Origin: a virus
Taxonomy: Duplodnaviria; Heunggongvirae; Uroviricota; Caudoviricetes
Reading direction: 5' to 3' (one strand)
IMG/VR virus record: IMGVR_UViG_2595698945_000001
Length of the DNA: 64,000 nucleotides
Part shown: positions 1-64,000 of the stretch, in pieces
Position numbering within the stretch: position 1 is the stretch's first letter
Layout of the letters: the number at the start of each line of letters is the position of its first letter
Notes under the pieces: generated by a model
Database searches by the model: none
The model's input: the letters and a program-made list of their open reading frames with translations, nothing else
Told to the model about the DNA's origin: nothing
Program-made: the position numbers and the translations under genes

Positions 1-1414
1 CAATTGGACTACCGCTGAATTTATCGCATGGCTAAAGGAGCGTGGTGCCTTCGAAGTACCATACTGGATGATGAAAGGTTCCTGGTCATATGCCGACAAT
101 AAAATTATCACTGATACAGGTGTCGGCAATATCTGTCTTGCTGGTTCGGTTGTCGAGGTTTTAGGTAACGAAGGTGCAATGACCATTCGAGTTACTACGC
201 CTACAACGACGACAGGTGGTGGGATTGCCTGTGCTCAGTTCACCTATATTAATCACGGTAGCGCGTATTCCCCTGCCTGGCGCAGAGATTACAACACGAC
301 TCTCAAGCCAACAGCGGCAGATGTTGGCGCATTCCCGATTTCTGGCGGTTCACTCTCTGGCGGAATCACTGCATCCGGAGAACTCCAGGTCACTTCGGCA
401 AAAACAGATGGAGGCCAATTCAGAGCTGTACATGGGAACTACGGTTTCTTTATCCGCAACGACGGTGCAAATACCTATTTTCTTCTTACCGATTCTGGCA
501 ATGCATATGGTGGTTGGAATGGTTTACGCCCTTTAACTATCAACAATGTCACTGGCCGTGCTTCTATATCAAACGGAATTGATATCGGTGGTGGGGCAAC
601 CATCAACGGAAGTGTGGGGTTGGGGGTTGCAAACGGGTTAGGCGGTAATTCAATCGTTCTTGGCGATAATGATACCGGCTTTAAACAGAACGGAGATGGA
701 ATTCTGGATGTTTACGCCAACAGTGCTCATGTTTTTAGGTTCATTAATAGCACGCTGCAAAGTCTTAAGCCGTTGAGTGTAACGGGTGACATCACGTCAA
801 GTGCGTGGGTTTACGCCAACCGTTTTTCCATCAACAGCAGTTCTGGCGCGTGGATCGATATGCGTAACCAGAACGTCATCTTCGGGAGGAACGCTGTAAG
901 TACAAGCTCTGCACAAGCGTTGTTGAGACAAGACCATGCGGATCGCAAATTCTTCTTGGGTGGCTTGGGAAACAGTCAGTTTGGTTTTTACATGATCAAC
1001 AATTCACGTACCGCAAACGGCACGGATGCGAACGCATACCTCCAGAATGATGGTACTTGGGTTTGTGGCGGTAATGGCAGCTTTAATGACGTTTATATCC
1101 GCTCTGACCGTCGTAGCAAACGTAATATTCGCAAGATTGAACGGGCGCTCGACAAGCTGGAGCGGGTCGAAGGTGTTCTGTACGAGATTCAGGTCTGTGA
1201 CCGTTATGAGCAGTCTGGTGGCCTCATCGCTCAGGACGTCCAGAATGTTCAGCCTGAACTAGTAACGGTTGACCATAACGATCAGTCCGGAGAGCCTCGT
1301 CTGCGTCTGAACTACAACGGCGTTATCGGTATGTTGGTCGAGGCTGTGAAGGAGTTACGTGAAGAAGTGCGCGAACTCCGTGGAGAAATATCTGTTTTAA
1401 AGGGAGGTAATTGA
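1..1414 (+). CDS. Tail fibre protein, 5'-truncated at the window edge, with C-terminal peptidase-S74 intramolecular-chaperone domain
   Basis: The reading frame is open from position 2, so the ATG at 68 is probably internal. Gly/Ser/Thr/Asn-rich beta-fibre sequence. The C-terminus (SDRRSKRNIRKIERAL...GVLYEI...LNYNGVIGMLVEAVKEL) matches the auto-cleaving chaperone of T5 L-shaped tail fibre and K1F endosialidase. Confidence 0.6.
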   Translation, partial: NWTTAEFIAWLKERGAFEVPYWMMKGSWSYADNKIITDTGVGNICLAGSVVEVLGNEGAMTIRVTTPTTTTGGGIACAQFTYINHGSAYSPAWRRDYNTTLKPTAADVGAFPISGGSLSGGITASGELQVTSAKTDGGQFRAVHGNYGFFIRNDGANTYFLLTDSGNAYGGWNGLRPLTINNVTGRASISNGIDIGGGATINGSVGLGVANGLGGNSIVLGDNDTGFKQNGDGILDVYANSAHVFRFINSTLQSLKPLSVTGDITSSAWVYANRFSINSSSGAWIDMRNQNVIFGRNAVSTSSAQALLRQDHADRKFFLGGLGNSQFGFYMINNSRTANGTDANAYLQNDGTWVCGGNGSFNDVYIRSDRRSKRNIRKIERALDKLERVEGVLYEIQVCDRYEQSGGLIAQDVQNVQPELVTVDHNDQSGEPRLRLNYNGVIGMLVEAVKELREEVRELRGEISVLKGGN

Positions 1415-1950
1415 TGGCTATTGGCTCCGGATGGGTCGGGTCGTCAGCCGTCGCAACAACTGGTCAGCGGTGGATGTCCGCCGCTGGCTCGGCTGTTAAG
1501 GTCGGCACACCGTTCTGGATGAGTGGCTTGGTTGGTAAATCTACTGCTGACTTTACCATCACAACTGGACGCAGTACTTATGATGCCCGCGTGCAGGTAA
1601 CAAACATGCAGTGGGTCGTTGTGTCCACTAACTACACCGGTTTTGCAACCGCTACAGGCAGTATCCAGAACGTACTCAGTAACGTTCTAACCGTGCGCCC
1701 TACTGGTTCTCTAAGCGGTAGCTTGTTTGGTTGTGAAATCCGACATTTTTATCAACCAAGCGGTTATCAAAATCTCTATTTGGGATTGGTTAATGGGCCT
1801 GCACAAAACTTTAGTCTATCTCTTAATGGTACTGTGCTGTCGTTTGTCAATTATATGTACCTAAATGGGGTGCGGTCTTATTACGCATTGACTGCTCAAA
1901 ACTGGTTTTTCAATCAGGTGGGGGCGACGTTTACCGTCTCCAGAGTCTGA
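1411..1950 (+). CDS. Hypothetical protein, tail fibre-associated (possible distal fibre or assembly protein)
   Basis: ATGA start/stop overlap with the fibre gene. Ser/Thr/Gly/Asn-rich beta-type composition. Confidence 0.4.
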   Translation: MMAIGSGWVGSSAVATTGQRWMSAAGSAVKVGTPFWMSGLVGKSTADFTITTGRSTYDARVQVTNMQWVVVSTNYTGFATATGSIQNVLSNVLTVRPTGSLSGSLFGCEIRHFYQPSGYQNLYLGLVNGPAQNFSLSLNGTVLSFVNYMYLNGVRSYYALTAQNWFFNQVGATFTVSRV

Positions 1951-1993
1951 ATTTAAGATGTGCGTTAGTACCTCTTTTCATGGAGGGTAAATA

Positions 1994-2248
1994 ATGAGTT
2001 ATGGGGCAAGAGTCTGGTCGCCTAGCCGTCAGGAAATGGTCGACGCATTAGCGCCAATTTATTATCTGGATTATTTTCTACCGACAGGTAGTGGTAGCAA
2101 AAGTTATGCAATTGAGTCTGGTATGTCAATTGATTACTACATAATGGAAACAATCAATGGATATATTGGAAGTGTTTCAGTATCGGGCAACTCGATTAAC
2201 TGGTCTGATGCTCGCGGTACAATTTATATATTGGTGTTTCAGAAATAA
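1994..2248 (+). CDS. Hypothetical protein
   Basis: Strong RBS GGAGGG upstream of the ATG. Co-oriented in the fibre module. Confidence 0.4.
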   Translation: MSYGARVWSPSRQEMVDALAPIYYLDYFLPTGSGSKSYAIESGMSIDYYIMETINGYIGSVSVSGNSINWSDARGTIYILVFQK

Positions 2249-2856
2249 TGTACGGAAGCAAAATTGTTCGTTCTGATGGGAAGGTCTGGATGTCTCCAAG
2301 TCTTACCCCGATGGTGTTCCAAAGTAAGCATGTGGTGTCGTTGCGAGGCGGAAGTGAGTTCAATACTGGCCTGTCTCCAGATCGGTCACCTATTGTTTTC
2401 GTTGCTTATTCAAAGGCTGTTTCGCTGCTCGCAAGCCGATTAGTTCGCAATAACCAGGTTATTTACAGCTTCGGTGGGGTAGGCAGCGACTCCAGTGTAA
2501 CGGTGTATGTGTTCGCAACTGGCATTTCAAAAAAAGAGAAGTGGGGGATGAGTTTCTTTAATTCATCGGGGGTGGAGATCTATAACACGGCAAATATTCC
2601 ATTGTCATTTACGTTTCTTGATAATAAGAGCTGGAACAGCGGAGATAAACACAACTTTGATTATCCAGTAGCTATTGTGCCTACATATGCTAACGCATTC
2701 GCCATACCGATGCCGGGTGGTGCGAAGACCCTAGTATACGGTTACACATGTTATGGGAACACCGTTAGTTCGATTCTCGTTAATGAAATTAACGGTGGGG
2801 CTACATTAGCTATCAATAACCGAGTTCCAGTTTTGAACAGAAACCTCTACGGATAA
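2248..2856 (+). CDS. Hypothetical protein (tail fibre module)
   Basis: ATGT overlap with the previous gene. 202 aa in the same operon. Confidence 0.45.
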   Translation: MYGSKIVRSDGKVWMSPSLTPMVFQSKHVVSLRGGSEFNTGLSPDRSPIVFVAYSKAVSLLASRLVRNNQVIYSFGGVGSDSSVTVYVFATGISKKEKWGMSFFNSSGVEIYNTANIPLSFTFLDNKSWNSGDKHNFDYPVAIVPTYANAFAIPMPGGAKTLVYGYTCYGNTVSSILVNEINGGATLAINNRVPVLNRNLYG

Positions 2857-2867
2857 CGGAGAATAGA

Positions 2868-3101
2868 ATGAAAAAGATGATATTAATTTTAGGTATGGCT
2901 TTAACTTTGACTGCCTGTCAGAAACTACCAGAGCCGGTTTGCTATGGGCGAGCAATGGTAGGCGGCGTTGACACTGGTGTGCCAATCTATGCGATTAAGA
3001 AAGAAGGGCATTACACATTATATCGTGCAGGTAGTGTCTTTAACTGGCGTTGGGTCGGCTCTGGTGCTTTCACCTCACTAAGCTCATGCCCAAAAATTTA
3101 A
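2868..3101 (+). CDS. Small lipoprotein
   Basis: Signal peptide plus lipobox LTLTAC. RBS GGAG upstream. Confidence 0.5.
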   Translation: MKKMILILGMALTLTACQKLPEPVCYGRAMVGGVDTGVPIYAIKKEGHYTLYRAGSVFNWRWVGSGAFTSLSSCPKI

Positions 3102-3107
3102 AACTCA

Positions 3108-3135
3108 TTTTGTAGGTAAGCGCTTACCTACAAAA
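3108..3135. terminator. Bidirectional hairpin terminator
   Basis: Perfect palindrome ttttgtaggtaagc/gcttacctacaaaa. Confidence 0.6.
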
Positions 3136-3193
3136 TACAATTAAATTGTGATATAAAACTGCCATCCCGATTTGACTTTTCATGGAGGAAATC

Positions 3194-3517
3194 ATGTCGA
3201 ACGAGATGGCAGGCGTAACGCCTGAGCAGGTTGAACGCATTGCCGCAATCGTTGCGCGTGAAGTCGTTGGCAAATTAGGTAAGGAGTTGCGTGAAGAAAT
3301 TGGACAGGAGGTCAATGACCAGCTCAAAACCTACTTTGGCGATATGACGCCTGCACAACACAGCATTCAGCACTCCAACCTGGACAAACTTCTTAACCGG
3401 CTCGACACCATCTCCAGCGGGTTCTTTGGCGGCATTATCTCAAAGATTACGTCGTTCCTGATTACCGCGCTGCTGCTGGGGTTAGCCGCCTACGGCGTAA
3501 AGAATGGACTGCAATAA
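3194..3517 (+). CDS. Putative holin (first gene of lysis cassette)
   Basis: RBS GGAGG sits 5 nt before the ATG at 3194. Single C-terminal TM segment (ITSFLITALLLGLAAYGV). Lies upstream of the endolysin-like gene and spanins. Confidence 0.4.
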   Translation: MSNEMAGVTPEQVERIAAIVAREVVGKLGKELREEIGQEVNDQLKTYFGDMTPAQHSIQHSNLDKLLNRLDTISSGFFGGIISKITSFLITALLLGLAAYGVKNGLQ

Positions 3518-3529
3518 AGGAGATCAAGG

Positions 3530-4222
3530 ATGAAAACTCCAAGAGGTATTCGTAACAACAACCCAGGCAATCTCGATAAGGGGTCGCCGTGGCAGGGGCT
3601 TATTAGCAACCCTTCCGAACCACGTTTCTGCACGTTCAAAGATCCCGTATGGGGGATTCGAGCGCTGGCGGTAACGCTCATCACTTACCACGACAAGCGC
3701 CGGGCGAAGGACGGCTCAAGCATCGATACCATTCGCGAGGTCATCGAGCGCTGGGCGCCGCCAAACGAAAACAACACCAGCGCCTACGTGAACGAGGTAT
3801 CTAAAGCCGTTGGTGTCACCCCGGACATGATCATCGATCTACACGACTACGACACTCTGCGTCCGTTGGTAGAGGCGATCATTCGGCACGAGAACGGCCG
3901 TGGCCCACTGAAAACGCCAAACACCTGGTATGCGGCAGAAGTTATTGAGGAAGGTCTGCGTCGCGCTGGCGTCGTTAAGCCGATCAAGACGGTTAAAGCG
4001 GTTCCTGTGACCAAAGAAACGGCTGGCGCAACTGTCACGGCAGGTATTGGGCTGGCGCAGCTGGCCGACGTAATGCCCCAAGTGTCTGTGGCGATGGATA
4101 AGGCACAAGGTCATATCACCAGCGGTGATACGGTTCGTATCATTTTTGGCGTAGCCACCATTATTGTGGCCGGCTTTATTGCCTGGTCTCAGGTACGCAA
4201 ACACCAGAAAGGGATGGTTTAA
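3530..4222 (+). CDS. Putative endolysin / cell-wall hydrolase with C-terminal TM anchor
   Basis: RBS AAGGAG. Placed between the holin candidate and the spanins. Conserved N-terminal motif GIRNNNPGNL. Hydrophobic C-terminal helix (IIFGVATIIVAGFIAW). The family was not positively identified. Confidence 0.4.
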   Translation: MKTPRGIRNNNPGNLDKGSPWQGLISNPSEPRFCTFKDPVWGIRALAVTLITYHDKRRAKDGSSIDTIREVIERWAPPNENNTSAYVNEVSKAVGVTPDMIIDLHDYDTLRPLVEAIIRHENGRGPLKTPNTWYAAEVIEEGLRRAGVVKPIKTVKAVPVTKETAGATVTAGIGLAQLADVMPQVSVAMDKAQGHITSGDTVRIIFGVATIIVAGFIAWSQVRKHQKGMV

Positions 4223-4223
4223 A

Positions 4224-4475
4224 ATGTTCGGCAGCCTGGTTTCGAAGTTGAAAATTGCTCTGATTACCCTGGCTGCCGTTCTTTTCGTGCTTGTCGGTGC
4301 TTATGCGATGGGTGGTCGTGCGGCTCGGCAAGCGATCGAAGAGAAGGCAAGGCAGGAAGACAGGAAAAGGCTTCAAAGTACAGTGGACGTCAAAAATGAG
4401 ACATTTAATGAAGTGCGGCGGAAAGGCGCTTCTGCTGTTCATCGTGAGCTGCATGGTAAGTGGGTGCGTGATTAA
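4224..4475 (+). CDS. i-spanin (Rz-like)
   Basis: N-terminal TM (IALITLAAVLFVLV) followed by a charged coiled-coil periplasmic domain. Contains the embedded o-spanin gene in the +1 frame. Confidence 0.55.
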   Translation: MFGSLVSKLKIALITLAAVLFVLVGAYAMGGRAARQAIEEKARQEDRKRLQSTVDVKNETFNEVRRKGASAVHRELHGKWVRD

Positions 4476-4638
4476 GACACAGACTTCCGGCGTGCTCTTC
4501 TGCGATGCAGCCAACCCTATCTATGTGAGTAATGAGGATTTAATGACCGAAGAGACAGAGCGGCAGATCTTGACTCACAATATGGTGGGCGAGCGTTTGT
4601 GCCAATGGAGCGGCAAAAAAGCAGACGAAAGCGCGTAA
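4396..4638 (+). CDS. o-spanin (Rz1-like lipoprotein), overlapping i-spanin
   Basis: MRHLMKCGGKALLLFIVSCMVSGC: signal peptide with lipobox. The start lies inside the i-spanin gene in another frame, i.e. the lambda Rz/Rz1 architecture. Confidence 0.55.
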   Translation: MRHLMKCGGKALLLFIVSCMVSGCVIKTQTSGVLFCDAANPIYVSNEDLMTEETERQILTHNMVGERLCQWSGKKADESA

Positions 4639-4823
4639 GCGCCCGTGGTTAGCGGGGTTTTGGGGAGTGGTCAGGTTGCAATTAGTTTGTGACTGATGTA
4701 GATTTAATCAACGAGTGTCAAGACATTCATACATTATTTCAAAGAAGCGCTGCATTCTCGTAGCCTCTAAACCCCGATGGGGTCGCCGCACGACATCAAC
4801 GTCTTAACGGCTAAGGTGGAAAC

Positions 4824-5246
4824 ATGCTCAACTATCATGACAAAACACGTACTATGCAAACGATCCGCACGAACACTGCGGTAGTCGATAGCTTCCCTAT
4901 GCGTTTTCACAACAGTGAAGACTCAGTGGAAGTGCGCCGCATGTTATGTCGCGAAACAGCTGACCGCCAGCACTTCATTGTCACATTCAAAAGTGATGTT
5001 ACTCGCGCAGAGAACATCTCCAACAGCACCTCAACTGTAACTCCGTTGGCAGAGGTCGTTGTGCGCAATAACAAATTGCGCTTTGTCCTCAAGCCGCAAG
5101 AACAGTACCCCGAAATCGTTGATGTTAAAGAATCCATTGTTCCAAAAATTGAGAAAGCCGTTGTACAATTCATGAAGAATAAGTTCAACGACCTCAAGGA
5201 AAGCGTTTTACCAGAACGCAAAAAAGAACAATGGCACCTTCTTTAA
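4824..5246 (+). CDS. Hypothetical protein
   Basis: ORF with RBS GGTGGA. No recognisable motifs. Confidence 0.4.
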   Translation: MLNYHDKTRTMQTIRTNTAVVDSFPMRFHNSEDSVEVRRMLCRETADRQHFIVTFKSDVTRAENISNSTSTVTPLAEVVVRNNKLRFVLKPQEQYPEIVDVKESIVPKIEKAVVQFMKNKFNDLKESVLPERKKEQWHLL

Positions 5247-5980
5247 TTGATGAACGCTACAACAAGCAGTTGAACAAAATGCCGCTCTCTATGGGCGGCT
5301 ATACTATTTTAGAGACCTTTCATTTCGCGACACCAGAAGGCGATGTTGTTCGTCTGGTGGAGATGCGTGCCGATAAAGGCGAGTTCGACAACTTTCTCGT
5401 TGTGTATCTTTTGCCCTCCTATAACTCAGATTATCAATTTGACGAAATCACGCGGGTTATGGATGACGAGGGGATGAGTGCGTTTGAGGCTGCCGAACAC
5501 ATCATCAAAATTGAGATCGTGGATGCGACTCTTAGCCCAGAAGAGCTGAAGGTTGTGGGTCGATTTGCCTATAACGATTTTCCGTTTATTGGCGTCGATG
5601 GGAATGAATACCTCGGTAAGCAAATCAAAGGCGCTTATCTCGAACCGCCTTTTGACTCAGCCCGCATAGGCTCTACAGCATATCGCTTCATACTGGACAA
5701 ATACCGCCACCTCGTTTGCGACAATTTGCAAACCATTTTGGGTGCGTCCATGTGGTCAGGTACTATGCGGAGATATGGCGAGGTTATGATCTACGATACC
5801 GTGAAAAAATGTTGTCTTGACCAGCTCGGCGACAAGGCAAAGGGTTCTACCACCGGCTTCCTGCCGTGGGATATTGGCAGTTTGCCTTTAAGTCGCGTAA
5901 CAGACGAGTGGGGAGACCGCGAGCTGCGACTTGATAAAGGCTCTTGTACGCACATCGTCAACATCATCTCTCTCCCATAA
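5231..5980 (+). CDS. Hypothetical protein
   Basis: 249-aa ORF, followed by a terminator. Confidence 0.45.
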   Translation: MAPSLIDERYNKQLNKMPLSMGGYTILETFHFATPEGDVVRLVEMRADKGEFDNFLVVYLLPSYNSDYQFDEITRVMDDEGMSAFEAAEHIIKIEIVDATLSPEELKVVGRFAYNDFPFIGVDGNEYLGKQIKGAYLEPPFDSARIGSTAYRFILDKYRHLVCDNLQTILGASMWSGTMRRYGEVMIYDTVKKCCLDQLGDKAKGSTTGFLPWDIGSLPLSRVTDEWGDRELRLDKGSCTHIVNIISLP

Positions 5981-6002
5981 ACCCGCTACGGCGGGTTTTT
6001 TG
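5980..6002 (+). terminator. Rho-independent terminator
   Basis: aacccgctacggcgggtttttt. Confidence 0.7.
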
Positions 6003-6134
6003 ATCCCACGCTCCACATTCACCAAGTACCTATCATTTAACCTTTACACCGCAGCCGTAGGCATTTAGGCTATATCACATATAAGAAAACAAGTTGTTTC
6101 ATACGACAATAATTCACGCAAAGGGAACTCACCA

Positions 6135-6800
6135 ATGACCAAGATCATTGTGGTTGGCGGCACAAAAGGCGGCCCAGGCAAATCTACCGTTGCCCAGCAA
6201 ATTGCGGTATGCCTCAAAGTTAAAAAGAAAAAGAAGGTTCATGTAACCGATATTGATATTCAGCGCACAACTACGAGCTGGTGTGAAGATCGTCGCCAGA
6301 ATGACGATCTTGAGCTGATTCCCTTCGCATATGTCCAGGACGACATCGTCAAACATCTTAAATCGCTTCAGGGGCGCACCGATTATGTAGTGGTGGATGC
6401 TGGTGGCTTTGACTCCGAAATTCAGCGTCTGGCGATGCTAATGGCTGACGTGATTATCATCCCGCTGCGCCCTAAACGTCGTGATTTGAAATCCCTGCGC
6501 GATATCGACCCGATTATCGACAACGTTCGCAACGTGAACGAGACTGTGAAGATCCGCGCGGTAGTGAACCAGTGTCCGTCACTGCCTTCCCAGGTGTCAC
6601 GTATTCTGGCGGCGAAAGAAATTGTAGAGACATTCGGCATCGAGGCTGCGCCGGTTAACTTGTACAACCGTAACGTTTATGACGACGCGGAAGAGGCTGG
6701 TCGTTCTATCTTTGAAATGACTGGCGCCGAACGCGATAAGAAGGCAGAAGCCGAGTTCGAAGAGTTTGTAGATTACATCATGAGTCTGGAGGAAGAATAA
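6135..6800 (+). CDS. parA: ParA partition ATPase (type Ib, small ParA)
   Basis: Deviant Walker A GGTKGGPGKST. 221 aa. Followed by a small RHH protein. Confidence 0.8.
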   Translation: MTKIIVVGGTKGGPGKSTVAQQIAVCLKVKKKKKVHVTDIDIQRTTTSWCEDRRQNDDLELIPFAYVQDDIVKHLKSLQGRTDYVVVDAGGFDSEIQRLAMLMADVIIIPLRPKRRDLKSLRDIDPIIDNVRNVNETVKIRAVVNQCPSLPSQVSRILAAKEIVETFGIEAAPVNLYNRNVYDDAEEAGRSIFEMTGAERDKKAEAEFEEFVDYIMSLEEE

Positions 6801-7159
6801 TGTCCATGAGAATGGGAGACCTTGCAAAGCGCAAAGAACCGGAAGAGCCGGTAAAAAGCAGCACCCCAATGCGCCAGCCAGTCAGACCGCAGGGGCGTCC
6901 GACTCGTGGGAAAGAGAAGATTAAGAGCCGCACAATGTCGCTGGAAGACGAGTACTTCGATCTGCTGGAGATGATGAAGTTCATCCCTCGTTTCGAGAAG
7001 TTCACCCGTTCTGACGTGATTCGTGCAGCCATTTTCCATCTGGCAGAGAAGTCGCCGCAGGAAATCGAGGACATCGTGAAACTGAACGAGGCGATCACCG
7101 CTGCCGACGTCACGATGCGCACCGATGAAATCAAACGCGAGTTGATGAAGAAAGGTTGA
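6800..7159 (+). CDS. ParG-like ribbon-helix-helix centromere-binding protein
   Basis: Overlapping start. Basic N-terminal tail plus the RHH-like segment KSRTMSLEDEYFDLLE. Partner of the small ParA. Confidence 0.55.
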   Translation: MSMRMGDLAKRKEPEEPVKSSTPMRQPVRPQGRPTRGKEKIKSRTMSLEDEYFDLLEMMKFIPRFEKFTRSDVIRAAIFHLAEKSPQEIEDIVKLNEAITAADVTMRTDEIKRELMKKG

Positions 7160-7160
7160 T

Positions 7161-7805
7161 ATGGCTAAATTTTTGTCTAGGCATTTAGGTTGGTATATTG
7201 GCTTAGCGTTGGCCATATTAGCCGCAATTGTGTTTGGCAAAGTTATCGGCTTGCTAGGAATTTCAAACCAAGGGGTTATTTCTGTTGCTGGTTCAATGAT
7301 AGGGATGATATGTAGTGGATTATACCGCAACACTTTAAAATATATTAAATCCGAAGAATACAGATTAAAAATACAAGAGTATAAAGAGAAACGTGACGAA
7401 AGTGTCAAGAAAGAGCGAGAGGCATTAAAGAGGAAGACAATCGTCGAACTTTATCTCTTGAATGAAAAGAAAACCTTCATCAAGGTTAAGCTTCTCTCTG
7501 TGATGATGATATTTTTTGGCGCAGCGCTGAGCTACTTCTTCGTCTATAGCTCTATCGTTACCATCACTGGAATTGTAGCCTTTGTTTTACTGGAGCTAAA
7601 AGAGAGAGTTTTGGCTTATCGTATAGCTAAAGGCTTTTTCGGTAATAATAGTACTGAAGCTATCCAGTTACTTAAATTTATTGAGACCAATATCGACAAC
7701 ATCGATACTGGTAGCAGTGGTGGCAAACGTAAGATATTGAATGACCCTGTTTTAGAAGAAATCCCAAATGAGAATTTGGGAAAGGGGGCTTTGGATGCCA
7801 GATAA
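7161..7805 (+). CDS. Membrane protein (4 predicted TM), low-GC cargo
   Basis: Hydrophobic helices at both ends with a Lys/Glu-rich coiled segment between. AT-rich codon usage unlike the flanking genes. Confidence 0.45.
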   Translation: MAKFLSRHLGWYIGLALAILAAIVFGKVIGLLGISNQGVISVAGSMIGMICSGLYRNTLKYIKSEEYRLKIQEYKEKRDESVKKEREALKRKTIVELYLLNEKKTFIKVKLLSVMMIFFGAALSYFFVYSSIVTITGIVAFVLLELKERVLAYRIAKGFFGNNSTEAIQLLKFIETNIDNIDTGSSGGKRKILNDPVLEEIPNENLGKGALDAR

Positions 7806-8205
7806 AGATCTGACAAGCAGATATCTCAACAGGGCAATGGATATTTTGCTATTAGGCTATCCACTTAGAACTGTTTTTGGGTCACTTATCGGTGCTCTAC
7901 TGTGGGTGGTGCTTCATATTTTTACACCATTCTTGCTTACCAAAGGCTTTGTTGTTGACTGGATATATAACGCTGGTTGTTTTGTTGTTGGCGTTTTGAT
8001 CATGAATACCAAAACAATCATTGATGTGTTCAATGGTGATGCAATCAGCGAGAAGTTTGGCAGTTCTTTGAGGCATATTGATAAGCGTCTAGATTTGTCG
8101 AATGAACAAAAACGATATTTAATTAACAAGTTATTGAGTGATCATATAGCGAACCTTACTGACAACCAAGTCAAGGAAGTTGAACAGAGAGTTACGGATA
8201 AGTAA
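7795..8205 (+). CDS. Membrane protein, low-GC cargo
   Basis: ATG at 7795 after a G-rich RBS. 2-3 TM helices. Overlaps the upstream gene end. Confidence 0.4.
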   Translation: MPDKDLTSRYLNRAMDILLLGYPLRTVFGSLIGALLWVVLHIFTPFLLTKGFVVDWIYNAGCFVVGVLIMNTKTIIDVFNGDAISEKFGSSLRHIDKRLDLSNEQKRYLINKLLSDHIANLTDNQVKEVEQRVTDK

Positions 8206-8314
8206 ATTTAACCAATGCTATTAGAACAGGTTGTTAATATTTTTAATGGCCTGTTTGTTGGTTAAGATAATTACGTGTGCCATTCTGTGTTGCAATATAA
8301 AATAGTGGATAAAA

Positions 8315-9073
8315 ATGCTATACAAATACGTAGGGCATGAAGACCCAAACGAATTAATCAAAATTCTCAAATTCTTCATCGAAGATGGAACCATCCGAGC
8401 CACCAGACCACACGACTTCAATGACCCTGCCGAATTCAAAGCAAAATTTAGTTTCGACGCCACGATACCGGAGAAGCGTGTCCGATATCATGAGATGTGG
8501 CCTGGCAAAAGCGACGATGACGGTGAGAACTGGTTAAGAGGGCGAACCAAAAACGCCGAAGAGTTTGACGCCTATATGCTGCGCGGAAATCTGCTTTTGA
8601 ATACCGGTGTGATATGCCTCACCAGAACTGACACTAATTACCTGATGTGGTCGCATTACGCCAGCTCCCACTCTGGATTTTGCATAGGGTTTGATGACGC
8701 TATTGTGGAAGCGCTGGATGACCAACACACAGCGTTAAACGGTGATGTGGAGTACGTGAAATCGCCGCCTGAAGTGAACTTCTATACCGCTGATGTGTAC
8801 GACATTGTCAGAGCCATCTTTCTGCACAAGGGTGAGAGCTGGAAGTACGAAGAAGAGTTCCGGATTATCTCTGAGCTGCCAGGGCTTAAGAAGTTCGACA
8901 CCTCGCTCATCAAAGAGATTTCTATCGGATGCAAACCCTATCCAGAGCTGGAAAGTTTTGCCCGTGAACTGCTGGACAGCAATCTGGCCGTGTACAAAAT
9001 GCTTTGCCCGACTGACTCGTACCAACTGAAGCGTGTGGAGCTGGACAAGAACCTTTCTTTTCAAGGTTACTAG
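8315..9073 (+). CDS. DUF2971-family protein
   Basis: Signature MWSHYASSHSGFCIGF typical of DUF2971. Low-GC. Confidence 0.5.
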   Translation: MLYKYVGHEDPNELIKILKFFIEDGTIRATRPHDFNDPAEFKAKFSFDATIPEKRVRYHEMWPGKSDDDGENWLRGRTKNAEEFDAYMLRGNLLLNTGVICLTRTDTNYLMWSHYASSHSGFCIGFDDAIVEALDDQHTALNGDVEYVKSPPEVNFYTADVYDIVRAIFLHKGESWKYEEEFRIISELPGLKKFDTSLIKEISIGCKPYPELESFARELLDSNLAVYKMLCPTDSYQLKRVELDKNLSFQGY

Positions 9074-9092
9074 TTCTGGCAGCTTCAATTCA

Positions 9093-9159
9093 GAACCTGC
9101 TTCTGTATATATAAATACTAAGTTACTTATTATTATTTATACGGAAGCAGGTCTTTTTC
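9093..9159 (+). repeat. Hairpin element R1 (stem acctgcttc/gaagcaggt with a 40-nt AT-rich loop carrying a Motif A variant, then a T-run)
   Basis: A near-identical element recurs at 53937-54006. Confidence 0.6.
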
Positions 9160-9268
9160 TATGCCAACTTCCGAGACACATTCCCTTCCGTTTCCACTTC
9201 CAAAAAACATCTCCAGTCGCTATGATTCGCCCATTATGTAAGTAAGTGACTACCTATCGGCGGAGCAC

Positions 9269-9994
9269 ATGAGCCAGATCTTCTTTAACACTATTAACAA
9301 CGACCAGTACGACTTCATGACCGAGTGGGACACCACAGTCATGGACAAGTGGGTGGCCGAGAATATTGGGCTGTCACGCTGCAAGGATGAGGCTGAGTTG
9401 TTCGAGACAAAGTGGTTTGATTACCGCGACATGCACCCGCTTATGGCCACATGCCTTTTCACTGAGGCATACAAACGCCAGTACTCATACATCATGCTGT
9501 CGCATGGCCGCGAACACTATGAAACGGCCCCATTCACAACCGGTTTGAAACGTGTGCCGTATCAGGAGCTGTCAACGGCGAACAAAACGTCTCTCTGGAA
9601 AGCACGCCAGTTTGCCGACCAGTACTGCTGCTCTTATGACTACTTCATTTCTACCGTTCTTTCCGCAGCTGCACGCCGTCTGTGGGGCAAATTACCGCGC
9701 CCCCAGCATCTCTGGCAGCCCGAGCTGATCGAGATATTCGAAGAGAAGTTAGCCAAACGCGCTGTAACCCGTCTGGATGACTCTCTGGTGAGTTTTAAGC
9801 ATCTGGGAGACATGCAGCACGACCCGATTCAAGAACGCTATTTTGAGTGGGTTCTGGAGCGTCTGCGTGGCATTACCCGAGACAAGCGCGTCCGCATCAT
9901 CTTCTCCGCTGTCTGGTTGATGGAAATCGTGCCTGAGCGTGTGATTTACGCGCACTTCCCGGAAGAACTGGAAGAAGCACGGCGATTCTGTTGA
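9269..9994 (+). CDS. Hypothetical protein (upstream of the helicase; possible helicase loader)
   Basis: 241-aa ORF. No motif recognised. Confidence 0.45.
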   Translation: MSQIFFNTINNDQYDFMTEWDTTVMDKWVAENIGLSRCKDEAELFETKWFDYRDMHPLMATCLFTEAYKRQYSYIMLSHGREHYETAPFTTGLKRVPYQELSTANKTSLWKARQFADQYCCSYDYFISTVLSAAARRLWGKLPRPQHLWQPELIEIFEEKLAKRAVTRLDDSLVSFKHLGDMQHDPIQERYFEWVLERLRGITRDKRVRIIFSAVWLMEIVPERVIYAHFPEELEEARRFC

Positions 9995-10054
9995 TCCCCT
10001 ATCTGGCTTTTTTAGTATTAGAAAACAAATTATTTAAGCACCAAAGGAAAGCAC

Positions 10055-11395
10055 ATGACCGAACTTTGCCACACAGGACGAGGGTTGTCTGAAGAGTTCG
10101 ACGACGACTTCCAGAATCGACTCGCAGCCTACTTCTGTCGTGACCATGAATTTCTGACTCGCGCCGGTGATCTGGTTGCGCCAAACCAGTTCTCCAATGC
10201 GGCCAACGCCATTCTGGTGAACATGGTGTCGGGCTACTACAGAATGTATAAGAGCGCACCATCATCGTCGGCCATACTCGACATGCTCAAACGCGCCAAA
10301 CGCGATAAGACGATCCGCGAAGAGCTGTTCCCCGACGTCGTTGAGGCGTTTAAGCGGATTCTCGCTGAGAAACTGTCAGACACGGCGTACATGGTCGACC
10401 AGGTCGCGACGTTTGCCAAAAGCGTAGCGTTCGACGACGCGCTGATTAAAGCGGCTGAGATGAAAGAGAAGGGCGATTTCCAGGGCGCGATGGCAATCAT
10501 GGCCAAAGTCCAGCAAATCGGCTCTAACGAAGCGACCGGCATTTACGATTACTTCTCTGAATCAGCAGAGCGTTACAAGGCGCGTGAGTACGAAGCGTCC
10601 GACGATTACGTGCCAAACAGCATCACAACGGGTCTACCGCTGCTCGACAAGCTGCTTTACCAGAAAGGCTGGGCAAAGCGTGAGATGGTGCTGTTCATGG
10701 GCTTCGCGAAGTCTGGTAAATCGACGGCGATGGGTGAGTTCTCCATCAACGCTACGCTTGCCGGTTACAACGTCCTGTATCTGTCGCTGGAAGTTCACAC
10801 CTCCATTCTGTCAGATCGCTTTGACGCCCGTTTGTCTGAGACCGAAATGTCCAAGCTGGTGGAGCGCCGCGACGACGTCCATCGCAAACTGGCAGAGCTG
10901 GGCGCGACGAAAGGCGTGGGGAGCTTGTGGATTGTTGAGCGACCGTCCGGAAGCATGTCGCCTGCAGATCTGGATCGTATGTTGGGCTGCATGAAAGCCA
11001 ATGGCATGATCCCCGACATGGTCGTGGTCGACTACGCCGACCTGATGCGTGCCAGCTACGACCTCCGCGACGACCGCGCCAACATTCGCAGCATCTACAC
11101 TGACCTGCGTGCGCTGTACGACAAACACAACGTTGCCGGCATCACTGCATCGCAGACTAACAGGGAAGGTGGTGCTTCTGAGGTGGCCACAATGATGCAC
11201 GCAGCGGACAATATCGAGAAGGTGCGTATCGCTGACCTCGTTATCACTATCAACAAAACGGAAGAGGAAGAAGCGAAAGGCGAAGCGCGTCTTTACTTCG
11301 CTGGTTCACGTAACCAGAAAGGCGGCGTAAGCATCCGCGTTAAGCAGAACCTCGAACAAATGCGATTCATCGAACGCATTATGGACGTCCTATAA
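10055..11395 (+). CDS. DnaB-family replicative DNA helicase
   Basis: RecA-fold C-terminal domain with Walker A GFAKSGKST, Walker B VVVDYADLM and an SQTNREG (DnaB SQLNR-like) motif. Confidence 0.7.
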   Translation: MTELCHTGRGLSEEFDDDFQNRLAAYFCRDHEFLTRAGDLVAPNQFSNAANAILVNMVSGYYRMYKSAPSSSAILDMLKRAKRDKTIREELFPDVVEAFKRILAEKLSDTAYMVDQVATFAKSVAFDDALIKAAEMKEKGDFQGAMAIMAKVQQIGSNEATGIYDYFSESAERYKAREYEASDDYVPNSITTGLPLLDKLLYQKGWAKREMVLFMGFAKSGKSTAMGEFSINATLAGYNVLYLSLEVHTSILSDRFDARLSETEMSKLVERRDDVHRKLAELGATKGVGSLWIVERPSGSMSPADLDRMLGCMKANGMIPDMVVVDYADLMRASYDLRDDRANIRSIYTDLRALYDKHNVAGITASQTNREGGASEVATMMHAADNIEKVRIADLVITINKTEEEEAKGEARLYFAGSRNQKGGVSIRVKQNLEQMRFIERIMDVL

Positions 11396-11542
11396 AAAGA
11401 AGGCGTGGAAAGAACCTCCACGCCTGTTTCCATCAGAGAAAAACTTCCTTTTGCCAACCACAAAAGAAAAACACATGAGCCTTTATGGTATTCAAATACT
11501 GAGGCTTATCAAGATATTGCCTGCAAAAAGTAGGGTTAAGCA

Positions 11543-12658
11543 ATGAGTGACCTCAAAGAACTTTTGACTGAGCTGGATTTTGAACAATGGCTCGATATGG
11601 AGGGGATCATCTACCGTCGTGGTGGTGTCAGCACTCGTGGACGTGAGGTGAACATCAAGGAGTGCCCGGTATGCGGCAGCTCAAACTGGAAGGTATATTT
11701 CAACCTGACCAATGGCGTCGGCAAATGCTTTGCTGGTGATCATCCCGAAGAGATTCAGTTCAATAAGCTGGTCTTCCTCAAGCACTACAGCGGCAAATCC
11801 CGTCGCGATTTTGAAGAGTACGTCCAGAACGCGCTGATCTCACAAGGTTGGGCGCCGAAGAAGGAAGAGATCGTGCTGGCCAGCAAGGTTGAACTCGAAG
11901 GGCCAGTAGCTCTCCCGCGCCATTACGAACTCCCCATTGACGGTCGTCTTCCTGATTATCTGGTGGAGCGCCAGATTTCACCTGAGCTGGCCAAATACTT
12001 TGATCTGCGTTACTGCGTTGAAGGCAAGCACGCATACGTCGATCCGTACACAGACCAGGTCAAAGGACAAGTGTTCGACATGCGCATCCTGATACCAGTT
12101 TACGATCTTGATGGCGTGATGAAGACCTTCCAGGGGCGTGACATTACCGGCAATGCTGAACGCCGTTATCTCTTCCCGATGCAGTTGCCGGCGTCGGGTA
12201 AGTTTCTCTACAACGGCCACAACGCAGTCGGGAAACAAACAGTCGTTGTGTGTGAAGGGGCATTTGACGTAATGGGCGTGAAGCGAGCCGTTTTCGACGA
12301 AGAGACGCTGCGGGATTACGTAGAGCCGATTGGCACGTTCGGGATGCACTTGTCCGGAAATATGAATGAGGACGCTGAAGATCAGTTGGGTGCGTTCCTG
12401 ACGCTCAAGGCGCGTGGATTACGTAACATCATCATGATGTGGGATAGCGAGAAGCAAGCGATCCGCAACACCATGTCGGCGGCCAAACGTCTCGCCAGCA
12501 TCGGACTAAATGTCAAAGTGGCCTGTCTGGGCGAGGAAGGTCTCGACCCTGGCGACGCGACGCCAGAGCAGATCCTCAAAGCCTACTATCGTGCAAAGCC
12601 CTACACCAAACAGCTTGAGCTGCAAAGTAAGGTGCTGGGTATCAAGGCTCTGGTGTAA
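11543..12658 (+). CDS. DNA primase (zinc-ribbon plus TOPRIM)
   Basis: CPVCGSS...CFAGDH zinc-binding motif. TOPRIM VVVCEGAFDVMG. Confidence 0.7.
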   Translation: MSDLKELLTELDFEQWLDMEGIIYRRGGVSTRGREVNIKECPVCGSSNWKVYFNLTNGVGKCFAGDHPEEIQFNKLVFLKHYSGKSRRDFEEYVQNALISQGWAPKKEEIVLASKVELEGPVALPRHYELPIDGRLPDYLVERQISPELAKYFDLRYCVEGKHAYVDPYTDQVKGQVFDMRILIPVYDLDGVMKTFQGRDITGNAERRYLFPMQLPASGKFLYNGHNAVGKQTVVVCEGAFDVMGVKRAVFDEETLRDYVEPIGTFGMHLSGNMNEDAEDQLGAFLTLKARGLRNIIMMWDSEKQAIRNTMSAAKRLASIGLNVKVACLGEEGLDPGDATPEQILKAYYRAKPYTKQLELQSKVLGIKALV

Positions 12659-12659
12659 A

Positions 12660-13697
12660 TTAATTCGAAGCGGTCAGACGACGGAGAACATGGGAGCAGA
12701 TGTCGTCAATCGCTTGGATAAACTCTACCGAGTTAAACGAGCCATCATCGTTCGGTATTAAGCTTTTAGGGTCGAAATTTTTCCAACCATCACTTTCGCT
12801 ATAGGTAAAGCTCTTTGAGTCGATATGCGAAAATACCTCGATAGTGCTATATGGTTCGCCATCCATCCCTTCACCCGTACGAGCACTAATGTAGAATGGC
12901 GCAATAATGTCTGACATAGCTCCCTCGTTTTTCACGATTCGAACTCTGAGACCACCAGCTTCTAATTTTTGCCGAATGGAAGTTCGGCAAAATTCATCAA
13001 AAAATTCATTACCTTCGATGATAATAACATCATAGCGTTGTTTGGAATCAATGCCCAAAACACTAGGTAAAAAATCATTACTATGGAAGAGATGCCCTAA
13101 AAGGGACTTTAACTCTTCAGTAAAGTTGAATATCCGATTCTTTTCTGGATGAGTGTTGATAACCTCATAAATGAGACCTGAAGCGATGAGTTTGTTGAGC
13201 GATCGTAGATTTAGTCCATTTTTTTGGGAGGTGAGATCTACTTGCGCAGCTGCCGCTGATTTAAAGCCTCTGATGTGTGAGTTTGTCGTAATGTAGAGCT
13301 TGCGAGCATACTCAATATCGAAGCAGGTTAGCTCGCTCAATGTATGGATGAAAAACATTTTTTCATCGTCGCAAAGACTGCTTCGAGCCAGACTGACCGT
13401 TAGGCGGATATAGTATTCAGTTTTTTTATCTTCATCATCAAGCACCAGCTTTTTGACCAACGCTGAGAAATGTTCTCTGGATATATCAACCTCATCTTCG
13501 CAGATTTCACCTATTCCCATTATGTAGTGATTGAATCGGTCACGGCACATTTCAGCGTTTATCTCTGAAAACAGCTTAAACATTTGCTCTGCCGCCTGTA
13601 TGTGAGGCCCTGCAATTGGCACCATTTTGGCAAACTCCAAAAAAGCATCTTTCAATCCCTTTCGGTGTTGCGTCACACCTTTAGATAACGTTGTCAT
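12660..13697 (-). CDS. Hypothetical protein, low-GC, antisense insertion in the replication module
   Basis: 345-aa ORF on the opposite strand. AT-rich. The C-terminal segment YDVIIIEGNEFF...GGLRVRIVKNEG has a TIR-like pattern (speculative). Confidence 0.45.
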   Translation of the reverse strand: MTTLSKGVTQHRKGLKDAFLEFAKMVPIAGPHIQAAEQMFKLFSEINAEMCRDRFNHYIMGIGEICEDEVDISREHFSALVKKLVLDDEDKKTEYYIRLTVSLARSSLCDDEKMFFIHTLSELTCFDIEYARKLYITTNSHIRGFKSAAAAQVDLTSQKNGLNLRSLNKLIASGLIYEVINTHPEKNRIFNFTEELKSLLGHLFHSNDFLPSVLGIDSKQRYDVIIIEGNEFFDEFCRTSIRQKLEAGGLRVRIVKNEGAMSDIIAPFYISARTGEGMDGEPYSTIEVFSHIDSKSFTYSESDGWKNFDPKSLIPNDDGSFNSVEFIQAIDDICSHVLRRLTASN

Positions 13698-13878
13698 AGT
13701 CGTAAGCCTAGTAGGACTTCATGATTTAATTATTTGAAATCATATAAAAATGCCCCGAAGGCGACAACGGCCAGGTCAGTGTACTTATCCATTAAATGAA
13801 ACCATGCCGCCAATGATAAGTAGATACATACTTATTTTTCTGTAAGAATATGCGCGAAGAAGGAATTGAGGAACCTTT

Positions 13879-14673
13879 ATGAAAGCAGATATTCAGAAGT
13901 CCGTTACCGAAATCATCGACAAATCAGGCGTAGAAATTGATACAGAAGAGCGCCAGAACATTATCGATGAGGCGATCCAAACTGCGCTGGAACACATCGC
14001 CACGTCTGTGAGTACCGCACCTCTTGGGGAAGGCTCGAAATACATGCGGGTCTGGGTTCGTTTTGGAGAGTCCCCAGAGCTGCCTGGTGTTAAGCAGAAA
14101 CGCGCGGCACTCGTCACGTTCACTCGCGAGATGAAAGATGCAACGATAGAAATACGCGCTGGTGCATGGTACGACGGCCGCGTTGTCTACACCAATCAGG
14201 CGGTGTGTGATGAAGGTGAACGGTTTGAGGATATTGTCGACGCGACTCTTCGCGCAATCAAAGGTAGAGCCGGTGTAGATGATGATCCGTCTATCGCGGC
14301 GTTCCTGAGCATTGTCGAACTACCTGAAGTTATTGAACGCGTTACCGATCTGACAACCCCACCTGGTTTGCTGGAGTTGGTGGTCAGTGGCGATACCAAA
14401 AAAGCCGTTGAACGCATTCGAGAGGTGGAATACGGCATCATCTGCGATATGTGCCGCAGCGACTTAGACCTGGTGCGCATCATTGTCGATGCGGGTCAGG
14501 CATGTGATGGTGTGCTCGCCAGTTTTGCAGGGCAGGTGGCACGTCTGGCCAACGAGCTGCCGATGATTAAACAGGAGGCAAAATCCTACGCCGTCCACCA
14601 TGCCAACGATTTACTGGAGCCATACCGGTTCGAAGCCGCTCAGGACAAAATGACTGGCTGGGCGACCTGGTAA
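13879..14673 (+). CDS. Hypothetical protein
   Basis: RBS GAGGAA. Acidic 264-aa protein. Confidence 0.45.
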   Translation: MKADIQKSVTEIIDKSGVEIDTEERQNIIDEAIQTALEHIATSVSTAPLGEGSKYMRVWVRFGESPELPGVKQKRAALVTFTREMKDATIEIRAGAWYDGRVVYTNQAVCDEGERFEDIVDATLRAIKGRAGVDDDPSIAAFLSIVELPEVIERVTDLTTPPGLLELVVSGDTKKAVERIREVEYGIICDMCRSDLDLVRIIVDAGQACDGVLASFAGQVARLANELPMIKQEAKSYAVHHANDLLEPYRFEAAQDKMTGWATW

Positions 14674-14690
14674 GCCTCGATAAACCATTT

Positions 14691-14715
14691 AGCCCCCTAG
14701 TGGGGCTTTTTTAAA
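14691..14715 (+). terminator. Rho-independent terminator
   Basis: agccccctagtggggctttttt. Confidence 0.7.
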
Positions 14716-14754
14716 CTGCGATCAATAAGTAAGTACACGACTACGGTTAGAAGC

Positions 14755-15231
14755 ATGTCCACAAGAACAGATTTGTCGAAAATCCCGTCTATCTCTGGAA
14801 ACAACGGTTATTCGCTGCGCTGTCCGGAAGTGAAGATCAACGGCCATGAGGCCCATTGCAGCTATACAGTCTGCCAGCACACCATCCTCGCCTACAAAGA
14901 GAAGCGTCTCCCGGCTACATCGTTCCAGTCCTGCGCTGCGGCCATTGCTGCTGGAAAATGCCAGGCGCTGAAGATGATGGTCGAAGAGATCCGCAAAGGC
15001 GAACAGCTCTACTTCATCGATATGGCTGCGCTTATCAAAGAAGTGGAAGAGCAAAACGACCACGCCAGAACGCTTACCCGTAAGCGCAACACCATGACGA
15101 TTAACAGTCTGGTTAAACGCACGATGAAAACAGAACCAGCCAAACCCGAAACCACGCCCACCGATTCACTGGCGCCCGTCACTGATGTGTACGCGGCACT
15201 CATTGAAGAAGCAACCAAAGAAAACACATGA
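14755..15231 (+). CDS. Hypothetical Cys-containing protein
   Basis: 158-aa ORF downstream of a Motif A half-site. Confidence 0.35.
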   Translation: MSTRTDLSKIPSISGNNGYSLRCPEVKINGHEAHCSYTVCQHTILAYKEKRLPATSFQSCAAAIAAGKCQALKMMVEEIRKGEQLYFIDMAALIKEVEEQNDHARTLTRKRNTMTINSLVKRTMKTEPAKPETTPTDSLAPVTDVYAALIEEATKENT

Positions 15232-15265
15232 AAACTCCCGAGCGACCGATGGAGGTTAAACACTA

Positions 15266-16588
15266 ATGGAAAAACTGATCGCCCTAAAGCACAAGCTGGA
15301 TGACATAAAAACGATGGGAACCAACGCCAAGAAAGAGGCACTGGCCAACCTTGATGAATTTGAGCAGAGCATGGTCTCGCTAATGCTCAACCCATTCATT
15401 CGATTCGGTGTGAAGAAGTACAAAGTGGCCGAGCCACTCGATACTTCCGTACCCAGCGACCAGAAGGTAGTCGAGCTGCTGGAGAAGCTGGCGGCGCGCG
15501 AACTGACCGGGAACGCGGCTATTACTGCTGTCGAATCACTCGTTGCCTCAATGTGCGCTGACGGGCAGGATGTGTTTCGTCGCTTCCTGCTGAAAGATCC
15601 GAAAGCCGGCGTCGGTATCAGCCTGTGCAACAAGGTGTTCGAAAACCCAATTCCGAAGTTTGAGGTACAGCTGGCGTCTCCGTACAAGGAGAAAGGCGAC
15701 AAATACCCATTTAAACCAAATCCAAAGGCCAAGTGGCCAATGATCGGCAGCCTCAAACTCGATGGTCTCCGGGTTATCTGCGAAGTCATCGTTGACGAGG
15801 AAGAGGTGAACTTCCTGACGCGTACCGGCAATCCGATTACGTCACTCGATCACCTTAAACCAGCCATGCTTGAGCGAGGCAGACTCTCCGGTTTCAAGCA
15901 TATTTTTTTCGATGGTGAGGGTACTGCAGGTACGTTCAACCAGTCCGTGTCGGCACTTCGCAAGAAGAACGTGAAAGCCATTGGTGCCGTTTACCACATC
16001 TTCGATTTCTTCTTACCGGAGTGGCGTGCTCAGGCAAAAAGCAAAGAGTACCTGAAGACCGGCATGAAGCTGAAAGAGCGCCTGGCTATGCTGGTGGCGT
16101 TGTTCCGCAACACTTGCGGGGAAGATTACGCGCAAGATGTCCACCTGCATCCGTTCTACATCATCCATAGCCATGAAGACTTTATCGAACGCTTCATGAA
16201 GCGCCTGGACGAGAACGAAGAGGGGGAGATGGGCAAAGATCCGGATTCTGTTTACGAGTTCAAACGCACCCGCAGCTGGTGGAAGCTGAAAGACGAGGAT
16301 TCCGAAGACGGTGAAATCATCGACTTCGAGCCAGGCGACCCGGACTCTGGCTTTGCGCATACGCTGGGCAAGATAGTGATTCGTCTGGAGAACGGCGTCA
16401 TCGTTCGTGCCAGCGGTATCAAGCATAAGTACCTGGACGAGATCTGGAACAATCAGGAGAAGTATCGTGGACGCATCGTTGAGGTTCACTGCCATGAGAA
16501 AACGCCAGACGGTAGCTTACGCCACCCACGTCTGAAGTGGCCGAAATGTCTGCGAGACACCGAAGACCGTATTGGAGATAAAGACTGA
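15266..16588 (+). CDS. ATP-dependent DNA ligase
   Basis: Adenylation motif I around SLKLDGLR (KxDG). Size and motif order as in T4/T7-type ligases. Confidence 0.8.
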   Translation: MEKLIALKHKLDDIKTMGTNAKKEALANLDEFEQSMVSLMLNPFIRFGVKKYKVAEPLDTSVPSDQKVVELLEKLAARELTGNAAITAVESLVASMCADGQDVFRRFLLKDPKAGVGISLCNKVFENPIPKFEVQLASPYKEKGDKYPFKPNPKAKWPMIGSLKLDGLRVICEVIVDEEEVNFLTRTGNPITSLDHLKPAMLERGRLSGFKHIFFDGEGTAGTFNQSVSALRKKNVKAIGAVYHIFDFFLPEWRAQAKSKEYLKTGMKLKERLAMLVALFRNTCGEDYAQDVHLHPFYIIHSHEDFIERFMKRLDENEEGEMGKDPDSVYEFKRTRSWWKLKDEDSEDGEIIDFEPGDPDSGFAHTLGKIVIRLENGVIVRASGIKHKYLDEIWNNQEKYRGRIVEVHCHEKTPDGSLRHPRLKWPKCLRDTEDRIGDKD

Positions 16589-16764
16589 TGCTCGGCTGGA
16601 TGATTGTATTTTTGGTCGTCGGCATTGTTATTGGCAGTCTGATTACGTCCAGCTGCATCAACGATTACGTAAAAGCCGGTGTCATGCAGAGACGTGGCCG
16701 CATTTACCGCATTGTAGATATCACGTACACACTGAAGGAGATTAAGGATGATCATGTTAAGTAA
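16588..16764 (+). CDS. Small membrane protein (58 aa)
   Basis: ATGA overlap with the ligase stop. Single TM helix MIVFLVVGIVIGSLI. Confidence 0.3.
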   Translation: MLGWMIVFLVVGIVIGSLITSSCINDYVKAGVMQRRGRIYRIVDITYTLKEIKDDHVK

Positions 16765-16960
16765 ACGGGAGAAAGAAACTCTGCGTGAAATCAGCCAGTG
16801 GAAGGAGTTCTATGCCAACTGGAAGCCAAAGACCCGCGCCAAACTGGAACGTATGAATCTTGTCGCTAACGTTTCGCCAAAGGGATGTGTGGAGAACTAT
16901 CAACTCACTGAAAAAGGACACTCACTGTTGCAGCAATTGACTGAGGCGGGGGCGTTCTGA
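16748..16960 (+). CDS. Hypothetical small protein
   Basis: RBS AAGGAG 7 nt upstream. Confidence 0.4.
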   Translation: MIMLSKREKETLREISQWKEFYANWKPKTRAKLERMNLVANVSPKGCVENYQLTEKGHSLLQQLTEAGAF

Positions 16961-17111
16961 TGATTCCATACATCCTATTATCTTTTGCTGGGGGCGTGGC
17001 CCTCGGCTTCAGTATCTGTCGCGATCTGGTCAGGCAGGAACTGAAAACCAAAACGCTTCGCATCGGTAAGCGGCTGTATCGGGTTGTTCACGAGACGGGA
17101 GTGCGGAAATG
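16961..17111 (+). CDS. Small membrane protein (49 aa)
   Basis: Stop/start overlap chain. One TM. Confidence 0.3.
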
Positions 17112-17414
17112 AGCAATTTGACCTCTTTCGACTGGTGGCTGGCAACCTACCTTGTAGCGGCCGGCTTCGGATATGCCTTTTACATTGGTCAGTTAATCGT
17201 AAAGCTACTGCTGATCAGATTTGCCAGCCATAAACGCATAGATGACGGTCTGTGGCGCCTGGGTTCTCTGCTGGAGACTCACTACGGCGAACTGAAGGAG
17301 AACGAAACTATCACTATTCAAGCGAAGCGTTTTACGGCCATCATCACGAGAACGCCGGAACAGAAGGTGAGCTTGATCAAAAAGATAGCAACTGAACGAG
17401 TTATAGAAAAATAA
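17109..17414 (+). CDS. Small membrane protein
   Basis: ATGA overlap. N-terminal TM. Confidence 0.4.
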   Translation: MSNLTSFDWWLATYLVAAGFGYAFYIGQLIVKLLLIRFASHKRIDDGLWRLGSLLETHYGELKENETITIQAKRFTAIITRTPEQKVSLIKKIATERVIEK

Positions 17415-18162
17415 GTATTTACTTACTTATCCATTATATATAAGATTCATTTGTTTTCGTTGAGACGCGACTGTTTGAACGTTAAATATAACTGCAAACG
17501 AAGATACGTACCTGGCAGTAGCCTAAGAAGCCAAACACCAGCGAGGTCAGTTTCCAGCCTCGTCACCGAAATGGGACACACTGAGCAAGTGTGATTGCAG
17601 AACGCAGGATAGGGCATGTTGCACCACCCATGCCCTATTCGATGAAGTAACAGGATGGGCGGTTGGTTTCCTCATTCCATTCCATCATCCCGGTTTCAGC
17701 CAGCTGACCGTCCATCCTGTTACGTCATTTCCATTACTTATGTCGTTTAATCTTGGGTTAAAAGCGGCGACGTAACCCGGCTGGCTTGGTTAGCCAGCGC
17801 ACAACGTTGAGGTCACTGTTTTTCTTTTAATCATACAGGTGATTCCACAGAGCTGTAGTGACTGATCAATATGTTGGGTCGAACATAAATCGGTTCAGTG
17901 GCCTCAACGTTGTGAAAGCAGGATTCTTTAACCCTCTGGTGAAATCATTGTTGCCTATGTAGCCCCTGGTTTCACAACATGGATGATTCCGTACATCCAA
18001 TAAGATCGAAGAGTCTGGCGGCCATCAACCGCCGAGAAGGATTCCAGATCTTCGCTCTATGTGAGCGAGCCACAAGCCTCGTCTGGCACTAACGTAAAGT
18101 GCAAGTTGCGGGAAAGTTCTTGGTTGCCTGGTTGTCCATGAACAAGTACCGCCGCGAAAAAT

Positions 18163-18237
18163 GATGGTGTAGCTCAGTGGTAGAGCGGTTGACTGTTAAT
18201 CAACTGGTCGGTGGTTCGAGTCCACCCACCATCGCCA
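18163..18237 (+). tRNA. tRNA-Asn (anticodon GTT), CCA encoded
   Basis: Cloverleaf built by hand: acceptor GATGGTG/CACCATC, D-arm gctc-agtggta-gagc, anticodon arm gttga-ctGTTaa-tcaac, T-arm ggtgg-ttcgagt-ccacc, discriminator G, then CCA. Confidence 0.8.
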
Positions 18238-18310
18238 ACATAGCGCTGAACGGTTTGGAGTTCGCCACCACCGTCCGCACAGTTTAATACCACCGCTCGC
18301 CCCCTCTAGT

Positions 18311-18345
18311 GCCTGTACGAACAGATTAGATACCTGTTCGTACAG
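18311..18345. promoter_or_regulatory. 12-bp perfect inverted repeat ctgtacgaacag-N9-ctgttcgtacag upstream of cobT-like gene
   Basis: Seen in sequence. Candidate operator. Confidence 0.4.
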
Positions 18346-18398
18346 TGATAAATTACGCACATCAGAAAACAAATTGTTTAAATAACAAGGAAATTCTC

Positions 18399-20744
18399 AT
18401 GTCCAAAGCCATGACCAGATCTGTGCTGAAAGAGGTACAGGACTTCCGCGACTGCGTAAAACGTGTTGTAGCGATGCTTTCAGGCAAGCAGATACCTGTT
18501 GCAGAGCGAGGCAATGAAGCATATGTCCGCTACAACCGGCGCGGCGAACCAGTGCTGGTAAACATCCCATCTATACCGGACGACGCATCACCAACCCTCA
18601 TGAACGCAGTACGTGGTTTTCTCGACCATGAGGTAGCCCATATCCTCTTTACTGATCCGACAGTCGCAATGAAGATGCGCGAGAGAGGAAAGGCTCCGTC
18701 TACCGGGCTTTGGAACGCGCTGGAAGACGTTTTTATTGAACGCAGAATGGGACAGGTATTCAACGGAACCCGTCGCAATTTGCTGGCCACACAGAACCTG
18801 GTGATCGACAAATACTTCAGAGGCAAAGTGTCAGAAGCGGTTTCAATCTGCCACGGCGACCAGCGCGAACTATTCCTGAAATTCTTCCTTTGCCCGGTCG
18901 TCCGCGCCTGGGATGGCCAAAGCCCTTTCATCGACTTTATGGAAGAACACTGGCACCTCATCGAGAAGCCGGTTGCCTTGCTCAAGGAGCACTGCATAGA
19001 CGTGGCCGTTCGCAATATGTCCAACACTGAGGACTGCGTGAAGGTCGCTGCTGCTATCGCGCAAATCATGCAGGATATGAAAGACAAGCCAGAGGGTAAA
19101 TTACCAGAGCTTAAATCATCTGCAAAAAAGCCGTCGAAGAGCAAAGACGAGTCTGAGGAAACACCAGAGTCAGGCGACGATCCGTCTCATGGTGAGTCTG
19201 CGCCAAAGCGTACCAAAGGCGAAGACGACGACAAGGAAGAGCAAGAAGATGATGTCTCAGAAGAGGAGGAGTCTGGGGATTCTGATTTGCCTGAATCAGT
19301 AGATAAGGACTTACCTATACACGATAAAGAGATTAGTGATATAGAAAGTAAATATACAGAAACAGGCGAAGATGAGTCGGTAGAGGCACCAGAATCCGAT
19401 GATGCCGGCATGGACTCAGGTGATTCTGATGACACTGGCGCTCCAACGCCTGGCGATGGCATTCGCGAAGATGCCGATGACTCCGATGGTTATGGCTCTG
19501 GCGCCGCTGGTGATGGGGATGGCGCTGACGGGGAAGACCCCGATGCTGGTCGTGGGGAGTCCGAAGAAGGCGAAAAAGAGGATGACACCGCCGATAACGT
19601 AGAAGGCGAAGGCAAAGAAAATGAGGATGGCGCTGAAGTGCCAGAAGACAGTGAGTCAGGCTTTGTTCCTGCGCCGGATGAAATGACTTTGGAGGACGCA
19701 CTCAAGGCGCTCGACGAGATGGAAGACGGAACCGGTGAAATGACCGAAGACGCACTGTCGGCCACCATCAGTAAGGAGCTTATGAGCACCTCGCTTTCTG
19801 AGTATCGCCCATACGATCGTTCATACGACTTTATCGGGCTAATTGATGAGGCTGAAGAGCATGTTAAGCGCACCAGAAAGACATTTGGCGCAATCCCAAT
19901 GCACTCACCGGTCGATCGCTACCGCATGGTTCCGGAAGGCAGAAAACTCTTTGAACTGAAAATCGAAAAACATCTGTCAGCAGGCGTTTCTTCGACTCTG
20001 GCCAAAGACCTGGAGCGAGCTATCGCCAGCCGCAACCGAGTTCAGTTTATCCCTGGTCAGAGACGTGGGCGGATACATGGCGCGAACCTGTATCGTCTGG
20101 CAATGAACGACGACCGTGTGTTCCGCAAGAAAGAAGACCACAGAGCGGTGAACGCGTGCGTCCAGCAGGTGATCGACTTATCCGGCTCAATGGGTGGCAG
20201 GAAGATTCAACTGGCACTCGCCAGCGCCTACACCATTGCGGATGCCCTAGATCGTATCAATGTGCCTAACATCATCACCGGCTTTACCACATTTGGTAGC
20301 CCTGATTATGAAATCATGTCGAAGCGCGGATTTACACGTTTCGAGGCGCTCATGCTGCCCATTATCAAAAACTGGAATGAGAAAGCTAACTCTCCAGAGA
20401 TCCGCGCCCGCATGGGCTGCGTGTGTGAGACGTTCCCCCTGCTCAATAACGTCGATGGTGAGAGCGTCGCGCAGCTGGCGACTCTGTTTGCAGGGCGAAT
20501 GGAGGACAAGAAGATCATGCTGGTTATGAGCGACGGGGCGCCATGTGCTGCAGGCGATGGGTTCCATCAGCATTTACGAACCGTCACCAAAGAAATTGAG
20601 ACGTTGAGTGACATCGATCTGATGGCTATCGGGATTCTGACCGACGAGCCACGACGTTTCTACAAAAATTACGCGCTGGTAAACAGCGTAGAAGAGTTAG
20701 GGCCGTCAGTTGTCACTGAGCTATCTCGTATCATTCTTGGGTAA
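18399..20744 (+). CDS. CobT-like protein: N-terminal CobT-type domain, ~200-aa poly-acidic linker, C-terminal vWA (MIDAS) domain
   Basis: ATG at 18399 after RBS AAGGAA. D/E-rich low-complexity region. vWA MIDAS motif VIDLSGSMGG. Confidence 0.65.
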   Translation: MSKAMTRSVLKEVQDFRDCVKRVVAMLSGKQIPVAERGNEAYVRYNRRGEPVLVNIPSIPDDASPTLMNAVRGFLDHEVAHILFTDPTVAMKMRERGKAPSTGLWNALEDVFIERRMGQVFNGTRRNLLATQNLVIDKYFRGKVSEAVSICHGDQRELFLKFFLCPVVRAWDGQSPFIDFMEEHWHLIEKPVALLKEHCIDVAVRNMSNTEDCVKVAAAIAQIMQDMKDKPEGKLPELKSSAKKPSKSKDESEETPESGDDPSHGESAPKRTKGEDDDKEEQEDDVSEEEESGDSDLPESVDKDLPIHDKEISDIESKYTETGEDESVEAPESDDAGMDSGDSDDTGAPTPGDGIREDADDSDGYGSGAAGDGDGADGEDPDAGRGESEEGEKEDDTADNVEGEGKENEDGAEVPEDSESGFVPAPDEMTLEDALKALDEMEDGTGEMTEDALSATISKELMSTSLSEYRPYDRSYDFIGLIDEAEEHVKRTRKTFGAIPMHSPVDRYRMVPEGRKLFELKIEKHLSAGVSSTLAKDLERAIASRNRVQFIPGQRRGRIHGANLYRLAMNDDRVFRKKEDHRAVNACVQQVIDLSGSMGGRKIQLALASAYTIADALDRINVPNIITGFTTFGSPDYEIMSKRGFTRFEALMLPIIKNWNEKANSPEIRARMGCVCETFPLLNNVDGESVAQLATLFAGRMEDKKIMLVMSDGAPCAAGDGFHQHLRTVTKEIETLSDIDLMAIGILTDEPRRFYKNYALVNSVEELGPSVVTELSRIILG

Positions 20745-20841
20745 TGGCTTTACCCGTAAAAATAAGTAATCACTTACTATACAGCCTAATATATTTATAT
20801 AAGATATACCCCACGAACGACAAACAGTAAGGAAAAAACAC

Positions 20842-22077
20842 ATGACCGCTACTGCACTACAGCAAGAAGAACATTTGCCGGAAGCCATCGTCTGCAAGTG
20901 GTGTGGCAAATCCTTTCATTACCTGAAATCCCATATCTCTATGGGCCGTTGCGAGAATATTCCTGAGTCTGCGAAGGGTCTGGACGTGGACGAAGTGGTG
21001 AAGATGTACACCTCTGCGTTTCCAGATGAACCAACGATCTCTCGCACGGCACTGGCCAAACTCAATGAGAAGCGTGCCGAAAAGCATTCAGGCGAAGGAA
21101 AAGTAGCGGAGATTAGCGCACATCCGGGCTACGCAGGAACGGTCGAATACAAGACCGAACTGGTGGCCGCGCACGAGCTGCTTGGCGTAACGATCAAAGA
21201 GCTGGGAACGCCACGCGGAAAGCCACTACAGGTGACAGTCAACGTCAACACGCCATATCCGGAGTTCGTACCGGAAGCGAAGAAGAACTATGTGTATGGC
21301 GACTTCGACCTGATTAAAGACATCTTCATGATGCTGGAAATCGGAATACCAGGCTATCTCTGGGGTCATGCAGGAACCGGTAAATCTTCTCTTCCTACGC
21401 AGCTATGCGCCCTGCTGAATCGACCACTGATCCGCGCCCAGCATACGGCGTCTATGGAAGAAGCACACGTTACAGGCCAGATCCTCGCTCGCGATGGCTC
21501 CACTTACTTCGAGCCTGGTTTGCTTGCGCTGGCGATGAAAAATGGCTGGGTGTACCTCGCTGATGAATATGACTTCGCGTTCCCACAGATTCTGGGTGTG
21601 TACCAGCCAGTTCTTGAAGGAGAGCCGCTGATCATCAAAGAGGCAACTCCGGACTGGCGCCGTATCACTCCGCATAAACGCTTTGCCTTCATTGGCACTG
21701 GCAACACTAACGGCTCTGGCGACGAAACGGGTCTCTATCAAGGTACGAACATCCAGAACGCGGCGAACTTCTCGCGCTTCGGCATTGTTTCGAACGTGAA
21801 GTACATGAGCACTAAGGCTGAAGTCAACATGCTGGTTGAGGCTGGCGTCATCCGCGAATACGCCGAGAAGATGGTGAAGTTCGCGAACCTTGTCCGTGAA
21901 GGTTATGAACAGCATCTGATCAGCCAGCCAATCGGCCCTCGCGAGCTGCTGCTGTCCGCAAAAATCGGAATGATGCGCGGTGATTTCTCTGCCGGCATCG
22001 AAAAGTCGTTTATCAATAAACTTCCATCCACGTCTGCACAGGCGGCGCGTGAAGTGGTTCAGAAGATCTTCGGTTAA
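20842..22077 (+). CDS. CobS-like / MoxR-family AAA+ ATPase
   Basis: Walker A GHAGTGKSS. AAA+ core. N-terminal CxxC...H...C element. Adjacent to its vWA partner. Confidence 0.65.
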   Translation: MTATALQQEEHLPEAIVCKWCGKSFHYLKSHISMGRCENIPESAKGLDVDEVVKMYTSAFPDEPTISRTALAKLNEKRAEKHSGEGKVAEISAHPGYAGTVEYKTELVAAHELLGVTIKELGTPRGKPLQVTVNVNTPYPEFVPEAKKNYVYGDFDLIKDIFMMLEIGIPGYLWGHAGTGKSSLPTQLCALLNRPLIRAQHTASMEEAHVTGQILARDGSTYFEPGLLALAMKNGWVYLADEYDFAFPQILGVYQPVLEGEPLIIKEATPDWRRITPHKRFAFIGTGNTNGSGDETGLYQGTNIQNAANFSRFGIVSNVKYMSTKAEVNMLVEAGVIREYAEKMVKFANLVREGYEQHLISQPIGPRELLLSAKIGMMRGDFSAGIEKSFINKLPSTSAQAAREVVQKIFG

Positions 22078-22257
22078 TCGTGCGTAAAGGATGTTTCGGC
22101 TCTCTTATCGCAGCGTCTGAAACTGGCCGGGCTTGTCTGGCGTGTCCGGATAGGCCCGAGTGCCACCAGTCAGCCAAAGAGGTTGCGATTTCGATGTATG
22201 GGAAGTTCGTTGGCTTCCCCAATGACAAAATCAAGAAAACCAGAAAGGTAAAAACAC

Positions 22258-25200
22258 ATGAAGGCTCTGATGGTCAGAACTGACTTCTCCCTGGGAGAGT
22301 CGGCTCTAAAAGCAGAAAACGCGGTGAAAATCGCGAGAGACGCTGGCTACACCGCTGTCATTTCCGCTGACAGCATGAACATTGCCAGTGTGATCCCCCT
22401 GCAGCGTGCCGCTGGCGACGACATGGCGGTTATTTGTGGTGTTAAGCTGAATGTGGTCGACGATCCGACATACGAGCACCGCGCCCGCCTGGCGAAAGAG
22501 TCAGGAGGATGTATGGAATCATTGGTGCGTGATCGCAGCTACTGCTTCACGGCACTGATAAAGAATGAGCAAGGTTATCGCGACGTGTGCGAACTGATGA
22601 CCTTAGCCAACAAGCGCGAGCAATTCTACTTTGTCCCGCGTCTGGCACTTGACCAGCTGGCGGCCGCATATGCCAAAGGCAACATCATCCTGCTGACGTC
22701 CGACATTGGCAGTGTATTCCAGCGCCGGGACTTCGCAAAGATTATCGGGACGCTGGTGACAGCTGGAGGACGCGATAACTTCTACAGCGTGGTTTATCCG
22801 CACCCTACCCCATTCTACGACCAGATTAACGTCCGGGCGATGAAAGTGGCGAGCGCACTGAAAATAGAGCCAGTGGCGTTCTATCCCGCTTATTATGAAG
22901 CGGTCGACGACGCTGACATTAAAGACATTGCGCACATGGTTACGAACAACATCAAAATCGACCAGCCGCATCGTCTGCGTATTCCCCACCAGCGAGATAA
23001 CGCCGTTAATGGTCGCCGCCATCTCCTTGAAGCGCTGAAAGCCTTCTCCGTTCGAATGGATGTGCCGGTAACAGCTGCAATGGCCTCAACAACGCAGGAC
23101 ACCATTATTGAAGCCTGCACATGGCGCTGGCATGAATTGCCACCAGCACTGCCCAAGATGGCAGATGACGAGCCTGCAACGCTGATGAAGCTGGCTGTCG
23201 CGGGGCTACGCAAGCGTCTTACTACCAAAGAATTTGGCTACACACCACCGGCTTCTGAGCACCGTGTGTATGTTGATCGCCTGAAGTACGAAATGGACAC
23301 GCTGACCCGCCTGGGCTTCTGTGGCTACTTCCTGATGGTGCGCGACCTGATGAATCACAGCCGTGAAACTGGCATTCCTGTCGGGCCAGGTCGTGGTTCC
23401 TCTGCCGGTTCTCTGGTGGCGTGGTGCATCGGCATAACCAACGTCGATCCTATCCGTCACGGTCTTCTGTTTGAGCGTTTCATCAACCCTGAACGTCTCG
23501 ACTTACCGGATGCGGATCTGGACTTCAGCCAGGCACGTCGTCATGAGGTGATCGAGTATCTGAATGAACGCTATGGCGAAGATTACGTTGCCGGTATTCC
23601 GAACTTCACCTATCTTGGCGCTGCCTCTGCGCTGCGTGACACCGCGCGTATTTACGGTGTCGATGCTGCGGATATGGCGGTATCCAAAGAGTTCAAGAAT
23701 CTTGAGGACGATAGCCTGTCTCTGGAAGAGCTGCGCGAGCAACTGGCCAGCCTGGACAAATACGCCACGAAATACCCGGAAGCGTTCAAAGCGGCGTGTA
23801 AGCTGCAAAGCTTGATGCGTGGTTTTGGTCGTCACGCTGCTGGGATGATCGTCGCTGGCGTTCCACTGGTAGAGCGCACGCCCGTCGAGCTGCGTGGCAA
23901 CGCTCGCTGTATTGCGTTCGATAAACGTTACTGCGAGGCGATGGGGCTGATTAAGCTGGACGTTCTCGGTCTGGCAACGCTCGATCTGCTGGATAGCGCG
24001 AAACGCTACATCAAAGAGAGTACCGGGGAAGACATCAATCTCGATGCTATTCCACTGGACGATCGTAAGGTTCTGGATGGGTTCGCTGCAGGGTACACGC
24101 AGGGCGTATTCCAGCTGGAGTCCGGCCCCATGCGCAAGCTGCTTAAAGATCTGGGCGGTGGCATTGAGCCAATGAGCTTCAAAACCGTTGTCGCCACGAC
24201 CGCACTCTTCCGACCTGGCCCGATCCAATCCGGCATGTTGGACGACTATGTCTCCGTGGCCAAAGGCTTCATGGCTCCACAGTCGCTGCACCCGGTACTG
24301 GACGAACTTACCGCGGAAACAAACGGCGTGATTCTGTATCAGGAACAGACGATGAACGCGACACGATTGCTGGCTGGCTTCACGATGGCCGAAGCTGATG
24401 GTGTGCGTAAAGCGATCGGTAAAAAGGATATGGAAAAGATGAAGAGCATGGGTGAGAAGTTCGTCGTTCAGGCTCAAGCTGGTTGGATCGACGTTGAGAT
24501 GGAAGACGGCACCACGCAGCGTATTCACCGCGCGGAACACTTCAAATGTGAGGACGGCGCACTGCGGACGGTAGAAGAAGCGCTGGAGGCTGGTGTGAAA
24601 TTACCTATGGCTGCTGTACGCGTTACAGGGTCACAACCGGGATTGTCTGAGACGAAAGCGAAGGAGATCTGGGATGCCTTCGAGAAGAACGGTGCGTACC
24701 AATTCAACAAATCACACAGTGTTGCTTATTCTTTAATCAGCTATCAGTCTATGTGGTTAAAGACACATTACCCTGCTGAGTTCTTCGCTGCTGCGCTCAC
24801 CATTCTGGGCGAGGATAAGCACCAGGGGCTGGTTAAGGATGCGCTGACCTATGGCATTCGCGTATTGCCACCAGACGTTAACGTGTCATCTAACCGAATT
24901 GAGATCCGCACGCTGGAAGACGGCAGCCAGGTTCTGTATTCGCCATTCTCTGCTGTGAAAGGCTGCTCTGAGAATGGTTGCCAGGCCATCATGAGAGCGC
25001 GTGAGAAAGTTGGCGGTAAATTCAAGTCACTTGAGCAATTTGAGGAAGCGGTCGAGAAGCGTGCGTGTAACAGCCGGGTACGCGAGTCACTGCAAAAAGT
25101 AGGTGCGTTCGCATCGATAGAGTCAGGCAGTCTGCCAGCGACAGATCCGGAACGTCTGCGCGACCAGGCAGAGTTGATGGGCAATCTGGTGATCGACGCT

Positions 25201-25776
25201 GTAAAAGCCTCTCGACCGTTCGAGATGAACCCTAAGCGCTCTGCCGAGGTGAATGTACTGATGACTCGCATGGCGGCCGAAATGGGTCTGGGAGACGACC
25301 TGATTCGCCCAAGCATTGGCATTAAGCCGAAAATCATGGTCATTCTGGACAACGCGAACGGCAATGATGGGCGTACCGGCTACTTCATGGAGAACGGCTA
25401 CGACGACTTTAAGGCGAAGTTGCTTACTGCAGGCGATCTGCGCATGGGCGATCTCTACGTCACAGGCGTGTGCAAAAAGGTGAAGGACAAAGAGAAGGAC
25501 TACACCAAAGACGAGATCGGCCAGTTCACCGACTTTATGCGTGAAGAGATCAATCTGGTGCGTCCGACCTATGTGCTGACGTGTGGCAGCCGGGCGACGT
25601 CACTCTTCAACAACAAAAGCAAACCATCCGACCTGGTTGGACGCAAAGAGTATCTGCCAGAGCTGGATGTGACCGTTTTCTACGGATTTAACCCGAACAT
25701 TTTGTACTTTCGCCCAGAGGAAGGCGAAAAGCTGGAAGCAATTCTGGCAGAGGTAGCGGAGACTATTAGCAAATGA
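22258..25776 (+). CDS. dnaE: DNA polymerase III alpha subunit (DnaE-type), degenerate PHP domain
   Basis: 1172 aa. Pol III alpha palm/fingers motifs (GPGRGSSAGSLVAWCIGIT, LFERFINPER, KLDVLGL). OB-fold C-terminus. Confidence 0.85.
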   Translation: MKALMVRTDFSLGESALKAENAVKIARDAGYTAVISADSMNIASVIPLQRAAGDDMAVICGVKLNVVDDPTYEHRARLAKESGGCMESLVRDRSYCFTALIKNEQGYRDVCELMTLANKREQFYFVPRLALDQLAAAYAKGNIILLTSDIGSVFQRRDFAKIIGTLVTAGGRDNFYSVVYPHPTPFYDQINVRAMKVASALKIEPVAFYPAYYEAVDDADIKDIAHMVTNNIKIDQPHRLRIPHQRDNAVNGRRHLLEALKAFSVRMDVPVTAAMASTTQDTIIEACTWRWHELPPALPKMADDEPATLMKLAVAGLRKRLTTKEFGYTPPASEHRVYVDRLKYEMDTLTRLGFCGYFLMVRDLMNHSRETGIPVGPGRGSSAGSLVAWCIGITNVDPIRHGLLFERFINPERLDLPDADLDFSQARRHEVIEYLNERYGEDYVAGIPNFTYLGAASALRDTARIYGVDAADMAVSKEFKNLEDDSLSLEELREQLASLDKYATKYPEAFKAACKLQSLMRGFGRHAAGMIVAGVPLVERTPVELRGNARCIAFDKRYCEAMGLIKLDVLGLATLDLLDSAKRYIKESTGEDINLDAIPLDDRKVLDGFAAGYTQGVFQLESGPMRKLLKDLGGGIEPMSFKTVVATTALFRPGPIQSGMLDDYVSVAKGFMAPQSLHPVLDELTAETNGVILYQEQTMNATRLLAGFTMAEADGVRKAIGKKDMEKMKSMGEKFVVQAQAGWIDVEMEDGTTQRIHRAEHFKCEDGALRTVEEALEAGVKLPMAAVRVTGSQPGLSETKAKEIWDAFEKNGAYQFNKSHSVAYSLISYQSMWLKTHYPAEFFAAALTILGEDKHQGLVKDALTYGIRVLPPDVNVSSNRIEIRTLEDGSQVLYSPFSAVKGCSENGCQAIMRAREKVGGKFKSLEQFEEAVEKRACNSRVRESLQKVGAFASIESGSLPATDPERLRDQAELMGNLVIDAVKASRPFEMNPKRSAEVNVLMTRMAAEMGLGDDLIRPSIGIKPKIMVILDNANGNDGRTGYFMENGYDDFKAKLLTAGDLRMGDLYVTGVCKKVKDKEKDYTKDEIGQFTDFMREEINLVRPTYVLTCGSRATSLFNNKSKPSDLVGRKEYLPELDVTVFYGFNPNILYFRPEEGEKLEAILAEVAETISK

Positions 25777-26216
25777 ATAAAGAGAACACCATGAACGAGG
25801 CACAGAAGATTGCACAAGCGCTGGCGGCTATCCCGGCGGATTTTCAGGATAAAGCAGTTGCGGCCACCATGCGGTCGCAGTTCTGGGAAATCATCGACTG
25901 TCCGGTCACGTTAGATCTGGCGCTGGCGTTCGCCGGGCTGGATGGTGCCGACAAAGTCAGTCGTTTGCGTAAATGTGCCAGAGCGCTGGCGCTTAAAACG
26001 CAAGATCCGAAGGCGTGCCAGTATCTACTGGAGATCTACGAATCGGATAATCCAGAGGAACAGCTGGAGGCGTTCAAAGTGTTCCGCAATCGGCTGGTGC
26101 TGAAGGTGGCCAAAGAGTTTATGGAAGTGAACAAGATTGGCGATGTGAGGCAGTACAGGCTGAAACGCCAGACCAGAGTCACGCTATCCAACATTTTTGG
26201 TAAGAAAGTCGCATAA
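25773..26216 (+). CDS. Hypothetical protein
   Basis: ATGA overlap with the dnaE stop. Confidence 0.4.
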   Translation: MNKENTMNEAQKIAQALAAIPADFQDKAVAATMRSQFWEIIDCPVTLDLALAFAGLDGADKVSRLRKCARALALKTQDPKACQYLLEIYESDNPEEQLEAFKVFRNRLVLKVAKEFMEVNKIGDVRQYRLKRQTRVTLSNIFGKKVA

Positions 26217-26220
26217 AGCA

Positions 26221-26247
26221 AAAACCCGCCGATTGGCGGGTTTTTTA
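26221..26247. terminator. Bidirectional rho-independent terminator between convergent genes
   Basis: aaaaacccgccgattggcgggtttttt. Confidence 0.7.
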
Positions 26248-26823
26248 TGCGCAAATTTCTTCGCGATTATGCGGGCGAAGCAGTGAGTGGGTAATTGACT
26301 CCACCTCCTGAATGTCGCCAAACGATCTGATACGCAGGGCAAGATTCCACTTATTCAATGTGTGCGCGTTACGCACCAGTTCTTCCCGTGCTTTTGCGTC
26401 TTTGCTGTCGAGACGACCGCAGTCGTTCAACCATTTAGCGACTTCCGACCAATCCCAGAGTGGAGACTGACCGCTGATGCGCTGTACAGGGCAAGGGAAA
26501 TCGCCTTTGCCACGTAAGCCGTCTTTAAGCAGAGTGATAGCCTGGCGGGTTAAGCCGGAGAGTTGAGCGATATCACTCAAACCTACCAGTGCTGAATCTA
26601 CCGATTCCACCACTGCGCCAATACCTGCTGTTTCAATATTATCGATTGCCGATTTGATTGCCTGATCTAAAGATTCAGCTTCTCTGTCAAATTCTACATA
26701 CACTGAGCTGCCGTAGTAGCAGATGAGCGCGTCATCGCAACCGTTGGTGTACAAAGCGTCTGCGAGACCTTCGGTCTCCATCTGAACGCCTGATAATGTC
26801 AGTGTGAAGTTATAGAGTTCCAT
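26245..26823 (-). CDS. HicB-like antitoxin (N-terminal domain plus HTH)
   Basis: Lies downstream of the HicA-like gene on the same strand. HTH LSDIAQLSGLTRQAITLLK. Confidence 0.45.
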   Translation of the reverse strand: MELYNFTLTLSGVQMETEGLADALYTNGCDDALICYYGSSVYVEFDREAESLDQAIKSAIDNIETAGIGAVVESVDSALVGLSDIAQLSGLTRQAITLLKDGLRGKGDFPCPVQRISGQSPLWDWSEVAKWLNDCGRLDSKDAKAREELVRNAHTLNKWNLALRIRSFGDIQEVESITHSLLRPHNREEICA

Positions 26824-26875
26824 TTGGATCTCCTCGTCAAAAAGGCGGTTGCCCGCCTTGGCTAAAACTCCCGAA

Positions 26876-27112
26876 TCAGTCCTTTGTTGACTTCGGGTTA
26901 CAGCGGTCGACCATTCTGCGGATCTGCTTTGCGTGCGTCTCCGGGTCTTTTGGTGTGCTGTTTACGCTCATGGCGTGAGTACGTCCATGTTCGGCAATTC
27001 CGCATTTGATGGTACAGAAGGGGTGCCCTGTCGCTTCTTCAACGATCCAGCCTTTTTCTTCTGCGTAACGGAGTGCGTCACGTACTTCTTTATTAGGGTG
27101 CTTCTTACTCAT
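26876..27112 (-). CDS. HicA-like mRNA-interferase toxin
   Basis: 78 aa. Alignable by eye to E. coli HicA (..GW...G..H..........HG.......P.D.....I). Toxin-first gene order. Confidence 0.5.
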   Translation of the reverse strand: MSKKHPNKEVRDALRYAEEKGWIVEEATGHPFCTIKCGIAEHGRTHAMSVNSTPKDPETHAKQIRRMVDRCNPKSTKD

Positions 27113-27119
27113 TAGCCTC

Positions 27120-27200
27120 CTAGTGCGCTAATAATAGACAACGTGTTAACTTGAGTCAACACTCTTTGACGATGCCGAGTGTTGAGGGGTTAACACCCCC
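27120..27200 (-). promoter_or_regulatory. Putative hicAB promoter/operator with gttaacac-type palindromes
   Basis: gtgttaacttgagtcaacac and gagtgttgaggggttaacaccc palindromes immediately upstream of the toxin start. Confidence 0.4.
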
Positions 27201-27367
27201 ATACATGCGCATCTACGGCTACGCAGTACTGGCGTAAGGTTATCAGAATTATCCCTATTTACATCGACATACCTGCGTCAACCCTCAACTTCTTCAGCTC
27301 GCAAGCTCCACCACCTGATTCCTGCATGATAAAATTGATACACATAAATAAGCAGGTAATTAACGCT

Positions 27368-27799
27368 ATGAGCACCGATATCTACGAAAAAATCATGTCC
27401 GATCTGGAGTTCGACCGCGACAATCTGGAGGAAGTCTGGCGTCAGCAACCGCGCCTGTTGATGGAGTACGGCTCTAAGCTGGCGCGGGCAGAACGCGAAG
27501 TCGCAGATGCAAAACTCTCCCTCGATGCGATTGAGGCGAAAATCTACGACAATGAGCGTAAGAACCTGAGTATGAACGGCATTAAGTTCAATGAATCCGT
27601 ACTGGAGGCGAAGGTTAGAACCAACCCGCAATACCTCGCGAAGCGCCAGAAACTCGACGATGCCCGGCACATTGCAGATCTGTACAAGCACGCTGTAGCC
27701 GCCTTCTCCCACCGCCGCGACATGATTGTCCAGGCGTCCAAAATGGCTATCGTGGAGATTGAACGTTTGGGCGCCGAACGTTTCCACTCTCCCCGTTAA
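27368..27799 (+). CDS. Hypothetical coiled-coil protein (possible UvsY-like recombination mediator)
   Basis: Position next to the SSB and RecA-like genes. Leucine-heptad pattern. Start uncertain (ATG at 27326 or 27368). Confidence 0.3.
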   Translation: MSTDIYEKIMSDLEFDRDNLEEVWRQQPRLLMEYGSKLARAEREVADAKLSLDAIEAKIYDNERKNLSMNGIKFNESVLEAKVRTNPQYLAKRQKLDDARHIADLYKHAVAAFSHRRDMIVQASKMAIVEIERLGAERFHSPR

Positions 27800-27807
27800 T
27801 TTATGCT

Positions 27808-27834
27808 AGATCGTAAGTAAGTACTGATCTATCA
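27808..27834. promoter_or_regulatory. Motif A palindrome copy
   Basis: gatcgtaagtaagtactgatctatcat. Confidence 0.5.
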
Positions 27835-27918
27835 TTCTTCTCACTCGAAAGAGCCACGAATAAACGAACGCCCAACGCGCATAGCGCCAATGGCCACAAT
27901 CACAACAAGGAGAAATAC

Positions 27919-28944
27919 ATGTCTAAGTCATTACTTGATCTGCTTAACAAGACCCGTGGCGATATTGCTTCTAAACGTGGCAATAACGTTGATTTGACCC
28001 GTCTGAAAGACGGCAATAACTATCTGCGCATTTTTCCGAACAAGGACGACCCGAATGGTGTGTTCTTCCAGACTTTCGGTATGCACTACGTTAAGCATCA
28101 GAATGAGGAAGGCAAAGATGTAACCACCGCCTACATCTGCGAACAGCACACCCACGGCCACGCTTGCCAGCTGTGTGAGATGGTTATGGAAGGTCGTGCT
28201 CGCTTTAAGGGCAACAAAGCGATGGAAGAGCGCATTAACAGTATGCGTGCTACACCTCGTTATCTGGTCAACGGTGTTCTGTCTGCGCGTGAAGACTTTG
28301 CGGACGCAGAGAAATGCCAGCTGATTGAGCTGCCGTCTACGGTCTTCGACGATATCTGCAAAGTGATGTCCGAAGATATTGCGGATGATATCGGCAACCC
28401 ACTGAGCAAAGAAGAAGGCTATGCGTTCCTGATTAAGCGTACCGGTTCCGGTCGTGACACCAAGTACGACGTATCCCCGAAACGTAAAGTCTACAAAGGC
28501 GACATTCCTGAGAAGCTCTGGACTACCCAACACGATCTGATCGCATACGCGAACCAGGCTGACGAAACCCGTCTGCTGTCTACGGCTCGCACTATGGGTC
28601 GTCTGATTGGTATTGCGGCTCCGGCAGCAACAATGTCCTCTCCGGCCATTTCTTCCGCTGCAAAATCAGCCGCTGCAGAACTGCCTGGCTTTGGCTCTAT
28701 CACTGGTCATACAGAAGGGGCTGCTGTCGCTACGGCACACACTCCGGCTCCAGAGTCCACCAGCCTGGTTGATGAAGAGATCCTGCGTGCCGCTGAAGCT
28801 GAGTTCAAACCGGAAACTAAACCGGAAGAAGTTAAAGCTCCGGAAGCCGCCGCAGCTGCAAGTGCTTCAGCATCTGCTGCCGCTGCATCTGCACCAGCTG
28901 ACGAAGGTCTCGATGACCTGCTGGCTGAGCTGGACGCTCTGTAA
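27919..28944 (+). CDS. Single-stranded DNA-binding protein, T4 gp32-like
   Basis: Zinc motif CEQHTHGHACQLCE (H/C x3). Acidic C-terminal tail DEGLDDLLAELDAL. Confidence 0.55.
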   Translation: MSKSLLDLLNKTRGDIASKRGNNVDLTRLKDGNNYLRIFPNKDDPNGVFFQTFGMHYVKHQNEEGKDVTTAYICEQHTHGHACQLCEMVMEGRARFKGNKAMEERINSMRATPRYLVNGVLSAREDFADAEKCQLIELPSTVFDDICKVMSEDIADDIGNPLSKEEGYAFLIKRTGSGRDTKYDVSPKRKVYKGDIPEKLWTTQHDLIAYANQADETRLLSTARTMGRLIGIAAPAATMSSPAISSAAKSAAAELPGFGSITGHTEGAAVATAHTPAPESTSLVDEEILRAAEAEFKPETKPEEVKAPEAAAAASASASAAAASAPADEGLDDLLAELDAL

Positions 28945-28960
28945 TCCCATAACGTGACCA

Positions 28961-28989
28961 GTAAGGCGTCTACGGACGCCTTACTTTTT
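28961..28989 (+). terminator. Rho-independent terminator (ggcgtc-N-gacgcc family)
   Basis: gtaaggcgtctacggacgccttacttttt. Confidence 0.65.
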
Positions 28990-29004
28990 GGAAGGAGTGT
29001 ACCG

Positions 29005-29949
29005 GTGAATTATCTCTTTGTGGACGGTAACAGCCTGGGCTATTACCACCAGCAATCCGACAAATTACACAACGGCGAAATGGAAGTTCAGGCGGCTTTT
29101 GGCTTCGTGAAGAACGTTCGTCGTTACGCCTCAATTCTCCATGCCCGGCCAATGATCTTGTGGGATGGATTCAGCGACAAACGTCGCGACTTCTACCCGG
29201 AGTACAAAGCGAATCGCGATGACGACCCGGATATGAAGAAGATGAAAGAAGGTTTTGCCATCCAGAAGCCGTACATCTTGAAAATGATGACCGCGCTGGG
29301 CGTTAACCAACTCATTGCAAAGGACGCAGAAGCGGACGACCTAGCTGGAATGCTGGTCTCTCGCCTGGCTCCGCAGCCAACCGTTGATCATATCTACCTG
29401 CTAACAGGTGATGGCGACTGGCTCCAGCTGGTTCGCGATAATGTGAGTTGGGTAAGCCTGCGTGAAGATGCCAAGCACAAGCAGGTGAACTTCGAACAGT
29501 TCGCAGAGCTGACAGGTCTGCCAACACCACGCGCGTTTCTGGAAGCGAAAGCGTTACAGGGTGATAACTCGGACAACATCAAAGGCGTCGGTGGCATTGG
29601 TGACGGTGGCGCGAAAGAGTTACTTCATGAATGGGGAAGCGTGGCCGCAATGGTACGCGGCATTAACGACGGCTCCATTGTCATCAACAAAGGTCGCTAT
29701 AAGACGGCATTCAACAAGCTGGCAAAGAACGCCTTCAACGAGAAGACGGGCTGCCGGATGCTCGAAGCCTTTAAGCGCAACATGATGCTGATGAACCTTA
29801 TCGACACAAAATTCCCACCCAGCGAAATTGAGTCGATTAAAGGCGCACGCGACATGAATGCTTTCGAACAGATGTGTTACGAGCTGAACTTCCGGTCGTT
29901 TCTGGAAGATCTGGAAGTGTTTGTTCTGCCGTTTGAGAGGTACTGCTGA
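29005..29949 (+). CDS. 5'-3' exonuclease / flap endonuclease (FEN, T4 RNase H / T5 D15-like)
   Basis: GTG start after RBS GGAAGGAG. Motifs YLFVDGNSLGYY, KDAEADDLAG, LLTGDGDWLQLV, plus an H3TH region. Confidence 0.7.
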   Translation: MNYLFVDGNSLGYYHQQSDKLHNGEMEVQAAFGFVKNVRRYASILHARPMILWDGFSDKRRDFYPEYKANRDDDPDMKKMKEGFAIQKPYILKMMTALGVNQLIAKDAEADDLAGMLVSRLAPQPTVDHIYLLTGDGDWLQLVRDNVSWVSLREDAKHKQVNFEQFAELTGLPTPRAFLEAKALQGDNSDNIKGVGGIGDGGAKELLHEWGSVAAMVRGINDGSIVINKGRYKTAFNKLAKNAFNEKTGCRMLEAFKRNMMLMNLIDTKFPPSEIESIKGARDMNAFEQMCYELNFRSFLEDLEVFVLPFERYC

Positions 29950-30215
29950 TGCTGAAATCCATCATTAATGGCGGGGCAACTACGCCAACCATGCTGGCTA
30001 AAGAGATTGTCTTCTGCCACGGCGAGCACGCTGTGGTGGCGCTGCCGAACATTCTGGGCGCTGCTGGCATTTCTGCTACTGAGCGCGAGTTCGCGCTGGT
30101 CAGCGAGCAGGTCGTGAAGATCATCGCTCGCGTCGCCAAACACCTGAACCACGACGCAATCAAGTTTGACGAAGCCGCTGCTTCGAAGCGAATCAACGAA
30201 TCAAAAGGAGCCTAA
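29949..30215 (+). CDS. Hypothetical protein
   Basis: Stop/start overlap. 88 aa. Confidence 0.4.
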   Translation: MLKSIINGGATTPTMLAKEIVFCHGEHAVVALPNILGAAGISATEREFALVSEQVVKIIARVAKHLNHDAIKFDEAAASKRINESKGA

Positions 30216-30217
30216 TC

Positions 30218-31294
30218 ATGGCAAAAGGCAAATCCGCACTGGCACTGGCACTGAAAAAGAAAATCGGCAGCAATGACGAGATCCAGAAGGTCTCCCACTG
30301 GATTGACTCCGGTTTCCCTCCACTGAACAAAGCCATTTCCGGACGTTACGACGGTGGTTTTCCGTGTGGGCGTATCGTTGAAGTCTTCGGGCCGCCAAGC
30401 GCCGGTAAAACCTTTTTGGCAACGGCTGCGATGGTGTCAGCACAAAAGCAGGATGGTCTGGCCGTGTTCCTCGACCACGAAAACAGCTTCGACGTTGGTC
30501 TTGCGGTGGCGAACGGTCTGAACGCCGACGAAGACGATGGTCAGTGGGTCTACAAACAGCCGGATACCTTCGAAGACTCCGTTGAGCTGATCGGCACAAT
30601 CCTCAAACTGGTGCGCGACGAAGAGCTTATCCCGGAAACAGCCCCTATCTGCATCGTAGCCGACTCTCTGGCGTCGATGGTTCCGAACTCGAAGGCTGAG
30701 AAGTTCGACAAGATGGCAGAAGGCACTGCGAAGGACAAAGATCAGCTGAACATGAACGACAACACGGCGCTGGCGCGCGCGACGAGTGCGAACTTCCCTA
30801 CTCTGGCGCTTTGGGCGCGTAAGTACAACGCGTGCATCATCTTCTTGAACCAGGTGCGTACCAAAATTGGCGTGATGTTTGGCGATCCGACTACGTCTCC
30901 GGGTGGCGACTCTCCGAAGTTCTACGCGTCGGTGCGCATCCGTCTGGGTGCATCCGTCATGAAGGATGGTAAAGAGAAGATCGGACAGGACGTTGGCGCC
31001 GAGTGCATTAAAAACAAAGTCGCACCTCCGTTTGGCAAATGCTCATGGAAATTCTACTTCGACCCGACTCGCGGGCTGGACGTCATCGAATCGCTGGTTG
31101 AGTACATGCTGGAGGAAGGATACCTGCCCAAGAACGCCAGCGGGCGTGTGGAAATTGGCGATAAGAAATACACCAAATCGCAGATCGTCGAGATGTACCG
31201 CAAGAAGCCACTCCCGGAAATCATCGCAGCACTCCAGGCGATAGACGAACGGCGAGCGAAAGAGTCGTCCCCGGCAGAGACAGAAGAAGCATAA
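30218..31294 (+). CDS. RecA-family recombinase (UvsX/RecA-like)
   Basis: Walker A GPPSAGKT. Architecture GRIVEVFGPPSAGKTFLA...FLDHEN parallels RecA. Confidence 0.7.
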   Translation: MAKGKSALALALKKKIGSNDEIQKVSHWIDSGFPPLNKAISGRYDGGFPCGRIVEVFGPPSAGKTFLATAAMVSAQKQDGLAVFLDHENSFDVGLAVANGLNADEDDGQWVYKQPDTFEDSVELIGTILKLVRDEELIPETAPICIVADSLASMVPNSKAEKFDKMAEGTAKDKDQLNMNDNTALARATSANFPTLALWARKYNACIIFLNQVRTKIGVMFGDPTTSPGGDSPKFYASVRIRLGASVMKDGKEKIGQDVGAECIKNKVAPPFGKCSWKFYFDPTRGLDVIESLVEYMLEEGYLPKNASGRVEIGDKKYTKSQIVEMYRKKPLPEIIAALQAIDERRAKESSPAETEEA

Positions 31295-31298
31295 TCAC

Positions 31299-31324
31299 AA
31301 GGCGTCCATTGGACGCCTTTTTAC
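31299..31324 (+). terminator. Rho-independent terminator (ggcgtcc-N4-ggacgcc family)
   Basis: aaggcgtccattggacgccttttt. Confidence 0.7.
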
Positions 31325-31332
31325 ACTTGAAA

Positions 31333-31358
31333 ATATATAAGTACTTACTTATCATTTC
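31333..31358. promoter_or_regulatory. Motif A palindrome copy
   Basis: atatataagtacttacttatcatttc. Confidence 0.5.
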
Positions 31359-31384
31359 TACACCAAAACGACAAAAGGAAACAC

Positions 31385-31585
31385 ATGATTAAGGGTTATC
31401 TCATGGCTGTTTCAGCAGTGGTATCAGTCTGCTTTATTTACGGTTTACTGGTTCCATCGCTTATATCAGCTAAAAGCGATCTGGCCTTCTTTATCGGACT
31501 TGCCATCGCTTTAATCTTCCCGGTTGCCTTATTAAAAGCTGGCCGCAGATATATCAACTCACTCAATAAAACTAAGGAGAAGTAA
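31385..31585 (+). CDS. Small membrane protein (2 TM)
   Basis: 66 aa. RBS AAGGAA. Confidence 0.4.
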   Translation: MIKGYLMAVSAVVSVCFIYGLLVPSLISAKSDLAFFIGLAIALIFPVALLKAGRRYINSLNKTKEK

Positions 31586-31588
31586 GTA

Positions 31589-32419
31589 ATGAAGAAAGGT
31601 TTACTGGCGGTGGCTTTGGCTGCTATTTGCACAATGGGTCTGACCGGCTGCGATCGCGTGGAACCGGGATACGTTGGCATTAAGGTAAACAAATTGGGTG
31701 AAGACAAAGGTATCGGTGAAGTTGTCGGCGTTGGCCGTCAGTGGACTGGTCTGAATACCGAGCTGTACACCTTCCCCACTTTCAAACAGATGAAAACCTA
31801 CGATGAGCCGTTCACATTCCAGATGAGCGACGGGACAGCCATCGGCTACAAAATTGGTGTGGCATATCTGGTTAATCGCGACAAAGTAACTACCGTATTC
31901 CAGACCTATCGCAAAGGTGTTGATGACATTACCGACACTGATCTGCGCCAGAAGATTGCGGATTCACTGAACCGTCTGGCCAGCCGCATGACTACCGACG
32001 CGTTCATTGACGGTGGCAAGGCGTCTCTGCTCGACAATGCACTGAAAGACATTCAGGCAGAAATGTCACCAGTAGGTATTGAGGTTATTAGCCTGTCATG
32101 GGTGGGCAAACCAGACTACCCGGACACGGTCATCGAATCTATCAATGCCAAAGTGACCGCGAACCAGAAAACGCTCCAGCGACAGCAGGAAGTTGAGCAG
32201 CGCAAGGCAGAAGCGAACATGCTGCGTGAACAAGCCGAAGGTGAAGCCGACGCTATCCGCAAACGTGCTCAAGCAGAAGCTGATGCCATTAAGTTGCGCG
32301 GTGAAGCATTACGTCAGAACCCGAACGTCATGGAGCTGGAAGCCATCAACAAATGGAATGGTCAGTTGCCTCAGTACATGACTGAAGGGGCCAATACTCC
32401 GTTTATCGCGTTGAAGTAA
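31589..32419 (+). CDS. SPFH/band-7 (HflC/prohibitin-like) lipoprotein
   Basis: Lipobox LTGC. SPFH core. C-terminal Ala/Glu-rich coiled coil QRQQEVEQRKAEANMLREQAEGEADAIRKRAQAEADAIKLRGEA. Confidence 0.6.
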   Translation: MKKGLLAVALAAICTMGLTGCDRVEPGYVGIKVNKLGEDKGIGEVVGVGRQWTGLNTELYTFPTFKQMKTYDEPFTFQMSDGTAIGYKIGVAYLVNRDKVTTVFQTYRKGVDDITDTDLRQKIADSLNRLASRMTTDAFIDGGKASLLDNALKDIQAEMSPVGIEVISLSWVGKPDYPDTVIESINAKVTANQKTLQRQQEVEQRKAEANMLREQAEGEADAIRKRAQAEADAIKLRGEALRQNPNVMELEAINKWNGQLPQYMTEGANTPFIALK

Positions 32420-32436
32420 CAGCCTTTTCAAAGATA

Positions 32437-32462
32437 CGGCGTCCACTTGGACGCCTTTTTTA
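32437..32462 (+). terminator. Rho-independent terminator (ggcgtcc-N4-ggacgcc family)
   Basis: cggcgtccacttggacgcctttttt. Confidence 0.7.
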
Positions 32463-32582
32463 TTTCCGTATTATCACCAACAAGAAAACAAATTGGTTAC
32501 TAATACGGAATTACCATCCGTAAAAGTACAAAGTGACAACGCCACATAGTTGTTCGGCAACGGAATGAGAAGGAGATCGGGA

Positions 32583-32954
32583 ATGAAAAATTACAGCGAG
32601 ATGACGGACTTTGAGATTAACTGCCTGGTCGCGGAAGCCACCGGCCATCGACCGCTTATCTCACAATATGGCTGGAAAGGCTCACAGGAAGGCGATTACA
32701 CAGCAGTGGTCGCCATCGGCCCGAACGGAGCCGGAACCTTCGACTGGTGTAACGATCCGGAAGATGCGTGGGACATTATTTACCGACACAGAATCGGCGT
32801 AATCCCTGCCAGACAGCCTGGCGAGTGGAGAGCGGCCCACAGAAAGGTGGATAGCTCAACGCCACAGCATCTGATCCAGAGCCCTAACCCTTTCAGAGCT
32901 GCAATGACCGTGTTCCTTTTAATGCAGGAGAAAAAGCGTGAAGAAACTGTATGA
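32583..32954 (+). CDS. Hypothetical protein
   Basis: ATG at 32583 after RBS AGAAGGAG. Confidence 0.4.
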   Translation: MKNYSEMTDFEINCLVAEATGHRPLISQYGWKGSQEGDYTAVVAIGPNGAGTFDWCNDPEDAWDIIYRHRIGVIPARQPGEWRAAHRKVDSSTPQHLIQSPNPFRAAMTVFLLMQEKKREETV

Positions 32955-33348
32955 CGCGGCCAACGCTGCGCTGGATGTAGTGGATACCGAAATTGCCCAA
33001 GGCTTCCCGGAGCCAGAGTGGGCGACGCAACTGCGTGAGGCGATTGCGGAGATGAACGCACCGGAACCTTCAGAAGATGAAGCCGACTGGCAGCGTTTCA
33101 TCAGAATGTACGCGGAAGAGATTGGCCCGACGCCAACCGCTGAACAGGCCATGTTGCTCAAGTACTTCAAGGAAGCTGGAGAGAATCTGCCGGTTGATGA
33201 CACACCGCACTGGTTTCATGCCGCCTGGCGTAAGTTCGACGAGATCTACACCCGCGGTCTGGGAAACAAAGATATGGTCGTCTGGCATCTGATGCACATT
33301 GATAAGGCTGTCGACCGCACGCTGGAGAAGTTCTTTCCCCCAGCCTGA
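32938..33348 (+). CDS. Hypothetical protein
   Basis: GTG start overlapping the upstream stop. Confidence 0.4.
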   Translation: MKKLYDAANAALDVVDTEIAQGFPEPEWATQLREAIAEMNAPEPSEDEADWQRFIRMYAEEIGPTPTAEQAMLLKYFKEAGENLPVDDTPHWFHAAWRKFDEIYTRGLGNKDMVVWHLMHIDKAVDRTLEKFFPPA

Positions 33349-33416
33349 ACACAATGATTGTGCGCCGCATGGCGCACATTAATATAAATAAGCACTTACC
33401 AATAAGGAGAAAACAC

Positions 33417-33692
33417 ATGAAGATTTTGGTTCGCATTTCAGCCAGCACCGACTATGACGTTTACCCGTTGTTCATGGTCAAGTGCGACGGTCTAAGCGAT
33501 GAAGAAATTCAAGCGGCAATTGAGCGCAATCTCGTTGAGTACACAGGCATGGATGCAGATTCAGTGCATGTCGATGATGACGGTGTTTGTTGGCACAACG
33601 GTAGTTGCTGGTACGTCGACGACACGATGCCTGTAAGCGATGAAGACGCGGCTCATCTTGAGCGTATCTTAGGCATCAGCACTTTTGAGTGA
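33417..33692 (+). CDS. Hypothetical acidic protein
   Basis: ATG at 33417 after RBS AAGGAG. A Motif A-like sequence lies upstream. Confidence 0.4.
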   Translation: MKILVRISASTDYDVYPLFMVKCDGLSDEEIQAAIERNLVEYTGMDADSVHVDDDGVCWHNGSCWYVDDTMPVSDEDAAHLERILGISTFE

Positions 33693-33708
33693 CATTTACA
33701 GCAAAAAA

Positions 33709-33735
33709 TATATAAGTTAGTATCTACCTATCATG
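33709..33735. promoter_or_regulatory. Motif A palindrome copy abutting the start codon
   Basis: atataagttagtatctacctatcATG. Confidence 0.45.
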
Positions 33736-33912
33736 AAAACTGTATTAGACACTTTATTACTTATTGTCTCGATAGCTTTTGTGCTCGATTGCATCTTCAC
33801 CGGAGCAATCCGTAAAGCGCTAGCGCCTGTTAATGGCGCGATGGTTAATGCGCTGGCCGTAGTGCTGGTATTCGACTCAGCATTCGGCGTTATCAAAGGA
33901 GTCGCGGCATGA
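33733..33912 (+). CDS. Small membrane protein (59 aa, 2 TM)
   Basis: Not in the ORF track because it is under 60 aa. ATGA overlap with the next gene. Preferred over the antisense ORF 33717-33968. Confidence 0.35.
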   Translation: MKTVLDTLLLIVSIAFVLDCIFTGAIRKALAPVNGAMVNALAVVLVFDSAFGVIKGVAA

Positions 33913-34244
33913 AGAAAATAGCCCTGGCTCTGGCGCTGCTCTCCCTCCCTGTCTACGCGGACACGCACGTCTATGAGTGTGAGATGTCAGTGGCCGAAGT
34001 GAAAAACGACGTGATCCGCAATGTTGTCAAAGCCAGCTACGGCGCGATGGTTGTGGACAGCGGCGAACAGTTTTATGTTGTGCGCGATGATCGCGTCCTG
34101 TCTTCCCCCTATCTCACCAAACGTAACGGCAAACTGTCTGGCGTGGGTGAAGATAAGTTCGTTTACAACAAATCAGGTGATGTCTACGGCGTTCACGCGA
34201 AGAACGCCAGCTACCTTTTCGATGACTGCAAGGAGGTTGGTTGA
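33909..34244 (+). CDS. Secreted protein (signal peptide)
   Basis: MKKIALALALLSLPVYA signal peptide. Confidence 0.45.
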   Translation: MKKIALALALLSLPVYADTHVYECEMSVAEVKNDVIRNVVKASYGAMVVDSGEQFYVVRDDRVLSSPYLTKRNGKLSGVGEDKFVYNKSGDVYGVHAKNASYLFDDCKEVG

Positions 34245-34456
34245 TGGCGGTTACACTGGCAGGTCTGGAAATCGAAAAAACAAGCGGCTACTGGCGTGCC
34301 AAAGGGTTTAAACAGACCGGCGTGCTGGAGCGTCTGGAACGTGAGGACGGTGTCATTGTCCACCAGCGTCGCGAATGGCGCATGTACGATCCGGAAACAG
34401 GTAAGCTCACGACGAAGGCCGGGACACTCTGGGGTCTGCTGAAGAAAATCCACTGA
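34241..34456 (+). CDS. Hypothetical protein
   Basis: ATGG overlap. 71 aa. Confidence 0.4.
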   Translation: MMAVTLAGLEIEKTSGYWRAKGFKQTGVLERLEREDGVIVHQRREWRMYDPETGKLTTKAGTLWGLLKKIH

Positions 34457-34464
34457 GAACACTA

Positions 34465-35065
34465 ACCACTGCGGTGAGTAGCCAGCTCACCGCGTGCGTA
34501 TCCGACTCATAACCACTGTGGTGAGTAGAACACCATTCAGGTATGCAATCCAACCACTGTAGTGAGTAAAACGACTGCCGTGATATCCGGTATCCACTGT
34601 AGTGAGCAAAGTAGCGATTATCGACGTCGCCATCCACTGTAGGGAGTAAACAGGCGTTCATTCGCAGCAAACAACCACTATAGCGAGTGATGGAATGCGC
34701 TCTCCAGCGGGTATCCACTATGGAGAGTAAACCTTCACTGTTTTCAGCGGATATCTACTCACTACAGTGGTTAGTAAACCCAGCCAACCGATTCTGCTCT
34801 CCACAGTGGATAGCCAATAACGAAGGGAACAACGATAACCACTATAGAGAGTGGGTTTAACAAGATACCCAGTGACCACTAACCTCGCAGCCCTTGATTC
34901 ATCTAGGTTTGTAACCACTAACATTTATTTCGTTGTTTGCGTGCCACTGCCTACAGTGGTTACTCTTCGGTTGCTGTTACTCACTACAGTGGATAGCGGA
35001 TTCCAGATAAACAAAAGGCTCACTACAGTGGATAGTGAGCCTTTCTACTCTCTACAGTGGTTGGG
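34465..35065. repeat. Iteron array (about 14 copies of CCACTGTAGTGAGTA / TACTCACTACAGTGG-type repeats) distal to repA
   Basis: Repeats read directly from the sequence: ccactgcggtgagta, ccactgtggtgagta, ccactgtagtgagta, ccactatagcgagtg, tactcactacagtgg, ctcactacagtggatag and others, in both orientations. Confidence 0.8.
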
Positions 35066-36130
35066 CTATTTACGAGTTTTAGCTTTGCGCAGCTCTTCGA
35101 GAATCGCCAGTTCTTCCTTGCTTAACATGACCATCTCACCGTCTTTTTCTTCAGGAACAACATCGATGATGTCCTCCTGATCATCACCAGGCAAGCTATC
35201 TTCCTGCTCTTCTGGTTCTTCCGGCGCAGCTTTAACTGGTGGCAATGCCGGGCGTAACTTCGGCCGCCTATAGTGGATGATGAAGTAGACCGAGCTGCCG
35301 CGCTTCACTTCGGTGTAATCGAGATAGCCGATCTCCCGCAGCTGCTCCATCGCCTTCCTGACTGTCGCGTTCTGGGTAATGGTGCGGCTGGTTAAGTTAA
35401 GTCTGGCGCGTAATCGAGCCAACGAGATTGGTGCCGGGTCAGGTGGCAAACTTTCGATGAAGGTGTAGAGCGCCTGCGCGGATTCTTTTCTGGAGAGTTC
35501 GTTGATTGCCCGGAGTTGCAGAAGAACCTTTTTGTCGAACTGATAGAGTTCGAAAATCTTAGGATCAGCCTGCAGCGAGACCGTGTCGTTCTTAGTGCTG
35601 TACTTTGCTGTCTGCACAAGGTGCGTCACGTAATACTCATCAGAGCCTTTACTGCGGAATGAGATAGTGTTTGTGGCGATACGAGTTAGAGAACTGTCCA
35701 GGCGCTTACGTAACTTCGCGGACGATCTGGCCGTTGGTATGCCACAGAGCCTGACGAACTCGACGAACGGTAACGTGACAGTATCGCCAACAACCTTGTG
35801 TTTGGCGAACGCGTGGATGATGCCTACCCACGTTTTGAAGTCGTTATCCATATCCAGACGAACGCCGGAGATCCTTATGTCTTCGTACCCTTCGGCTTTG
35901 GCCAGAGACAGCTGTTTGAGTTCAGCAGAGGCGTCCATAGAGACCATTTGCCCCTTTCTGCCCCTGGCGGTCGATTTCAGCGTCGGAACGAAGAGACCAA
36001 GACGCATCAGAGCAACAGGCTGAACTGTGTTGTTGGTGTTAGGAACTAACGTAACAACTTCGCCGGTCTTTTTGTCTGTTTCTGAGAATGCTTCAACGAT
36101 CGCTATGTTTTTATTGCCGTTTTCGCTCAT
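35066..36130 (-). CDS. repA: Replication initiator RepA, RepFIB family
   Basis: Strong resemblance to P307/F RepFIB RepA recalled from memory ([84 protein letters not shown]). Iterons on both flanks. Confidence 0.85.
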
Positions 36131-36840
36131 TCCAAGTGTCTCTTTTTATTCGACCGCTTTGGTGGCCTTTGCTGATTACAGTGGATAGTAGCACTCATCA
36201 CAGCGGTTATCCTACCGCCTATAGTGGTTTTTCTACTCTCTACAGTGGTTGGCTTGCTCTTCATAGTGGCTGATCTTCTCTCTATAGTGGATATCGATCA
36301 CCTCTAAGGCTATGCGGCACAAGGGTTTGCGGGGTGCGGGGATCTTTTTGGGTCTTTGTGGGTCTCTTTGGTTCTCTTTGGGATCTGAATTACTGGATCG
36401 GGCCTGTGTATAAAAATCAGGTAATTGCAAAACCAGCCATCACTCCCCTTCTGGGGATAATGTGTGGTCGAAACAAACACGCCTGAACGCAAATCTTCCA
36501 GTATGTCTATGAATATCAGCTACCTGCCGTAGAAAAACAGGCACTGAGTTATCCAGTTAAGACAATGTCTCCTACTCACTACAGTGGATACCGACCACTC
36601 TCCAGAGAGGTTGTTTTGCTCTTCATAGCGGTTATTATGCTCTCTACAGAGGTTACTTTCCTCCCCATAGTGGATAGTAACCCCCTCTCAGGCCAGTAAC
36701 CGCAACGGCTGGAGACGATCGGGGATCTCTTTTGATCTTCTGTAGGATCTCTCTGGGGATCTAATTATTGGATCGGGCCTGTGAATAATGGGTATAAGTA
36801 AAACAGGCATTTGCAAACATCGGTGCGCCTTGTCAGTTAT
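36131..36840. repeat. oriV/promoter region of repA: iterons (36173-36300, 36573-36690) plus a tandemly duplicated GATC-rich block (36335-36420 and 36716-36800)
   Basis: tactctctacagtggttgg, cttcatagtggctga, ctctatagtggatat; duplicated ggggatct...tggatcgggcctgtg(t/a)ataa units, each carrying several GATC sites. Confidence 0.7.
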
Positions 36841-36874
36841 CGTTGCCCCGGACAAAACTATTTGAATAAGAACT

Positions 36875-37519
36875 ATGGATCTCAAACGCACGCGCTGGGT
36901 TCGCCGTCTTGAAGATGGCTCCTACACCATTGAATCGAACACTAGCCTGAACAAACAGAAGTTGCTCTGCGACCTGTGCGGCATTGCGTCGAAGTGCCCG
37001 ATTAACGAAACCCGGCTCAAACTCCACGACGCCGGTGCGCACTTCCACCTGAACAGCTGCATACGTTACGTGCCACTGCTGGCATTTCGTAAACCGATCA
37101 TCGGATTGGACGCTCCCTACTTCAACACACTCCGCTCTGGTGTAACATGGCGGGACCGGGTCGAGCCTGGCAAACTCGTTTGTCTGGTTGAGGCTGATAC
37201 TGGAAATATCATCCGATTCGGGAGAGTCGATAAGGTCTACTCCGGCCCGGTGGATGAGATGCTGCGAAAACACAGCCGGTTTAACCATCTCTGCATGGGC
37301 GGAGAGAAGATCGAGAAGGTTGACGAAGTGATCCGCAAATCCTACGGACACTTCCTGAACGACGACAGCCTTCTCACAGCCATCTACATTCGCCATGTCG
37401 ATCGGGAGTTCGATACGGAGTATCACAGTGCTGAAGAGTTGAATCTTGTCGACCCTCGCCCAAAAGCTGGGGTAATCGACATCAGCGTTGCGCGTCAGAA
37501 GCCCTCTGAGACGTTTTAA
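36875..37519 (+). CDS. Hypothetical protein
   Basis: 214 aa. Confidence 0.45.
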   Translation: MDLKRTRWVRRLEDGSYTIESNTSLNKQKLLCDLCGIASKCPINETRLKLHDAGAHFHLNSCIRYVPLLAFRKPIIGLDAPYFNTLRSGVTWRDRVEPGKLVCLVEADTGNIIRFGRVDKVYSGPVDEMLRKHSRFNHLCMGGEKIEKVDEVIRKSYGHFLNDDSLLTAIYIRHVDREFDTEYHSAEELNLVDPRPKAGVIDISVARQKPSETF

Positions 37520-37594
37520 ACGTAAACTCATGGTTTTACCGGGACATAAAATATGGTGTCTTAGAAAGACACTGAGAGCTTTAGGGATTAATAC

Positions 37595-38089
37595 ATGAGT
37601 GAATTTTATTCAAGGGCAGCGACTGCGGCAGACATGCCATTTATCATGGGTGAGTTCGAAGACGGCGCACGCAAGGGTCACTTCTACGAAGAGATCCTCA
37701 CATCAAAGGGGGGTAAAACCTTTGAGAAGCAGACCAGGCAGGCAATCAAGACGAACGAGCAGGGTCAATACTCCGGGCATTATATCTACATCCTGCTGCG
37801 CCGTTCTGATGACAAAAAAGCAGGGCTAATCTGGTTCTGTGCCGCACTCGATCCAACCGGTGCGCCACGACTTGAACTCCGTGCCGTCAGTATCGTCAAA
37901 GAACTACGCGGGAAAGGCTATGGGTCAATGCTGGTGTCAGACATGATCGATTCAAACCCGAGCCAGCCGATGATGGCGAAGTGCTACGTCAAATCCTCGC
38001 AAATGGCCGACATGCTAAAACGCAGAGGTTTTCACCTTTTCGACACGTCCCCCAAGGGCACGCAGATGCTGTTTCGCGATCCAAAGTAA
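37595..38089 (+). CDS. GNAT-family N-acetyltransferase
   Basis: Acetyl-CoA motif LRGKGYGSMLV (Q/RxxGxG/A). Confidence 0.5.
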   Translation: MSEFYSRAATAADMPFIMGEFEDGARKGHFYEEILTSKGGKTFEKQTRQAIKTNEQGQYSGHYIYILLRRSDDKKAGLIWFCAALDPTGAPRLELRAVSIVKELRGKGYGSMLVSDMIDSNPSQPMMAKCYVKSSQMADMLKRRGFHLFDTSPKGTQMLFRDPK

Positions 38090-38120
38090 AAAGCACCCCA
38101 TATGAGGTGCTTCTGAAGAA

Positions 38121-38624
38121 TTAATCGCAAGTTGTTTTGCCAGTGCCGTCTGGGTATACGATGGATTCGCACGACTTGCCGTCCAAGAAACTGTAGCTGC
38201 GAATAGTGCCGTCCGGATCGCGTTCTGTGTAGGACTCTAGCTTATTCGGATCAGCGTTCTTACGGCGCACTTCTTTCAGCTCATATTGGGCCTTGTACAT
38301 CTCCTTGTAGGCTTCTTCTATGCGCTTCATCTTGATCTCCTTTGCCTCTTTGCTACCGAGATAAGCGGCCATTTCAAGATCACAGTTGAAACGGATTTTT
38401 GGGAATGAAGGCGCGTATCTACCCATGACTTTGGTTAAATCATTGTCGTTGGAGACATAATAGGCATGGCTTCCACACAATTTGTCGGCTCTGTCCTGGG
38501 CAATAGCTACGCTTGAAGTGGAGTAAATATCAACGTACCCGCCAGCTGACTTTTCATCTTGAGGCGGTTTTGGCACGCACCCGATCAGAGCAATGGCCAT
38601 CGTCCCAATAATTACGCGTTTCAC
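38121..38624 (-). CDS. Lipoprotein
   Basis: Signal peptide plus lipobox LIGC. Confidence 0.5.
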   Translation of the reverse strand: MKRVIIGTMAIALIGCVPKPPQDEKSAGGYVDIYSTSSVAIAQDRADKLCGSHAYYVSNDNDLTKVMGRYAPSFPKIRFNCDLEMAAYLGSKEAKEIKMKRIEEAYKEMYKAQYELKEVRRKNADPNKLESYTERDPDGTIRSYSFLDGKSCESIVYPDGTGKTTCD

Positions 38625-38714
38625 CGTCCGTTCTCCTTTTTCGTTTGGTTGTCATCATTGAGTGACTGCGATTATAGAGTGGCTTGTAACATTTAGAAAT
38701 CTTTACCGCTTCAT

Positions 38715-38742
38715 AAAATAGGTATTCACTTACTTATATATT
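38715..38742. promoter_or_regulatory. Motif A palindrome copy
   Basis: aaaataggtattcacttacttatatatt. Confidence 0.45.
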
Positions 38743-38852
38743 TTGTCATAATCATGTGCCTGTAGATTTTCTTATTTGCCGTGTTGTCTGGGTTGTTCGC
38801 CTCTTAAACACGCTTAACATCTGTATCAAAATAACCACAAAGGAAAAGACAC

Positions 38853-39938
38853 ATGACATTGCCATACGGGGTGATATCAGATCCCCATTATCATCGTTGG
38901 GATGCTTTTGCGACAACAAACGCTGACGGGCTGAACTCTCGACTGGAGATCCAACTGGACGCCACGAAAAAAGCTGCCAAAGCCATGAAAGCTGCGGGCT
39001 GCAAGCACATGCTGGTGGCTGGTGATACTTTCCATGTTCGTGGTGCTATCTCGCCTTCCGTCCTGCATTTCGTGACAGAAACTTACGAGTGGATCATCAA
39101 AGAGTTGGGCCTCGAAGTGGTTATGCTGGCTGGCAACCACGACCTCGAAACCAACGATTCCGTATACAGCGCCAATGCAGCGGCCTCTCTGCGCTCAATC
39201 GGTGTGGAAATCGTCTGCGGCAAACGTCCTCACTCCATCAAAATGGGCGACGTTACCGTCCACCTGATTAGCTGGCGCAATAACCACGCAGAGCTTATCA
39301 GCGACCTCAAAACACTGCGTTCCGGGCTGGATGGCGACAACCATGATGTCGTTGTGCATACCTCGATCAACAAAGCGATCCCCACCATGCCTGATGTCGG
39401 CATCGACGCACAGGAACTGAAAGATATCGGCTTCCGTTTGTTGCTGTCTGGACACTACCACAACCACAAAGAAGTGCTGCCTGGAGTGGTTAGCATCGGG
39501 GCGCTGACGCACCAGAATTGGGGGGATGTTGGTTCGCTGGCTGGCTTCATGATCGTCAACCCTGACGGCACATTCACCCACCACGAAACTTCTGCGCCAA
39601 AGTTCGTGAACCTTGAGGACGATGTGGAAGACGACCAAATCCGCGGTAACTACGTGCGCTTTCGTGCCGTTGTTGAGAGCGATGAAGAAGGCATCAAACT
39701 CCAGAACGTCCTGAAGACAATGGGCGCGAAGGGGGTCGTCTGCAACTTCATCCGCAAGGCATCGATGATGGAAGGCACTGCCAGTACTGCGGAGACCAGC
39801 AAAATAGACAGCCTGGGTGAGTCCGTCGCGGCGTACTGCAAGATCGTTCACGACACTGACGGCGGCTTCGACCTGAGCAAGCTGGACATGCTGTGTCAGG
39901 AGATCCTGACCGAAGCGGAGAGTGCGGAGTCAGTGTGA
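38853..39938 (+). CDS. sbcD: SbcD/Mre11-family nuclease
   Basis: Calcineurin-like phosphoesterase motifs DPHYH, GDTFH, LAGNHD, GHYH. Confidence 0.75.
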   Translation: MTLPYGVISDPHYHRWDAFATTNADGLNSRLEIQLDATKKAAKAMKAAGCKHMLVAGDTFHVRGAISPSVLHFVTETYEWIIKELGLEVVMLAGNHDLETNDSVYSANAAASLRSIGVEIVCGKRPHSIKMGDVTVHLISWRNNHAELISDLKTLRSGLDGDNHDVVVHTSINKAIPTMPDVGIDAQELKDIGFRLLLSGHYHNHKEVLPGVVSIGALTHQNWGDVGSLAGFMIVNPDGTFTHHETSAPKFVNLEDDVEDDQIRGNYVRFRAVVESDEEGIKLQNVLKTMGAKGVVCNFIRKASMMEGTASTAETSKIDSLGESVAAYCKIVHDTDGGFDLSKLDMLCQEILTEAESAESV

Positions 39939-40171
39939 GAACGAGCCATTCTGGGAGCTTTCGGGACTTCATCTCCACGATGAAAAGACTTGAACGAGGC
40001 CAGACGGTGATGTTCCACAAGCCCTACCCACCCAACGGAAACCCTGTGGCGTTTTACCTGGGGAGACTGAGCAAACAAGGCGTACTGAAACGCAGGTCTT
40101 TCCCGGCCCACACAGAGTTTCAACTGCGAAAAGGCCAGCATTTGAATCAAAAAGTTAGAGGCAAAGTATGA
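39893..40171 (+). CDS. Small basic ORF between sbcD and sbcC (start uncertain)
   Basis: ATGA overlap with the sbcC start. Overlaps the sbcD 3' end. Confidence 0.25.
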   Translation: MSGDPDRSGECGVSVRTSHSGSFRDFISTMKRLERGQTVMFHKPYPPNGNPVAFYLGRLSKQGVLKRRSFPAHTEFQLRKGQHLNQKVRGKV

Positions 40172-42084
40172 AATTTCTAAAGCTCCAGGTTGAGAACTTC
40201 ATGGCGTTAGCCAGCGCCGAAGTTGAGTTAGACCAACGCGGTCTGGTGCTCATTCAGGGTGTTAATAGTGGAGATTCTTCTGCTGCCAGCAATGGCGCGG
40301 GCAAATCGACTTTGATGAACAGCCTGATGTGGTGTCTGTATGGCGAAACTGCGCATGGCGTCAAAGGTGACGACGTGCTGTCTACAGGTCACGAGAAAAA
40401 CTGTCGTGTGATGGTGACTGTTGAGGATGAAGGAAAGCGTTACGCCATCATTCGCCACCGCAAACACAAAGAGTTCAAGAACCGGCTGATCGTCCGTGGC
40501 GAAGACGGTGATATGACCAAAGGCAAAGACACACTGACGCAGGAGTTCGTTGAACGCCTGATTGGTGCATCCAAAGAGGTGTTCATGGCGTCCATCTACG
40601 CCAGTCAGGAAGCAATGCCAGATCTGCCTGGTATGTCTGACAAGAACCTCAAAACCATCGTTGAAGAAGCCGCTGGCGTCGACCGGTTAACGCGAGCCTA
40701 TGCCATTGCTCGCGAGCGTGCTAATGCAGCTGCCGCACGCATGGATGTTACAAAATCCAAAATGGACGCCTGTCTCACGCTTATCGAGACCGCGCAGTCA
40801 GAGATTGAGGCGGCCAAAGCGTCCTCTGATAGTTGGGAACGCGATCGCGGCGAACGTCTGGACAAGGCCCGTGTCGATTTGGCTGGCGCGGAGGTAACGC
40901 TGTCTGAAGTCGTGATGGAAATTCGCTCGCTGCCGGAACAGATCCGGGATACGGAAAACGCGATTGCTGGCGAACGCAGCAAGCTGGCCTCCAAAGAAGA
41001 GCATGACGCCAAACTGCTGAAGGTGCGCGGTGCGATTGCGGAGATCCGCTCAAGCATCCGCACTTCAGAAGCGGCACAGAACGAGTCGATGAAACGTGCT
41101 CGCTCGTTTAAAACCAAAGCAGAAGAGGTCAGCACAAAGGTCGGAGCACCTTGTGTTACGTGCGGAAAGCCCTACTGCGAAGAAGATTTGTCCACCGTGA
41201 AGGAGAGTTTCATTGAACAAGCGCGCAATGAGATCGGCCAGGCGCAGGCATCAGCAGCGGCAGTGGCTCAACACAAAGCTCGTCTTGAGAAAGCGCTCGG
41301 CATCGAGTCTGCACTGGTCTCAGCCACACCCGACGTCTCAGAAATCATCGCCAGAACCGAACGCCTGACCAATGAGCTAAGTGCGCTGCGTCATCGCGAA
41401 CGTGAAGTTGTGGCCGTCGAAGCGATGGTGGCGCGGGCGCGTACCGACATGAATCGCATTATGGCAGAGGTAAACCCATTTCTGGCCGTTATTAAGCGTC
41501 ATGAAGACAACCTGGCTGCCAATAAATCTAATCATGCAGTACTTAAAAATGAGTTAAAGAGTATTCAGGAACAGGCTATGTTGCTGGAGAAAGCTCGCCA
41601 GGTTTACTCCCCAGCTGGTGTGCGTTCACACATCCTGACCTCTGTTACGCCTTTCCTGAACATCAGAACTGCGGAGTATCTCAACACGCTGTCGGACGGC
41701 AACATTGTTGCCGAATGGTCGACAATGGAGACAACGAAAAAAGGCGAGTATCGCGACAAATTCAATATCAGCGTGACCAAAACAGGTTCCAGCAAATCCT
41801 TCCAGACGTTGTCTGGTGGCGAGAAGCGTAAGGTGCGCATTGCGTGCTCTCTTGCCTTGCAGGATCTGGTTGCCAGTCGTGCCAGTAAGAATATTGAGTT
41901 GTTTATCGGCGATGAAATTGACGACGCGCTCGACACTGCCGGTCTGGAGCGTCTCATGGGGATTCTGGAAGCCAAAGCGCGTGAACGCGGCACAGTGATG
42001 ATCATCTCCCACAAAGAGATGAAATCGTGGTTCCGGGAAACCATCACAGTCGAAGTCAAAGAGGGTCGCAGCTATGTCGTTTAA
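40168..42084 (+). CDS. sbcC: SbcC/Rad50-family ATPase
   Basis: Walker A NGAGKST. Coiled coil with zinc hook CVTCGKPYC. ABC signature LSGGEKR. Walker B/D-loop LFIGDEIDDALD. Confidence 0.75.
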   Translation: MKFLKLQVENFMALASAEVELDQRGLVLIQGVNSGDSSAASNGAGKSTLMNSLMWCLYGETAHGVKGDDVLSTGHEKNCRVMVTVEDEGKRYAIIRHRKHKEFKNRLIVRGEDGDMTKGKDTLTQEFVERLIGASKEVFMASIYASQEAMPDLPGMSDKNLKTIVEEAAGVDRLTRAYAIARERANAAAARMDVTKSKMDACLTLIETAQSEIEAAKASSDSWERDRGERLDKARVDLAGAEVTLSEVVMEIRSLPEQIRDTENAIAGERSKLASKEEHDAKLLKVRGAIAEIRSSIRTSEAAQNESMKRARSFKTKAEEVSTKVGAPCVTCGKPYCEEDLSTVKESFIEQARNEIGQAQASAAAVAQHKARLEKALGIESALVSATPDVSEIIARTERLTNELSALRHREREVVAVEAMVARARTDMNRIMAEVNPFLAVIKRHEDNLAANKSNHAVLKNELKSIQEQAMLLEKARQVYSPAGVRSHILTSVTPFLNIRTAEYLNTLSDGNIVAEWSTMETTKKGEYRDKFNISVTKTGSSKSFQTLSGGEKRKVRIACSLALQDLVASRASKNIELFIGDEIDDALDTAGLERLMGILEAKARERGTVMIISHKEMKSWFRETITVEVKEGRSYVV

Positions 42085-42820
42085 CTTGAGCCGCACGCAG
42101 TTTTTGCAAATGTTTGCCGTGATGCAGTCTATAAAGCTGATAAACCACCATACGGCAAAAGCAGCTGCACCTGCACTTTTGTGGAAAAACGAAAATATCA
42201 ATGACGACCAGTTCGCGGTATTAACCAGTCTGTTGTCATCGACTCCGTTGATGCCGAGTTTGTCTATGCTGCCGTCAGGAAGCACTGCGCCGATCCTTAT
42301 TAATCCATTTACGGAAGGTGGATATCTCCCACATTCTGGGCCGGGGTTCGTTGTGATTCCTGAAACCGGAACGCTGAACATCCAAGAAAATGCACTCTTC
42401 AATGCAATGGAGACGCACATCAGCACCGCATTCACTAATCTGATTCGACACGCTAACGCACGCGCGGATCATGTTGCAATGCCGGGTGCTGCCTTCGCCA
42501 GCTTCTCTGTTGACTATGACCGGCACGCGCCAATTTCAAAGCGGGCGAAACTCTGCTTTTACGAGGAGGGATGTGAAGTCGCGATTATTGAAGTTCTTCT
42601 CCCCCATGTATTCAGCGCGAATGAAACGGCTGCACACCATCTGATCGACATCATGCGGCATTTCATCGGCCAGAGCATGATCGATGCGGACATTGCTGCA
42701 GGCGTTCTAACCAACGATAGCATTCACGTTGTTAGCGACATTCCGAAGCCGCCAACTCGCGAGCCGGAAAAGACACTTGGACAGAAACTAATGGAATGCC
42801 CAACCTGGGCTACGTGGTAA
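42074..42820 (+). CDS. Hypothetical protein
   Basis: 248 aa. Overlaps the sbcC stop. Confidence 0.45.
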   Translation: MSFNLSRTQFLQMFAVMQSIKLINHHTAKAAAPALLWKNENINDDQFAVLTSLLSSTPLMPSLSMLPSGSTAPILINPFTEGGYLPHSGPGFVVIPETGTLNIQENALFNAMETHISTAFTNLIRHANARADHVAMPGAAFASFSVDYDRHAPISKRAKLCFYEEGCEVAIIEVLLPHVFSANETAAHHLIDIMRHFIGQSMIDADIAAGVLTNDSIHVVSDIPKPPTREPEKTLGQKLMECPTWATW

Positions 42821-42831
42821 GGAGACCAAAA

Positions 42832-43401
42832 ATGAGTAAAACCATTCGTGTGGTCGGCGTCGACCCTTCAATGAGCAACTTTGGCCTGGCGATTGGCACG
42901 CTGGATCTGGAAACGGATAAGCTGGACATTCATGGCCTGACATTGGTGGAAACCAAAGCTGGCGGCAACAAGAAGACGGTTCGCGTAAACAGCGACGATC
43001 TGCGCCGCGCTAATGAAATCTGGCGTACCGCCAAGCCCATAATCGAGCAGGCTCATATGGTGTTTTGCGAATTGCCGGTTGGTAGCCAGTCCAGTCGCGC
43101 ACAAACCTCATACGGCATCTGCATTGGCGTACTGGCGTGCGTGGATAAGCCACTGATACAGGTCACGCCAAACGAGATTAAGCACTATGTCGGGAATAAG
43201 CTGACCACGTCGAAGGAAGAGATCATTCAGTGGGCTACGCAGAAGCAGCCAAACGCCCCGTGGTTGCGCCGTAAGCAATCTGGTAAGGAAGTGCTGGTGA
43301 ATAAAAACGAGCACCTTGCGGACGCTGTCGCGTCGATTTACACCGGTATGCAAACAGATCAATTCCGTCAGGTTCGCGATGTGCTTGCAGGAATTTTATA
43401 A
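42832..43401 (+). CDS. Putative RuvC-like Holliday-junction resolvase
   Basis: ATG after RBS AAGGAG. N-terminal IRVVGVDPSMSNFGLAIG resembles the RuvC/YqgF catalytic strand. Low confidence. Confidence 0.4.
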   Translation: MSKTIRVVGVDPSMSNFGLAIGTLDLETDKLDIHGLTLVETKAGGNKKTVRVNSDDLRRANEIWRTAKPIIEQAHMVFCELPVGSQSSRAQTSYGICIGVLACVDKPLIQVTPNEIKHYVGNKLTTSKEEIIQWATQKQPNAPWLRRKQSGKEVLVNKNEHLADAVASIYTGMQTDQFRQVRDVLAGIL

Positions 43402-43410
43402 GTTGGTAAT

Positions 43411-43436
43411 TGATAGGTAAGTACTTATCTATTAAC
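43411..43436. promoter_or_regulatory. Motif A palindrome copy
   Basis: tgataggtaagtacttatctattaac. Confidence 0.5.
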
Positions 43437-43437
43437 A

Positions 43438-43468
43438 TGAGGCCACTATATTTAGTGGCCTTTTTTAT
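43438..43468 (+). terminator. Rho-independent terminator (ggccacta-N-tagtggcc family)
   Basis: gaggccactatatttagtggcctttttt. Confidence 0.7.
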
Positions 43469-43478
43469 TGGGTGATAC

Positions 43479-45794
43479 ATGATAAGCATCGTAAAACGTA
43501 ACGGTTCCACTGAGCCGTTGTCAGAGGAAAAATACAACCGCGTTGTGATGTGGGGAGTCGAAAACATTCGCAACGTTAGCGCGTCTGCTGTCGCTATGGG
43601 CGCTGCTGCCAGCATTTTCGACGGAATGACCACCTGCCAGCTGCATGAGGCGCTGGTGAAGTCCGCTGCCGATCTGATCTCTCCGGAAACCCCGAACTAC
43701 TCGCAGGTTGCCGCGCGACTGAGCCTGTTCAAGATCCGCAAGGACGCCTTCGGCCAGTATGACTACCCGAATTTCTACAATCACATCGTCAGCAACGTCA
43801 GTCGTGGCGTTTACGATGAAGACCTTCTCAAGTACTACTCTCAGGAAGAAATTGCCGAGCTGGGCGTGTACATCAAGCCTAAGCGCGACGAATACTTCGG
43901 CTATGCCGCCACCGTGCAGCTGGCGAGCAAGTATCTCGTTCAAAACCGTGTAACTGGCGCTATCTACGAAGGGCCACAGCAACTCTACATGCTGGTCGGC
44001 ATGTGCCTGTTCCAGAATTGGGAAGATGGCTGCGCCGGTAAGACGCGTCTGGAGATGGTTAAGGGCTTCTACGATGTGACCAGTACATTCAAGTTGTCTC
44101 TGCCAACGCCAATTATGGCCGGCGTGCGCACCCCTACTCGCCAGTTCTCCAGCTGCGTGCTGATTGAAGCTGCTGATAGTCTGAAAGGGATTAGCGCTGC
44201 GTCTTCCGCAATCATCGACTACGTGTCACGTCGCGCGGGCATTGGTATTGGCTTTGGGCGTCTGCGTGCGCTGGGCAGTGAGATCCGCAATGGCGAGGCC
44301 ACCCACACTGGCGTTTTTCCATTCCTGAAACACTTCCAGACGGCGGTGAAATCCTGCTCTCAGGGCGGTGTTCGCGGCGGCGCTGCTACAGCGTTCTATC
44401 CGATCTGGCACTTGGAAGTTGAAAGTCTGCTGGTGCTGAAAAACAACCGTGGCATTGAAGAGAACCGCGTTCGTCATCTCGACTATGGCGTGATGATCAA
44501 CCGTCTGATGTATCGCCGCCTGGTGCGCAACGAAAACATTACGCTGTTCAGCCCACACGATGTGCCGGGCCTGTACGACGCGTTCTTTGTTGATCAGGAC
44601 AAGTTCGAAGAGCTGTACCTGAAGTACGAAGCCGACGAGAGCATCCGTAAGAAATCTATCCCGGCCGTCGACCTGTTCTCTACGCTGATGCAGGAGCGTG
44701 CCTCCACTGGTCGTGTTTATATTGCCAACGTCGACCACATGAACGATCACGGCGCATTCGTTCCGGAAATTGCACCGGTACACCAGTCCAATCTCTGTAT
44801 GGAGATCACGCTACCGACCAAGCCACTGGCGTTCACTGACGATCCGAACGGGGAAATCGCGCTTTGCACCCTGTCTGCGTTCAACCTGGGCGCGATCCGC
44901 ACGCTGGACTCACTGAAAGACGTGGCGTTTTACGCTGTGGCGGCACTGGACTCTCTGCTCGACTATCAGGACTACCCTATGGCTGCTGCAGAAATCCCGG
45001 CTAAAGCTCGTCGTAGTCTGGGTATTGGCGTGACCAACTTTGCTTACTATCTGGCGAAGAACGGCTTTAACTACTCTGACGCTGCGGGCAACCAGCTGGT
45101 GCATGAGACCTTCGAAGCCATTCAGTACTACCTGCTCGATGCGAGCTGCCGACTGGCCGAAGCGAAAGGTGCATGTGACTGGTTCTCCCACACCAAATAC
45201 GCACAGGGCCAGCTGCCAGTCGACCACTATCGCAAAACGCTGGATACCAACCCGGAGACATCTTTCGAGCTGAAAATGCCGTGGGAAGAGCTGCGTGGCC
45301 GTATCCGTGAGCATGGTCTGCGTAACTCAACTCTGACCGCTCAAATGCCGTGTGAGACGTCCAGCCAGATCACCAACTCCACCAATGGTATTGAGCCGCC
45401 CCGCGGCCCGGTATCCGTGAAGTCTTCCAAAGACGGCATCGTGAAGATGGTCGTTCCAGACTTCGCTCAACTGAAAGACCAGTACGAGTACCTGTGGGAT
45501 ATGCCGGATAACCGCGGCTATCTGACTAAGGTGGCCATCATTCAGAAGTTCTTCGATCAGGCCATCTCTGCGAACACCAACTACGACCCGACTCGCTTCC
45601 CTGGCGACAAGGTTCCAATGATGAAGCTGCTGGAAGATCTGCTGTTTGCGTATCAGCAAGGTGTGAAGACGCTTTATTACCACAACACGCGTGATGGCGC
45701 TGGTAAGCGTGATGACGACGATCAGGTGTCAGAACCTTCCGCTGCGGAGGTTGTTGAGCCAGAAGATGAGTGCGATGGCGCGTGCAAAATCTGA
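43479..45794 (+). CDS. nrdA: Ribonucleoside-diphosphate reductase alpha (class Ia NrdA) with N-terminal ATP-cone
   Basis: 771 aa. ATP-cone start. C-terminal ...CDGACKI cysteine pair as in E. coli NrdA. Confidence 0.85.
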   Translation: MISIVKRNGSTEPLSEEKYNRVVMWGVENIRNVSASAVAMGAAASIFDGMTTCQLHEALVKSAADLISPETPNYSQVAARLSLFKIRKDAFGQYDYPNFYNHIVSNVSRGVYDEDLLKYYSQEEIAELGVYIKPKRDEYFGYAATVQLASKYLVQNRVTGAIYEGPQQLYMLVGMCLFQNWEDGCAGKTRLEMVKGFYDVTSTFKLSLPTPIMAGVRTPTRQFSSCVLIEAADSLKGISAASSAIIDYVSRRAGIGIGFGRLRALGSEIRNGEATHTGVFPFLKHFQTAVKSCSQGGVRGGAATAFYPIWHLEVESLLVLKNNRGIEENRVRHLDYGVMINRLMYRRLVRNENITLFSPHDVPGLYDAFFVDQDKFEELYLKYEADESIRKKSIPAVDLFSTLMQERASTGRVYIANVDHMNDHGAFVPEIAPVHQSNLCMEITLPTKPLAFTDDPNGEIALCTLSAFNLGAIRTLDSLKDVAFYAVAALDSLLDYQDYPMAAAEIPAKARRSLGIGVTNFAYYLAKNGFNYSDAAGNQLVHETFEAIQYYLLDASCRLAEAKGACDWFSHTKYAQGQLPVDHYRKTLDTNPETSFELKMPWEELRGRIREHGLRNSTLTAQMPCETSSQITNSTNGIEPPRGPVSVKSSKDGIVKMVVPDFAQLKDQYEYLWDMPDNRGYLTKVAIIQKFFDQAISANTNYDPTRFPGDKVPMMKLLEDLLFAYQQGVKTLYYHNTRDGAGKRDDDDQVSEPSAAEVVEPEDECDGACKI

Positions 45795-45901
45795 TGAGCG
45801 TGGGGAGAAATCCCCACCTTTTCATTGAGTTGAGCACCTTGTTTAAACCAATAAGATAACAATTTGTTTAAAGCCATTCGATAACATTCAGAGGGAAACA
45901 C

Positions 45902-47044
45902 ATGACTTATTCTACTTTCCGTTTGGGCGCTAACGACGCAACGAAGGAACCTATGTTCCTCGGCCAGTCTGTCAACGTAGCACGCTACGATCAGCAAAAG
46001 TACCGTGACTTCGAAAAGCTGATTGAAAAACAACTTTCGTTCTTCTGGCGCCCTGAAGAAGTCGACATTACCACTGACCGCATCGACTTCAATACCAAGC
46101 TGCAAGAGCACGAGCGCCATATTTTCCTGAGCAACCTGCGTTACCAGACGCTGTTGGATTCCGTTCAGGGTCGCAGTCCTAACGCAACACTGCTGCCGCT
46201 GATCTCCATTCCTGAGCTGGAGACATGGGTCGAGACCTGGTCGTTCTCCGAGACGATTCACAGCCGCAGCTATACGCACATTATCCGCGGTATGGTGGAT
46301 GACCCTAGCATCGTTTTCGACGGCATCGTCACGGACGAAGAGATCATCAGCCGGGCTGTAAGCATCTCAAGCGAATATGACAGACTGTACGAAATGACCT
46401 GCGCTCGCCAGCATCTTGGCGAAGACGAATTTGAACGGCTGTATGTCAGCGAGTTTGATGGCAAGCCCTACCCTCTCCAGCGCCAGCTGTTCCGAACACT
46501 GGTGTCGGTGAATGCACTGGAGGCGATTCGCTTCTACGTGAGCTTTGCGTGTACGTTCGCCTTTGGTGAGCGGAAGCTGCTGGAGGGCAACACGAAGATC
46601 ATGCGCTTTATCGCGCGCGACGAGGCTCTACATTGCGAAGGGACTGAACGCATGATCCGCTTTATGCGTACCGGTCGTGAAGGTCTGATGTGGAAGATGA
46701 TTGCCGCAGAAGAAGAGAGCTTCATCTATCAGACCATGATGGACGTGGCCGGGCAGGAAATGCGCTGGGCTGACTATCTGTTTAAAGACGGCTCAATGAT
46801 TGGCTTGAATGCCGACATCCTCAAAAGCTATGTGAAATACCGCACCAACCTGGCAATGCGTCGTCTGGGGCTGCGACCGCTGTTCCCGGAAATTAAAGAC
46901 GATCCACTGGTATGGATGAACAAATGGCTGCTGTCAGACACCCTGCAGATCGCTCCGCAGGAAGCTGAACAAAGCAACTACCTCGTCGGCCAGATTGATT
47001 CCGCTGTCGATCGCTCCGGACTGAGCCAGTTCGCAGACCTTTAA
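45902..47044 (+). CDS. nrdB: Ribonucleoside-diphosphate reductase beta (NrdB)
   Basis: 380 aa. Di-iron ligand pattern (E..H repeats, EALHCEG). Immediately downstream of nrdA. Confidence 0.85.
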
Positions 47045-47126
47045 GCCGAGTTTAACCACTTTGTAGCCTGGCGCTGCTGGGTCACAATTGACGCATCAAA
47101 TGAAGTCCAAAGGAAAGAAAGAAGAC

Positions 47127-47996
47127 ATGAAATTTACGAAACTGACCGATCATCTGAAACTTGCCGCAGACAAACTCGTGGGATTTAAACCTGAGCCTTA
47201 CGAGTTGAATCCTGGTTTTGGCAAGGCAACGGAAAGCATCTACCTGATGGTTGACCAGTTCCACACACTGTTTCAGCACCCACGCCGTGCCATTCCAGAT
47301 CCGGCATTACTGCGTCTGCGTGCCAAGCTGATCCACGAAGAAGCAGTTACCGAGGGCATCCCGGCAGCCAAAAATGGGGATATGACGGCACTGCTGGACG
47401 CGATGGCTGACTTCCTTTACGTGGGCGTCGGCACAATGGTGGCCATCAAAGGCGGCATCTCGACGGGCATGAGTTACTACACCCAAGAGCAGAGTGTTGA
47501 TCGCTTCATCCACACCATCATGGTTCCGGGCAACACGGTCTTTGACGATATGGCCATCCCGTTTGAAGAAGCAAAAGAAGCTGCATTAATGCTGAATGCA
47601 CTGGCTGACAAACTCGAAGCGAAGCCGATAAGCGATTCCGAATTGGTGCAGGAGCTGCGCCGCGTGATGAACAAAATCTACGTTGCCTGCATGATGACCT
47701 ACCGCCTGGCTGATTTTCTCGGTATCGATATTGTTGAGCTGGTGGCAGAAATCCATCGTTCCAACATGACCAAGCTGTGGCCGGCTGACGCAGAAGAGCG
47801 TCGTGTGGCGGTAGAGAATTGCAAATACGACAAGGAAGACCTGGGCTTCCGCCATGCTGAAGGGACTGACATGATGATTGGCTTCAGAATTACTGATGGC
47901 AAGATCCTCAAATCCCCAACCTACAGCGATGTGGATCTGACTCGCTTTGTTGAGAAGGCGAAATCCTCATCTCTTTACGAGATGGTAAAAAAATAA
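47127..47996 (+). CDS. Hypothetical protein (nucleotide-metabolism module; possible NTP pyrophosphohydrolase-like)
   Basis: ATG at 47127 after RBS AAGGAAAG. No firm motif. Confidence 0.4.
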   Translation: MKFTKLTDHLKLAADKLVGFKPEPYELNPGFGKATESIYLMVDQFHTLFQHPRRAIPDPALLRLRAKLIHEEAVTEGIPAAKNGDMTALLDAMADFLYVGVGTMVAIKGGISTGMSYYTQEQSVDRFIHTIMVPGNTVFDDMAIPFEEAKEAALMLNALADKLEAKPISDSELVQELRRVMNKIYVACMMTYRLADFLGIDIVELVAEIHRSNMTKLWPADAEERRVAVENCKYDKEDLGFRHAEGTDMMIGFRITDGKILKSPTYSDVDLTRFVEKAKSSSLYEMVKK

Positions 47997-48025
47997 TTGT
48001 AAGTATTCACTTATCATTATATATT
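47995..48025. promoter_or_regulatory. Motif A palindrome copy
   Basis: aattgtaagtattcacttatcattatatatt. Confidence 0.45.
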
Positions 48026-48144
48026 GCCTGGGCGTGTTTTATTGTCCAAGTTCTTAATTGCTCATTGCAATGGTGGCCTAAGAGCCACCATTTTTTTTAC
48101 TCCCCTCCTAGCCTTACACACTTCTGACAGATAAACTTGTATAA

Positions 48145-48176
48145 AATAATATGTATGTACTTACTTATCTTGTGTG
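48145..48176. promoter_or_regulatory. Motif A palindrome copy abutting the thyA start
   Basis: aataatatgtatgtacttacttatcttgtGTG. Confidence 0.5.
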
Positions 48177-49289
48177 AGGTTGATTTTGTCTATCCTACTG
48201 AATCGAGACTTTACGAACGGTCAGTTTGCCAGTGGTTCGTATGCCAAAGTGGTTGAAACGGTGCTCAACACTGGCGTTCACGCGGGTGATCGCACCGGAA
48301 CCGGCACAAAAAGTGTTTCATATGTCCCTTCCTACTACATGCTGACGGGCGGCTCTGTTCCACTTATCTCCGGAAAAGCCGTCAATCTGAAGCCGTTACT
48401 GGTTGAGCTGGAGTGGTATCTCAAAGGAACGGGCAACATCCAGTTCCTGAAAGACAATGGCGTCAAAATCTGGGATGCCTGGGCCGATGAAAATGGCGAT
48501 TTAGGCCCGGTCTATGGCAAGCAATGGCGTCGGTGGGAAGACACTCGCATCGTGAGCCATAGCGAGTATCTGCGCAAAATCGACACGTTCCGTGAGCGCG
48601 GGTACAAGGTCGAGGGGTATCTGGGCGTAAGTGAAGATCGCGTTGTGTTGTCCCGTGAAATCGACCAGCTACAGCGTATCGTTGACACGCTTCGCACCAA
48701 CCCTACAGATCGTCGCATCCTGCTGAATGCTTGGAATGTTGGCGAACTGGAAGATATGAAGCTGCCGCCATGCCATTTCGTGTTTTCACTGTGGAGTCGC
48801 GAGCTGGACTTTGAGACCCGACTGACTATGGCCACCGACATTGGCATACAGCACAACCGCCACGGCCACGAGTCCATTTACACCCAGATGCTGTGTCTTC
48901 TGGAAAGAGATGGCGGCATTACTGAGAACACGCTGGACGAGTTGGGCATCCCGAAACGCATTCTGAACTCATGCCTGGTTCAACGCAGTGTCGATACCTT
49001 TGTTGGTATGCCGTTCAACATCGCCGGTTACGGCATTCTCACCCACTTCCTCGCGAAGATCACCGGCCACATGGCTGGCGCATTCGTACATTTTGGCTTT
49101 GACGTTCATCTCTACGACAACCACATGGAAGGCGTTGAGGAACTGATGAAGCGCGAGCCGCCCAAAGAGTCCGACCCGGTTGTCATCTTCCCGCATGAAT
49201 GGGCCGAACTGGACGACTTCAAATGGGAAGGTGTGCAGGTGTGCGGCTACAGCCCTCTTCCGTGGATCAAGGTTCCAGTGGCGGTGTGA
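48174..49289 (+). CDS. thyA: Thymidylate synthase ThyA with two large insertions
   Basis: DRTGTGT, GDLGPVYGKQWRRW, LPPCH, FVGMPFNIAGY. About 30-aa and 50-aa inserts relative to E. coli ThyA. GTG/TTG start. Confidence 0.8.
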   Translation: MRLILSILLNRDFTNGQFASGSYAKVVETVLNTGVHAGDRTGTGTKSVSYVPSYYMLTGGSVPLISGKAVNLKPLLVELEWYLKGTGNIQFLKDNGVKIWDAWADENGDLGPVYGKQWRRWEDTRIVSHSEYLRKIDTFRERGYKVEGYLGVSEDRVVLSREIDQLQRIVDTLRTNPTDRRILLNAWNVGELEDMKLPPCHFVFSLWSRELDFETRLTMATDIGIQHNRHGHESIYTQMLCLLERDGGITENTLDELGIPKRILNSCLVQRSVDTFVGMPFNIAGYGILTHFLAKITGHMAGAFVHFGFDVHLYDNHMEGVEELMKREPPKESDPVVIFPHEWAELDDFKWEGVQVCGYSPLPWIKVPVAV

Positions 49290-49290
49290 T

Positions 49291-49704
49291 ATGGCCAGAG
49301 GGATGTATGTGTTGTGTGAAATTGAAGGTGTGCTGGCGAGAGCCAGCCATCGTAAAGCAGTGCCTGATGCGGATGCAGGCGCTCTCATTGCCGGTGATGA
49401 ACTCATCTTTCCCACCAGCCGCATGTTGCGTGGTTTTGCTCGATCCGGTGCTGAAGTGGTGCTTATCAGTAGTCGTCAGGAAGCGCTCGAAGGCCCAACC
49501 AAACGCTGGCTGAAGGACTTCGGCATTGATTATGACTGGCTCCACCTGGTTCCGCGCGGTGTCAGTTTTGAAACCCATATCAAGCGCACGCTGGCAGAGC
49601 ACAAAGGCGACTTACTTATCGCCGCACTGGTTCATGATCCGCGTCTGCGTTCTGCGCTGGCAGATTCTCACCAGCCACCAACCATCTATGAGGTAAGCCA
49701 ATGA
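49291..49704 (+). CDS. Hypothetical protein (possible HAD-like nucleotidase fold)
   Basis: ATG 2 nt after the thyA stop. Overlaps the DHFR start. Confidence 0.35.
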   Translation: MARGMYVLCEIEGVLARASHRKAVPDADAGALIAGDELIFPTSRMLRGFARSGAEVVLISSRQEALEGPTKRWLKDFGIDYDWLHLVPRGVSFETHIKRTLAEHKGDLLIAALVHDPRLRSALADSHQPPTIYEVSQ

Positions 49705-50177
49705 AGATGATTGCAGCTGTCGGCCGCAACTATGAAATCGGCATTGGCAACGAACTTCCCTGGCGTTGCCCGACCGATCTGAAACTGTTCAAACAACTCA
49801 CCAAAAACGCCACTGTCGTGATGGGACGTAAGACGATGGAAAGTCTTAAACGCCCGCTACCAGAGCGCCATAACCTCGTTTTGACGCGCTCTCGTGGCTA
49901 TATCCCCAATGGTTTCTACCCCGCTGGCATCGATGACGTTTTGAGACTACCAGATCCGGTCTGGGTGATTGGTGGCGGGCAGATTTACTCGCTCTTTATG
50001 CCACACGTTGAAGAGATCTGGCTGTCGCATATTGGCGTGGATGTGCCGGGCGCGGATGCGTTCTTCCCGGCGCCAATGATGCGTTCTTTAGGGTTCGTAC
50101 CAGTCGAAACGGCTTATACCCAACGTGCAAATGAGGATGAGCCTGGCTTTTTGCAGATCGTATACAGAAGGTCGTAA
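49701..50177 (+). CDS. folA: Dihydrofolate reductase
   Basis: MIAAVGRNYEIGIGNELPW...VVMGRKTMESL...NLVLTRS aligns with E. coli FolA. Confidence 0.8.
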   Translation: MKMIAAVGRNYEIGIGNELPWRCPTDLKLFKQLTKNATVVMGRKTMESLKRPLPERHNLVLTRSRGYIPNGFYPAGIDDVLRLPDPVWVIGGGQIYSLFMPHVEEIWLSHIGVDVPGADAFFPAPMMRSLGFVPVETAYTQRANEDEPGFLQIVYRRS

Positions 50178-50821
50178 TGGATTACCGGATTGGAATCACT
50201 GGCGCACAGGGCAGTGGGAAAACAACCCTGGCAAGGTACATCGATGCGCATTATGGCATTCCGTATGTGGATGCCGGTGTTGGCAAGCTGATGAGCAGTC
50301 TGGGGGTGAAGGTTGGCGAGCGTTTGCCTCTTTACGAACGTCTTCAGGTTCAGATGGAGATTGCCAGACACATCGAGATGATCACCCGCGGCGTTGAAGG
50401 TTTTGTTATCGACCGCACGCCAGCCGATGTCATGGCTTATACGCTAGACCTGGTCGGTCAGACCAACGAAGACCGCTGCATCGAGCTGGCTCTCGACATT
50501 GAGCAGTTTTGCCACAAAGCGGCCATTTCCAACTTCAATGCTATCGCGGGTCTTCGCCCGGGCGTTGAGCTTTCCAGCAAAGATCTCGCGCGTCCCCAGC
50601 GAGGATCGCTTGACCGTCTCTATGTTGCTCGCATCGATGCACTTATGTGCGGTGAGCTGACGAAAATCAACACGCTTCCCCAAACCGGCGATCTGCAGGT
50701 GTTCGTTATCTCTGAAAAGTGCCGCACGGTTGAAGCGCGAGCCAGATCGGTATTGCGAGTGCTGGACAGAGCCGCTGAAAACATCGAGCGCCGTATAACA
50801 GGACGAGTGACCTTCCACTGA
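50177..50821 (+). CDS. P-loop nucleotide/(d)NMP kinase
   Basis: Walker A GITGAQGSGKTTLA at the N-terminus. Sits in the thyA-folA operon. Confidence 0.5.
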   Translation: MDYRIGITGAQGSGKTTLARYIDAHYGIPYVDAGVGKLMSSLGVKVGERLPLYERLQVQMEIARHIEMITRGVEGFVIDRTPADVMAYTLDLVGQTNEDRCIELALDIEQFCHKAAISNFNAIAGLRPGVELSSKDLARPQRGSLDRLYVARIDALMCGELTKINTLPQTGDLQVFVISEKCRTVEARARSVLRVLDRAAENIERRITGRVTFH

Positions 50822-50884
50822 ATGTTGCTCCCCTGTTGGGCAGTGTGACAATAAGACACGCGAAATGAATCGAGGAAAAACAGA

Positions 50885-51304
50885 ATGATAGACGAACTTC
50901 CCCTCTCGGATGAATTAGATCGTAAAGTGATTGAAGCACTGATCCGCATTGCTGACGAACAATCCCGCTCTTTGATGAGTGAACGTGAAGCACGTCAGGC
51001 TATCCGCGCAGTGTTTGAGTCCGTTCAAGGGCTTGTTGGGGAAGAGGTTGGCGAAGCCATCAATGTGGCGATGTCGCAGTTCAATGGCGGCACCAAGCGC
51101 CCTCTGTTTCCTATGCACCTCAAACTCTCAGGCGGTACGGTTCTGTTCGTATCCGTTTGCCTGGAGACCAATCAAATCCAGATCCTCAACACATCAACGG
51201 GCGAATGGCGCGAGCCGGTCGTCTGCGAAAGTGGCGAGGACGCACTGAAAAAGGCTGCTCAGTTTGTGCGTGGCGCACTGCTGAAAGGCGCGAAGAAGCT
51301 GTAA
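50885..51304 (+). CDS. Hypothetical protein
   Basis: 139 aa. Confidence 0.4.
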   Translation: MIDELPLSDELDRKVIEALIRIADEQSRSLMSEREARQAIRAVFESVQGLVGEEVGEAINVAMSQFNGGTKRPLFPMHLKLSGGTVLFVSVCLETNQIQILNTSTGEWREPVVCESGEDALKKAAQFVRGALLKGAKKL

Positions 51305-51313
51305 GGAGTACCA

Positions 51314-51871
51314 ATGACCACGATTGTCGGTGGCGTAGATATTGAGTCCACAGGGCTGGACTTCACATCCGGCCACAAAATTATCGAAATCGCGATAACC
51401 CGGTATGAACTGGAAACCCAGAAGCACATCGACAGCCTTGAGATGCGCTTCAACCCGCGTCGCAGTATCGATCCGAAAGCGCAGGCGGTGCATGGCATTT
51501 CACTGGAAGAGCTGGCGACGGAACCGCTACTGGCTGACCACGCAGGCAAGATTGCTGCGTACATGGGCGCATGTAGCGCGTTAGTCGCCCATAACGGAGA
51601 GGCTTTTGACCTTCCGTTCATTCGCCACGAGTTCGGTAGCTATGGGGTGAAATTGCCAGATATCCCTCTTGTTGACTCAATGCTAGATGGCTTGTGGGCT
51701 ACCGAGGATGGGAAGCGTCCACGCCTGGAAGAGCTGGCGTTCTCACTTGGGTTCACTTACGACCGTGAGAAGGCCCACAGTGCTCTCTACGATACTGACC
51801 TGATGATGCAGTGTTTCTTCAAAGCCCGAGAGAAATACGGCTTCTTCAAACTACCATTTGAGCGTTCTTGA
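51314..51871 (+). CDS. DnaQ-like 3'-5' proofreading exonuclease (DEDDh)
   Basis: Exo I VDIESTGL. Exo II HNGEAFDLPF. Exo III HSALYDTD. Confidence 0.7.
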   Translation: MTTIVGGVDIESTGLDFTSGHKIIEIAITRYELETQKHIDSLEMRFNPRRSIDPKAQAVHGISLEELATEPLLADHAGKIAAYMGACSALVAHNGEAFDLPFIRHEFGSYGVKLPDIPLVDSMLDGLWATEDGKRPRLEELAFSLGFTYDREKAHSALYDTDLMMQCFFKAREKYGFFKLPFERS

Positions 51872-51923
51872 TTGTTGGCCTCACCCTAAACTAGGGTGAG
51901 GCAAAGAAGTGAATTATGAGTTG

Positions 51924-52025
51924 TTAAAAAAAGCGAATGAGTAGATAGGCGTATTCCACAACAGCAACAGCAATGACACCCGTGATAAGTTTCTTGCCTA
52001 CAGATTCAAGTTTCTCACTATTCAT
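51924..52025 (-). CDS. 33-aa hydrophobic peptide with strong RBS (candidate small toxin or membrane peptide)
   Basis: Minus-strand RBS GGAAAGGAAA 6 nt before the ATG. MNSEKLESVGKKLITGVIAVAVVEYAYLLIRFF. Adjacent hairpin at 51877-51902. Confidence 0.25.
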   Translation of the reverse strand: MNSEKLESVGKKLITGVIAVAVVEYAYLLIRFF

Positions 52026-52292
52026 AACCGTTTCCTTTCCATACTGAACAACGCGCTTTAGCGCCGTATATAAATAACGATTTCTACGCGCTCATAAATT
52101 GATTTAAGTCACCTCTGTGTATCAAAAATCCTCATGTTATTAGTTAGTTAATTAGCAACCTCTCATCTTGGATTTGCTGCCGTATCTCAAGCTTAACTGC
52201 CTGTATTTATAACTTTCACGCCTGATAGGTTTTGCCAGAATACGCTCAACCAAAACGCGGAAACGCACCAACAAAAACATAAGGAGTTAAAA

Positions 52293-53135
52293 ATGAATGC
52301 AGATGCAAACACTGTAAAAAACGATGACCTGGATGAACTGACTGCAATGCTGCAATCTCTCGACGAACCAGTTCAGAAAGCTGTGAAAATGAGCGGTGTC
52401 GACGAGATCGACGATCTTCTCTCTGGTCTGGACGATGCAATCGCAAAACCAGTCGAGGCAGTGGCGGATGAGGTCCTGAATGCCAGCTCTACCGGCGATC
52501 TGAGTAGCGTTCTGGAAGAGCTGGAGATTGAGCACGAATCGGTGAAGGTCGAGGAACCAGAGCGTGACCTTATTGCGGAGATAGTGAGCGAGCCAGCGCC
52601 TGAGCTTGACGCTAGAAATACTGAGACTACCGGTGCAGATCCAACTCCTTTACCTTCAGTGGAGTCAGAGCCTAAACCTGAAGAAGAGCAGCCAAAACGC
52701 CAGAAGGCAAAATCAGAGCGTGCGCCGGCCAAACCTCGCTTCACGCTGGAAGGTAAGGACGAATCGTTCTATGCGACAGCCGGTCTGGAAAGTGAGAGTT
52801 TTACTGCCGCATTCGAAGGGGCGCCAGTCAAAGCGAAAGACAAGATCTTAAACCTTTTGAACTGGTTTAGTGGTGGGCCGGAAATCAGCGTCTACACGGT
52901 GATCGCAATGCGCCATATCCTTGACGCGAACACGGCAACCAGTAATAGCATTAAACTGGCGCTAATGAGCAACCCGGAGAAACCATACCCGCTCAACACG
53001 GCTTCGACTCAGGCTGGCCAGATGATGGCTGTCTTTCCAGCCACTGGCATCGCCACCAGGGAAGGTGGAAATCTAACCCTTAATAAAGAGTCGCCGATCG
53101 TCAAAAAATTCATAGCGGAGTATTCCATTGGATGA
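52293..53135 (+). CDS. Hypothetical protein with highly acidic N-terminal half
   Basis: RBS AAGGAG. D/E-rich first ~110 aa. Pro/Glu/Lys linker. Confidence 0.45.
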   Translation: MNADANTVKNDDLDELTAMLQSLDEPVQKAVKMSGVDEIDDLLSGLDDAIAKPVEAVADEVLNASSTGDLSSVLEELEIEHESVKVEEPERDLIAEIVSEPAPELDARNTETTGADPTPLPSVESEPKPEEEQPKRQKAKSERAPAKPRFTLEGKDESFYATAGLESESFTAAFEGAPVKAKDKILNLLNWFSGGPEISVYTVIAMRHILDANTATSNSIKLALMSNPEKPYPLNTASTQAGQMMAVFPATGIATREGGNLTLNKESPIVKKFIAEYSIG

Positions 53136-53286
53136 TGTTCCCCTACCCGATCTAAAGCCCCCTGAGAGCTTTAGGACGCTGGGTAAGCTCATTGCATACC
53201 CAGCATCGATAAAACGCGCCAGAGAGCTTCCCGTTTGCGAATCTGGCGCTTTCTTCTTTGTTTGCTATCCGTTGGATTAAATGAAA

Positions 53287-53313
53287 AAATAGGTAAGTGT
53301 TTACCTATCATGG
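53287..53313. promoter_or_regulatory. Motif A palindrome copy
   Basis: aaataggtaagtgtttacctatcatgg. Confidence 0.5.
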
Positions 53314-53320
53314 CAAGGTA

Positions 53321-53914
53321 ATGATCGCAGCCGAAAAAATCAAAAAGCGAGAGCGTGATGCCTCTCTTCGCGACCTTTGGCGCACACCGCAGTGGTTGTT
53401 TGTCGCCATCCAACGTTACATAGGCGTAAAGTTCGATGTGGACGTCGCCTGCAACAAAGATAATGCCCTCCTGCCGAACTTTATCGGTGTTGAGCGTGAT
53501 GCGCTCAAGTGCAGCTGGGGAGAACCTGGCACTGTGGCGTTCCTTAACCCGCCCTACTCCAAAATCACCCCCTGGATAGACGCAGCCATTCGCGAGCAGG
53601 CGCGTGGAGTGACGACGGTCATGCTGATACCACAATCACTCGATACGCAGTGGTACGAGCGTGCGGCTGAATGCGCCAACGAAACCGTCATCTTGTCTGG
53701 CGGCCGCGTGGCGTTCGTTGAGCCGGATGTTGAACTTGGGCTGGTGGAGGTGAACATCAACCCTGGTGGCAGCATGTTGCTTATCTTCCGTGGCTACTGT
53801 CAGGAAGCTGGGCACACCATCAGCAAGATACCGCTGGCGGTAATGAAAAAGCTGGGTGGTTATGATCCTGCCAATGTTGTCAGGAAGAAGAGACCACGTA
53901 AAAAGGCAGCGTAA
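53321..53914 (+). CDS. DNA N6-adenine methyltransferase (phage Dam-type)
   Basis: ATG at 53321 after RBS AAGG. WRTPQWLF and FLNPPYS (NPPY catalytic motif). Confidence 0.75.
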   Translation: MIAAEKIKKRERDASLRDLWRTPQWLFVAIQRYIGVKFDVDVACNKDNALLPNFIGVERDALKCSWGEPGTVAFLNPPYSKITPWIDAAIREQARGVTTVMLIPQSLDTQWYERAAECANETVILSGGRVAFVEPDVELGLVEVNINPGGSMLLIFRGYCQEAGHTISKIPLAVMKKLGGYDPANVVRKKRPRKKAA

Positions 53915-53936
53915 ACACCAGTCTGGGAGTTAGTTT

Positions 53937-54006
53937 GAGAACCTGCTTCCGTATATATAAATAACTAAGTACTAATTATTAATATATACAGACGCAGGCT
54001 TTTTAA
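53937..54006 (+). repeat. Hairpin element R2 (second copy of the 9093-9159 element)
   Basis: gagaacctgcttccgtatatataaataactaagtactaattattaatatatacagacgcaggcttttt. Confidence 0.6.
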
Positions 54007-54116
54007 GACGTGATTTCCAAACAACTCCCAGACCGTTTTACACCTCCAGAACCCACTGGAGTCCCGCTCCAGACGCTCTAGAATCGATTTTATGAACCAC
54101 AGTAAGGAAAACTATC

Positions 54117-54347
54117 ATGGTATACCCGACGAACGTCGTAGCGCTCGTTGAGAGCGATTTTCTGGCCAAAGTGCGCGACATGATGAAAGATCGCGATAAG
54201 GCTTTCAGTCTCTACGAATGGTCGCTCAAATGTCTTCATTCAGGCGAGCACAAAGAGCTGGTGGAGCAGCTGTTAGGGGAACTCATCAATGAGGTGTTTG
54301 CCCTGAACGTCCAGCTTCACGGTCGAGAAAATAATCAATCGAAATAA
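54117..54347 (+). CDS. Hypothetical protein
   Basis: RBS AAGGAA. 76 aa. Confidence 0.4.
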   Translation: MVYPTNVVALVESDFLAKVRDMMKDRDKAFSLYEWSLKCLHSGEHKELVEQLLGELINEVFALNVQLHGRENNQSK

Positions 54348-54372
54348 TCGGTAAGTACTTACCATTTAAAAC
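54345..54372. promoter_or_regulatory. Motif A palindrome copy
   Basis: aataatcggtaagtacttaccatttaaa. Confidence 0.5.
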
Positions 54373-54940
54373 ACAGATCGCCAGTGATAAAATCTACCCG
54401 CTTTCCGGATTGATTCCGGCAGCTCGATCTGATGGGTGGGGGATAGCGTCACTGGCGTCAGGTTTAAAAAAGCTCACTACCAGCGTAGAACCGGCACCGT
54501 TTAGGGGTTGGGGAAGGGGGAACCAAAGTGGGTAGAGAGAAGGGTCACTTTATGATTGTCGAGTCTGGAGTGTTTCGAGAGGTTGAATCCAGTACTCCCC
54601 TTCATAAAGTGTGGGAAGATCTCGGTTCTGGGGTGCTGTCATCCATAACTTCCCAAGCCTAAGCTGGCAGTAGACTTAGGTCATACCTTTTCAGGTTATG
54701 AAACGACCAGGTTGGTGAGGGAATTTTGTACTCACCTCCCTGGGAGAGTATTACCTGAAAAGACAACCTCTCACTTCGTTCGAGGTGAACTTCACTCACT
54801 TCGTTCGTTCAGTTCAGGTTTTAATAAAACCTGTTCTGGGAAGTAAGTTTTTCTTTTATAAAATTTTTAATATTTACACGCACGCGTGCGCACACGCGCG
54901 AGGGAAAAAAATCGTCGCGGCGCGCGATTCTGGAGCCAAA

Positions 54941-55549
54941 ATGACGACCAAGACCCCAGTCCGGCAACATACTGGCTGCCGCACGAAGTCCAAAGCCAGA
55001 TACCAAACCCACCAGCAATCCCGTACCAACTTCAAAACCCCCGTAGTCGAGTTCAATCCCCAGCTCAAAACCGTAAAAGTATTCAGTGATGGCTCTTGCC
55101 TCAAAAATCCGGGCGGGCCGGGCGGTTACGGCATCGTTCTCCAGTATCGAGGCGAAGAGCGCGAGCTTTCTGAGGGCTTCCACAGCACGACCAACAATCG
55201 GATGGAGATGATGGGCGCCCTGATTGCGCTGGAGCGTCTGAAGTACCCCTGCAACGTGATCCTGCATTCCGACAGCCAGTATCTAAAAAACGGCATGACG
55301 CTCTGGATGAAAGGCTGGAAGCGTAACGGATGGATCACGTCTGAGAAGAAGCCAGTCAAAAACGTCGATCTCTGGAAACGTCTTGATGCGGCCGCCAGCC
55401 GTCACAATGTCCGCTGGAAGTGGGTTAAAGGTCATGCCGGTCATCGCGAGAACGAAATGTGTGACCGTCTGGCGAAGATCGCCGCCTACTCCGCAGCTGA
55501 TATGCCTCACAAGCGTGACATTGGATTTTTGTCACAAAATGATAAGTAA
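54941..55549 (+). CDS. rnhA: Ribonuclease HI with ~45-aa basic N-terminal extension
   Basis: ATG after [44 protein letters not shown] align with E. coli RNase HI. Confidence 0.8.
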
Positions 55550-55568
55550 GTATTTACCTATCATTTTA
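55538..55568. promoter_or_regulatory. Motif A palindrome copy
   Basis: aaatgataagtaagtatttacctatcatttt. Confidence 0.5.
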
Positions 55569-55947
55569 AATCAGTTATCTTACCGTTCGTCAGGATGACG
55601 AAGTACCGGTTAGGTACTGTTCCAGGATGGAACGCCAAAAGGCGGCTGGCTTGGCCAGCCGCAACTCTTTCTGACACTGAATGGAATCCAAATGGCATGT
55701 CAAACGCCTTTCACTTCTTTCAATAAACGTCCCCGTTCAATTCGCCTGGTTCTGGCCGAGCTGTTTAGCGGCCGTGTTTCTGCACGCCTTGCGGAACTGG
55801 AAGAACGAGTGTTTGAGCTGGAGAAGCGCATTGATGCGCAAGCTACCGCCATAGCAAATCTGGGTGCGACAGTAGGCATGGGGAAGGTGCGTGATTCCGT
55901 CGCCTCTCGTGTGTTGCGTGAATCCCAGGCACACAAGGACAGTTCTC

Positions 55948-56199
55948 ATGGAAAATTTTCAACGAAATCGACTGAAGCCAATGGCCTACGGAGTAATTTT
56001 AGCAACCCTGGCAGCGGTAGCCGTGCCAGCCGGTCAGAGTCTGTTGATACCGGACACAACTACTTCCACCACAACCTTGCAGACGACACCCCTGCCAGAA
56101 CGACCTCCTGTCTCTCTGGATGGGATGCTGCTGGACACGATTCCAGCTCGACCTGCAACTCCGGATCTTCCTTCTGCTGTGACTGAGGCTGTTGCATGA
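55948..56199 (+). CDS. Possible secreted Thr/Pro-rich protein (coding uncertain)
   Basis: Signal-peptide-like AYGVILATLAAVAVPAGQ. ATGA overlap with the next ORF. An alternative overlapping frame exists (55692-56186). Confidence 0.25.
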   Translation: MENFQRNRLKPMAYGVILATLAAVAVPAGQSLLIPDTTTSTTTLQTTPLPERPPVSLDGMLLDTIPARPATPDLPSAVTEAVA

Positions 56200-56384
56200 A
56201 ATGGAGCTTCCAGAAAGTCACCGCGATGATTGTTGGTCTCGCCATTTTTCTGCTTGGTGGCTGGATCATGAATCTGGTGAAACTCGTGAACGGTGGCGAT
56301 CTTCAGTTTGATGCCGGAATGACACTTGCGCGTGTCGTGGGCATTTTCGTTGTTCCGGTGGGCAGCATTCTCGGGTTCTTTTGA
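56196..56384 (+). CDS. Small membrane protein (2 TM)
   Basis: 62 aa. Hydrophobic helices. Confidence 0.3.
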   Translation: MKWSFQKVTAMIVGLAIFLLGGWIMNLVKLVNGGDLQFDAGMTLARVVGIFVVPVGSILGFF

Positions 56385-56407
56385 TGCCGAATCCATTTTC
56401 GGCACTG

Positions 56408-56425
56408 TTAAAACAAATTGTTTAG
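56408..56425. promoter_or_regulatory. Motif B palindrome copy upstream of rha
   Basis: ttaaaacaaattgtttag. Confidence 0.5.
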
Positions 56426-56492
56426 CCAATTAACCAATGAGAGTTAACAACAAGGGCCACTGACGGCCCTTTTTACACTGAATGGAGAATGT

Positions 56493-57308
56493 ATGTTTGA
56501 GGCAACCGCACACGCTCCCACCACTACAGGCTTACACGCCAAACCATCGATGACCAGTCAGGAGATCGCCGAAATGGTCGGCAGTCGCCATGACAGCGTA
56601 AAACGCACCATTGAAAGACTCGCTAAATCCGGCGTTATTACTTTTCCACCAATGGTGGAAAAGCCCACAGCCGGGCGTCCGGCTACGTTTTACTTGTTCG
56701 AAGCCGAACAGGGTAAACGCGACAGCATCGTTGTCGTGGCACAGCTTTCTCCTGAATTTACCGCACGCCTTGTTGATCGGTGGAGAGAGCTTGAGTCCAT
56801 GTTTGCCGACCGCGGAACGCCTGCTATTCCACGTACCTATAAAGAGGCTCTGGTTCATTTGTTACACCAGGTCGAGGAAAACGAGCGTCTGGAGAAAGAG
56901 AACGAAGCGTTAGGCGTTGCACTATCTAACGCAAAACCAAAAGCCATTCTCATGGACACCATTTGCGGCACTGCTGATGAGCTTTATGGGCTGAATGAAG
57001 CTGGTCGCATTCTCGGAACGTCCGGGGCTGTTCTGGGTGCGCTGATGGACTCGCTGGGTGATGTGTACGTTAAGCGCAAATACACCACTGTTAACCGCCA
57101 GTTCCTCAAGATCTTCATTGACCGCGGATATGGCAAAAACGTTGTCATCGGAAACGGACGCAACCAGGCCAAGTTCACCTTTAAAGGACTTTGCTTTGCT
57201 GCCGTGAAGCTAATTGCTGCCGGGAAAATTACCGCCAGCGCCATTGAGTATGAGCCGTGTCGTGAGCATGTCGAACGTGAAATGAAGGAATCCAAATGTC
57301 TTCATTAA
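56493..57308 (+). CDS. Rha-family phage regulatory protein (Rha N-terminal domain plus C-terminal antirepressor-type domain)
   Basis: MTSQEIAEMVGSRHDSVKRTIERL matches the Rha signature (..S.eIAe..gkrHdnVlRdI..l). RBS GGAG. Confidence 0.6.
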   Translation: MFEATAHAPTTTGLHAKPSMTSQEIAEMVGSRHDSVKRTIERLAKSGVITFPPMVEKPTAGRPATFYLFEAEQGKRDSIVVVAQLSPEFTARLVDRWRELESMFADRGTPAIPRTYKEALVHLLHQVEENERLEKENEALGVALSNAKPKAILMDTICGTADELYGLNEAGRILGTSGAVLGALMDSLGDVYVKRKYTTVNRQFLKIFIDRGYGKNVVIGNGRNQAKFTFKGLCFAAVKLIAAGKITASAIEYEPCREHVEREMKESKCLH

Positions 57309-57416
57309 CCGTCAGTGTGGGCGTCCGCCTTTACGTAGCGTTTGCCCACCTTTTCAGTCACGCCACAATAACGCCATCGAGAAAACTACTTGTTTAAAAA
57401 CATAAGGAAAAAACAC

Positions 57417-57989
57417 ATGTGCGAAAAATGCAAAAAAACTAATGCCAAAGTTGAAAGCGTGATTAAAAAAGTTGGTGCGGCCGAACTGGTTGAGATCATG
57501 GGTCTTGTGGTTGGTCACGAAGACGACGCCTCCCCTATCGACCGCCTTTTCAGCGTTCTCAAGTTCTCAAGCATGATTGATGATCCGATTGAAATTGTGA
57601 TGCTGGCGCGTCATTTCGGCGAAGCGTATCTGGAAGAGAAAGAACGCGCCGACAAACTTCAGGCAACGCTGGAAATGGTAAGCAAGCCGAAGTGCTCACC
57701 GGATTCAGTCAAGGCAGATGAAACCAACGCCAGCAAAGATCGTGAAATCGCCGGGCTGAAGTCTTCTCTGGCGATGTTGCTGGCCGCCTTCAAACTGATG
57801 TCTTCCCAGGCTGGGTTCAAAATGCCTGAGCTGAACAGCGACGATCCGATGGCCGTTCGTCAGCTGCTGGGGGCAATGGCCGACCAGCTTGACGACACCA
57901 AGAGCCGTCTTGAAGACATGATGCGCGAGCTGACCCATCGCCACGACCTGAACAAACAGCCGCACAAAACGCAGCACGTACACCACTAA
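57417..57989 (+). CDS. Hypothetical protein with N-terminal CxxC
   Basis: ATG after RBS AAGGAAA. Confidence 0.4.
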   Translation: MCEKCKKTNAKVESVIKKVGAAELVEIMGLVVGHEDDASPIDRLFSVLKFSSMIDDPIEIVMLARHFGEAYLEEKERADKLQATLEMVSKPKCSPDSVKADETNASKDREIAGLKSSLAMLLAAFKLMSSQAGFKMPELNSDDPMAVRQLLGAMADQLDDTKSRLEDMMRELTHRHDLNKQPHKTQHVHH

Positions 57990-58006
57990 TTTCTCACCTG
58001 CCGACA

Positions 58007-58030
58007 GGGGGCGAAAGCCCCCTTTTTTAC
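58007..58030 (+). terminator. Rho-independent terminator
   Basis: gggggcgaaagcccccttttttac. Confidence 0.7.
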
Positions 58031-58103
58031 GACTTAAATCAGCTGCAACGCCTGTGAATGCTGCTTTTACGCCTTTTCAACTTTGGGAAAATAACACCAA
58101 CAA

Positions 58104-58120
58104 GAAAACAATTTGTTTAA
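58104..58120. promoter_or_regulatory. Motif B palindrome copy
   Basis: caccaacaagaaaacaatttgtttaa. The same extended context occurs at 32471-32499. Confidence 0.5.
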
Positions 58121-58130
58121 TGGTGCAATC

Positions 58131-59816
58131 ATGAATACAGCCCTTTCCATCATTGACGTTATCACCCCAAACACTGATATCGACTATCGGCAGGAAATGA
58201 ACGTCATCCACGAAATTGTGGCCGAGTGCGAGAAAGAGATCGCCTTCATGCATCAGGTTCACGACTTCGTCTATGGCGACGAACGCCACAACATGATTAA
58301 CCGCCTGCTGCGACTCAACCACCGGCCAGATGACGAGCGCACACGCTTTAACAGAGCCTGGCTGGACAAAGTCGACCTGGAATGGGTGAAACAGAATATC
58401 TGGGCCGAGTACTGGAAGAAGGTCACGGATATGACAAACGTTCTGCTGATCATGCCAGCTTCCCGCCGCGACGAGTGGCGCGAGCAGTTCATCGAGGGCA
58501 AGCAGGAAACCATCAGGACTGACAGAACCGGCTACCAGATGAAAGTTAAGGAGTTCGTTGGCGTGCCGGAGTTCAAAGCAGAAACGGTCATCCCCACGAT
58601 GCTCAATCTGCTGAATGACAGGCACAAATATCTCTCTGAGCGCGTGTATGGCTTGTTTAAGGCGCTGAGTCCTGCCCACAAGACCAACAAGACGAACGGC
58701 TTTAGCGAGCGTCTGATCATCGCCAACTGCATTTCCGCGTTCTGGCGGGATAGCGTGAGCGTGAACTACCGGAAAGAGGACTACATCGACGACCTGCGCG
58801 TCATGCTTCATTTCTTCGCGCACAAAGAGTTCATCACCATCAACCGCACAACTGAGATGCTATCAGCTGCGTACCGGGCAAACGACTGCCAGACTGGTGA
58901 CTGGATGAATGTCGACGGAAACCTGATGCGCGTGAAGATGTTCAAGAACGGCAACGTTCACTTTGAAATACATCCTGACGTGGCCTGGAAGCTGAATGAG
59001 GTGCTGGCTTACAGTATGCCTGCAGCAATCCCAGCGCCATGCCGTACTGCACCCAAAACACGGGCACCAAAAGAATTCGGGTTAATCCAGAAGACGATCT
59101 CCGAGCCGGTTCGTACCGCGCTGCGCGACGGGCGATTCAGCAAAGACAAAGGCGTCTGGTACTTCTCTGATTCCAACCTCCAGAAGTCGCAGGTGGAAGA
59201 GCTTGAGCGCACACTGAACTTCATTGGCGGCGTGCAGGAGAAAAAGCACTGGCAGTTCCCGTATGAGATCGGCCATACGCTCAATACGATTGTGGCCACC
59301 GGTTTAATACCGGATACGAAATCACACCAGTTCTACCCTACCCCACGTTTGATAGCGGAGTACGTTGCCAGAGCCATAGAGCTGAAGCCAGGTGAGAAGC
59401 TGTTGGAGCCTGAAGCCGGGCGCGGAGATCTGCTGGCCTGCATCGACGCCAATCCGGAAGACGTTACCTGCATAGAAGTCGCACCTCTCTTCGCTGATAT
59501 CCTGCTTGGCAAGGGGTACACAAATACGGTCTGCTGCGACTTCATGAAGTGGTCTGAGGACAACGCAGGTTATCAGTTCGACAAAATCGTCATGAACCCG
59601 CCCTACTCTCTTGGCCGTCACAGAGAGCATACGCTGGCCGCACTGGAGCATCTTAAAGTCGGCGGGCGACTGGTGGCTGTACTGCCGGGTGATGCGCCAG
59701 TTCTGAACTGGATGACGCTGGATAATTTCGTTTATGCCAAAGGGAAGTCGTTTACTGACGAGTTTGAAGATACCGGAATCACTGTCAGCGTATACGTTTT
59801 CAAACGTGTAAAATGA
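58131..59816 (+). CDS. Orphan DNA methyltransferase (amino-MTase; C-terminal catalytic domain, ~400-aa N-terminal domain of unknown function)
   Basis: FYPTPR (motif X), LEPEAGRGDL (motif I), IVMNPPYS (motif IV), all in the last ~150 aa. Confidence 0.6.
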   Translation: MNTALSIIDVITPNTDIDYRQEMNVIHEIVAECEKEIAFMHQVHDFVYGDERHNMINRLLRLNHRPDDERTRFNRAWLDKVDLEWVKQNIWAEYWKKVTDMTNVLLIMPASRRDEWREQFIEGKQETIRTDRTGYQMKVKEFVGVPEFKAETVIPTMLNLLNDRHKYLSERVYGLFKALSPAHKTNKTNGFSERLIIANCISAFWRDSVSVNYRKEDYIDDLRVMLHFFAHKEFITINRTTEMLSAAYRANDCQTGDWMNVDGNLMRVKMFKNGNVHFEIHPDVAWKLNEVLAYSMPAAIPAPCRTAPKTRAPKEFGLIQKTISEPVRTALRDGRFSKDKGVWYFSDSNLQKSQVEELERTLNFIGGVQEKKHWQFPYEIGHTLNTIVATGLIPDTKSHQFYPTPRLIAEYVARAIELKPGEKLLEPEAGRGDLLACIDANPEDVTCIEVAPLFADILLGKGYTNTVCCDFMKWSEDNAGYQFDKIVMNPPYSLGRHREHTLAALEHLKVGGRLVAVLPGDAPVLNWMTLDNFVYAKGKSFTDEFEDTGITVSVYVFKRVK

Positions 59817-59842
59817 TAGGTAAATACTTACCTAATTTATGT
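59812..59842. promoter_or_regulatory. Motif A palindrome copy
   Basis: aaatgataggtaaatacttacctaatttatg. Confidence 0.5.
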
Positions 59843-59874
59843 AAGAATAGATCCACTTTATCAGAGGTAAACAC

Positions 59875-60564
59875 ATGAGCGAAAAATCGAGAATTACATT
59901 CGCCAGCGTTGATCAGGCGAAGCTGCCATTTAATTTAGTGCTACAGGGGAACGCAGGAGCGCCTGCCGGAACCATCAAAATCGACAAGGAGCTTGTGACG
60001 TTCGAAGGTAACTTTGATGAATCGGCGCAGGTTTTTATCGACCATCTGGCACGCCGTTGGAGCCAGCAGTGGAGAGACCTTGAGAAACGCGCCAATGAGT
60101 TTGACCGGTTCATGGACGCAATGGACACAGCAAAAGAGGCTCTGGCTGCCGGCACTCCGTTAGATCTGGAGTCGCTTTTCAAAGGAGAGATGGCCTCTGC
60201 GATGTTCGCCACCATGTTCGCAGGTGAGTTTGTCCGCAGCGGCGCCAGAAACTACCTGGAGCTGGGGTACAACGTTCCTGAAATGGGCGAGTTTACCGTC
60301 ACCATCCAGCGCAAAGAAGGTAAGACGCCAGGCGAACGTATCGCTGAACTTGAGGCCGTTGTGGATCAGCGTAACGGCGAGTGCGTCCGTTTGATCAACG
60401 AACGTGATGCGCTGCGCGAAGAACAGCTGAACAAAGGCTCGAACACACGCGCGGCCGCAGACATTTACTTCCAGTTAGTTGAGGAATGCCAGATCCCGCC
60501 AGGCGGCTCTTTGGTTGAGTACGTTCGCGAATTGCAGGAGAAAGCAGAGAGGTGCGCGGCATGA
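59875..60564 (+). CDS. Hypothetical protein
   Basis: RBS GAGG. 229 aa. Confidence 0.4.
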   Translation: MSEKSRITFASVDQAKLPFNLVLQGNAGAPAGTIKIDKELVTFEGNFDESAQVFIDHLARRWSQQWRDLEKRANEFDRFMDAMDTAKEALAAGTPLDLESLFKGEMASAMFATMFAGEFVRSGARNYLELGYNVPEMGEFTVTIQRKEGKTPGERIAELEAVVDQRNGECVRLINERDALREEQLNKGSNTRAAADIYFQLVEECQIPPGGSLVEYVRELQEKAERCAA

Positions 60565-60842
60565 ATGACCTGCTTGTCGAGCGAGTCTCCGCTTTTGTTA
60601 AGTCCCCGCTGGACAATCCCCTCACCCGCGGTGAGCAGATGGAGCTGGCAAGGTGGTTTCTGCATATCCATGAGCAGATGGAAGTTTTTAAACAGTTGCC
60701 GGATCTGCCCATTACAGACGGCCATGTTCAGCAAGTGATTAACAGCCACGAAAAAGGCTGGGCGATGATTGTGCCGTGCAAAATTACCTACGAGCTGGCT
60801 AAGGAAGTGCAGGCTAACAGAGCAAGGAGTAAGGAAGAGTAA
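60552..60842 (+). CDS. Hypothetical protein
   Basis: Overlapping start. Confidence 0.4.
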   Translation: MRGMNDLLVERVSAFVKSPLDNPLTRGEQMELARWFLHIHEQMEVFKQLPDLPITDGHVQQVINSHEKGWAMIVPCKITYELAKEVQANRARSKEE

Positions 60843-60844
60843 CT

Positions 60845-61216
60845 ATGAAGTTGGGTAATGCCGTTTCGCTGTTTTTTACAGCATTACTGGAAGGTTTCAA
60901 TTATCGCTTTTGTCCGGTCTGGGATAAGGCGCTGGATACGCTTATTGAGGAAGGAACGCTGCTTGAGGTGCGAAATGGGATCGCGCTGTTTGAGCGCGAC
61001 GCCCAGCTATATGAAGTGTTCGTCGGGGCTGGCTTCAACCACTTTGGGCATCTTATTAGCTTGAATACCAAAGCCATCGACGAGAGCGTTATGCGCCGTC
61101 CGTCGTTCCGTGTAATGGATAAGCTGCAACGTCATGTAAATGCCGAATTACTCCGCGTAGCCAAAGAAAAAGAACGAGAGCTACAGGCGATGATTGGATC
61201 GCTTATCGCTGAGTAA
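60845..61216 (+). CDS. Hypothetical protein
   Basis: 123 aa. Confidence 0.4.
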   Translation: MKLGNAVSLFFTALLEGFNYRFCPVWDKALDTLIEEGTLLEVRNGIALFERDAQLYEVFVGAGFNHFGHLISLNTKAIDESVMRRPSFRVMDKLQRHVNAELLRVAKEKERELQAMIGSLIAE

Positions 61217-61219
61217 ATG

Positions 61220-61254
61220 AAGGCCACTATTGTGGCCTTTAACAATTTGTTTTC
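61220..61254 (+). promoter_or_regulatory. Composite element: ggccacta-N-tgtggcc hairpin plus Motif B
   Basis: aaggccactattgtggcctttaacaatttgttttc. The same composite occurs at 63242-63277. Confidence 0.5.
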
Positions 61255-61307
61255 TACCTTTTCTTATCTGTGAAAATAACCACATCCAGAAAACAACGGA
61301 GTTAAGA

Positions 61308-61949
61308 ATGTCCCGTATTTCCAAAGCCCATATGTTTGCCGCTGGCGCTCATGGCGGCGTTGGCCAGAAAAGAAAATATACCGGTGAAGACTACATCAAC
61401 CACCCGGTTGCTGTCCGCGAGATTGTTGCCTGGCATGGTGGAACCGTGGAGATGCAGATCGCGGCGCTGCTGCATGATGTGGTCGAAGACACCCATGTCA
61501 CCATAGAGATGGTTCGTGAACACTTCGGTGAGCACGTAGCCGAAATGGTTCTGGCTCTGACCAACATTGCCAGACCAGAAGACGGCAATCGAATACAGCG
61601 CTTCATCATCAACGTCCGGGAGCTGGAGCAAAGCCTCGACATGCAGACGCGCATGATCAAGCTGGCTGACCTGCTGGACAATACCTCTTCTATCGTGAGT
61701 CGCGACCCTGAGTTTTCAGCCATCTACCTCGCAGAGAAAGAGCTGATGCTGGCCGTACTCTTTGACGGCAAGGAGATTGGTGCCGATGCCGGTGTTGTCG
61801 AGTACCTGGAGAAAAAAGGCATAGAGCATTCGTTACTGATAAACGCCCGGGCGATGGTGACGAAAGGCATTGCCAGTCTGCAACCGGTACACACCAAACG
61901 TTATGAAAAACACAAAGCGCTGATCTGGAACGCGTGGGAGGCTGCATGA
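61308..61949 (+). CDS. HD-domain small alarmone hydrolase (SpoT/RelA-like (p)ppGpp hydrolase domain, Mesh1-like)
   Basis: AHMFAAGAHGGVGQKRKYTGEDYINHPVAVREIVA...AALLHDVVEDT...FGEHVAEMVLALT matches the SpoT HD hydrolase signature. No synthetase domain. Confidence 0.6.
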   Translation: MSRISKAHMFAAGAHGGVGQKRKYTGEDYINHPVAVREIVAWHGGTVEMQIAALLHDVVEDTHVTIEMVREHFGEHVAEMVLALTNIARPEDGNRIQRFIINVRELEQSLDMQTRMIKLADLLDNTSSIVSRDPEFSAIYLAEKELMLAVLFDGKEIGADAGVVEYLEKKGIEHSLLINARAMVTKGIASLQPVHTKRYEKHKALIWNAWEAA

Positions 61950-62497
61950 AGGTCGAGAAATTAGATGTTCTTTCCTTTGTGCTGACGGATCTGGAACGTC
62001 TCGACCCGGTACGCGTAATGATTGAAAACTACGAGCCGGGTAAGGGAAGAGTCACTATAACCTGCTATGGGAAAGCGTGGACTGCCGCCTGGTTTGCGAT
62101 GGGCGGTGATGATGTTCAGACATTTATTAAGCGAGTGAGTGATGATTACTTGATTGGCTGCCTCGCCCCTCAACTGCGAAGTACGGTCGACGATGACAAC
62201 GACGCAAATCTGATTTTCGTAAAGTCCGAAATCATAAAGTTGCGCAGAGAGAGGGAAATCGACGCAGAAACGGCCAGAAATATCTGGGACGAAGCTGAAA
62301 ACGCTGATGACGTAAAAGAGAGTTGCTGCTGTTTCGGAGTAGGTAAAGAACTGCTGAGTTTGTTTGGCGATGATCCGTGGTATGCAGGCTGGCCAACGGT
62401 GCCAAATCCAGCATACCAATACCTTGAGCGTATTGTCAGAGCGGTACGTGATGGACTGAAAGTGGTTGACGATCAGTCGAGAGAAGCAGTTGGTTAA
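61946..62497 (+). CDS. Hypothetical protein
   Basis: ATG after RBS GGAGG. Overlaps the upstream stop. Confidence 0.4.
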   Translation: MKVEKLDVLSFVLTDLERLDPVRVMIENYEPGKGRVTITCYGKAWTAAWFAMGGDDVQTFIKRVSDDYLIGCLAPQLRSTVDDDNDANLIFVKSEIIKLRREREIDAETARNIWDEAENADDVKESCCCFGVGKELLSLFGDDPWYAGWPTVPNPAYQYLERIVRAVRDGLKVVDDQSREAVG

Positions 62498-62535
62498 GTG
62501 ATATAGTCAGGCGCTTTTGTATTTATGGAGTGAAT

Positions 62536-63234
62536 ATGAAAAATATCCTACTGGCATCATTGTTGGTGGCATCGCCGGTCTCATTTGCAGCCAGCTTTGA
62601 CTGCCAAAAGGCTTCGACAGAAATCGAACACAAAATCTGTGACAACGAACGCCTGTCAAAATTAGACGAACAACTTAGCGCAACCTATTCCAGCGCGCTC
62701 AAGGCTAACCCAGAAAATGCAGATACCCTAAAGGCGGTTCAACGACAGTGGGTAAATATGCGTGGAAAACTCACTGATGATAAGGCTCTGGAGCTGGCTT
62801 ATCTTATCCAAATTAATGGTCTCAATGGCTTAGGTGTTCCGGCCGCTACAGCAGCGGTCAATGAGACACCGAAGCCGGCGCAGAAACAGCCTGAAGTTCA
62901 GGAAAAGACAAGCAAGGCAGACGCAAAGCCGGCCAAGAAAGGTAATGAGCTAACTCTGGAATCATTCCGGGCTAAGTATATTGAGGTCAATGGTGAGTAC
63001 TACAGTACGACATCTCTTCCCAGAGGGAGTTCGTTTTTGTTCACCTGCGCCAGTCGCATTGCTGACGACCAGGTAAATGTCTGGAAGAAGCACGCAGCAA
63101 AAGAGGGCAAGATCGACCTTTTCTTTGAGCTTGAGAATCGCATACACACCGCGATGTTGAATGCCAATTTTCAGCAGCTGAATAGTGATTTAACTAAAAC
63201 AGGCATTTGCGATCTGATTACCGCTGTGCCATAA
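62536..63234 (+). CDS. Periplasmic DUF1311 (LprI/YecT-like, lysozyme-inhibitor-type) protein
   Basis: Signal peptide. FDCQKASTEIEHKICDNERLSKLDEQLSATY...VQRQWVNMR fits the DUF1311 pattern. Confidence 0.5.
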   Translation: MKNILLASLLVASPVSFAASFDCQKASTEIEHKICDNERLSKLDEQLSATYSSALKANPENADTLKAVQRQWVNMRGKLTDDKALELAYLIQINGLNGLGVPAATAAVNETPKPAQKQPEVQEKTSKADAKPAKKGNELTLESFRAKYIEVNGEYYSTTSLPRGSSFLFTCASRIADDQVNVWKKHAAKEGKIDLFFELENRIHTAMLNANFQQLNSDLTKTGICDLITAVP

Positions 63235-63241
63235 GACAGAT

Positions 63242-63277
63242 AAGGCCACTAATTGTGGCCTTAAACAATTTGTTTTA
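63242..63277 (+). promoter_or_regulatory. Composite element: hairpin plus Motif B
   Basis: aaggccactaattgtggccttaaacaatttgtttta. Confidence 0.5.
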
Positions 63278-63289
63278 TTGATGGTGAAA

Positions 63290-63493
63290 TCAATGGAACC
63301 CCAGGCGAACTAAATCCATTGGGCAGAACAGACCTTCCACACCTTCGATAGATACGCAGTCAGAGCGGCGTAATTGTTCTTCTGATTTGCCTTCTCCACA
63401 GATTTCCTTGATGACTCCCGTTGCACCATTCGTTGCCACCATCACCCGGCTGCCGGCAGTGATAACGTTACGGTTGCGATCATAGGTCTTCAT
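63290..63493 (-). CDS. Hypothetical small protein
   Basis: Strong minus-strand RBS GAAAGGAGGAAA. Confidence 0.4.
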   Translation of the reverse strand: MKTYDRNRNVITAGSRVMVATNGATGVIKEICGEGKSEEQLRRSDCVSIEGVEGLFCPMDLVRLGFH

Positions 63494-63680
63494 CGTTTCC
63501 TCCTTTCACATGGGTCAAATCAGGTCTCAAACGTTGTCGTTTTCCATGTATGTGCAATTACCAAAATCTCAAGTGCCGAAACAAATTGTTTTCACCCCCT
63601 GGTTATTCCCTTAATCCGTAAAGTTGACCGGTATAATTACAAATACCACTGTTTATATATACAGTATCGAGGGCGGAAAA

Positions 63681-63947
63681 ATGGGACTCAAAGACTCAAA
63701 CTATCAGATCGTCTACAGAGGTGAGACTCTTCAAAATTTCAAACCGGGGCAGTACGTTTTCTTTCAACGATTGAAGGAGTATGGCGGCGGATACTGGTTG
63801 GGCAGGACTCATGAAGATGGGTTCGAGTTTTTGCTGGAAGAACCAACCTCGCTGGGAAGAGGTCTTGAGTTTCTGATAACGCACTCGAGCGTGGAGGCCA
63901 GATTTATCGAGTTCGTCAACGATGCGGACGACTTTAAACTCACCTAA
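63681..63947 (+). CDS. Hypothetical protein
   Basis: ATG after RBS GAGGGCGGA. A Motif B copy lies upstream at 63578-63594. Confidence 0.35.
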   Translation: MGLKDSNYQIVYRGETLQNFKPGQYVFFQRLKEYGGGYWLGRTHEDGFEFLLEEPTSLGRGLEFLITHSSVEARFIEFVNDADDFKLT

Positions 63948-64000
63948 TCATCCCTTAAACATCTTGTTTTCTACCTTTTGTTATTTGAGATAATAACGCC

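What the first reader, a model, noticed from the sequence alone, without database searches (positions are those of the whole stretch)
12660..13878. Antisense, low-GC 345-aa gene wedged between the primase and downstream replication genes; C-terminus has a TIR-like pattern
It is the only long minus-strand gene in a 20-kb plus-strand replication block. It is AT-rich and flanked by a ~180-bp AT-rich promoter region. The last ~130 aa show a betaA-alphaA-betaB pattern (YDVIIIEGNEFFDEFCRTSIRQKLEAGGLRVRIVKNEGAMSD) reminiscent of bacterial TIR/SEFIR domains. The N-terminal ~200 aa are uncharacterised. This is a candidate moron with a defence or anti-defence role.
Basis: inference. Interest (0 to 1): 0.65.

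Follow-up and report, generated by a model that had tools for sequence, protein, structure and literature searches.

The report
Abi-alpha-like cargo gene in phage-plasmid SSU5
The antisense, low-GC gene next to the primase of Salmonella phage-plasmid SSU5 is real and is an optional, self-promoted cargo gene, but it is not TIR-like: it is a distant relative of the prophage abortive-infection protein Abi-alpha, carrying a fast-evolving, swappable C-terminal domain of a different fold, and probably protects the lysogen against competing phages or mobile elements.

Summary
The window is Salmonella phage SSU5. The ORF is confirmed: 12660-13697, minus strand, 345 aa (SSU5_041). Its GC is 0.417 against 0.52-0.55 in the flanks, and it is the only minus-strand gene in about 19 kb.

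It is a 1.15-kb cassette (about 12662-13811) with its own conserved sigma-70-type promoter. About 12% of SSU5-like phage-plasmids carry it, including pHCM2 of S. Typhi. In others the slot is empty or holds unrelated antisense cargo.

Residues about 60-215 (helical region plus MarR-like winged helix) are remotely homologous to Abi_alpha/DUF4393. The Pfam score is sub-threshold (25-26 bits, cut-off 29). hhalign against bona fide phage DUF4393 proteins gives 82% probability, E 1e-5.

The N-terminal part is conserved (omega 0.06-0.17). The C-terminal domain diverges fast (omega 0.21-0.49) and is recombinationally swapped. Relatives are solo cargo on plasmids, ICEs and phage-plasmids.

Best reading: a lysogeny-expressed Abi-alpha-like exclusion protein. 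Its function is untested.

The parts
12662..13811 (-). Accessory cassette (insert relative to empty-site relatives): the ORF plus 114 bp of its own upstream DNA
   Evidence: The empty site of E. cloacae plasmid P1 (L020) aligns to the window up to 12661 and resumes at 13812. About 11 bp stand in place of the cassette. Phage Cyrano is likewise empty.
12660..13697 (-). CDS SSU5_041, 345 aa (stop codon 12660-12662). It converges on the primase gene, whose stop codon ends at 12658.
   Evidence: Matches PHROG 22938, unknown function, E 7e-192. Under purifying selection.
13278..13697 (-). N-terminal all-helical region, aa 1-140. Residues 1-30 are low confidence; helices at 31-65, 74-86, 90-105, 110-122 and 125-139.
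   Evidence: AlphaFold model built from 66 sequences, pLDDT 85.7. 73-85% identity among phage-plasmid alleles. From about residue 60 it falls inside the Abi_alpha-like match.
13410..13439 (-). Family signature DDExxKxxxY (D87 D88 E89 K92 Y96)
   Evidence: K92 and Y96 are invariant, and D87/E89 are at least 89% conserved, in 66 sequences with 19% mean column identity.
13053..13277 (-). MarR/SlyA-like winged helix plus linker helices, aa 141-215 (H148-156, H161-172, wing E176-178/E190-192, H194-203)
   Evidence: Family profile against PDB: 4mnu_A MarR/SlyA E 4.7e-5. An independent subset gives E 0.015. Model. L170 and G174 are 95-98% conserved.
12663..13052 (-). Variable C-terminal alpha/beta domain, aa 216-345 (b1-a1-b2-a2-b3-b4-b5-a3).
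13739..13767 (-). Sigma-70-type promoter of the cassette (TTGTCG-17-TATGAT; family consensus GTTGTAGC-N17-TATATGATTTC)
   Evidence: Consensus scan. Both hexamer regions are invariant in 9 loci, including loci with unrelated upstream DNA.
13721..13743 (.). Inverted repeat ATGATTT-N9-AAATCAT overlapping the -10 element; possible operator
   Evidence: Both arms are kept with a variable spacer in the 4 SSU5-type loci, but the second arm is absent in the 5 pHCM2-type loci. Significance is uncertain.
13705..13710 (-). Ribosome-binding site (AGG/AAGG) upstream of the M1 ATG at 13695-13697
   Evidence: Read directly from the sequence and conserved in 9 loci.
13816..13835 (.). Backbone palindrome ATAAGTA-N6-TACTTAT upstream of SSU5_042. 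It is NOT part of the cassette and marks the right-hand backbone flank.
   Evidence: It is also present in the empty sites of E. cloacae P1 and Cyrano.

Best explanation
SSU5_041 is a single-gene, self-promoted accessory ('moron') cassette. It most likely encodes an Abi-alpha-like exclusion or abortive-infection protein.

Proposed working:
1. In the plasmid-prophage state the host RNA polymerase transcribes the gene from its own conserved sigma-70 promoter, antisense to the lytic replication operon.
2. The conserved N-terminal module is the common core that executes the response or builds the oligomer. It comprises the helical region with the invariant DDExxKxxxY motif plus the winged helix, and it is homologous to the Abi_alpha/DUF4393 core.
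3. The fast-evolving, recombinationally exchanged C-terminal alpha/beta domain is the specificity or sensor module that recognises a component of an invading phage or rival mobile element.
4. Recognition triggers a response that blocks the invader, at the cost of the infected cell.

Shown here: cassette structure, presence/absence, promoter conservation, three-domain architecture, remote homology to Abi_alpha, domain-discordant evolution, and solo carriage on many kinds of mobile element.

Inferred, not shown: expression in lysogeny, the defence phenotype, the sensor/effector division of labour, and the molecular target.
For: Accessory nature:
- The cassette is absent from E. cloacae P1 and phage Cyrano although their flanks are 93-99.8% identical.
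- About 87 of about 714 SSU5-like plasmid records carry it, and 1 of 10 SSU5-like phages.
- Other elements carry unrelated antisense cargo in the same slot: a Sel1-repeat protein and a 388-aa hypothetical protein.
- Foreign composition: GC 0.417 against about 0.53.
- Its own promoter and ribosome-binding site are invariant in 9 loci.

Abi_alpha link:
- 8 of 66 family members, and later scans of further members, hit PF14337 over the same region.
- The family consensus gives E 1.8e-5 covering profile positions 2-173 of 196, and it is the only Pfam family below E 0.01.
- hhalign of the family core against 8 bona fide phage DUF4393 proteins gives probability 82%, E 1e-5, 84 columns. Against phiNM1 gp17 alone it gives E 8.4e-5.
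- gp17-identical proteins are annotated DUF4393 in RefSeq.

Shared genomic habit:
- DUF4393 genes of Staphylococcus and Streptococcus phages are also solo and antisense to their neighbours. In phiNM1 and StauST398-1 the gene sits next to the replication initiator.

Published behaviour of the family:
- Abi-alpha gives abortive infection with premature lysis (PMC6356687).
- A DUF4393 protein makes up 42% of prophage protein in phiNM1 lysogens (bioRxiv 10.1101/2025.10.23.684294).
- DUF4393 genes are the second most enriched targets of programmed gene-altering inversions (PMC9881135). This parallels the swappable C-terminal module seen here.

Module evolution:
- The N-terminal part is 73-85% identical between alleles, the C-terminal part 26-69%, with discordant relationships.
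- pHCM2 against UViG9 gives N-terminal dS 0.32 but saturated C-terminal dS.
- DNA identity to pHCM2 stops at about residue 175.

Contexts of distant members:
- ICEs, Rep3 and IncF plasmids, and integrase islands, beside AIPR, DUF4145, a YobI-ATPase gene, a methylase/HEF_HK/Response_reg_2 trio, toxin-antitoxin and partition genes. There is never a conserved partner gene.
Against: - There is no experimental evidence for any phenotype.
- The query itself has no Abi_alpha hit. All Pfam scores are below the gathering threshold (at most 26.4 bits against 29).
- hhalign probability is only 59-82% and covers 84 columns. That region excludes the family's invariant DDExxKxxxY motif and the whole C-terminal domain.
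- PADLOC models find nothing. A published survey found no defence systems in pHCM2-like elements (bioRxiv 10.1101/2025.09.12.675607). This is expected if the family is unrecognised, but it gives no support either.
- The mechanism of Abi-alpha itself is unknown, so 'works like Abi-alpha' says little about mechanism.
- Two distant members sit next to the anti-restriction gene ardC. This fits an anti-defence or establishment role equally well.
- C-terminal omega is below 1, so positive selection is not demonstrated.
Confidence: 0.45

Rival explanations
1. It is a one-component transcription regulator. A MarR-like winged helix binds DNA, and the C-terminal alpha/beta domain (a fold class common in ligand or partner sensors) modulates binding. 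Its targets would be its own promoter, the divergent SSU5_042 replication operon, or host genes.
For: - MarR/SlyA similarity of residues about 128-216 (E 4.7e-5; E 0.015 with an independent subset).
- Winged-helix topology in the model.
- An inverted repeat overlaps the -10 element of its own promoter.
- In SSU5 itself the winged-helix segment is basic (pI 9.3).
- Two distant homologues lie in operons with KfrA-type DNA-binding genes.
- The position is divergent from the SSU5_042-ligase operon.
Against: - Across the family the winged-helix segment is acidic (median pI 5.06, net charge about -3). No basic residue is conserved in the wing, and only about 50% K/R at one recognition-helix position.
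- The inverted repeat is kept in only 4 of 9 loci, although the winged helix is nearly identical in all of them.
- The gene is dispensable. Near-identical backbones work without it, or with unrelated cargo in the slot, so it cannot be a core regulator of replication or lysogeny.
- No cognate regulated gene travels with it.
Confidence: 0.2
2. It is an anti-defence or establishment factor. It would help the mobile element overcome host immunity or stabilise itself on entry, with the variable C-terminal domain tracking variable host defence proteins.
For: - It is carried exclusively on mobile elements.
- Two distant members lie directly upstream of ardC anti-restriction genes in conjugative or integrative elements.
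- Others lie among partition, toxin-antitoxin and KfrA maintenance genes.
- A fast-evolving, recombining C-terminal domain fits an arms race in either direction.
Against: - The only homology signal is to a defence family, Abi_alpha.
- Anti-defence genes of phages are normally expressed early in the lytic or entry programme. This gene is antisense to the early/replication operon and has a host-type constitutive-looking promoter.
- In Lelliottia, the Klebsiella plasmid and Rep3 plasmids it neighbours defence-type genes.
Confidence: 0.15
3. This is the first reader's hypothesis: the C-terminal about 130 aa form a TIR/SEFIR-like NADase domain of a defence protein.
For: - The beta-alpha-beta start of the domain is real.
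Against: - No TIR-type profile matched in Pfam or PADLOC, for the query or for 66 family members.
- The topology has three consecutive antiparallel strands (268-276, 282-290, 301-308) instead of alternating beta-alpha units.
- No glutamate is conserved. The only position with at least 60% acidic residues is D223 in strand 1.
- The domain is the least conserved part of the protein, which is unlike a catalytic domain.
Confidence: 0.02

Closest known systems
Abi-alpha / Abi_alpha (Pfam PF14337, formerly DUF4393). Founder is EF2833 of E. faecalis V583 prophage 6 (PMC6356687). Bona fide phage members include phiNM1 gp17.
   Same: - A helical core followed by a winged-helix-like segment, alignable over about 84-150 residues, including the motif S-I-x-N-L-x-R-x-G-L-L.
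- A solo gene on a prophage or mobile element.
- Antisense to neighbouring lytic or replication genes.
- Variable distal part, by analogy with the inversion-targeted DUF4393 genes (PMC9881135).
   Different: - Scores are below the Pfam threshold, and the query itself is not detected.
- It has its own invariant DDExxKxxxY signature, which lies outside the aligned region.
- It is about 345-390 aa, against about 190-300 aa for the DUF4393 proteins compared here.
- It carries an extra, roughly 130-aa C-terminal alpha/beta domain of anticodon-binding-domain-like topology. The Gram-positive phage proteins compared here do not have it.
- It occurs on plasmids, ICEs and phage-plasmids rather than Firmicute prophages. 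The identified hosts are mostly Enterobacterales.
MarR/SlyA family winged-helix regulators (for example PDB 4mnu, 1lj9)
   Same: Sequence-profile similarity over the helix-turn-helix and wing (E 4.7e-5), and the same secondary-structure order in the model.
   Different: - There is no MarR Pfam hit.
- The segment is acidic, with poorly conserved DNA-contact positions across the family.
- It is embedded between a large helical N-domain and an unrelated C-domain rather than forming a compact MarR dimer.
Anticodon-binding-domain-like alpha/beta fold: class II aaRS anticodon-binding domains, Pol gamma-B, TolB N-domain, diol dehydratase reactivase beta. Also the CadC periplasmic subdomain and HpaA.
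   Different: Sequence identity is only 6-18% and there is no Pfam match. This is a similarity of fold only, with no implied tRNA binding. The domain is the most variable part of the protein.
Other variable-cargo slots (defence hotspots) of temperate phages and phage-plasmids
   Same: A fixed backbone position between the primase and SSU5_042 is empty or holds different unrelated antisense genes in otherwise near-identical elements.
   Different: This particular slot in SSU5-like elements was not described in the phage-plasmid papers I read. None of its occupants is a recognised defence gene.

Membership tests
TIR domain proteins (bacterial TIR/SEFIR, Thoeris ThsB, TIR-STING and similar) | Significant match to a TIR-type sequence profile | tested here: not met
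   No TIR family matched in Pfam at E<=10 for the query or at E<=0.01 for 66 family members. There is no PADLOC model hit for the query, and none of the few isolated weak PADLOC matches among the 66 members (6 models, 1 member each) has a TIR-type name.
TIR domain proteins (bacterial TIR/SEFIR, Thoeris ThsB, TIR-STING and similar) | Flavodoxin-like fold with five parallel strands alternating with helices | tested here: not met
TIR domain proteins (bacterial TIR/SEFIR, Thoeris ThsB, TIR-STING and similar) | Conserved catalytic glutamate | tested here: not met
   No C-domain column has at least 40% Glu. The only column with at least 60% acidic residues is D223, in strand 1.
TIR domain proteins (bacterial TIR/SEFIR, Thoeris ThsB, TIR-STING and similar) | NAD+ cleavage activity | not testable with these tools
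   This needs a biochemical assay.
Abi_alpha (PF14337 / DUF4393) | Score at or above the Pfam gathering threshold (29 bits) | tested here: not met
   The query has no hit at E<=10. The best member, P0064, scores 26.4 bits and the family consensus 25.3 bits. Other members score 13-20 bits.
Abi_alpha (PF14337 / DUF4393) | Homology of the core to bona fide DUF4393 proteins by profile-profile comparison | tested here: met
   hhalign of the family core (A4) against 8 phage DUF4393 proteins (A5): probability 82%, E 1e-5, 84 columns. The full family (A2) against A5: 59%, E 9.4e-5. The support is moderate, not decisive.
Abi_alpha (PF14337 / DUF4393) | Solo gene on a prophage or mobile element, oriented against the lytic genes | tested here: met
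   SSU5_041 is the only minus-strand gene in 19 kb and is antisense in all 10 SSU5-like loci examined. The same arrangement is seen for DUF4393 genes of Staphylococcus and Streptococcus phages. No conserved partner gene appears in 15 or more contexts.
Abi_alpha (PF14337 / DUF4393) | Abortive-infection phenotype (loss of plating with death or premature lysis of infected cells) | not testable with these tools
   The phenotype is defined experimentally in PMC6356687. No data exist for this family.
MarR-type winged-helix transcription regulators | Winged helix-turn-helix with MarR-like sequence | tested here: met
   PDB profile search: 4mnu_A E 4.7e-5 and 1lj9_A E 0.063, repeated with a subset. 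The model shows helix-helix-hairpin.
MarR-type winged-helix transcription regulators | Conserved basic DNA-contact surface (recognition helix and wing) | tested here: not met
   The segment has a median pI of 5.06 across 66 sequences. Wing positions have at most 31% K/R, and the recognition helix at most 50% K/R at one position.
MarR-type winged-helix transcription regulators | Palindromic operator in its own promoter, conserved with the protein | tested here: inconclusive
   ATGATTT-N9-AAATCAT overlaps the -10 element in SSU5. The second arm is conserved in only 4 of 9 loci.
Class II aaRS anticodon-binding domain (HGTP_anticodon) superfamily | Sequence-level homology as opposed to fold resemblance | tested here: not met

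The most novel reading that the evidence does not exclude
The family is a previously unrecognised branch of an Abi-alpha superfamily of mobile-element immunity proteins. It is built as a conserved core plus an exchangeable sensor domain, and new specificities arise by recombinational swapping of the C-terminal module between alleles. This would be the recombination counterpart of the programmed inversions reported for DUF4393 genes.

The head-on placement against the replication operon would then be functional. Lytic-operon transcription would silence the gene, so the element's own lytic replication does not trigger abortive infection. The same arrangement is shared with Staphylococcus phage DUF4393 genes.
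Probability: 0.2. Interest if true: 0.6.

Novelty: new variant of a known kind. Interest (0 to 1): 0.4.

Why it matters
If the reading is right, several things follow.
- pHCM2 of Salmonella Typhi and roughly one in eight SSU5-like phage-plasmids of clinical Enterobacteriaceae carry a phage or mobile-element exclusion gene that current defence-finding tools miss.
- The mechanism of Abi-alpha is unknown. This family would give a genetically tractable E. coli/Salmonella model, with natural alleles that share the core but differ in the C-terminal module. That makes the sensor-versus-effector question directly testable by domain swaps.
- It also marks a variable cargo slot directly downstream of the primase in SSU5-like elements. 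Two other uncharacterised antisense genes occupy that slot in other elements.

Tried and rejected
- Direct sequence searches of the query against Pfam, PADLOC and PDB gave nothing useful. NCBIfam and PADLOC scans of 66 members gave only scattered chance-level hits.
- BFVD Foldseek gave no match with E<=0.001. The AFDB50 library was unavailable.
- The second antisense gene of pHCM2 (WP_001238819) is not a paralogue.
- The alternative occupants of the slot (Klebsiella 388-aa protein, E. coli Sel1-repeat protein) are unrelated to this family.
- phiNM1 gp03, my first guess for the DUF4393 protein, shows no similarity. gp17 is the right one.
- No Rfam family lies in or around the cassette.
- No intrinsic terminator is predicted between the convergent primase and SSU5_041.
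- No transmembrane segment is present: maximum Kyte-Doolittle score 0.86. A direct holin-like membrane role is therefore unlikely.
- No target-site duplication or transposase is at the cassette ends. Acquisition by flank homology is more likely than transposition.
- A PD-(D/E)xK nuclease reading of the DDExxK motif was considered and rejected. The motif lies at the junction of two helices (residues 74-86 and 90-105) in an all-helical region, not in a beta-sheet core.
Full report
**Identity of the window and check of the observation**

The window is Salmonella phage SSU5 (NC_018843), a phage-plasmid: bases 11500-14700 match it at 100% identity. It corresponds to SSU5_041, 'hypothetical protein'. 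RefSeq starts the protein 24 codons further in. The longer start is the better call, because the ATG, an AAGG ribosome-binding site and the first residues are conserved in nine loci.

It is the only minus-strand feature among 28 annotated features across 19.2 kb. Its GC is 0.417 (GC3 0.425), against 0.52-0.55 (GC3 0.55-0.68) for the helicase, primase, SSU5_042, SSU5_043 and ligase genes. Only 2.1% of equal-sized windows in the 64 kb are as low. The 181-bp upstream intergenic region has GC 0.376. dN/dS well below 1 in both halves shows that the gene is real and under selection.

**The gene is an optional cassette in a variable slot**

An Enterobacter cloacae phage-plasmid has helicase, primase, SSU5_042, SSU5_043 and ligase proteins 97-99.8% identical to those of SSU5, yet it lacks the gene. 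Its DNA aligns to the window up to 12661 and again from 13812. Phage Cyrano is also empty at this position. The insert is thus about 12662-13811: the ORF plus 114 bp of its own upstream DNA. The remaining 67 bp of the intergenic region, including the palindrome ATAAGTA-N6-TACTTAT, belong to the backbone.

Other SSU5-like elements carry unrelated antisense genes in the same slot: a Sel1-repeat protein in E. coli pGD31-F25 and a 388-aa hypothetical protein in a Klebsiella plasmid.

About 714 plasmid records have a primase at least 80% identical to SSU5's. Only about 87 have a full-length copy of this gene, and only SSU5 among the ten SSU5-like phages in the phage collection has it. Where it is present, as in pHCM2 of S. 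Typhi and several IMG/VR contigs, it is always in the same slot and antisense.

The cassette brings its own promoter. GTTGTAGC, then 17 nt, then TATATGATTTC is invariant in nine loci. These include Lelliottia and Cedecea loci whose further upstream DNA is unrelated.

**Architecture**

With 12 close homologues the AlphaFold model was mediocre (pLDDT 69). With a 66-sequence alignment drawn from an exhaustive HMM search it became confident (pLDDT 85.7, pTM 0.79). That search found only 80 cluster representatives among 1.84 billion, nearly all 330-390 aa.

The protein has three parts.
- **Residues 1 to about 140: helical.** This part contains the family signature DDExxKxxxY. K92 and Y96 are invariant across 66 sequences that average 19% column identity.
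- **Residues about 141-215: winged helix.** The family profile matches MarR/SlyA regulators in the PDB at E 4.7e-5, and again with an independent subset.
- **Residues 216-345: alpha/beta domain** with the order b-a-b-a-b-b-b-a.

**The TIR hypothesis**

- No TIR profile matches in Pfam or PADLOC, for the query or for 66 relatives.
- The last three strands are joined by short loops and so form an antiparallel meander, not the alternating parallel units of a TIR fold.
- No glutamate is conserved in the domain, and it is the least conserved part of the protein.

**Relationship to Abi_alpha**

The query has no significant Pfam hit; its only listed match, DUF6086, is weak (E 0.071, 13.7 bits against a cut-off of 31.9). 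However, eight of the 66 family members individually match Abi_alpha (PF14337, formerly DUF4393) over the same region. The family's HMM consensus matches it at E 1.8e-5, covering profile positions 2-173 of 196, and it is the only family below E 0.01. All scores (at most 26.4 bits) are below the 29-bit gathering threshold, so formal membership is not met.

I built an independent test. phiNM1 gp17 is a bona fide DUF4393 protein, because identical proteins are so annotated in RefSeq. Together with seven diverse phage homologues it gave a reference alignment. hhalign of the family core against this alignment gives 82% probability and E 1e-5 over 84 columns. That corresponds to SSU5 residues about 98-182, meaning three helices and the winged helix, including the motif SIxNLxRxGLL. 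The full family alignment gives 59% and E 9.4e-5.

I conclude that the conserved core is a remote homologue of the Abi_alpha core. The DDExxKxxxY signature and the C-terminal domain are specific to this family.

The genomic habit is shared. DUF4393 genes in Staphylococcus and Streptococcus phages are solo and antisense to their neighbours. In phiNM1 and StauST398-1 the gene lies directly beside the replication initiator.

**What is known about Abi_alpha**

- Abi-alpha (EF2833, E. faecalis V583 prophage 6) confers abortive infection with premature lysis against a picovirus. Its mechanism is unknown (PMC6356687).
- In phiNM1 lysogens the DUF4393 protein is the most abundant prophage protein (bioRxiv 10.1101/2025.10.23.684294).
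- DUF4393 genes are the second most enriched class of targets of programmed gene-altering inversions (PMC9881135). This implies an exchangeable specificity segment.
- A 2025 survey found no recognised defence system in pHCM2-like elements (bioRxiv 10.1101/2025.09.12.675607). That fits with this gene being invisible to current tools.

**Evolutionary pattern**

Among phage-plasmid alleles, residues 1-180 are 73-85% identical but residues 216-345 only 26-69% identical. The two parts give discordant relationships. For example, P0007 is 92% identical to the pHCM2 type in the N-terminal part and 35% in the C-terminal part.

DNA similarity between SSU5 and pHCM2 (81.6%) covers the promoter and codons 1 to about 175, then vanishes. 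For pHCM2 against UViG9, the N-terminal dS is 0.32 while the C-terminal dS is saturated. This is direct evidence for recombinational exchange of the distal module.

Omega is 0.06-0.17 in the N-terminal part and 0.21-0.49 in the C-terminal part. In L015 the flanking replication proteins are 98-99.8% identical to those of SSU5, while this protein is 54% identical. Alleles are therefore replaced much faster than the backbone diverges.

**Contexts of more distant members**

| Member or locus | Context |
|---|---|
| Klebsiella IncFIA/IncR plasmid | operon with a KfrA-type gene; an AIPR gene downstream |
| ETEC p948 | next to RelE/ParE |
| Lelliottia chromosome | next to a C5-methylase, HATPase/HEF_HK and Response_reg_2 trio |
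| Cedecea plasmid | between ParAB and UmuDC |
| P0014 | PAPI-type ICE backbone, again antisense |
| P0013, P0015 | conjugative or integrative elements, next to ArdC |
| P0019, P0016 | Rep3 plasmids, next to DUF2726/DUF559, a YobI-ATPase gene, DUF4145 and KfrA |
| P0017 | near CcdAB |
| P0040, P0023 | next to ORF6N genes |

No partner gene is conserved. This is a solo cargo gene of mobile elements.

**Mechanistic reading and rivals**

I favour, at about 45%, an Abi-alpha-like exclusion or abortive-infection protein expressed in the plasmid-prophage state. The conserved helical and winged-helix core would be the common executing or oligomerising module. The exchangeable C-terminal domain would be the specificity module.

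Two further observations are relevant, though their interpretation is inference.
- The gene is convergent with the primase gene, with 1 bp between the stop codons and no predicted terminator.
- Lytic-operon transcription could therefore silence it, and its own transcription could run antisense into the primase gene.

The rivals are as follows.
- **One-component regulator (about 20%).** The winged helix and an inverted repeat over the -10 element favour it. Against it are the acidic, poorly conserved DNA-contact surface across the family, the patchy conservation of the repeat and the dispensability of the gene.
- **Anti-defence or establishment factor (about 15%).** The ArdC neighbourhoods favour it. 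The orientation, the promoter type and the only homology signal count against it.
- **TIR NADase (about 2%).**

**Verdict**

The 'moron, defence or anti-defence' idea is supported as an inference.

The gene belongs to a small, unannotated family (PHROG 22938, no Pfam family). It is best described as a new variant within the Abi_alpha kind, with a distinct signature motif and an added, swappable C-terminal domain.

Interest is moderate. It is not surprising to a specialist that a phage-plasmid carries an Abi-like moron. Even so, it is undetected by current tools, it is present on pHCM2, and its natural modular alleles offer a tractable route into the unknown Abi-alpha mechanism.

Noticed in passing
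window 6900-8790: This is the only other stretch of the window as GC-poor as the target. It spans SSU5_034-036 and the start of the DUF2971 gene (8315-9073). The DUF2971 protein is only 25-51% identical in many otherwise near-identical relatives. Cyrano has a RelE/ParE toxin in the corresponding region. It looks like a second variable accessory region.
   Followed up: partly
L002 (pHCM2) 9737-10792; corresponds to the gap between window 9073 and 9269: pHCM2 carries another antisense 351-aa gene (WP_001238819) between the DUF2971 gene and the SSU5_038 homologue, which SSU5 lacks. It has no Pfam hit and is not a paralogue of SSU5_041. It looks like a second antisense cargo slot in the replication block.
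   Followed up: partly
window 13816-13835: The backbone palindrome ATAAGTA-N6-TACTTAT lies upstream of SSU5_042 and is conserved in empty-site relatives and, slightly diverged, in Cyrano. A third half-site, TACTTATC, lies at 13782-13789 inside the cassette. It may be an operator or promoter element of the SSU5_042-ligase operon.
   Followed up: partly
L018 5108-6253 and 6486-6899; L019 5162-6328: These are the alternative occupants of the post-primase slot. One is a Sel1-repeat protein (381 aa, antisense), whose N-terminal residues look hydrophobic in the hhalign printout (not tested for a signal peptide), together with a 137-aa ORF in E. coli pGD31-F25. The other is a 388-aa antisense protein without any Pfam hit in a Klebsiella phage-plasmid. 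Their functions are unknown.
   Followed up: partly
L006 9284-15090 (Lelliottia sp. WAP21 chromosome): Directly downstream of the Lelliottia homologue lies a three-gene set: Response_reg_2 (593 aa), HATPase_c_3/HEF_HK/HATPase_c (1061 aa) and a C-5 cytosine methylase. It looks like a conflict or restriction-type system.
   Followed up: no
window 12660-13625 versus 12660-13697: The RefSeq annotation of SSU5_041 starts at an internal Met, giving 321 aa. Conservation of the upstream ATG, the ribosome-binding site and residues 1-24 indicates that the 345-aa form is correct.
   Followed up: yes
plasmid hits H91, LT904853 and P0012: Some SSU5-like elements carry truncated copies (residues 1-216, 1-280, or a 191-aa product). 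This suggests occasional decay of the gene.
   Followed up: no
L035 829-1686 (phiNM1 gp17) and L036-L042: Bona fide DUF4393 genes of Staphylococcus and Streptococcus phages are consistently antisense to both neighbours. In phiNM1 and StauST398-1 they abut the replication initiator gene. The papers I read did not comment on this placement.
   Followed up: partly

Follow-up and report, generated by a model that had tools for sequence, protein, structure and literature searches.

The 103-kb genome of the Salmonella phage-plasmid SSU5 carries about 27 copies of a 20-bp GTAC-centred palindrome (ATARGTAAGT|ACTTACYTAT, the dyad), 19 of them inside the 64,000-nucleotide stretch analysed here (the window; whole-genome coordinates are given as "record"). 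The dyad is a real, conserved site that has diverged together with its element, is symmetric at the DNA level, overlaps promoters and is exclusive to this type of element. We infer both the identity of its reader and the sign of the regulation, and give about an even chance to the reading in which the dyads are operators of an element-encoded repressor silencing the middle and late lytic units.

Searching the genome for the 20-mer with ≤5 mismatches gave 28 matches compared with 0.26 in shuffled sequence, and on the 26-nt position weight matrix (PWM) with which copies were scored in bits there were 22 matches on the plus and 18 on the minus strand at ≥20 bits, with none in shuffles; this enrichment rules out chance as the source of the dyads. 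About 24 of the 27 sites are intergenic despite the genome being 88% coding. A sequence-only reading had described the palindrome as a 22-mer at 15 positions, all of which were recovered with coordinates off by 0-4 nt; 14 are good copies (25-36 bits), and at 14723 the motif is present in weak form (14 bits, left half only). That 22-mer has four matches with ≤3 mismatches against none in 100 dinucleotide shuffles, and its perfectly palindromic consensus is realised by no genomic copy, the best having two mismatches. The figure of at least 15 copies is an understatement, as four more lie in the window (3112, 9238, 13816, 19299) and others outside it. Seven additional dyads precede the window, in the structural-gene cluster (record 2031-21937, plus 27474, which is window 3112), and there are two weak ones at record 93165 and 99798. 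Degenerate versions are indeed found in the R1/R2 hairpin loops; at 16-19 bits they are weak, and they form part of a long-hairpin element distinct from the dyad. Equal frequency in coding or shuffled sequence had been named as grounds for rejecting the motif, and we found it to be infrequent in coding sequence and absent from shuffles. The dyads in the window are as follows, each with strand unassigned (.).

3112..3131, dyad GTAGGTAAGCGCTTACCTAC, 20/20 self-complementary, between Cor-like and holin genes; Cyrano orthologue at 26657
9238..9257, weak dyad GTAAGTAAGTGACTACCTAT, SSU5_038 start 12 nt further on; Cyrano orthologue at 31296
13816..13835, dyad in the divergent region SSU5_041 (-)/SSU5_042 (+); 32.5 bits minus, 23.5 plus; Cyrano 34730
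14725..14744, degenerate dyad, left half only, 14 bits; terminator 28 nt before, SSU5_043 11 nt after
17411..17430, dyad overlapping the SSU5_048 stop codon, upstream of tRNA-Asn; 32.8 bits; Cyrano 20/20 identical
19299..19318, doubtful dyad within the SSU5_049 CDS, 19 bits; no Cyrano counterpart
20762..20781, dyad between SSU5_049 and SSU5_050, 28.5 bits
27813..27832, dyad upstream of the gp32-like SSB gene, its right edge being a TATCAT -10 box
31333..31352, dyad forming the exact 17-bp spacer of a near-consensus sigma70 promoter, TTGAAA-17-TATCAT (13.1 bits, same in Cyrano); terminator 26 nt upstream
33384..33403, dyad abutting the SSU5_065 Shine-Dalgarno (PWM)
33712..33731, dyad abutting the annotated ATG of SSU5_066 and overlapping promoter TTTACA-17-TAGTAT; Cyrano 20/20 identical
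38718..38737, dyad in the divergent region SSU5_072 (-)/SbcD-like gene (+) (PWM)
43413..43432, dyad between the RuvC-like gene and nrdA, overlapping promoter TTGATA-17-TAACAT; 31.9 and 32.1 bits; followed by a terminator hairpin
47995..48014, dyad AATTGTAAGTATTCACTTAT at the SSU5_080 stop codon, 26.5 bits
48149..48168, dyad with the thymidylate synthase start 18 nt later, 34.5 bits
53289..53308, dyad upstream of the Dam-like methyltransferase, overlapping its annotated GTG start, 34.1 bits; the true start, on comparison with Cyrano, is likely the ATG at 53321
54347..54366, dyad at the SSU5_089 stop codon, followed by a 419-bp unannotated gap, 29.7 bits
55542..55561, top-scoring dyad ATGATAAGTAAGTATTTACCTATCAT, overlapping the RNase H gene stop codon; 36.4 and 33.8 bits
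59816..59835, dyad at the SSU5_095 methyltransferase stop codon, upstream of SSU5_096 (PWM and Cyrano comparison); conserved TGTAAGAAT box 7 nt downstream

In the comparison of SSU5 with phage Cyrano the dyad is 87% identical (arms 90%) and its flanks 67-71% (about 69%), which amounts to a footprint. The conservation in related phage-plasmids on which the sequence-only reading had staked the motif was observed: the dyad is kept in 80 IMG/VR relatives, including a copy inside the portal gene, and is also found in one relative whose portal is only about 55% identical. Distant relatives carry co-diverged versions at genomic positions orthologous to those of SSU5, namely ATCAGTAA…TTACTGAT in Aeromonas (about 30 copies compared with 1.9 in shuffles) and ATCAGTCA…TGACTGAT in Acinetobacter (about 30 copies; 13-16 in 50 kb compared with 2.1). 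The site also has a polarity, with the half-site upstream with respect to transcription being better preserved in 4/4 genomes, including Aeromonas though its genes sit on the other strand (32 vs 15 across three independent lineages, p = 0.02).

Both halves of the dyad are about equally conserved and mirrored positions pair no more than expected under independence, except at +-7 (R/Y association 0.70 vs 0.48 expected), where the non-pairs are strand-symmetric (A.C 34, G.T 31); no compensation was seen at +-6 (A-T 1/215). Thirteen of the 27 dyads lack a stable hairpin (free energy above -3 kcal/mol), two of them at 0.0, folding energy is the same for sense and antisense, and the inner 6 bp are non-complementary in relatives with 70-80% portal identity. 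Arms conserved independently, half of the copies being incapable of a hairpin and the absence of an RNA strand signature together argue that the dyad is a DNA site of a dimeric protein, as had been proposed from the letters alone, and not an RNA element. That the palindrome instead acts as a hairpin in polycistronic transcripts, whether as a processing site, 3' stabiliser or weak terminator or by being bound by an RNA-level regulator, the FljA-like SSU5_121 for example, seems to us very unlikely: many dyads do lie 0-18 nt past a stop codon, the consensus would fold at -8.7 kcal/mol, the +-7 association would fit and the element encodes a FljA-family regulator, but it is arm sequence and not pairing that is conserved, no Rfam family overlaps any dyad site and a FljA-like homologue was not detected in the Aeromonas element with its roughly 30 dyads. 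Binding by a host transcription factor, which would plug the lytic genes into a host regulon, is less credible still. The arms resemble NarL-type heptamers (TACYYMT) in a different arrangement, but all 1,552 near-consensus dyads in 5,426 complete E. coli genomes lie on SSU5-type plasmids of about 100-115 kb, with none on a chromosome, and the dyad changes between host genera along with the element, so that at the near-consensus level the host-factor reading is effectively refuted.

Sigma70 scores near dyads average 5.7 bits vs 2.5 for random intergenic windows (p = 9e-5), with a modest excess of the gene strand over the mirror strand (Cyrano p = 0.04, SSU5 p = 0.08). The clearest case is TTGAAA-[dyad]-TATGAT/TATCAT, in which the dyad fills the whole 17-bp spacer (13.1 bits at two sites); Cyrano has kept this arrangement, and so have relatives whose portal is 70% identical. 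A convincing sigma70 promoter is present at only about 10-12 dyad sites, and most dyads are without a -35 box (mean 1.9/6 matches). The sequence-only reading had placed the copies immediately downstream of a terminator hairpin and 0-40 bp upstream of the next start; the former is true at only about 4 sites, with the hairpin downstream of the dyad at 2-5, and the latter at about 7/15, distances to the start spanning 2-970 bp. The distance to the preceding stop codon is more regular (0-18 bp at 13/27 sites). Control of most transcription units, as had been claimed, overstates the reach of the dyad, which occurs in only 24/78 intergenic gaps of ≥25 bp (22 among the 56 such gaps of record 1-85 kb), while a second promoter-linked palindrome, motif B, heads 18 further gaps. 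The two are mutually exclusive in intergenic gaps (23 with the dyad, 17 with motif B, one with both; p = 0.008). Every virion and lysis block carries the dyad, the small early-type genes grouped at 80-95 kb carry motif B, and the dyad is nearly absent from the maintenance region.

Our best candidate for the reader is SSU5_130 (YP_006906762.1, record 102971-103237, outside the window), an 88-aa protein with a predicted MarR/PadR-like winged helix, although the link is circumstantial. It is the last gene of a conserved ParB-like operon (ParB_N - ParB_N - ABC-type ATPase - 129 - winged helix) that has stayed together in Salmonella, Aeromonas and Acinetobacter alike, with the dyad in the promoter region in 3/3 lineages, and it is present in every dyad-bearing lineage with its recognition helix, TKQ..Q(F/H)..R, conserved. 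The AlphaFold2 model (pLDDT 88) has winged-helix topology, and Foldseek matches it to MarR, MepR, MexR and PadR regulators, including operator complexes (TM 0.7-0.76); Pfam gave no significant family match (best E = 0.14). No simple residue-to-base code across lineages emerged for SSU5_130 and the dyad. Three other proteins are just as universal: the RHH-like SSU5_123, which has a Cyrano orthologue expressed in lysogens at 12-fold over background, and the ParB-like SSU5_125 and SSU5_126. Rha/Ant (SSU5_093), a regulator suggested by the sequence-only reading, and the annotated 'repressor-like' SSU5_116 are ruled out because both are missing from Cyrano although its dyad regulon is intact. SSU5_121 is annotated as a 'transcriptional repressor' but is a member of the FljA family, whose regulators act post-transcriptionally. 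A master repressor of the P1 C1 type, also suggested earlier, is excluded together with Lpa, as neither has an SSU5 homologue (best tblastn E = 0.57).

In the repressor reading a dimeric, sequence-specific protein encoded by the element would recognise the outer arms TA-R-GTA ... TAC-Y-TA at about 27 sites before or between replication, nucleotide-metabolism, lysis and virion gene blocks. Roughly half of these overlap a sigma70-type promoter firing in the gene direction, the dyad being the whole -35/-10 spacer at the two strongest, so that the bound protein would exclude RNA polymerase; promoter-less dyads between a stop codon and the next Shine-Dalgarno may serve as auxiliary or roadblock sites. 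The most likely role would be silencing of middle and late lytic units during the plasmid-prophage state, and the motif B promoters, a distinct class, would work beside it.

The alternation of dyad and motif B is also the pattern expected of two temporal promoter classes, and an activator would thus fit too. The dyad would then mark a second, phage-specific middle/late class, bound at about -20 to -35 by an element-encoded activator, possibly the same winged-helix protein, that recruits host RNA polymerase to promoters without a -35 box, much as Lpa does at the late promoters of P1 or MotA at the middle promoters of T4; motif B would be the early sigma70 class. We regard this as possible, at clearly lower probability. 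It accommodates the distribution of the two motifs among gene blocks, the scarcity of -35 boxes, the transcription-linked polarity, the inner AAGT|ACTT resembling the P1 -22 box AAGT[G/T]ACTT and the position of SSU5_130, encoded on the lytic strand immediately before terS, where other phages typically have late activators. The absence of the Cyrano orthologue of SSU5_130 from the genes reported as expressed in lysogens counts against the repressor reading. The activator reading does not account for the promoter register, with the -10 box starting anywhere from -4 to +25 from the dyad centre (a spread of about 30 bp), for information content of <0.3 bits beyond +13, or for a -10-like TAnnnT at the dyad edge that is equally common on the mirror strand (17 vs 14). 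A Shine-Dalgarno or ATG follows 2-14 nt past several conserved dyads, at window 33384 and 53289 and at record 2031 and its Acinetobacter equivalent 75053, so that a transcript starting there would be without a ribosome-binding site; terminator hairpins downstream of some dyads, two strongest sites that are complete consensus promoters in no need of an activator and the lack of an Lpa homologue also speak against it. MarR and PadR relatives are mostly repressors. On the choice between a repressor and a promoter-recognition factor, both of which the sequence-only reading had entertained, the evidence leans towards the repressor. A further and rather improbable alternative is that a ParB-type nucleoprotein system loads or is anchored at the dyads. 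The winged-helix protein would then be a site-specific adaptor for SSU5_125/126 and the operon ATPases, in the manner of RK2 KorA or pNOB8 AspA, leading to clamp/spreading long-range silencing or to replicon organisation and segregation. The conserved, dyad-preceded operon, the genuine ParB_N domains of SSU5_125 and SSU5_126 (E = 9e-14, 9e-9), a structural match of SSU5_130 to the AspA centromere binder (4rs8, TM 0.67) and promoter-less dyads with variable promoter distances, as described for KorB OB sites (PMC11790492), are in its favour. However, examination of SSU5_125/126 revealed neither an HTH nor any other domain for specific DNA binding, the AspA match is 49th in rank and does not stand out from generic winged-helix matches, the element already has a ParA and small ParG-like pair (SSU5_033 and SSU5_034), and dyad polarity and near-absence from the maintenance region misfit a centromere.

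For the repressor reading there are several known systems with which to compare. Stoperators of Cluster A mycobacteriophages (L5, Bxb1) have been proposed to block initiation and elongation, silencing the prophage (PMC9283540). As in SSU5, one short site recurs more than 20 times across the lytic genes of a temperate siphovirus, in some cases at promoters and in many in short gaps near stop or start codons, with a link to transcription direction; stoperators, however, are 13-bp, asymmetric, strictly orientation-dependent and bound by a two-domain monomer, whereas the SSU5 site is 20-bp and two-fold symmetric with mild polarity only, SSU5 is without a homologue of the Cluster A repressor, and hosts and phage lineages are unrelated. 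P1 (NC_005856), another phage-plasmid of Enterobacteriaceae, likewise has numerous control sites scattered over its genome, and the arms of its -22 box are shared with the dyad centre. Its C1 operators are 17-bp and asymmetric, and its 9-bp late box sits at a fixed 4 bp from the -10 hexamer, unlike the SSU5 dyad, which is longer, best conserved in its outer arms and without a fixed -10 partner.

RK2 has dispersed palindromic operators, the small dimeric repressor KorA beside core promoters, the ParB-family partner KorB in the same operon, and autoregulation (PMC11790492), to be compared with the SSU5 winged-helix gene and two ParB_N genes in one dyad-preceded operon. KorB contains an HTH and has an operator to itself (OB), whereas no DNA-binding domain is seen in the SSU5 ParB-like proteins, a single dyad class is tied to the SSU5 operon, sequence homology to KorA/KorB was not found, and the RK2 regulon covers transfer and maintenance genes whereas that proposed for SSU5 covers phage lytic genes. 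With MarR/PadR repressors SSU5_130 shares its predicted fold, palindromes of 16-20 bp overlapping promoters and a site upstream of its own operon; it differs in its minimal length, in lacking the N- and C-terminal helices through which MarR usually dimerises and in that it would control about 27 sites in place of one or a few. Multi-operator phage and plasmid regulons are already known as a class, to which the SSU5 dyad regulon is a new addition, and the dyad probably marks a so far undescribed control circuit in a widespread plasmid-like phage family.

The window matched Salmonella phage SSU5 (NC_018843/JQ965645, 103,299 bp) with 100% identity, and the motif was judged replicon-wide on the complete annotated SSU5 genome, in which record positions equal window positions plus 24,362. 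The sequence-only reading had listed 15 copies of a GTAC-centred palindrome, hereafter the dyad, and the motif is present at all 15 positions; scored with a 26-nt matrix, 14 of them reach 25-36 bits, and the one at window 14723 is a weak half-copy. The 22-mer proposed at that stage has no exact copies and gives 4 matches at up to 3 mismatches versus 0 in shuffled sequence, while the 20-mer with half-sites ATAAGTAAGT and ACTTACTTAT gives 28 matches genome-wide at up to 5 mismatches versus 0.26 in shuffles. At a threshold of at least 20 bits the matrix finds 22 matches on the plus strand and 18 on the minus strand versus none in shuffles, and these matches on the two strands, offset by 2 bp, indicate a true dyad, the 26-bp form of which is ATGATAAGTAAGTATTTACCTATCAT. 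Curation resulted in a total of approximately 27 sites: 19 in the window, including four overlooked originally (3112, 9238, 13816 and 19299), six in the virion gene cluster upstream and two weak sites at record 93165 and 99798. The site at window 47995 was taken in a 4-bp shifted register in part of the analyses, affecting one of the 27 data points.

Approximately 24 of the 27 sites are intergenic in a genome that is 88% coding. The lytic-type genes of SSU5 all lie on the plus strand and the 85-103 kb block contains small genes, genes read from the minus strand and maintenance functions; dyads occupy 22 of the 56 intergenic gaps of at least 25 bp at record 1-85 kb versus 2 of 21 at 85-103 kb. 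Copies had been described as typically following a terminator hairpin and closely preceding a start codon. A canonical terminator does lie upstream at about four sites, but 2-5 sites have a hairpin on their downstream side, and closeness to the start codon is only partly borne out, with distances of 2-970 bp. The more regular feature is nearness to the preceding stop codon, which is 0-18 bp away at 13 sites.

Several annotations adjacent to dyads merit comment. The annotated GTG of the methyltransferase SSU5_088 falls within a dyad and is probably mis-set (window 53297-53323), comparison with the related Escherichia phage Cyrano favouring the ATG at window 53321 (protein MIAAEKIK...). The start of SSU5_125 is probably also mis-set (record 99817-99836), the probable start being the downstream ATG (MGVKITIL...). 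After the dyad at window 54347 there are 419 bp without an annotated gene (54367-54784), which could encode a small protein or a non-coding RNA; the equivalent gap in Cyrano holds the small ORF CYRAN_81, downstream of a degenerate dyad and reported as expressed 12-fold above background in lysogens.

Cyrano shares approximately 78% DNA identity with SSU5 and carries dyads at orthologous positions, including a copy within the portal gene and one in the 64 bp that separate the divergent UvsW-like helicase and ParB-like operons. Identity between the two phages is 87% across the dyad (90% in the arms and 80% in the inner six bases) versus 67-71% in the 30-bp flanks. The same sites are found in 80 IMG/VR relatives with portal identities of 69-99%; more distant relatives keep the outer arms only (ATARGTA-N6-TACYTAT), and perfect 18-mers of the dyad are still present on a contig with approximately 55% portal identity. 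A 32-nt consensus searched for in 5,426 complete E. coli genomes occurred at 1,552 places in 244 of them, all on plasmids of approximately 100-115 kb with no chromosomal copy, and on this ground a host transcription factor was rejected as the reader of the dyad, that is, the protein proposed to bind it.

Two far more distant elements, from Aeromonas and Acinetobacter, keep the SSU5 gene order and have their own over-represented dyads in matching places, namely the terL/portal junction, beside the capsid gene and the helicase/ParB divergent region. In Aeromonas caviae pKAM329_1 the dyad is ATCAGTAARY/RYTTACTGAT (approximately 30 copies versus 1.9 in shuffles) and in a 107-kb Acinetobacter baumannii plasmid it is ATCAGTCAYT/ACTGACTGAT (13-16 copies in 50 kb versus 2.1 in shuffles). 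The three dyads share the invariant skeleton AT..GT.A...T.AC..AT and are switched at positions +-8, +-7 and +-4 from the centre, which shows that the regulon is old and that the sites have co-diverged with their reader. The observation made in SSU5 is confirmed and holds for the entire replicon and in three bacterial families, across which sequence comparison indicates that the circuit is ancient and co-evolving with its sites. Two or three near-consensus dyads within a few kb were also seen on unrelated IMG/VR viral contigs of approximately 41% GC (L009, L028, L037, L034 and L025), which have no proteins in common with SSU5 in the stretches compared; these may reflect chance or independent use of a similar site. 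Unrelated viral contigs with the exact 18-mer, compared for candidate readers co-occurring with the dyad, had no common proteins, and the matches were chance-like.

The two halves of the dyad carry similar information, with positions +-9, +-8, +-6, +-5 and +-4 best conserved. Among 110-215 unique sites mirrored complementarity equals the expectation under independence at 8 of 10 positions, with excess pairing at +-7 and slightly at +-3; the non-pairs at +-7 are strand-symmetric (A.C 34, G.T 31) and compensated A-T pairs at +-6 are essentially absent (1 of 215). Predicted folding free energy is above -3 kcal/mol for 13 of the 27 SSU5 copies, two do not fold at all, sense and antisense energies are equal and no Rfam family overlaps any dyad site. 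With no compensatory pairing in general and no stable hairpin in about half of the copies the dyad does not behave as an RNA terminator or processing site, and the pattern points to a protein with two-fold symmetry that reads the DNA as a duplex. The dimeric DNA-binding regulator suggested from the sequence is thus supported as a reading by the symmetry of the half-sites and the absence of an RNA-hairpin signature.

No conserved element stands at a fixed distance on either side of the dyad, no column is conserved beyond +13 and a fixed-distance -10 or -35 partner was sought and not found. Read along the gene strand, 14 of 27 sites have the sequence TAnnnT at +8 to +13, versus 17 of 27 on the mirror strand, and this equal frequency marks the right-edge match (TAT/CAT) as part of an extended palindrome. 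The best sigma70 match overlapping dyads has a mean of 5.7 bits versus 2.5 in random intergenic windows (p = 9e-5) and gene-strand scores exceed those of the mirror strand in Cyrano (p = 0.04) and SSU5 (p = 0.08), a comparison that controls for composition. Approximately 10-12 dyad sites have good promoters that are conserved with the same register in Cyrano, and the register varies among sites, the -10 starting at -4, +2, +8, +11, +16, +21 or +25. In two promoters, at window 31333 and record 3544, the 17-bp spacer of TTGAAA-N17-TATCAT/TATGAT consists exactly of the dyad, and these promoters score 13.1 bits, above every promoter of motif B, a second promoter-linked palindrome of SSU5. The record 3544 promoter lies within the portal gene approximately 100 bp ahead of the scaffold and capsid genes and is kept as TTGATA-N17-TATGAT in relatives with 70% portal identity. 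About seven dyads have no credible promoter, and several of these are squeezed into the space that separates a stop codon from the following Shine-Dalgarno sequence, as at the terL/portal junction of SSU5 and Acinetobacter. The transcription-upstream half-site is the better preserved in all four genomes, including Aeromonas with its genes on the opposite strand (32 versus 15 across three independent lineages, p = 0.02); this polarity is mild (1.1-1.3 versus 1.6-2.1 mismatches per half) and indicates that the dyad is coupled to transcription and not orientation-free.

Motif B, AAACAANTTGTTT, emerged from a de novo palindrome count with 11 exact and 20 near-exact copies versus 0.1 in shuffles. 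Its distance from the preceding -10 box of textbook sigma70 promoters (e.g. TTGGAC-16-GATAAT) is fixed at 13 +- 2 nt, its end often falls exactly 12 nt ahead of an ATG, and its copies cluster in the block at 80-95 kb. Cyrano has nine exact copies and Aeromonas none.

Copies of motif B and long hairpins in SSU5
Window 6087 (record 30449): motif B
Window 18367 (record 42729): motif B
Window 56411 (record 80773): motif B
Window 58106 (record 82468): motif B
Window 63263 (record 87625): motif B
Window 63579 (record 87941): motif B
Record 81: motif B
Record 88370: motif B
Record 90740: motif B
Record 92759: motif B
Record 94525: motif B
Window 9093-9159: long hairpin
Window 53937-54006: long hairpin
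Record 103262-103299 and 1-23 (across the record ends, just upstream of terS): long hairpin

In 78 intergenic gaps the dyad alone was found in 23, motif B alone in 17, both in 1 and neither in 37 (Fisher p = 0.008). This mutual exclusivity points to two alternative classes of intergenic control element in SSU5, so the claim that the dyad controls most transcription units is not upheld, and suggests a two-tier control architecture.

Other repeats were also apparent. The three long hairpins have 17-bp arms (CCTGCTTCCGTATATAT / ATATATACGGAAGCAGG) and AT-rich loops holding a degenerate dyad, and two of the three loops contain an exact P1 late-promoter -22 box (AAGTTACTT and AAGTGACTT). Outside the window an iteron-like cluster of direct repeats (GCCATTACnnnA..., CACCCACCT..., CAGGGAAAAGGC; L002:40763-41605 in our SSU5 stretch, record 90763-91605) is possibly a replication or partition locus. 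SSU5_033/034 (window 6135-7159) encode a ParA-like ATPase and, after it, a 96-aa protein whose sequence suggests a ParG-like ribbon-helix-helix (RHH) centromere binder of type Ib partition, with motif B and a truncated half-dyad (AAGTACCTATCA) upstream.

As regards the reader, the Rha/Ant protein SSU5_093, put forward from the sequence, is excluded by its absence from Cyrano, as is the 'repressor-like' SSU5_116. Readers of the P1 Lpa or C1 type were set aside when tblastn of the P1 proteins against SSU5 and Cyrano returned no homologue of Lpa (gp10; best E = 0.57) or C1 (best E = 3.4). SSU5_054/055 (window 26245-27112, minus strand), annotated as 'excisionase and transcriptional regulator' and hypothetical, have as their Cyrano counterpart a HicB/HicA toxin-antitoxin pair with expression in lysogens; they were rejected as HicB/HicA-like proteins whose promoter has no dyad. 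The annotated 'transcriptional repressor' SSU5_121 was also rejected, as it belongs to the mRNA-acting FljA family (PF03614, E = 3e-81), described as post-transcriptional (PMC2652032).

L002:46897-47343, minus strand, outside the window: SSU5_121, with two Sm/Hfq-like repeats seen by eye

This protein shows mosaic divergence (53-69% identity where the portal has 80-97%) and its homologue is undetectable in the Aeromonas element. The Salmonella/Citrobacter fliC leader (stretches L268, L272 and L265), a documented mRNA target of FljA, carries ATCAAGTTGTAAT approximately 20 nt before the ATG and has the exact 8-mer CAAGTTGT in common with motif B; it is missing from the E. coli fliC leader. SSU5_121 may be a translational regulator of motif-B leaders and/or host flagellin.

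The dyad of the helicase/ParB-like divergent region is present in SSU5, Cyrano, IMG/VR relatives, Aeromonas and Acinetobacter, and universally beside it are the helicase, the RHH-like SSU5_123 (YP_006906755.1), the ParB_N proteins SSU5_125 and 126, ATPases and SSU5_130 (88 aa, YP_006906762.1). Orthologues of SSU5_130 occur in every dyad-bearing lineage, and in each of these a dyad stands ahead of its operon, as would be expected for an autoregulated repressor. AlphaFold2 confidently predicts a winged helix (pLDDT 87.9, topology H-H-H-beta-beta-H) that Foldseek matches in the PDB to MepR, MexR, MarR and PadR, including operator complexes, with probability 1.0 and TM 0.7-0.76. TKQ..Q(F/H)..R persists in its presumed recognition helix in lineages ranging from Salmonella to Acinetobacter, a conservation that matches the invariant skeleton of the sites, unlike the RHH-like proteins, whose beta-strands are unrelated between lineages. 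Comparison of this helix with the dyads across lineages gave no consistent residue-to-base code and a wider search for the family in IMG/VR found the same group only. On this circumstantial evidence SSU5_130 is the best-fitting predicted reader, with universal co-occurrence and the conserved helix supporting, also circumstantially, putative MarR/PadR-like dimer binding and repression. SSU5_123 is a possible alternative, its Cyrano orthologue being expressed 12-fold above background in lysogens (PMC9928086); its monomer AlphaFold2 model is poor (pLDDT 65), and a search for PDB and Pfam matches in support of an RHH fold returned none.

The SSU5 regulon shares features with several known systems. 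The P1 late promoter, of which we extracted all 11 annotated examples, has a 9-bp inverted repeat AAGT[G/T]ACTT centred at -22, whereas the SSU5 centre is the 8-bp AAGT/ACTT without the central base, at approximately 1 bit per position and below the outer arms. In P1 the -10 hexamer is fixed 4 bp downstream on the transcribed strand only, a geometry that the SSU5 dyad lacks, and P1 C1 operators are asymmetric 17-bp sites whereas the SSU5 site is two-fold symmetric. The operator-plus-stoperator system of L5/Bxb1, in which asymmetric sites are read by a monomer (PMC9283540), likewise has over 20 sites placed in the short gaps between genes throughout the lytic operons, as well as sites at promoters, but stoperators are 13 bp, asymmetric and strictly oriented to transcription whereas the SSU5 dyad is 20 bp with mild polarity. 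The design resembles that of RK2 KorA/KorB (PMC11790492), with palindromic operators spread across the replicon, one of them at the promoter of the regulator itself (in SSU5, of the candidate). The ParB-family partner in RK2 is a CTPase with its own sequence-specific DNA-binding domain; in the ParB-like proteins of SSU5 no helix-turn-helix (HTH) was detected. MarR/PadR repressors share their winged-helix fold with the SSU5_130 model. Differing in defining features from L5/Bxb1 and P1, and apparently from RK2, the SSU5 regulon is a member of the general multi-operator class and not of the L5/Bxb1, P1 or RK2 family.

The best-supported model is an operator regulon with an element-encoded winged-helix repressor as candidate reader. 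A dimer of this protein would bind the approximately 27 dyads and occlude the sigma70 promoters that overlap them, promoter-less dyads would serve as auxiliary or roadblock sites, and replication, lysis and virion units would be kept silent in the plasmid state. Between the master repressor and the phage-specific promoter factor offered originally, the sign of regulation leans towards repression. The main rival, that the dyad marks a class of activator-dependent middle or late promoters, draws its chief argument from the mutual exclusivity of dyad and motif B, which could represent two temporal promoter classes, and we regard it as rather unlikely. It is improbable that SSU5_130 acts as a KorA/AspA-like adaptor at the dyads, recruiting or locking the ParB-N (CTPase-type) SSU5_125/126, with silencing by a ParB clamp or by spreading nucleated at many sites. 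The three proteins are encoded in one deeply conserved operon, and ParB_N domains are recognised in SSU5_125 (E = 9e-14) and 126 (E = 9e-9), with GxxRxxA-like motifs seen by eye and no HTH domain detected in either; such a mechanism, if true, would amount to long-range plasmid silencing in phage form, in place of a classical CI-type repressor.

The phage-plasmid reviews describe no regulatory circuit for the SSU5 group and no paper in the searched literature contains the motif, so both dyad and circuit appear undescribed. SSU5-type elements are common and clinically relevant: a 20-kb stretch of SSU5 matches 843 plasmid records, and relatives occur in Klebsiella, Enterobacter, Salmonella (SSU5_pHCM2 group), Yersinia (pMT1 group), Aeromonas and Acinetobacter. 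The dyad provides a position-weight matrix that partitions their genomes into control units, as well as a concrete candidate regulator, the predictions are directly testable, and the control architecture could be used to force or block the induction of elements carrying resistance genes.

Follow-up and report, generated by a model that had tools for sequence, protein, structure and literature searches.

The analysed window (the whole stretch of 64,000 nucleotides) is Salmonella phage SSU5 (NC_018843 / JQ965645), with 100% identity across positions 18100-22300; window positions equal SSU5 record positions minus 24362. SSU5 is a Salmonella phage-plasmid. The locus holds a CobT-like gene, SSU5_049, and a CobS-like gene, SSU5_050, both already annotated in RefSeq under a 'cobalt chelatase' label (Table 1). 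A sequence-only reading had listed the two genes, a tRNA-Asn and an inverted repeat, all of which are present in the SSU5 sequence. Its interpretation stood in part: the homology, the intact motifs, the absence of CobN and the general frame of a protein remodeller held, whereas the puzzle proved not to be new, and neither the 'extreme' character of the acidic tract nor the relevance of the tRNA was borne out. The points most relevant to function were missed, namely an HExxH motif in CobT, a Ros/MucR-like finger in CobS and the placement of the pair in a replication module.

Table 1. Features of the cobT-cobS locus of SSU5 in window coordinates.
Feature	Position	Strand	Remarks
tRNA-Asn (GTT)	18163..18237	+	ARAGORN; Rfam tRNA 76 bits
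Inverted repeat ctgtacgaacag-N9-ctgttcgtacag	18313-18324 / 18334-18345	+	12/12 complementary
Hairpin, arm-loop-arm: CTGTACGAACAG ATTAGATAC CTGTTCGTACAG	18313..18345	+	perfect 12 bp, 9-nt loop
Putative sigma-70 promoter of the cobT-cobS unit	18326..18354	+	predicted from the sequence
Putative -35-like element TTAGAT	18326-18331	+	17-nt spacer to -10
Putative extended -10 TG	18346-18347	+	
Putative -10 TAAATT	18349-18354	+	
Palindrome AAAACAAATTGTTTA	18366..18380	+	copy of operator-like motif, between putative -10 and RBS
RBS AAGGAA	18387..18392	+	6 nt ahead of ATG 18399; from sequence
CobT-like SSU5_049	18399..20744	+	781 aa; zincin-like N-domain, acidic disordered linker, 'shaft', VWA/MIDAS domain
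CobT N-domain, aa 1-232	18399..19094	+	helix, three-stranded sheet, helical bundle
HEVAH, aa 77-81	18627..18641	+	HExxH zinc-metallopeptidase motif
NALEDVFIE, aa 106-114	18714..18740	+	E109, D110, E114
Acidic low-complexity linker, aa about 233-466	19095..19796	+	about 230 aa, 36% D/E, net charge -66
Basic segment RNRVQFIPGQRRGRIHGANLYRLAMNDDRVFRKKE, aa 545-579	20031..20135	+	gap-free alignment to Brucella CobT 'shaft'
MIDAS DLSGSMGG, aa 593-600	20175..20198	+	
MIDAS, NNVDGES	20445-20465	+	
MIDAS, SDGAP	20529-20543	+	
CobS-like AAA+ ATPase SSU5_050	20842..22077	+	411 aa; Pfam AAA_5 E 4.5e-15
CobS N-terminal Ros/MucR-like zinc-finger domain	20875..21063	+	C18-x2-C21-x9-H31-x5-C37, then YxxxFPxxPxxS
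CobS Walker A GHAGTGKS	21364-21387	+	
CobS Walker B DE	within 21556-21573	+	
CobS sensor-1 N	within 21694-21714	+	
CobS Arg finger	within 21766-21783	+	
CobS sensor-2 R	within 21931-21945	+	
SSU5_051, small 4-Cys ORF	22080..22283	+	67 aa; between CobS and Pol III alpha; phrog_6337
DNA polymerase III alpha subunit SSU5_052	22258..25776	+	conserved downstream neighbour

The repeat ahead of the pair is as complementary as had been reported, but it is not merely upstream, as its loop holds the -35 region of the putative promoter. Folded as RNA, the region reaches -24.5 kcal/mol (z = -4.95 against shuffles). The window has three perfect inverted repeats whose arms measure 12 bp or more and whose loops span 3-20 nt, against 0.1 expected, and the 103-kb SSU5 genome has no other copy of this 12-mer. 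The hairpin is kept in 36/36 distinct SSU5-like upstream sequences; base pairing holds in 97.9% of the cells of a 16-sequence alignment, which shows two compensatory pairs (TA to CG and AT to GC) and one-sided changes that are compatible with G.U. The Xenorhabdus and Morganella elements carry equivalent hairpins with TTGACT in the loop, and relatives have TTGACT-16/17 nt-TATTAT at this location. As the hairpin loop of the relatives is the -35 box, the repeat reads as a conserved hairpin or operator built around the -35 region of the putative promoter. The TGnTAnnnT pattern is retained in all SSU5-like lineages; a consensus promoter scanner did not call the cobT-cobS promoter, because its -35 is weak. 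The palindrome that follows belongs to a motif with 16 strand-matches in the window (0.39 expected), located at about 10 intergenic sites, which stand ahead of parA, dnaB, cobT, nrdB, a methyltransferase and others, and it is conserved among SSU5-like relatives. The tRNA-Asn does precede the pair, but only in SSU5 are they adjacent: most SSU5-like relatives have 3-5 kb between the tRNA and the repeat, and the tRNA is an incidental neighbour outside the conserved unit.

The CobT open reading frame was listed as 18345-20744; its real start is the ATG at 18399, in agreement with the RBS before it and with RefSeq. The proposed HMM check of CobT returned PF06213 (CobT, E 2e-37, aa 11-304), along with PF11775 (CobT_C, E 2.5e-112, aa 574-781). 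The best matches of the pair among solved structures are CobS and CobT of Brucella melitensis (9ujv/9uka), subunits of the aerobic class I cobaltochelatase CobNST (EC 6.6.1.2), with which SSU5 shares the two-gene module, the domain order of CobT and the catalytic residues of the AAA+ ATPase. SSU5_049 matches Brucella CobT at E 6e-20 as a single sequence and at 2.7e-64 with the family profile. Its AlphaFold model has a pLDDT of 79.5, with both domains above 90. The MIDAS motif, described earlier as intact, is so together with its two further segments, and all five counterparts of Brucella D422/S424/S426/N518/D546 are kept. In Brucella the CobT shaft inserts into the CobS ring (bioRxiv 10.64898/2026.07.21.739949); by analogy, aa 545-579 of SSU5 CobT, where G553, G557, L564 and F575 are conserved, would act as the shaft. 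Foldseek places the VWA domain near that of NorD (5.8e-9) and the MIDAS domain of Rea1/MDN1, matches that fit the MoxR-vWA remodeller frame of the sequence-only reading. Both of these domains dock into AAA+ rings, in line with the reading of CobT as an adaptor on a ring.

In the HMM check of SSU5_050 Pfam recognised the AAA+ domain, and the CobS equivalog of NCBIfam gave 82 bits against a cut-off of 558. All of its ATPase motifs are intact. The best solved relative is Brucella CobS (9ujv, E 1.7e-25 over aa 142-411), and CbbQ, NorQ and midasin are further sequence matches. Its pore loop, at 4 residues fewer than in Brucella, is acidic (EE), and the shaft of its partner is more basic. A zinc finger sits in an extension of 140 aa at the N-terminus; at the other end the protein lacks the last ~13 residues and stops about 13 residues ahead of the Brucella helix that binds CobT_N, which leaves that contact putative in SSU5. 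The finger shares with Ros/MucR (PF05443; Ros87, PDB 2jsp) the pattern C-x2-C-x9-H-x4/5-H/C, with CGxxF/H..LK.H, followed by 'T.EEY'. Homologues of 36-100% identity keep its ligands, the fourth alternating between C and H; in the enterobacterial lineage the fourth is Cys, unlike in Ros/MucR. The Pfam ROS_MUCR match recurs (E 7e-4, 0.011, 0.042, 0.18) and is below the gathering score in every sequence; the CobS family profile matches Ros87 at E 1.2e-3 over the finger and 'TPEEY'. In contrast to Ros/MucR, the finger is fused to an AAA+ ATPase rather than to the MucR oligomerisation domain. It is missing, or cannot be recognised, in the CobS of the Rhizobium phage, of Xenorhabdus and Morganella, of cyanophages and of ICP2.

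The N-domain of CobT has the layout of Brucella CobT_N ('M48C-like'). H77, E78 and H81 are 99-100% conserved among 130 N-domains, HExxH is found in 128/129 full-length CobT relatives, and phages of four further lineages keep it (a Rhizobium phage, Roseobacter phage CRP-810, ICP2 and S-PM2). Brucella CobT, the only authentic CobT compared for this loss, has S81-M82-A83-L84-R85 (SMALR) at the site. E109, D110 and E114 (100%, 99% and 100% conserved) are candidate residues for the third ligand of the zinc, as in gluzincins; E..xE is retained in Brucella CobT as well. The M48/M56 gluzincins (Ste24/ZMPSTE24, BepA, BlaR1) and ArdC/SprT-type proteases are listed among the closest systems. Both His of HExxH are lost, and the pair is retained, in Pseudomonas nickie/ZY21-like and Stenotrophomonas BUCTxx99-like phages, from which it follows that proteolysis is dispensable to the core function of the family. 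The poly-acidic linker, with both strings quoted earlier (aa 339-354 and 390-411), has a pLDDT below 50 over aa 239-419 and is predicted to be disordered. Its length varies from 140 to 246 aa in SSU5-like elements despite flanking domains that are 97-99% identical. It is 2.6 times longer than that of Brucella, which is about 90 aa (bioRxiv 10.64898/2026.07.21.739949). Such a linker was called extreme, but long acidic linkers are general in CobT proteins (median 180 aa, range 69-331, 37% D/E).

By sequence, SSU5_049 and SSU5_050 are true homologues of Brucella CobT and CobS, as the resemblance noted earlier implied, that nonetheless score 7-9 times under the equivalog cut-offs (for CobT, 84 bits against 759). 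The reported lack of cobN and of a cobalamin pathway extends to the entire genome: neither CobN nor a cobalamin gene is among the 131 annotated SSU5 features. The pair could still be a genuine chelatase motor that hijacks a CobN-type (or ChlH/HmuS-type) subunit of the host and boosts tetrapyrrole metalation, for instance for B12. The homology is clear, and the ATPase, the shaft and the MIDAS have all remained intact. Related phages infect some hosts in which the aerobic CobN route does operate (Rhizobium, Roseobacter, Pseudomonas). The hypothesis is a published one, from Liu et al. 2021 and the literature on cyanophage auxiliary metabolic genes (PMC8651126, PMC5083919). However, the hosts of SSU5 are without the CobN route: Salmonella relies for cobalt insertion on CbiK, of class II, and E. 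coli does not synthesise B12 (PMC7689651). Nor does the phage encode a B12-dependent enzyme, its ribonucleotide reductase being the B12-independent class Ia NrdAB; the pair occurs also in the V. cholerae phage ICP2; and a chelatase would have no use for the conserved peptidase site or the putative DNA-binding finger. Together with the low equivalog scores, these points make cobalt insertion highly improbable.

The pair lies among ligase, polymerase, SSB and recombinase genes. The order CobT-CobS-(1-2 kb)-PolIIIa is found in about 22/31 genome loci of several phyla, on elements of about 100 kb, and also in phages ZY21, BUCTxx99 and RHph_N1_10; the larger arrangement DnaB-primase-ligase...CobT-CobS-PolIIIa is conserved in Gamma-, Beta- and Alphaproteobacteria, a cyanobacterium and Desulfosarcina. 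In the T4-like cyanophage S-PM2 the pair stands between gp46 and gp45, and in ICP2 it precedes primase, helicase and PolA. SSU5_051 shares its N-terminal GCFG-x11-13-C-x2-C-x5-6-C with proteins of 180-200 aa encoded at the equivalent place in ZY21, BUCTxx99 and L088; it is a member of the syntenic block with a putative functional tie to CobST. Shared middle-gene timing or inheritance as one block may also account for the placement in the replication module.

The puzzle is not new: phage pairs of this kind have been published as viral cobST (Liu et al. 2021, PMC8651126), as MoxR with metallopeptidase-vWA (Iyer et al. 2021, PMC7824862), as ICP2 ORF41/42 (PMC3037004) and as cyanophage 'cobS' and 'peptidase'. 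They resemble SSU5 in having CobT before CobS, HExxH and MIDAS, and replication-gene neighbours; the SSU5 supergroup differs from them in the Ros/MucR-like CobS finger and in being locked to Pol III alpha, neither of which we found described in the literature searched. For the identical architecture of MoxR-type ATPase and metallopeptidase-vWA in T4-like jumbo phages, a role in virion assembly was proposed, the MoxR-vWA pair of Acidianus two-tailed virus serving as the model (PMC7824862), and the sequence-only reading had offered the same option; the pair would fold or assemble structural proteins, which the peptidase domain would trim. The conserved position within the replication module disfavours this. 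The SSU5 structural genes occupy 0.1-26 kb of the record, 17 kb away; the replication placement recurs in Nickievirus, BUCTxx99, Rhizobium phages, ICP2 and S-PM2, and also in about 22 genome loci; the operator motif is common to the pair and dnaB, parA and nrdB, not late genes; and the zinc finger points to DNA. We thus regard virion assembly as quite improbable, and both published proposals, CobN hijack and virion assembly, fit the SSU5 element poorly.

The tight and ancient synteny with Pol III alpha agrees with a metal-cofactor insertase that works without proteolysis, the pair opening a client metalloenzyme (PHP-domain Pol III alpha or the di-iron NrdB) for loading. By fold the C-domain comes closest to the VWA domains of NorD in NorQD complexes, lineages without HExxH retain the pair, and there are precedents in NorQD (iron into NorB), CoxDE and CobST itself, the MoxR/VWA family being used repeatedly in metal-centre insertion (bioRxiv 10.64898/2026.07.21.739949). 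Against it, the pair occurs without Pol III alpha in T4-like cyanophages, whose polymerase is gp43, and in ICP2, which has a family A polymerase, and the near-invariance of HExxH/ED..xE needs another cause, though the site could bind metal for delivery. An insertase is, in our judgement, unlikely. NorQ-NorD, CbbQ-CbbO, RavA-ViaA and Rea1/Midasin share with SSU5 a ring ATPase and a MIDAS adaptor that docks a pore element and grips a client, the clients being known metalloenzymes or ribosome assembly factors; unlike in SSU5, these adaptors have no peptidase domain and the ATPases no DNA-binding finger.

As to the client, a special case would be a host-takeover or counter-defence protease that recognises a host protein, for example a nucleoid silencer or a defence nuclease, and destroys it instead of serving replication as such. 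Ros/MucR fingers bind AT-rich DNA that silencers occupy (PMC7710501), and SSU5, living as a plasmid, is exposed to host silencing. Yet PADLOC gave no match, nor was there another defence-related one, and the pair is a stable core gene set with synteny over phyla, whereas counter-defence genes are usually patchy and fast-turning. This role appears rather improbable.

We consider there to be about an even chance that SSU5_049/050 is a virus-adapted CobS-CobT motor and adaptor that serves not in cobalt insertion but, likely, in the ATP-driven remodelling or cleavage of a DNA-associated protein in replication. By analogy with the Brucella cryo-EM structures, six CobS subunits would form the ATP-hydrolysing ring, on which one or a few copies of CobT would dock, the basic shaft threading the pore. 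The long acidic linker would allow the N-domain and the VWA/MIDAS domain to clamp a client protein where CobN sits in the real enzyme. Two departures from the chelatase may redirect the machine. With the complete HExxH...ED..xE site in the CobT N-domain, a client held by the MIDAS could be cleaved or, failing that, gripped in the manner of a peptide, and the Ros/MucR-type finger at the N-terminus of CobS should put the ring on DNA. The pair would be transcribed from its own promoter, embedded in the conserved hairpin, and, being under a palindromic operator that also precedes dnaB, parA and nrdB, should be co-expressed with the replication genes. The pair is thus best read not as a chelatase but as a replication-linked AAA+/MIDAS/metallopeptidase remodeller.

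Window positions 18100-22300 are 100% identical to Salmonella phage SSU5 (JQ965645 / NC_018843; record position - 24362 gives the window position), a 103-kb siphovirus with a plasmid lifestyle as well. A close SSU5 relative is harboured by E. coli K-12. The tRNA-Asn, the inverted repeat, the CobT-like gene and the CobS-like gene that the sequence-only reading had claimed were all found in the sequence, and the two acidic peptides that it quoted and the MIDAS motif DLSGSMGG were located where expected in CobT. The long cobT reading frame has a formal GTG start at 18345; the real start is the ATG at 18399, preceded by AAGGAA and used by RefSeq as well. RefSeq annotates both SSU5_049 (CobT-like) and SSU5_050 (CobS-like) as "porphyrin biosynthesis". 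Profile searches confirmed CobT (PF06213, 2e-37, aa 11-304; CobT_C PF11775, 2.5e-112, aa 574-781) and identified an AAA_5 ATPase on the CobS side (Pfam E 4.5e-15). Earlier papers describe the viral gene pair, its occurrence in phages that lack CobN and the fusion of peptidase and vWA, and the finding as first stated is thus already known. What appears to be new is the measured extent to which the active-site motif is conserved when set beside authentic CobT, which has lost it, a Ros/MucR-like finger on CobS, a Pol III alpha linkage that spans phyla, and a promoter-in-hairpin arrangement. We found no literature on functional work with cobT/cobS of SSU5, pMT1 or pHCM2.

Features of the cobT-cobS region and related elements, in window coordinates
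Feature	Coordinates	Strand	Length	Remark
Perfect inverted repeat	3107-3137
Palindrome site	6086-6100
tRNA-Lys(TTT)	6123-6203	-		Adjoins palindrome 6086-6100 and parA start
Palindrome site	10022-10036
tmRNA_permuted match, sub-threshold	17407-17535			20 bits vs 47, E 0.1
Stretch upstream of tRNA-Asn	17415-18162		~750 nt	No ORF > 56 aa
tRNA-Asn(GTT)	18163-18237
Homology break	~18280-18312			Versus relatives' loci L006, L007, L017, L020, L022-L024, others
Inverted repeat upstream of cobT	18313-18345			CTGTACGAACAG-N9-CTGTTCGTACAG
Palindrome site	18366-18380			Between cobT -10 and RBS
CobT-like ORF (SSU5_049)	18399-20744		781 aa
CobS-like ORF (SSU5_050)	20842-22077		411 aa	AAA_5 ATPase by Pfam
SSU5_051	22080-22283		67 aa
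Palindrome site	32485-32499
Perfect inverted repeat	35014-35044
Palindrome site	45856-45870
Palindrome site	56410-56424
Palindrome site	58105-58119
Palindrome site	61239-61253
Palindrome site	63262-63276
Palindrome site	63578-63592

The closest solved relatives of the two proteins are subunits of the authentic cobaltochelatase, namely Brucella melitensis CobS (E 1.7e-25) and Brucella CobT (E 6e-20 with the single sequence, 2.7e-64 with the family profile). Both SSU5 proteins score below the cut-offs of the corresponding NCBIfam equivalogs (CobT, 84.2 bits against 759.05 for TIGR01651; CobS, 82.3 bits against 558.55 for TIGR01650). The reference anatomy is the cryo-EM of Brucella CobS, CobST and CobSTN in a 2026 preprint (bioRxiv 10.64898/2026.07.21.739949). 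There, CobS is a hexamer ring. CobT begins with an M48C-peptidase-like N-domain; ~90 disordered residues then lead to a shaft (Q373-R413), which enters the ring, and to a VWA domain carrying the MIDAS. CobN sits between the two CobT domains near the MIDAS. The domain layout of SSU5 CobT is the same, its shaft aligning gap-free to Q373-R413, and SSU5 CobS ends ~13 residues before the C-terminal helix by which Brucella CobS binds CobT_N. From this shared anatomy we infer that the SSU5 proteins would assemble like CobS6-CobT.

The motor and its partner are complete in their motifs. SSU5 CobS retains Walker A (GHAGTGKS), Walker B (D241-E242), sensor 1, arginine finger and sensor 2, with N288, R312 and R367 intact; the aligned Brucella counterparts are G71-S78, D141-E142, N186, R210 and R271. 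All five MIDAS residues of CobT are present (D593, S595, S597, N684/D686, D712). An AAA_5 ATPase gene beside a VWA gene, both with complete motifs, is the arrangement of MoxR-type AAA+/VWA-MIDAS pairs, and a Foldseek search with the CobT C-domain matched the NorD VWA of NorQD complexes (5.8e-9) and the Rea1/MDN1 MIDAS (7e-8). AlphaFold models the N- and C-domains of CobT confidently and aa 239-419 as disordered. With the whole model, Foldseek matched only the VWA domain, the structure library being older than the CobT entries; the N-domain was therefore modelled separately (pLDDT 92), and shows a helix, a three-strand sheet and a helical bundle in the Brucella order. The acidic tract, which had been singled out as exceptional, lies within the family range in both length and D/E content: the SSU5 linker has ~234 aa (36% D/E, net charge -66), and linkers across the CobT family have a median of 180 aa (range 69-331) with 37% D/E. 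Among SSU5-like elements it varies from 140 to 246 aa although the flanking domains are 97-99% identical. The linker is a length-tolerant acidic tether, like that of authentic CobT, and no special trait of SSU5. We also considered the AAA_5 matches in Staphylococcus and Listeria Herelleviridae as members of the same system and rejected them; they are weak (24-28% identity), stand in a different context and have no annotated CobT-like neighbour.

 None of the 131 annotated SSU5 features is a CobN or cobalamin gene, and the ribonucleotide reductase of the phage is of the B12-independent NrdAB type. On the host side, according to the literature, Salmonella relies on CbiK, a class II enzyme, for early cobalt insertion, and B12 synthesis is absent from E. 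coli (PMC7689651). The published idea that viral CobST hijacks the CobN of the host (PMC8651126) is thus left with neither partner nor substrate among hosts of SSU5-like elements. On the equivalog scores, the annotation of SSU5 and this literature, SSU5 CobS-CobT is probably not a cobaltochelatase in this setting, and we consider a true chelatase motor highly unlikely. The orthologues in Escherichia phage Cyrano (OV696614.1) are labelled "cobalamin synthetase" and "dimethylbenzimidazole phosphoribosyltransferase", a mis-annotation by name collision with the unrelated CobS/CobT of Salmonella nomenclature.

The N-domain of SSU5 CobT carries HEVAH at aa 77-81, within FLDHEVAHILFTD (aa 74-86). Domain searches with the N- or C-domain gave only close, mostly fragmentary proteins, and a HMMER search of 1.84 billion representatives with CobT aa 1-264 was used instead; it returned 1093 relatives at E <= 1e-3. 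Among the best 150 of these, HExxH is present in 128 of the 129 full-length proteins, and D76, H77, E78, H81, E109, D110 and E114 are 99-100% conserved in the alignment. HExxH with a downstream Glu is the gluzincin pattern, for which the invariant E109 and E114 are candidate ligands. The motif is present also in Rhizobium phage RHph_N1_10, Roseobacter phage CRP-810, Vibrio phage ICP2 (HECYH) and the "Peptidase" gene of S-PM2. At the HExxH position Brucella CobT, the one authentic sequence in the comparison, reads S-M-A-L-R, with the downstream E..xE retained. By these motifs the authentic subunit is predicted to be a dead peptidase, unlike the viral family. Liu et al. 2021 held the "peptidase" annotation to be a mistake (PMC8651126); the conservation of the motif indicates that it is not. 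Our scan of bacterial genome contigs used an HExxH peptide as its pattern, by which its hits carry HExxH by construction and authentic CobT could not be sampled. Both histidines are lost, and the gene pair is kept, in Pseudomonas nickie/ZY21-like and Stenotrophomonas BUCTxx99-like phages. With the motif gone from two lineages, remodelling rather than cleavage may be the indispensable activity. Loss of HExxH as a marker of CobN-bearing hosts was ruled out, since the Rhizobium and Roseobacter phages retain it. A hypothetical protein in a Salmonella Typhimurium record of the phage collection (AB571791.1, 31535-31732) matches CobT aa 56-128 at 45% identity, a stretch confined to the HExxH region, which suggests that a stand-alone peptidase module may also exist. 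A host-takeover or counter-defence protease is a rival reading that we hold to be unlikely; the PADLOC defence models gave no match.

A MoxR ATPase with a vWA protein bearing an N-terminal metallopeptidase has been described in T4-like jumbo phages, where a role in virion assembly was proposed (Iyer et al. 2021, PMC7824862). SSU5 has this combination, a zincin-like HExxH domain N-terminal to a vWA domain and beside a MoxR ATPase in a tailed-virus genome, and shares the architecture with S-PM2, ICP2, the Rhizobium phage and CRP-810. The structural genes of SSU5 form a block separate from cobT-cobS, and we regard a virion-assembly chaperone or protease as unlikely. The SSU5 order is DnaB helicase, primase, ..., DNA ligase, small ORFs, tRNA, CobT, CobS, a 67-aa 4-Cys protein, Pol III alpha, SSB, exonuclease and recombinase. 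An arrangement that leads from ligase through CobT and CobS to Pol III alpha, with one or two small genes ahead of the polymerase, is kept in Pseudomonas ZY21, Stenotrophomonas BUCTxx99, Rhizobium RHph_N1_10, one prophage-like contig and ~22 of 31 bacterial-genome loci, many of them on contigs of 96-118 kb. The taxa include Enterobacterales, Xenorhabdus, Photobacterium, Massilia, Paraburkholderia, Magnetospirillum, Paracoccus, Phormidium and Desulfosarcina. Two unrelated phage types likewise have the pair among replication genes: in S-PM2 it lies between gp46 and the gp45 clamp, and in ICP2 it comes before the genes for primase, helicase and a family A polymerase. Three replisome types share the CobS-CobT neighbourhood; the link is one of guilt by association, and a block inherited as such could account for some of it.

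Several further observations concern the neighbourhood. Contigs of 96-118 kb with the DnaB-primase-ligase-CobT-CobS-Pol III alpha module come from Yersinia pestis, Xenorhabdus, Morganella, Massilia, Roseospira, Phyllobacterium, Ancylobacter, Paracoccus, Magnetospirillum, Chitinibacter and one cyanobacterium; given such varied hosts, the SSU5-like supergroup reaches far beyond Enterobacteria. CobS precedes CobT in MAGs of Planctomycete and Oligoflexales origin, and likewise in Desulfosarcina. SSU5_051 shares an N-terminal GC(F/Y)G-x11-13-C-x2-C-x5-6-C with proteins of 180-200 aa that lie directly upstream of Pol III alpha in ZY21 (L083:9311-9853), the prophage-like contig (L088:12484-13095) and BUCTxx99 (L082:9904-10500), one of them annotated "recombinase"; by comparison with these distant relatives it looks cut down to its Cys-rich portion. 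Next after CobS comes a small sigma-70 region-2-like protein in BUCTxx99 (L082:9195-9902), the prophage-like contig (L088:11829-12491) and the Rhizobium phage (L092:10868-11503); SSU5 has no such protein.

In SSU5 CobS, 140 residues precede the AAA+ core, and aa 18-37 (CKWCGKSFHYLKSHISMGRC) form a predicted zinc finger with C18, C21, H31 and C37 as ligands; distant homologues read C-x2-C-x9-H-x4-H. The pattern C-x2-C-x9-H-x4/5-H/C, followed by Y...(F/Y)P..P..S, is kept down to 36% identity, with C7, C10, G11, H15 and H20 invariant in the finger alignment (A7), and its bearers belong to Gamma-, Beta- and Alphaproteobacteria and one cyanobacterium. ROS_MUCR was the recurrent best Pfam match on the finger (E 7e-4, 0.011, 0.042 and 0.18). 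The scores of four homologues against PF05443 (12.3, 14.3, 16.2 and 20.0 bits) all fall below the gathering score of 25.4, and a profile of 13 diverse sequences matched Ros87 (PDB 2jsp) at E 1.2e-3 (21.5 bits) over the finger and "TPEEY". Ros/MucR fingers are DNA binders (PMC7710501). No description of a Ros/MucR-CobS fusion was found in the searched literature. The finger is absent or unrecognisable in CobS of the Rhizobium phage, Xenorhabdus, Morganella, cyanophage and ICP2. CobS of CRP-810 (L093:1827-3680) has 617 aa, with an N-terminal extension of ~350 aa for which no match was obtained; its gene precedes CobT at the genome end, among early genes.

The repeat upstream of cobT is not a chance occurrence. 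Three inverted repeats in the window pair perfectly over 12 bp or more across a loop of 3-20 nt, against 0.1 in shuffles, and the RNA fold of the region has z = -4.95. Upstream regions from 75 SSU5-like loci reduced to 36 distinct sequences, all of which have the repeat; with 16 sequences aligned, 97.9% of cells are paired. In Klebsiella-type lineages two pairs are changed on both sides (TA to CG, AT to GC), and three pairs have one-sided changes that stay G.U on the + strand; independent events are few overall. The homology block common to relatives begins exactly at the repeat. The sequence-only reading had placed the gene pair behind the tRNA; in relatives 3-5 kb absent from SSU5 lie between tRNA and repeat, and the adjacency is therefore incidental. 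This variable stretch before cobT appears to be the single insertion locus near ligase reported for resistance genes in SSU5-like elements (PMC9600943). The sub-threshold tmRNA_permuted match is the sole RNA match in the stretch upstream of tRNA-Asn, an area in which relatives have extra tRNA-like copies, and Rfam found nothing besides tRNA in 17300-18450.

Directly after the right arm stands TGATAAATT, an extended -10 of which TGnTAnnnT is kept in all lineages. The putative SSU5 promoter is TTAGAT (2/6)-17 nt-TAAATT (4/6) with the extended -10 TG. In Xenorhabdus and Morganella elements (CobT 37-53% identical), the 9-nt hairpin loop contains (A/C)TTGACT(A/G)C, TATTAT or TATTGT follows 16-17 nt after TTGACT, and an A-run and a T-run (T7-8) flank the hairpin like a bidirectional terminator. 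Given this A-run, stem and T7-8 run, the ancestral repeat may have been a terminator; the SSU5 stem runs on into UGAUAAAUU, with no intrinsic-terminator call by the scanner. The simplest reading is a putative hairpin that would end upstream transcription and hold the cobT promoter inside it: the loop would supply the -35 and the right arm the spacer. The data would fit an operator symmetric about the -35 just as well. The consensus scan called no promoter, with terminator calls at background level, and so the promoter reading is drawn from the comparison with relatives. Two other candidates were rejected: a LexA box, as the arms give CTGT-N4-ACAG instead of CTGT-N8-ACAG, and membership in an operator family, the 12-mer being unique in the genome.

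A second element, the palindrome AAAACAAATTGTTTA, follows the cobT -10. Its form AAAACAA(A/T)TTGTTT(A/T) recurs between genes at ~10 places in the window, with 16 strand-matches where 0.39 were expected, ahead of parA, dnaB, cobT, nrdB, a DNA methyltransferase, ant and others. In most cases a -10-like hexamer precedes the site by 10-12 nt and the RBS follows closely. The palindrome looks like the operator of a phage-wide repressor, comparable to the C1 operators of P1, with AAAACAAATTGTTT as candidate protein-binding site. As it is shared with other genes, cobT-cobS appear to be part of a phage-wide regulon, which is presumably repressed in the plasmid state. The conserved synteny with Pol III alpha would also fit a metal-centre insertase for a phage enzyme, for example the PHP-domain polymerase or NrdB, which we judge unlikely.

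Taken together, the anatomy speaks most for a DNA-placed CobS ring with CobT as adaptor and peptidase, expressed with the replication genes, and we put its chances at about even. The CobS ring would be put on DNA by its fingers. CobT would act as adaptor, with the client gripped at the MIDAS, in the position that CobN takes in the chelatase, and offered to a live site for zinc-dependent peptide cleavage, and the two proteins would be expressed together with the replication genes. A DNA-tethered AAA+ unfoldase-protease working with or ahead of the phage replisome, and stripping or cleaving DNA-bound or cross-linked proteins (nucleoid silencers, stalled complexes, defence proteins), is a quite improbable proposal. 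It would be a viral counterpart of eukaryotic p97/Cdc48-SPRTN/Wss1, built on a recycled chelatase motor. If true, it would explain "cobS" as a near-universal core gene of marine myo-cyanophages, whose genomes carry ~1 copy each with a function never demonstrated (PMC9983427, PMC5083919).

Viromes routinely count "cobS" as a vitamin-B12 auxiliary metabolic gene (AMG). SSU5 is a genetically tractable enterobacterial phage-plasmid and thereby practical for settling the function of viral cobS/cobT, and because its host is unable to use a CobN-type chelatase, any cobS/cobT phenotype there would be independent of B12. The peptidase site, the finger and the Pol III alpha adjacency are concrete handles for assays and mutant design. 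Should the pair prove to be a remodeller or protease linked to replication, much "AMG" annotation would need correcting, and the viral genes would be a clean case of a metabolic motor re-used for protein or DNA work.
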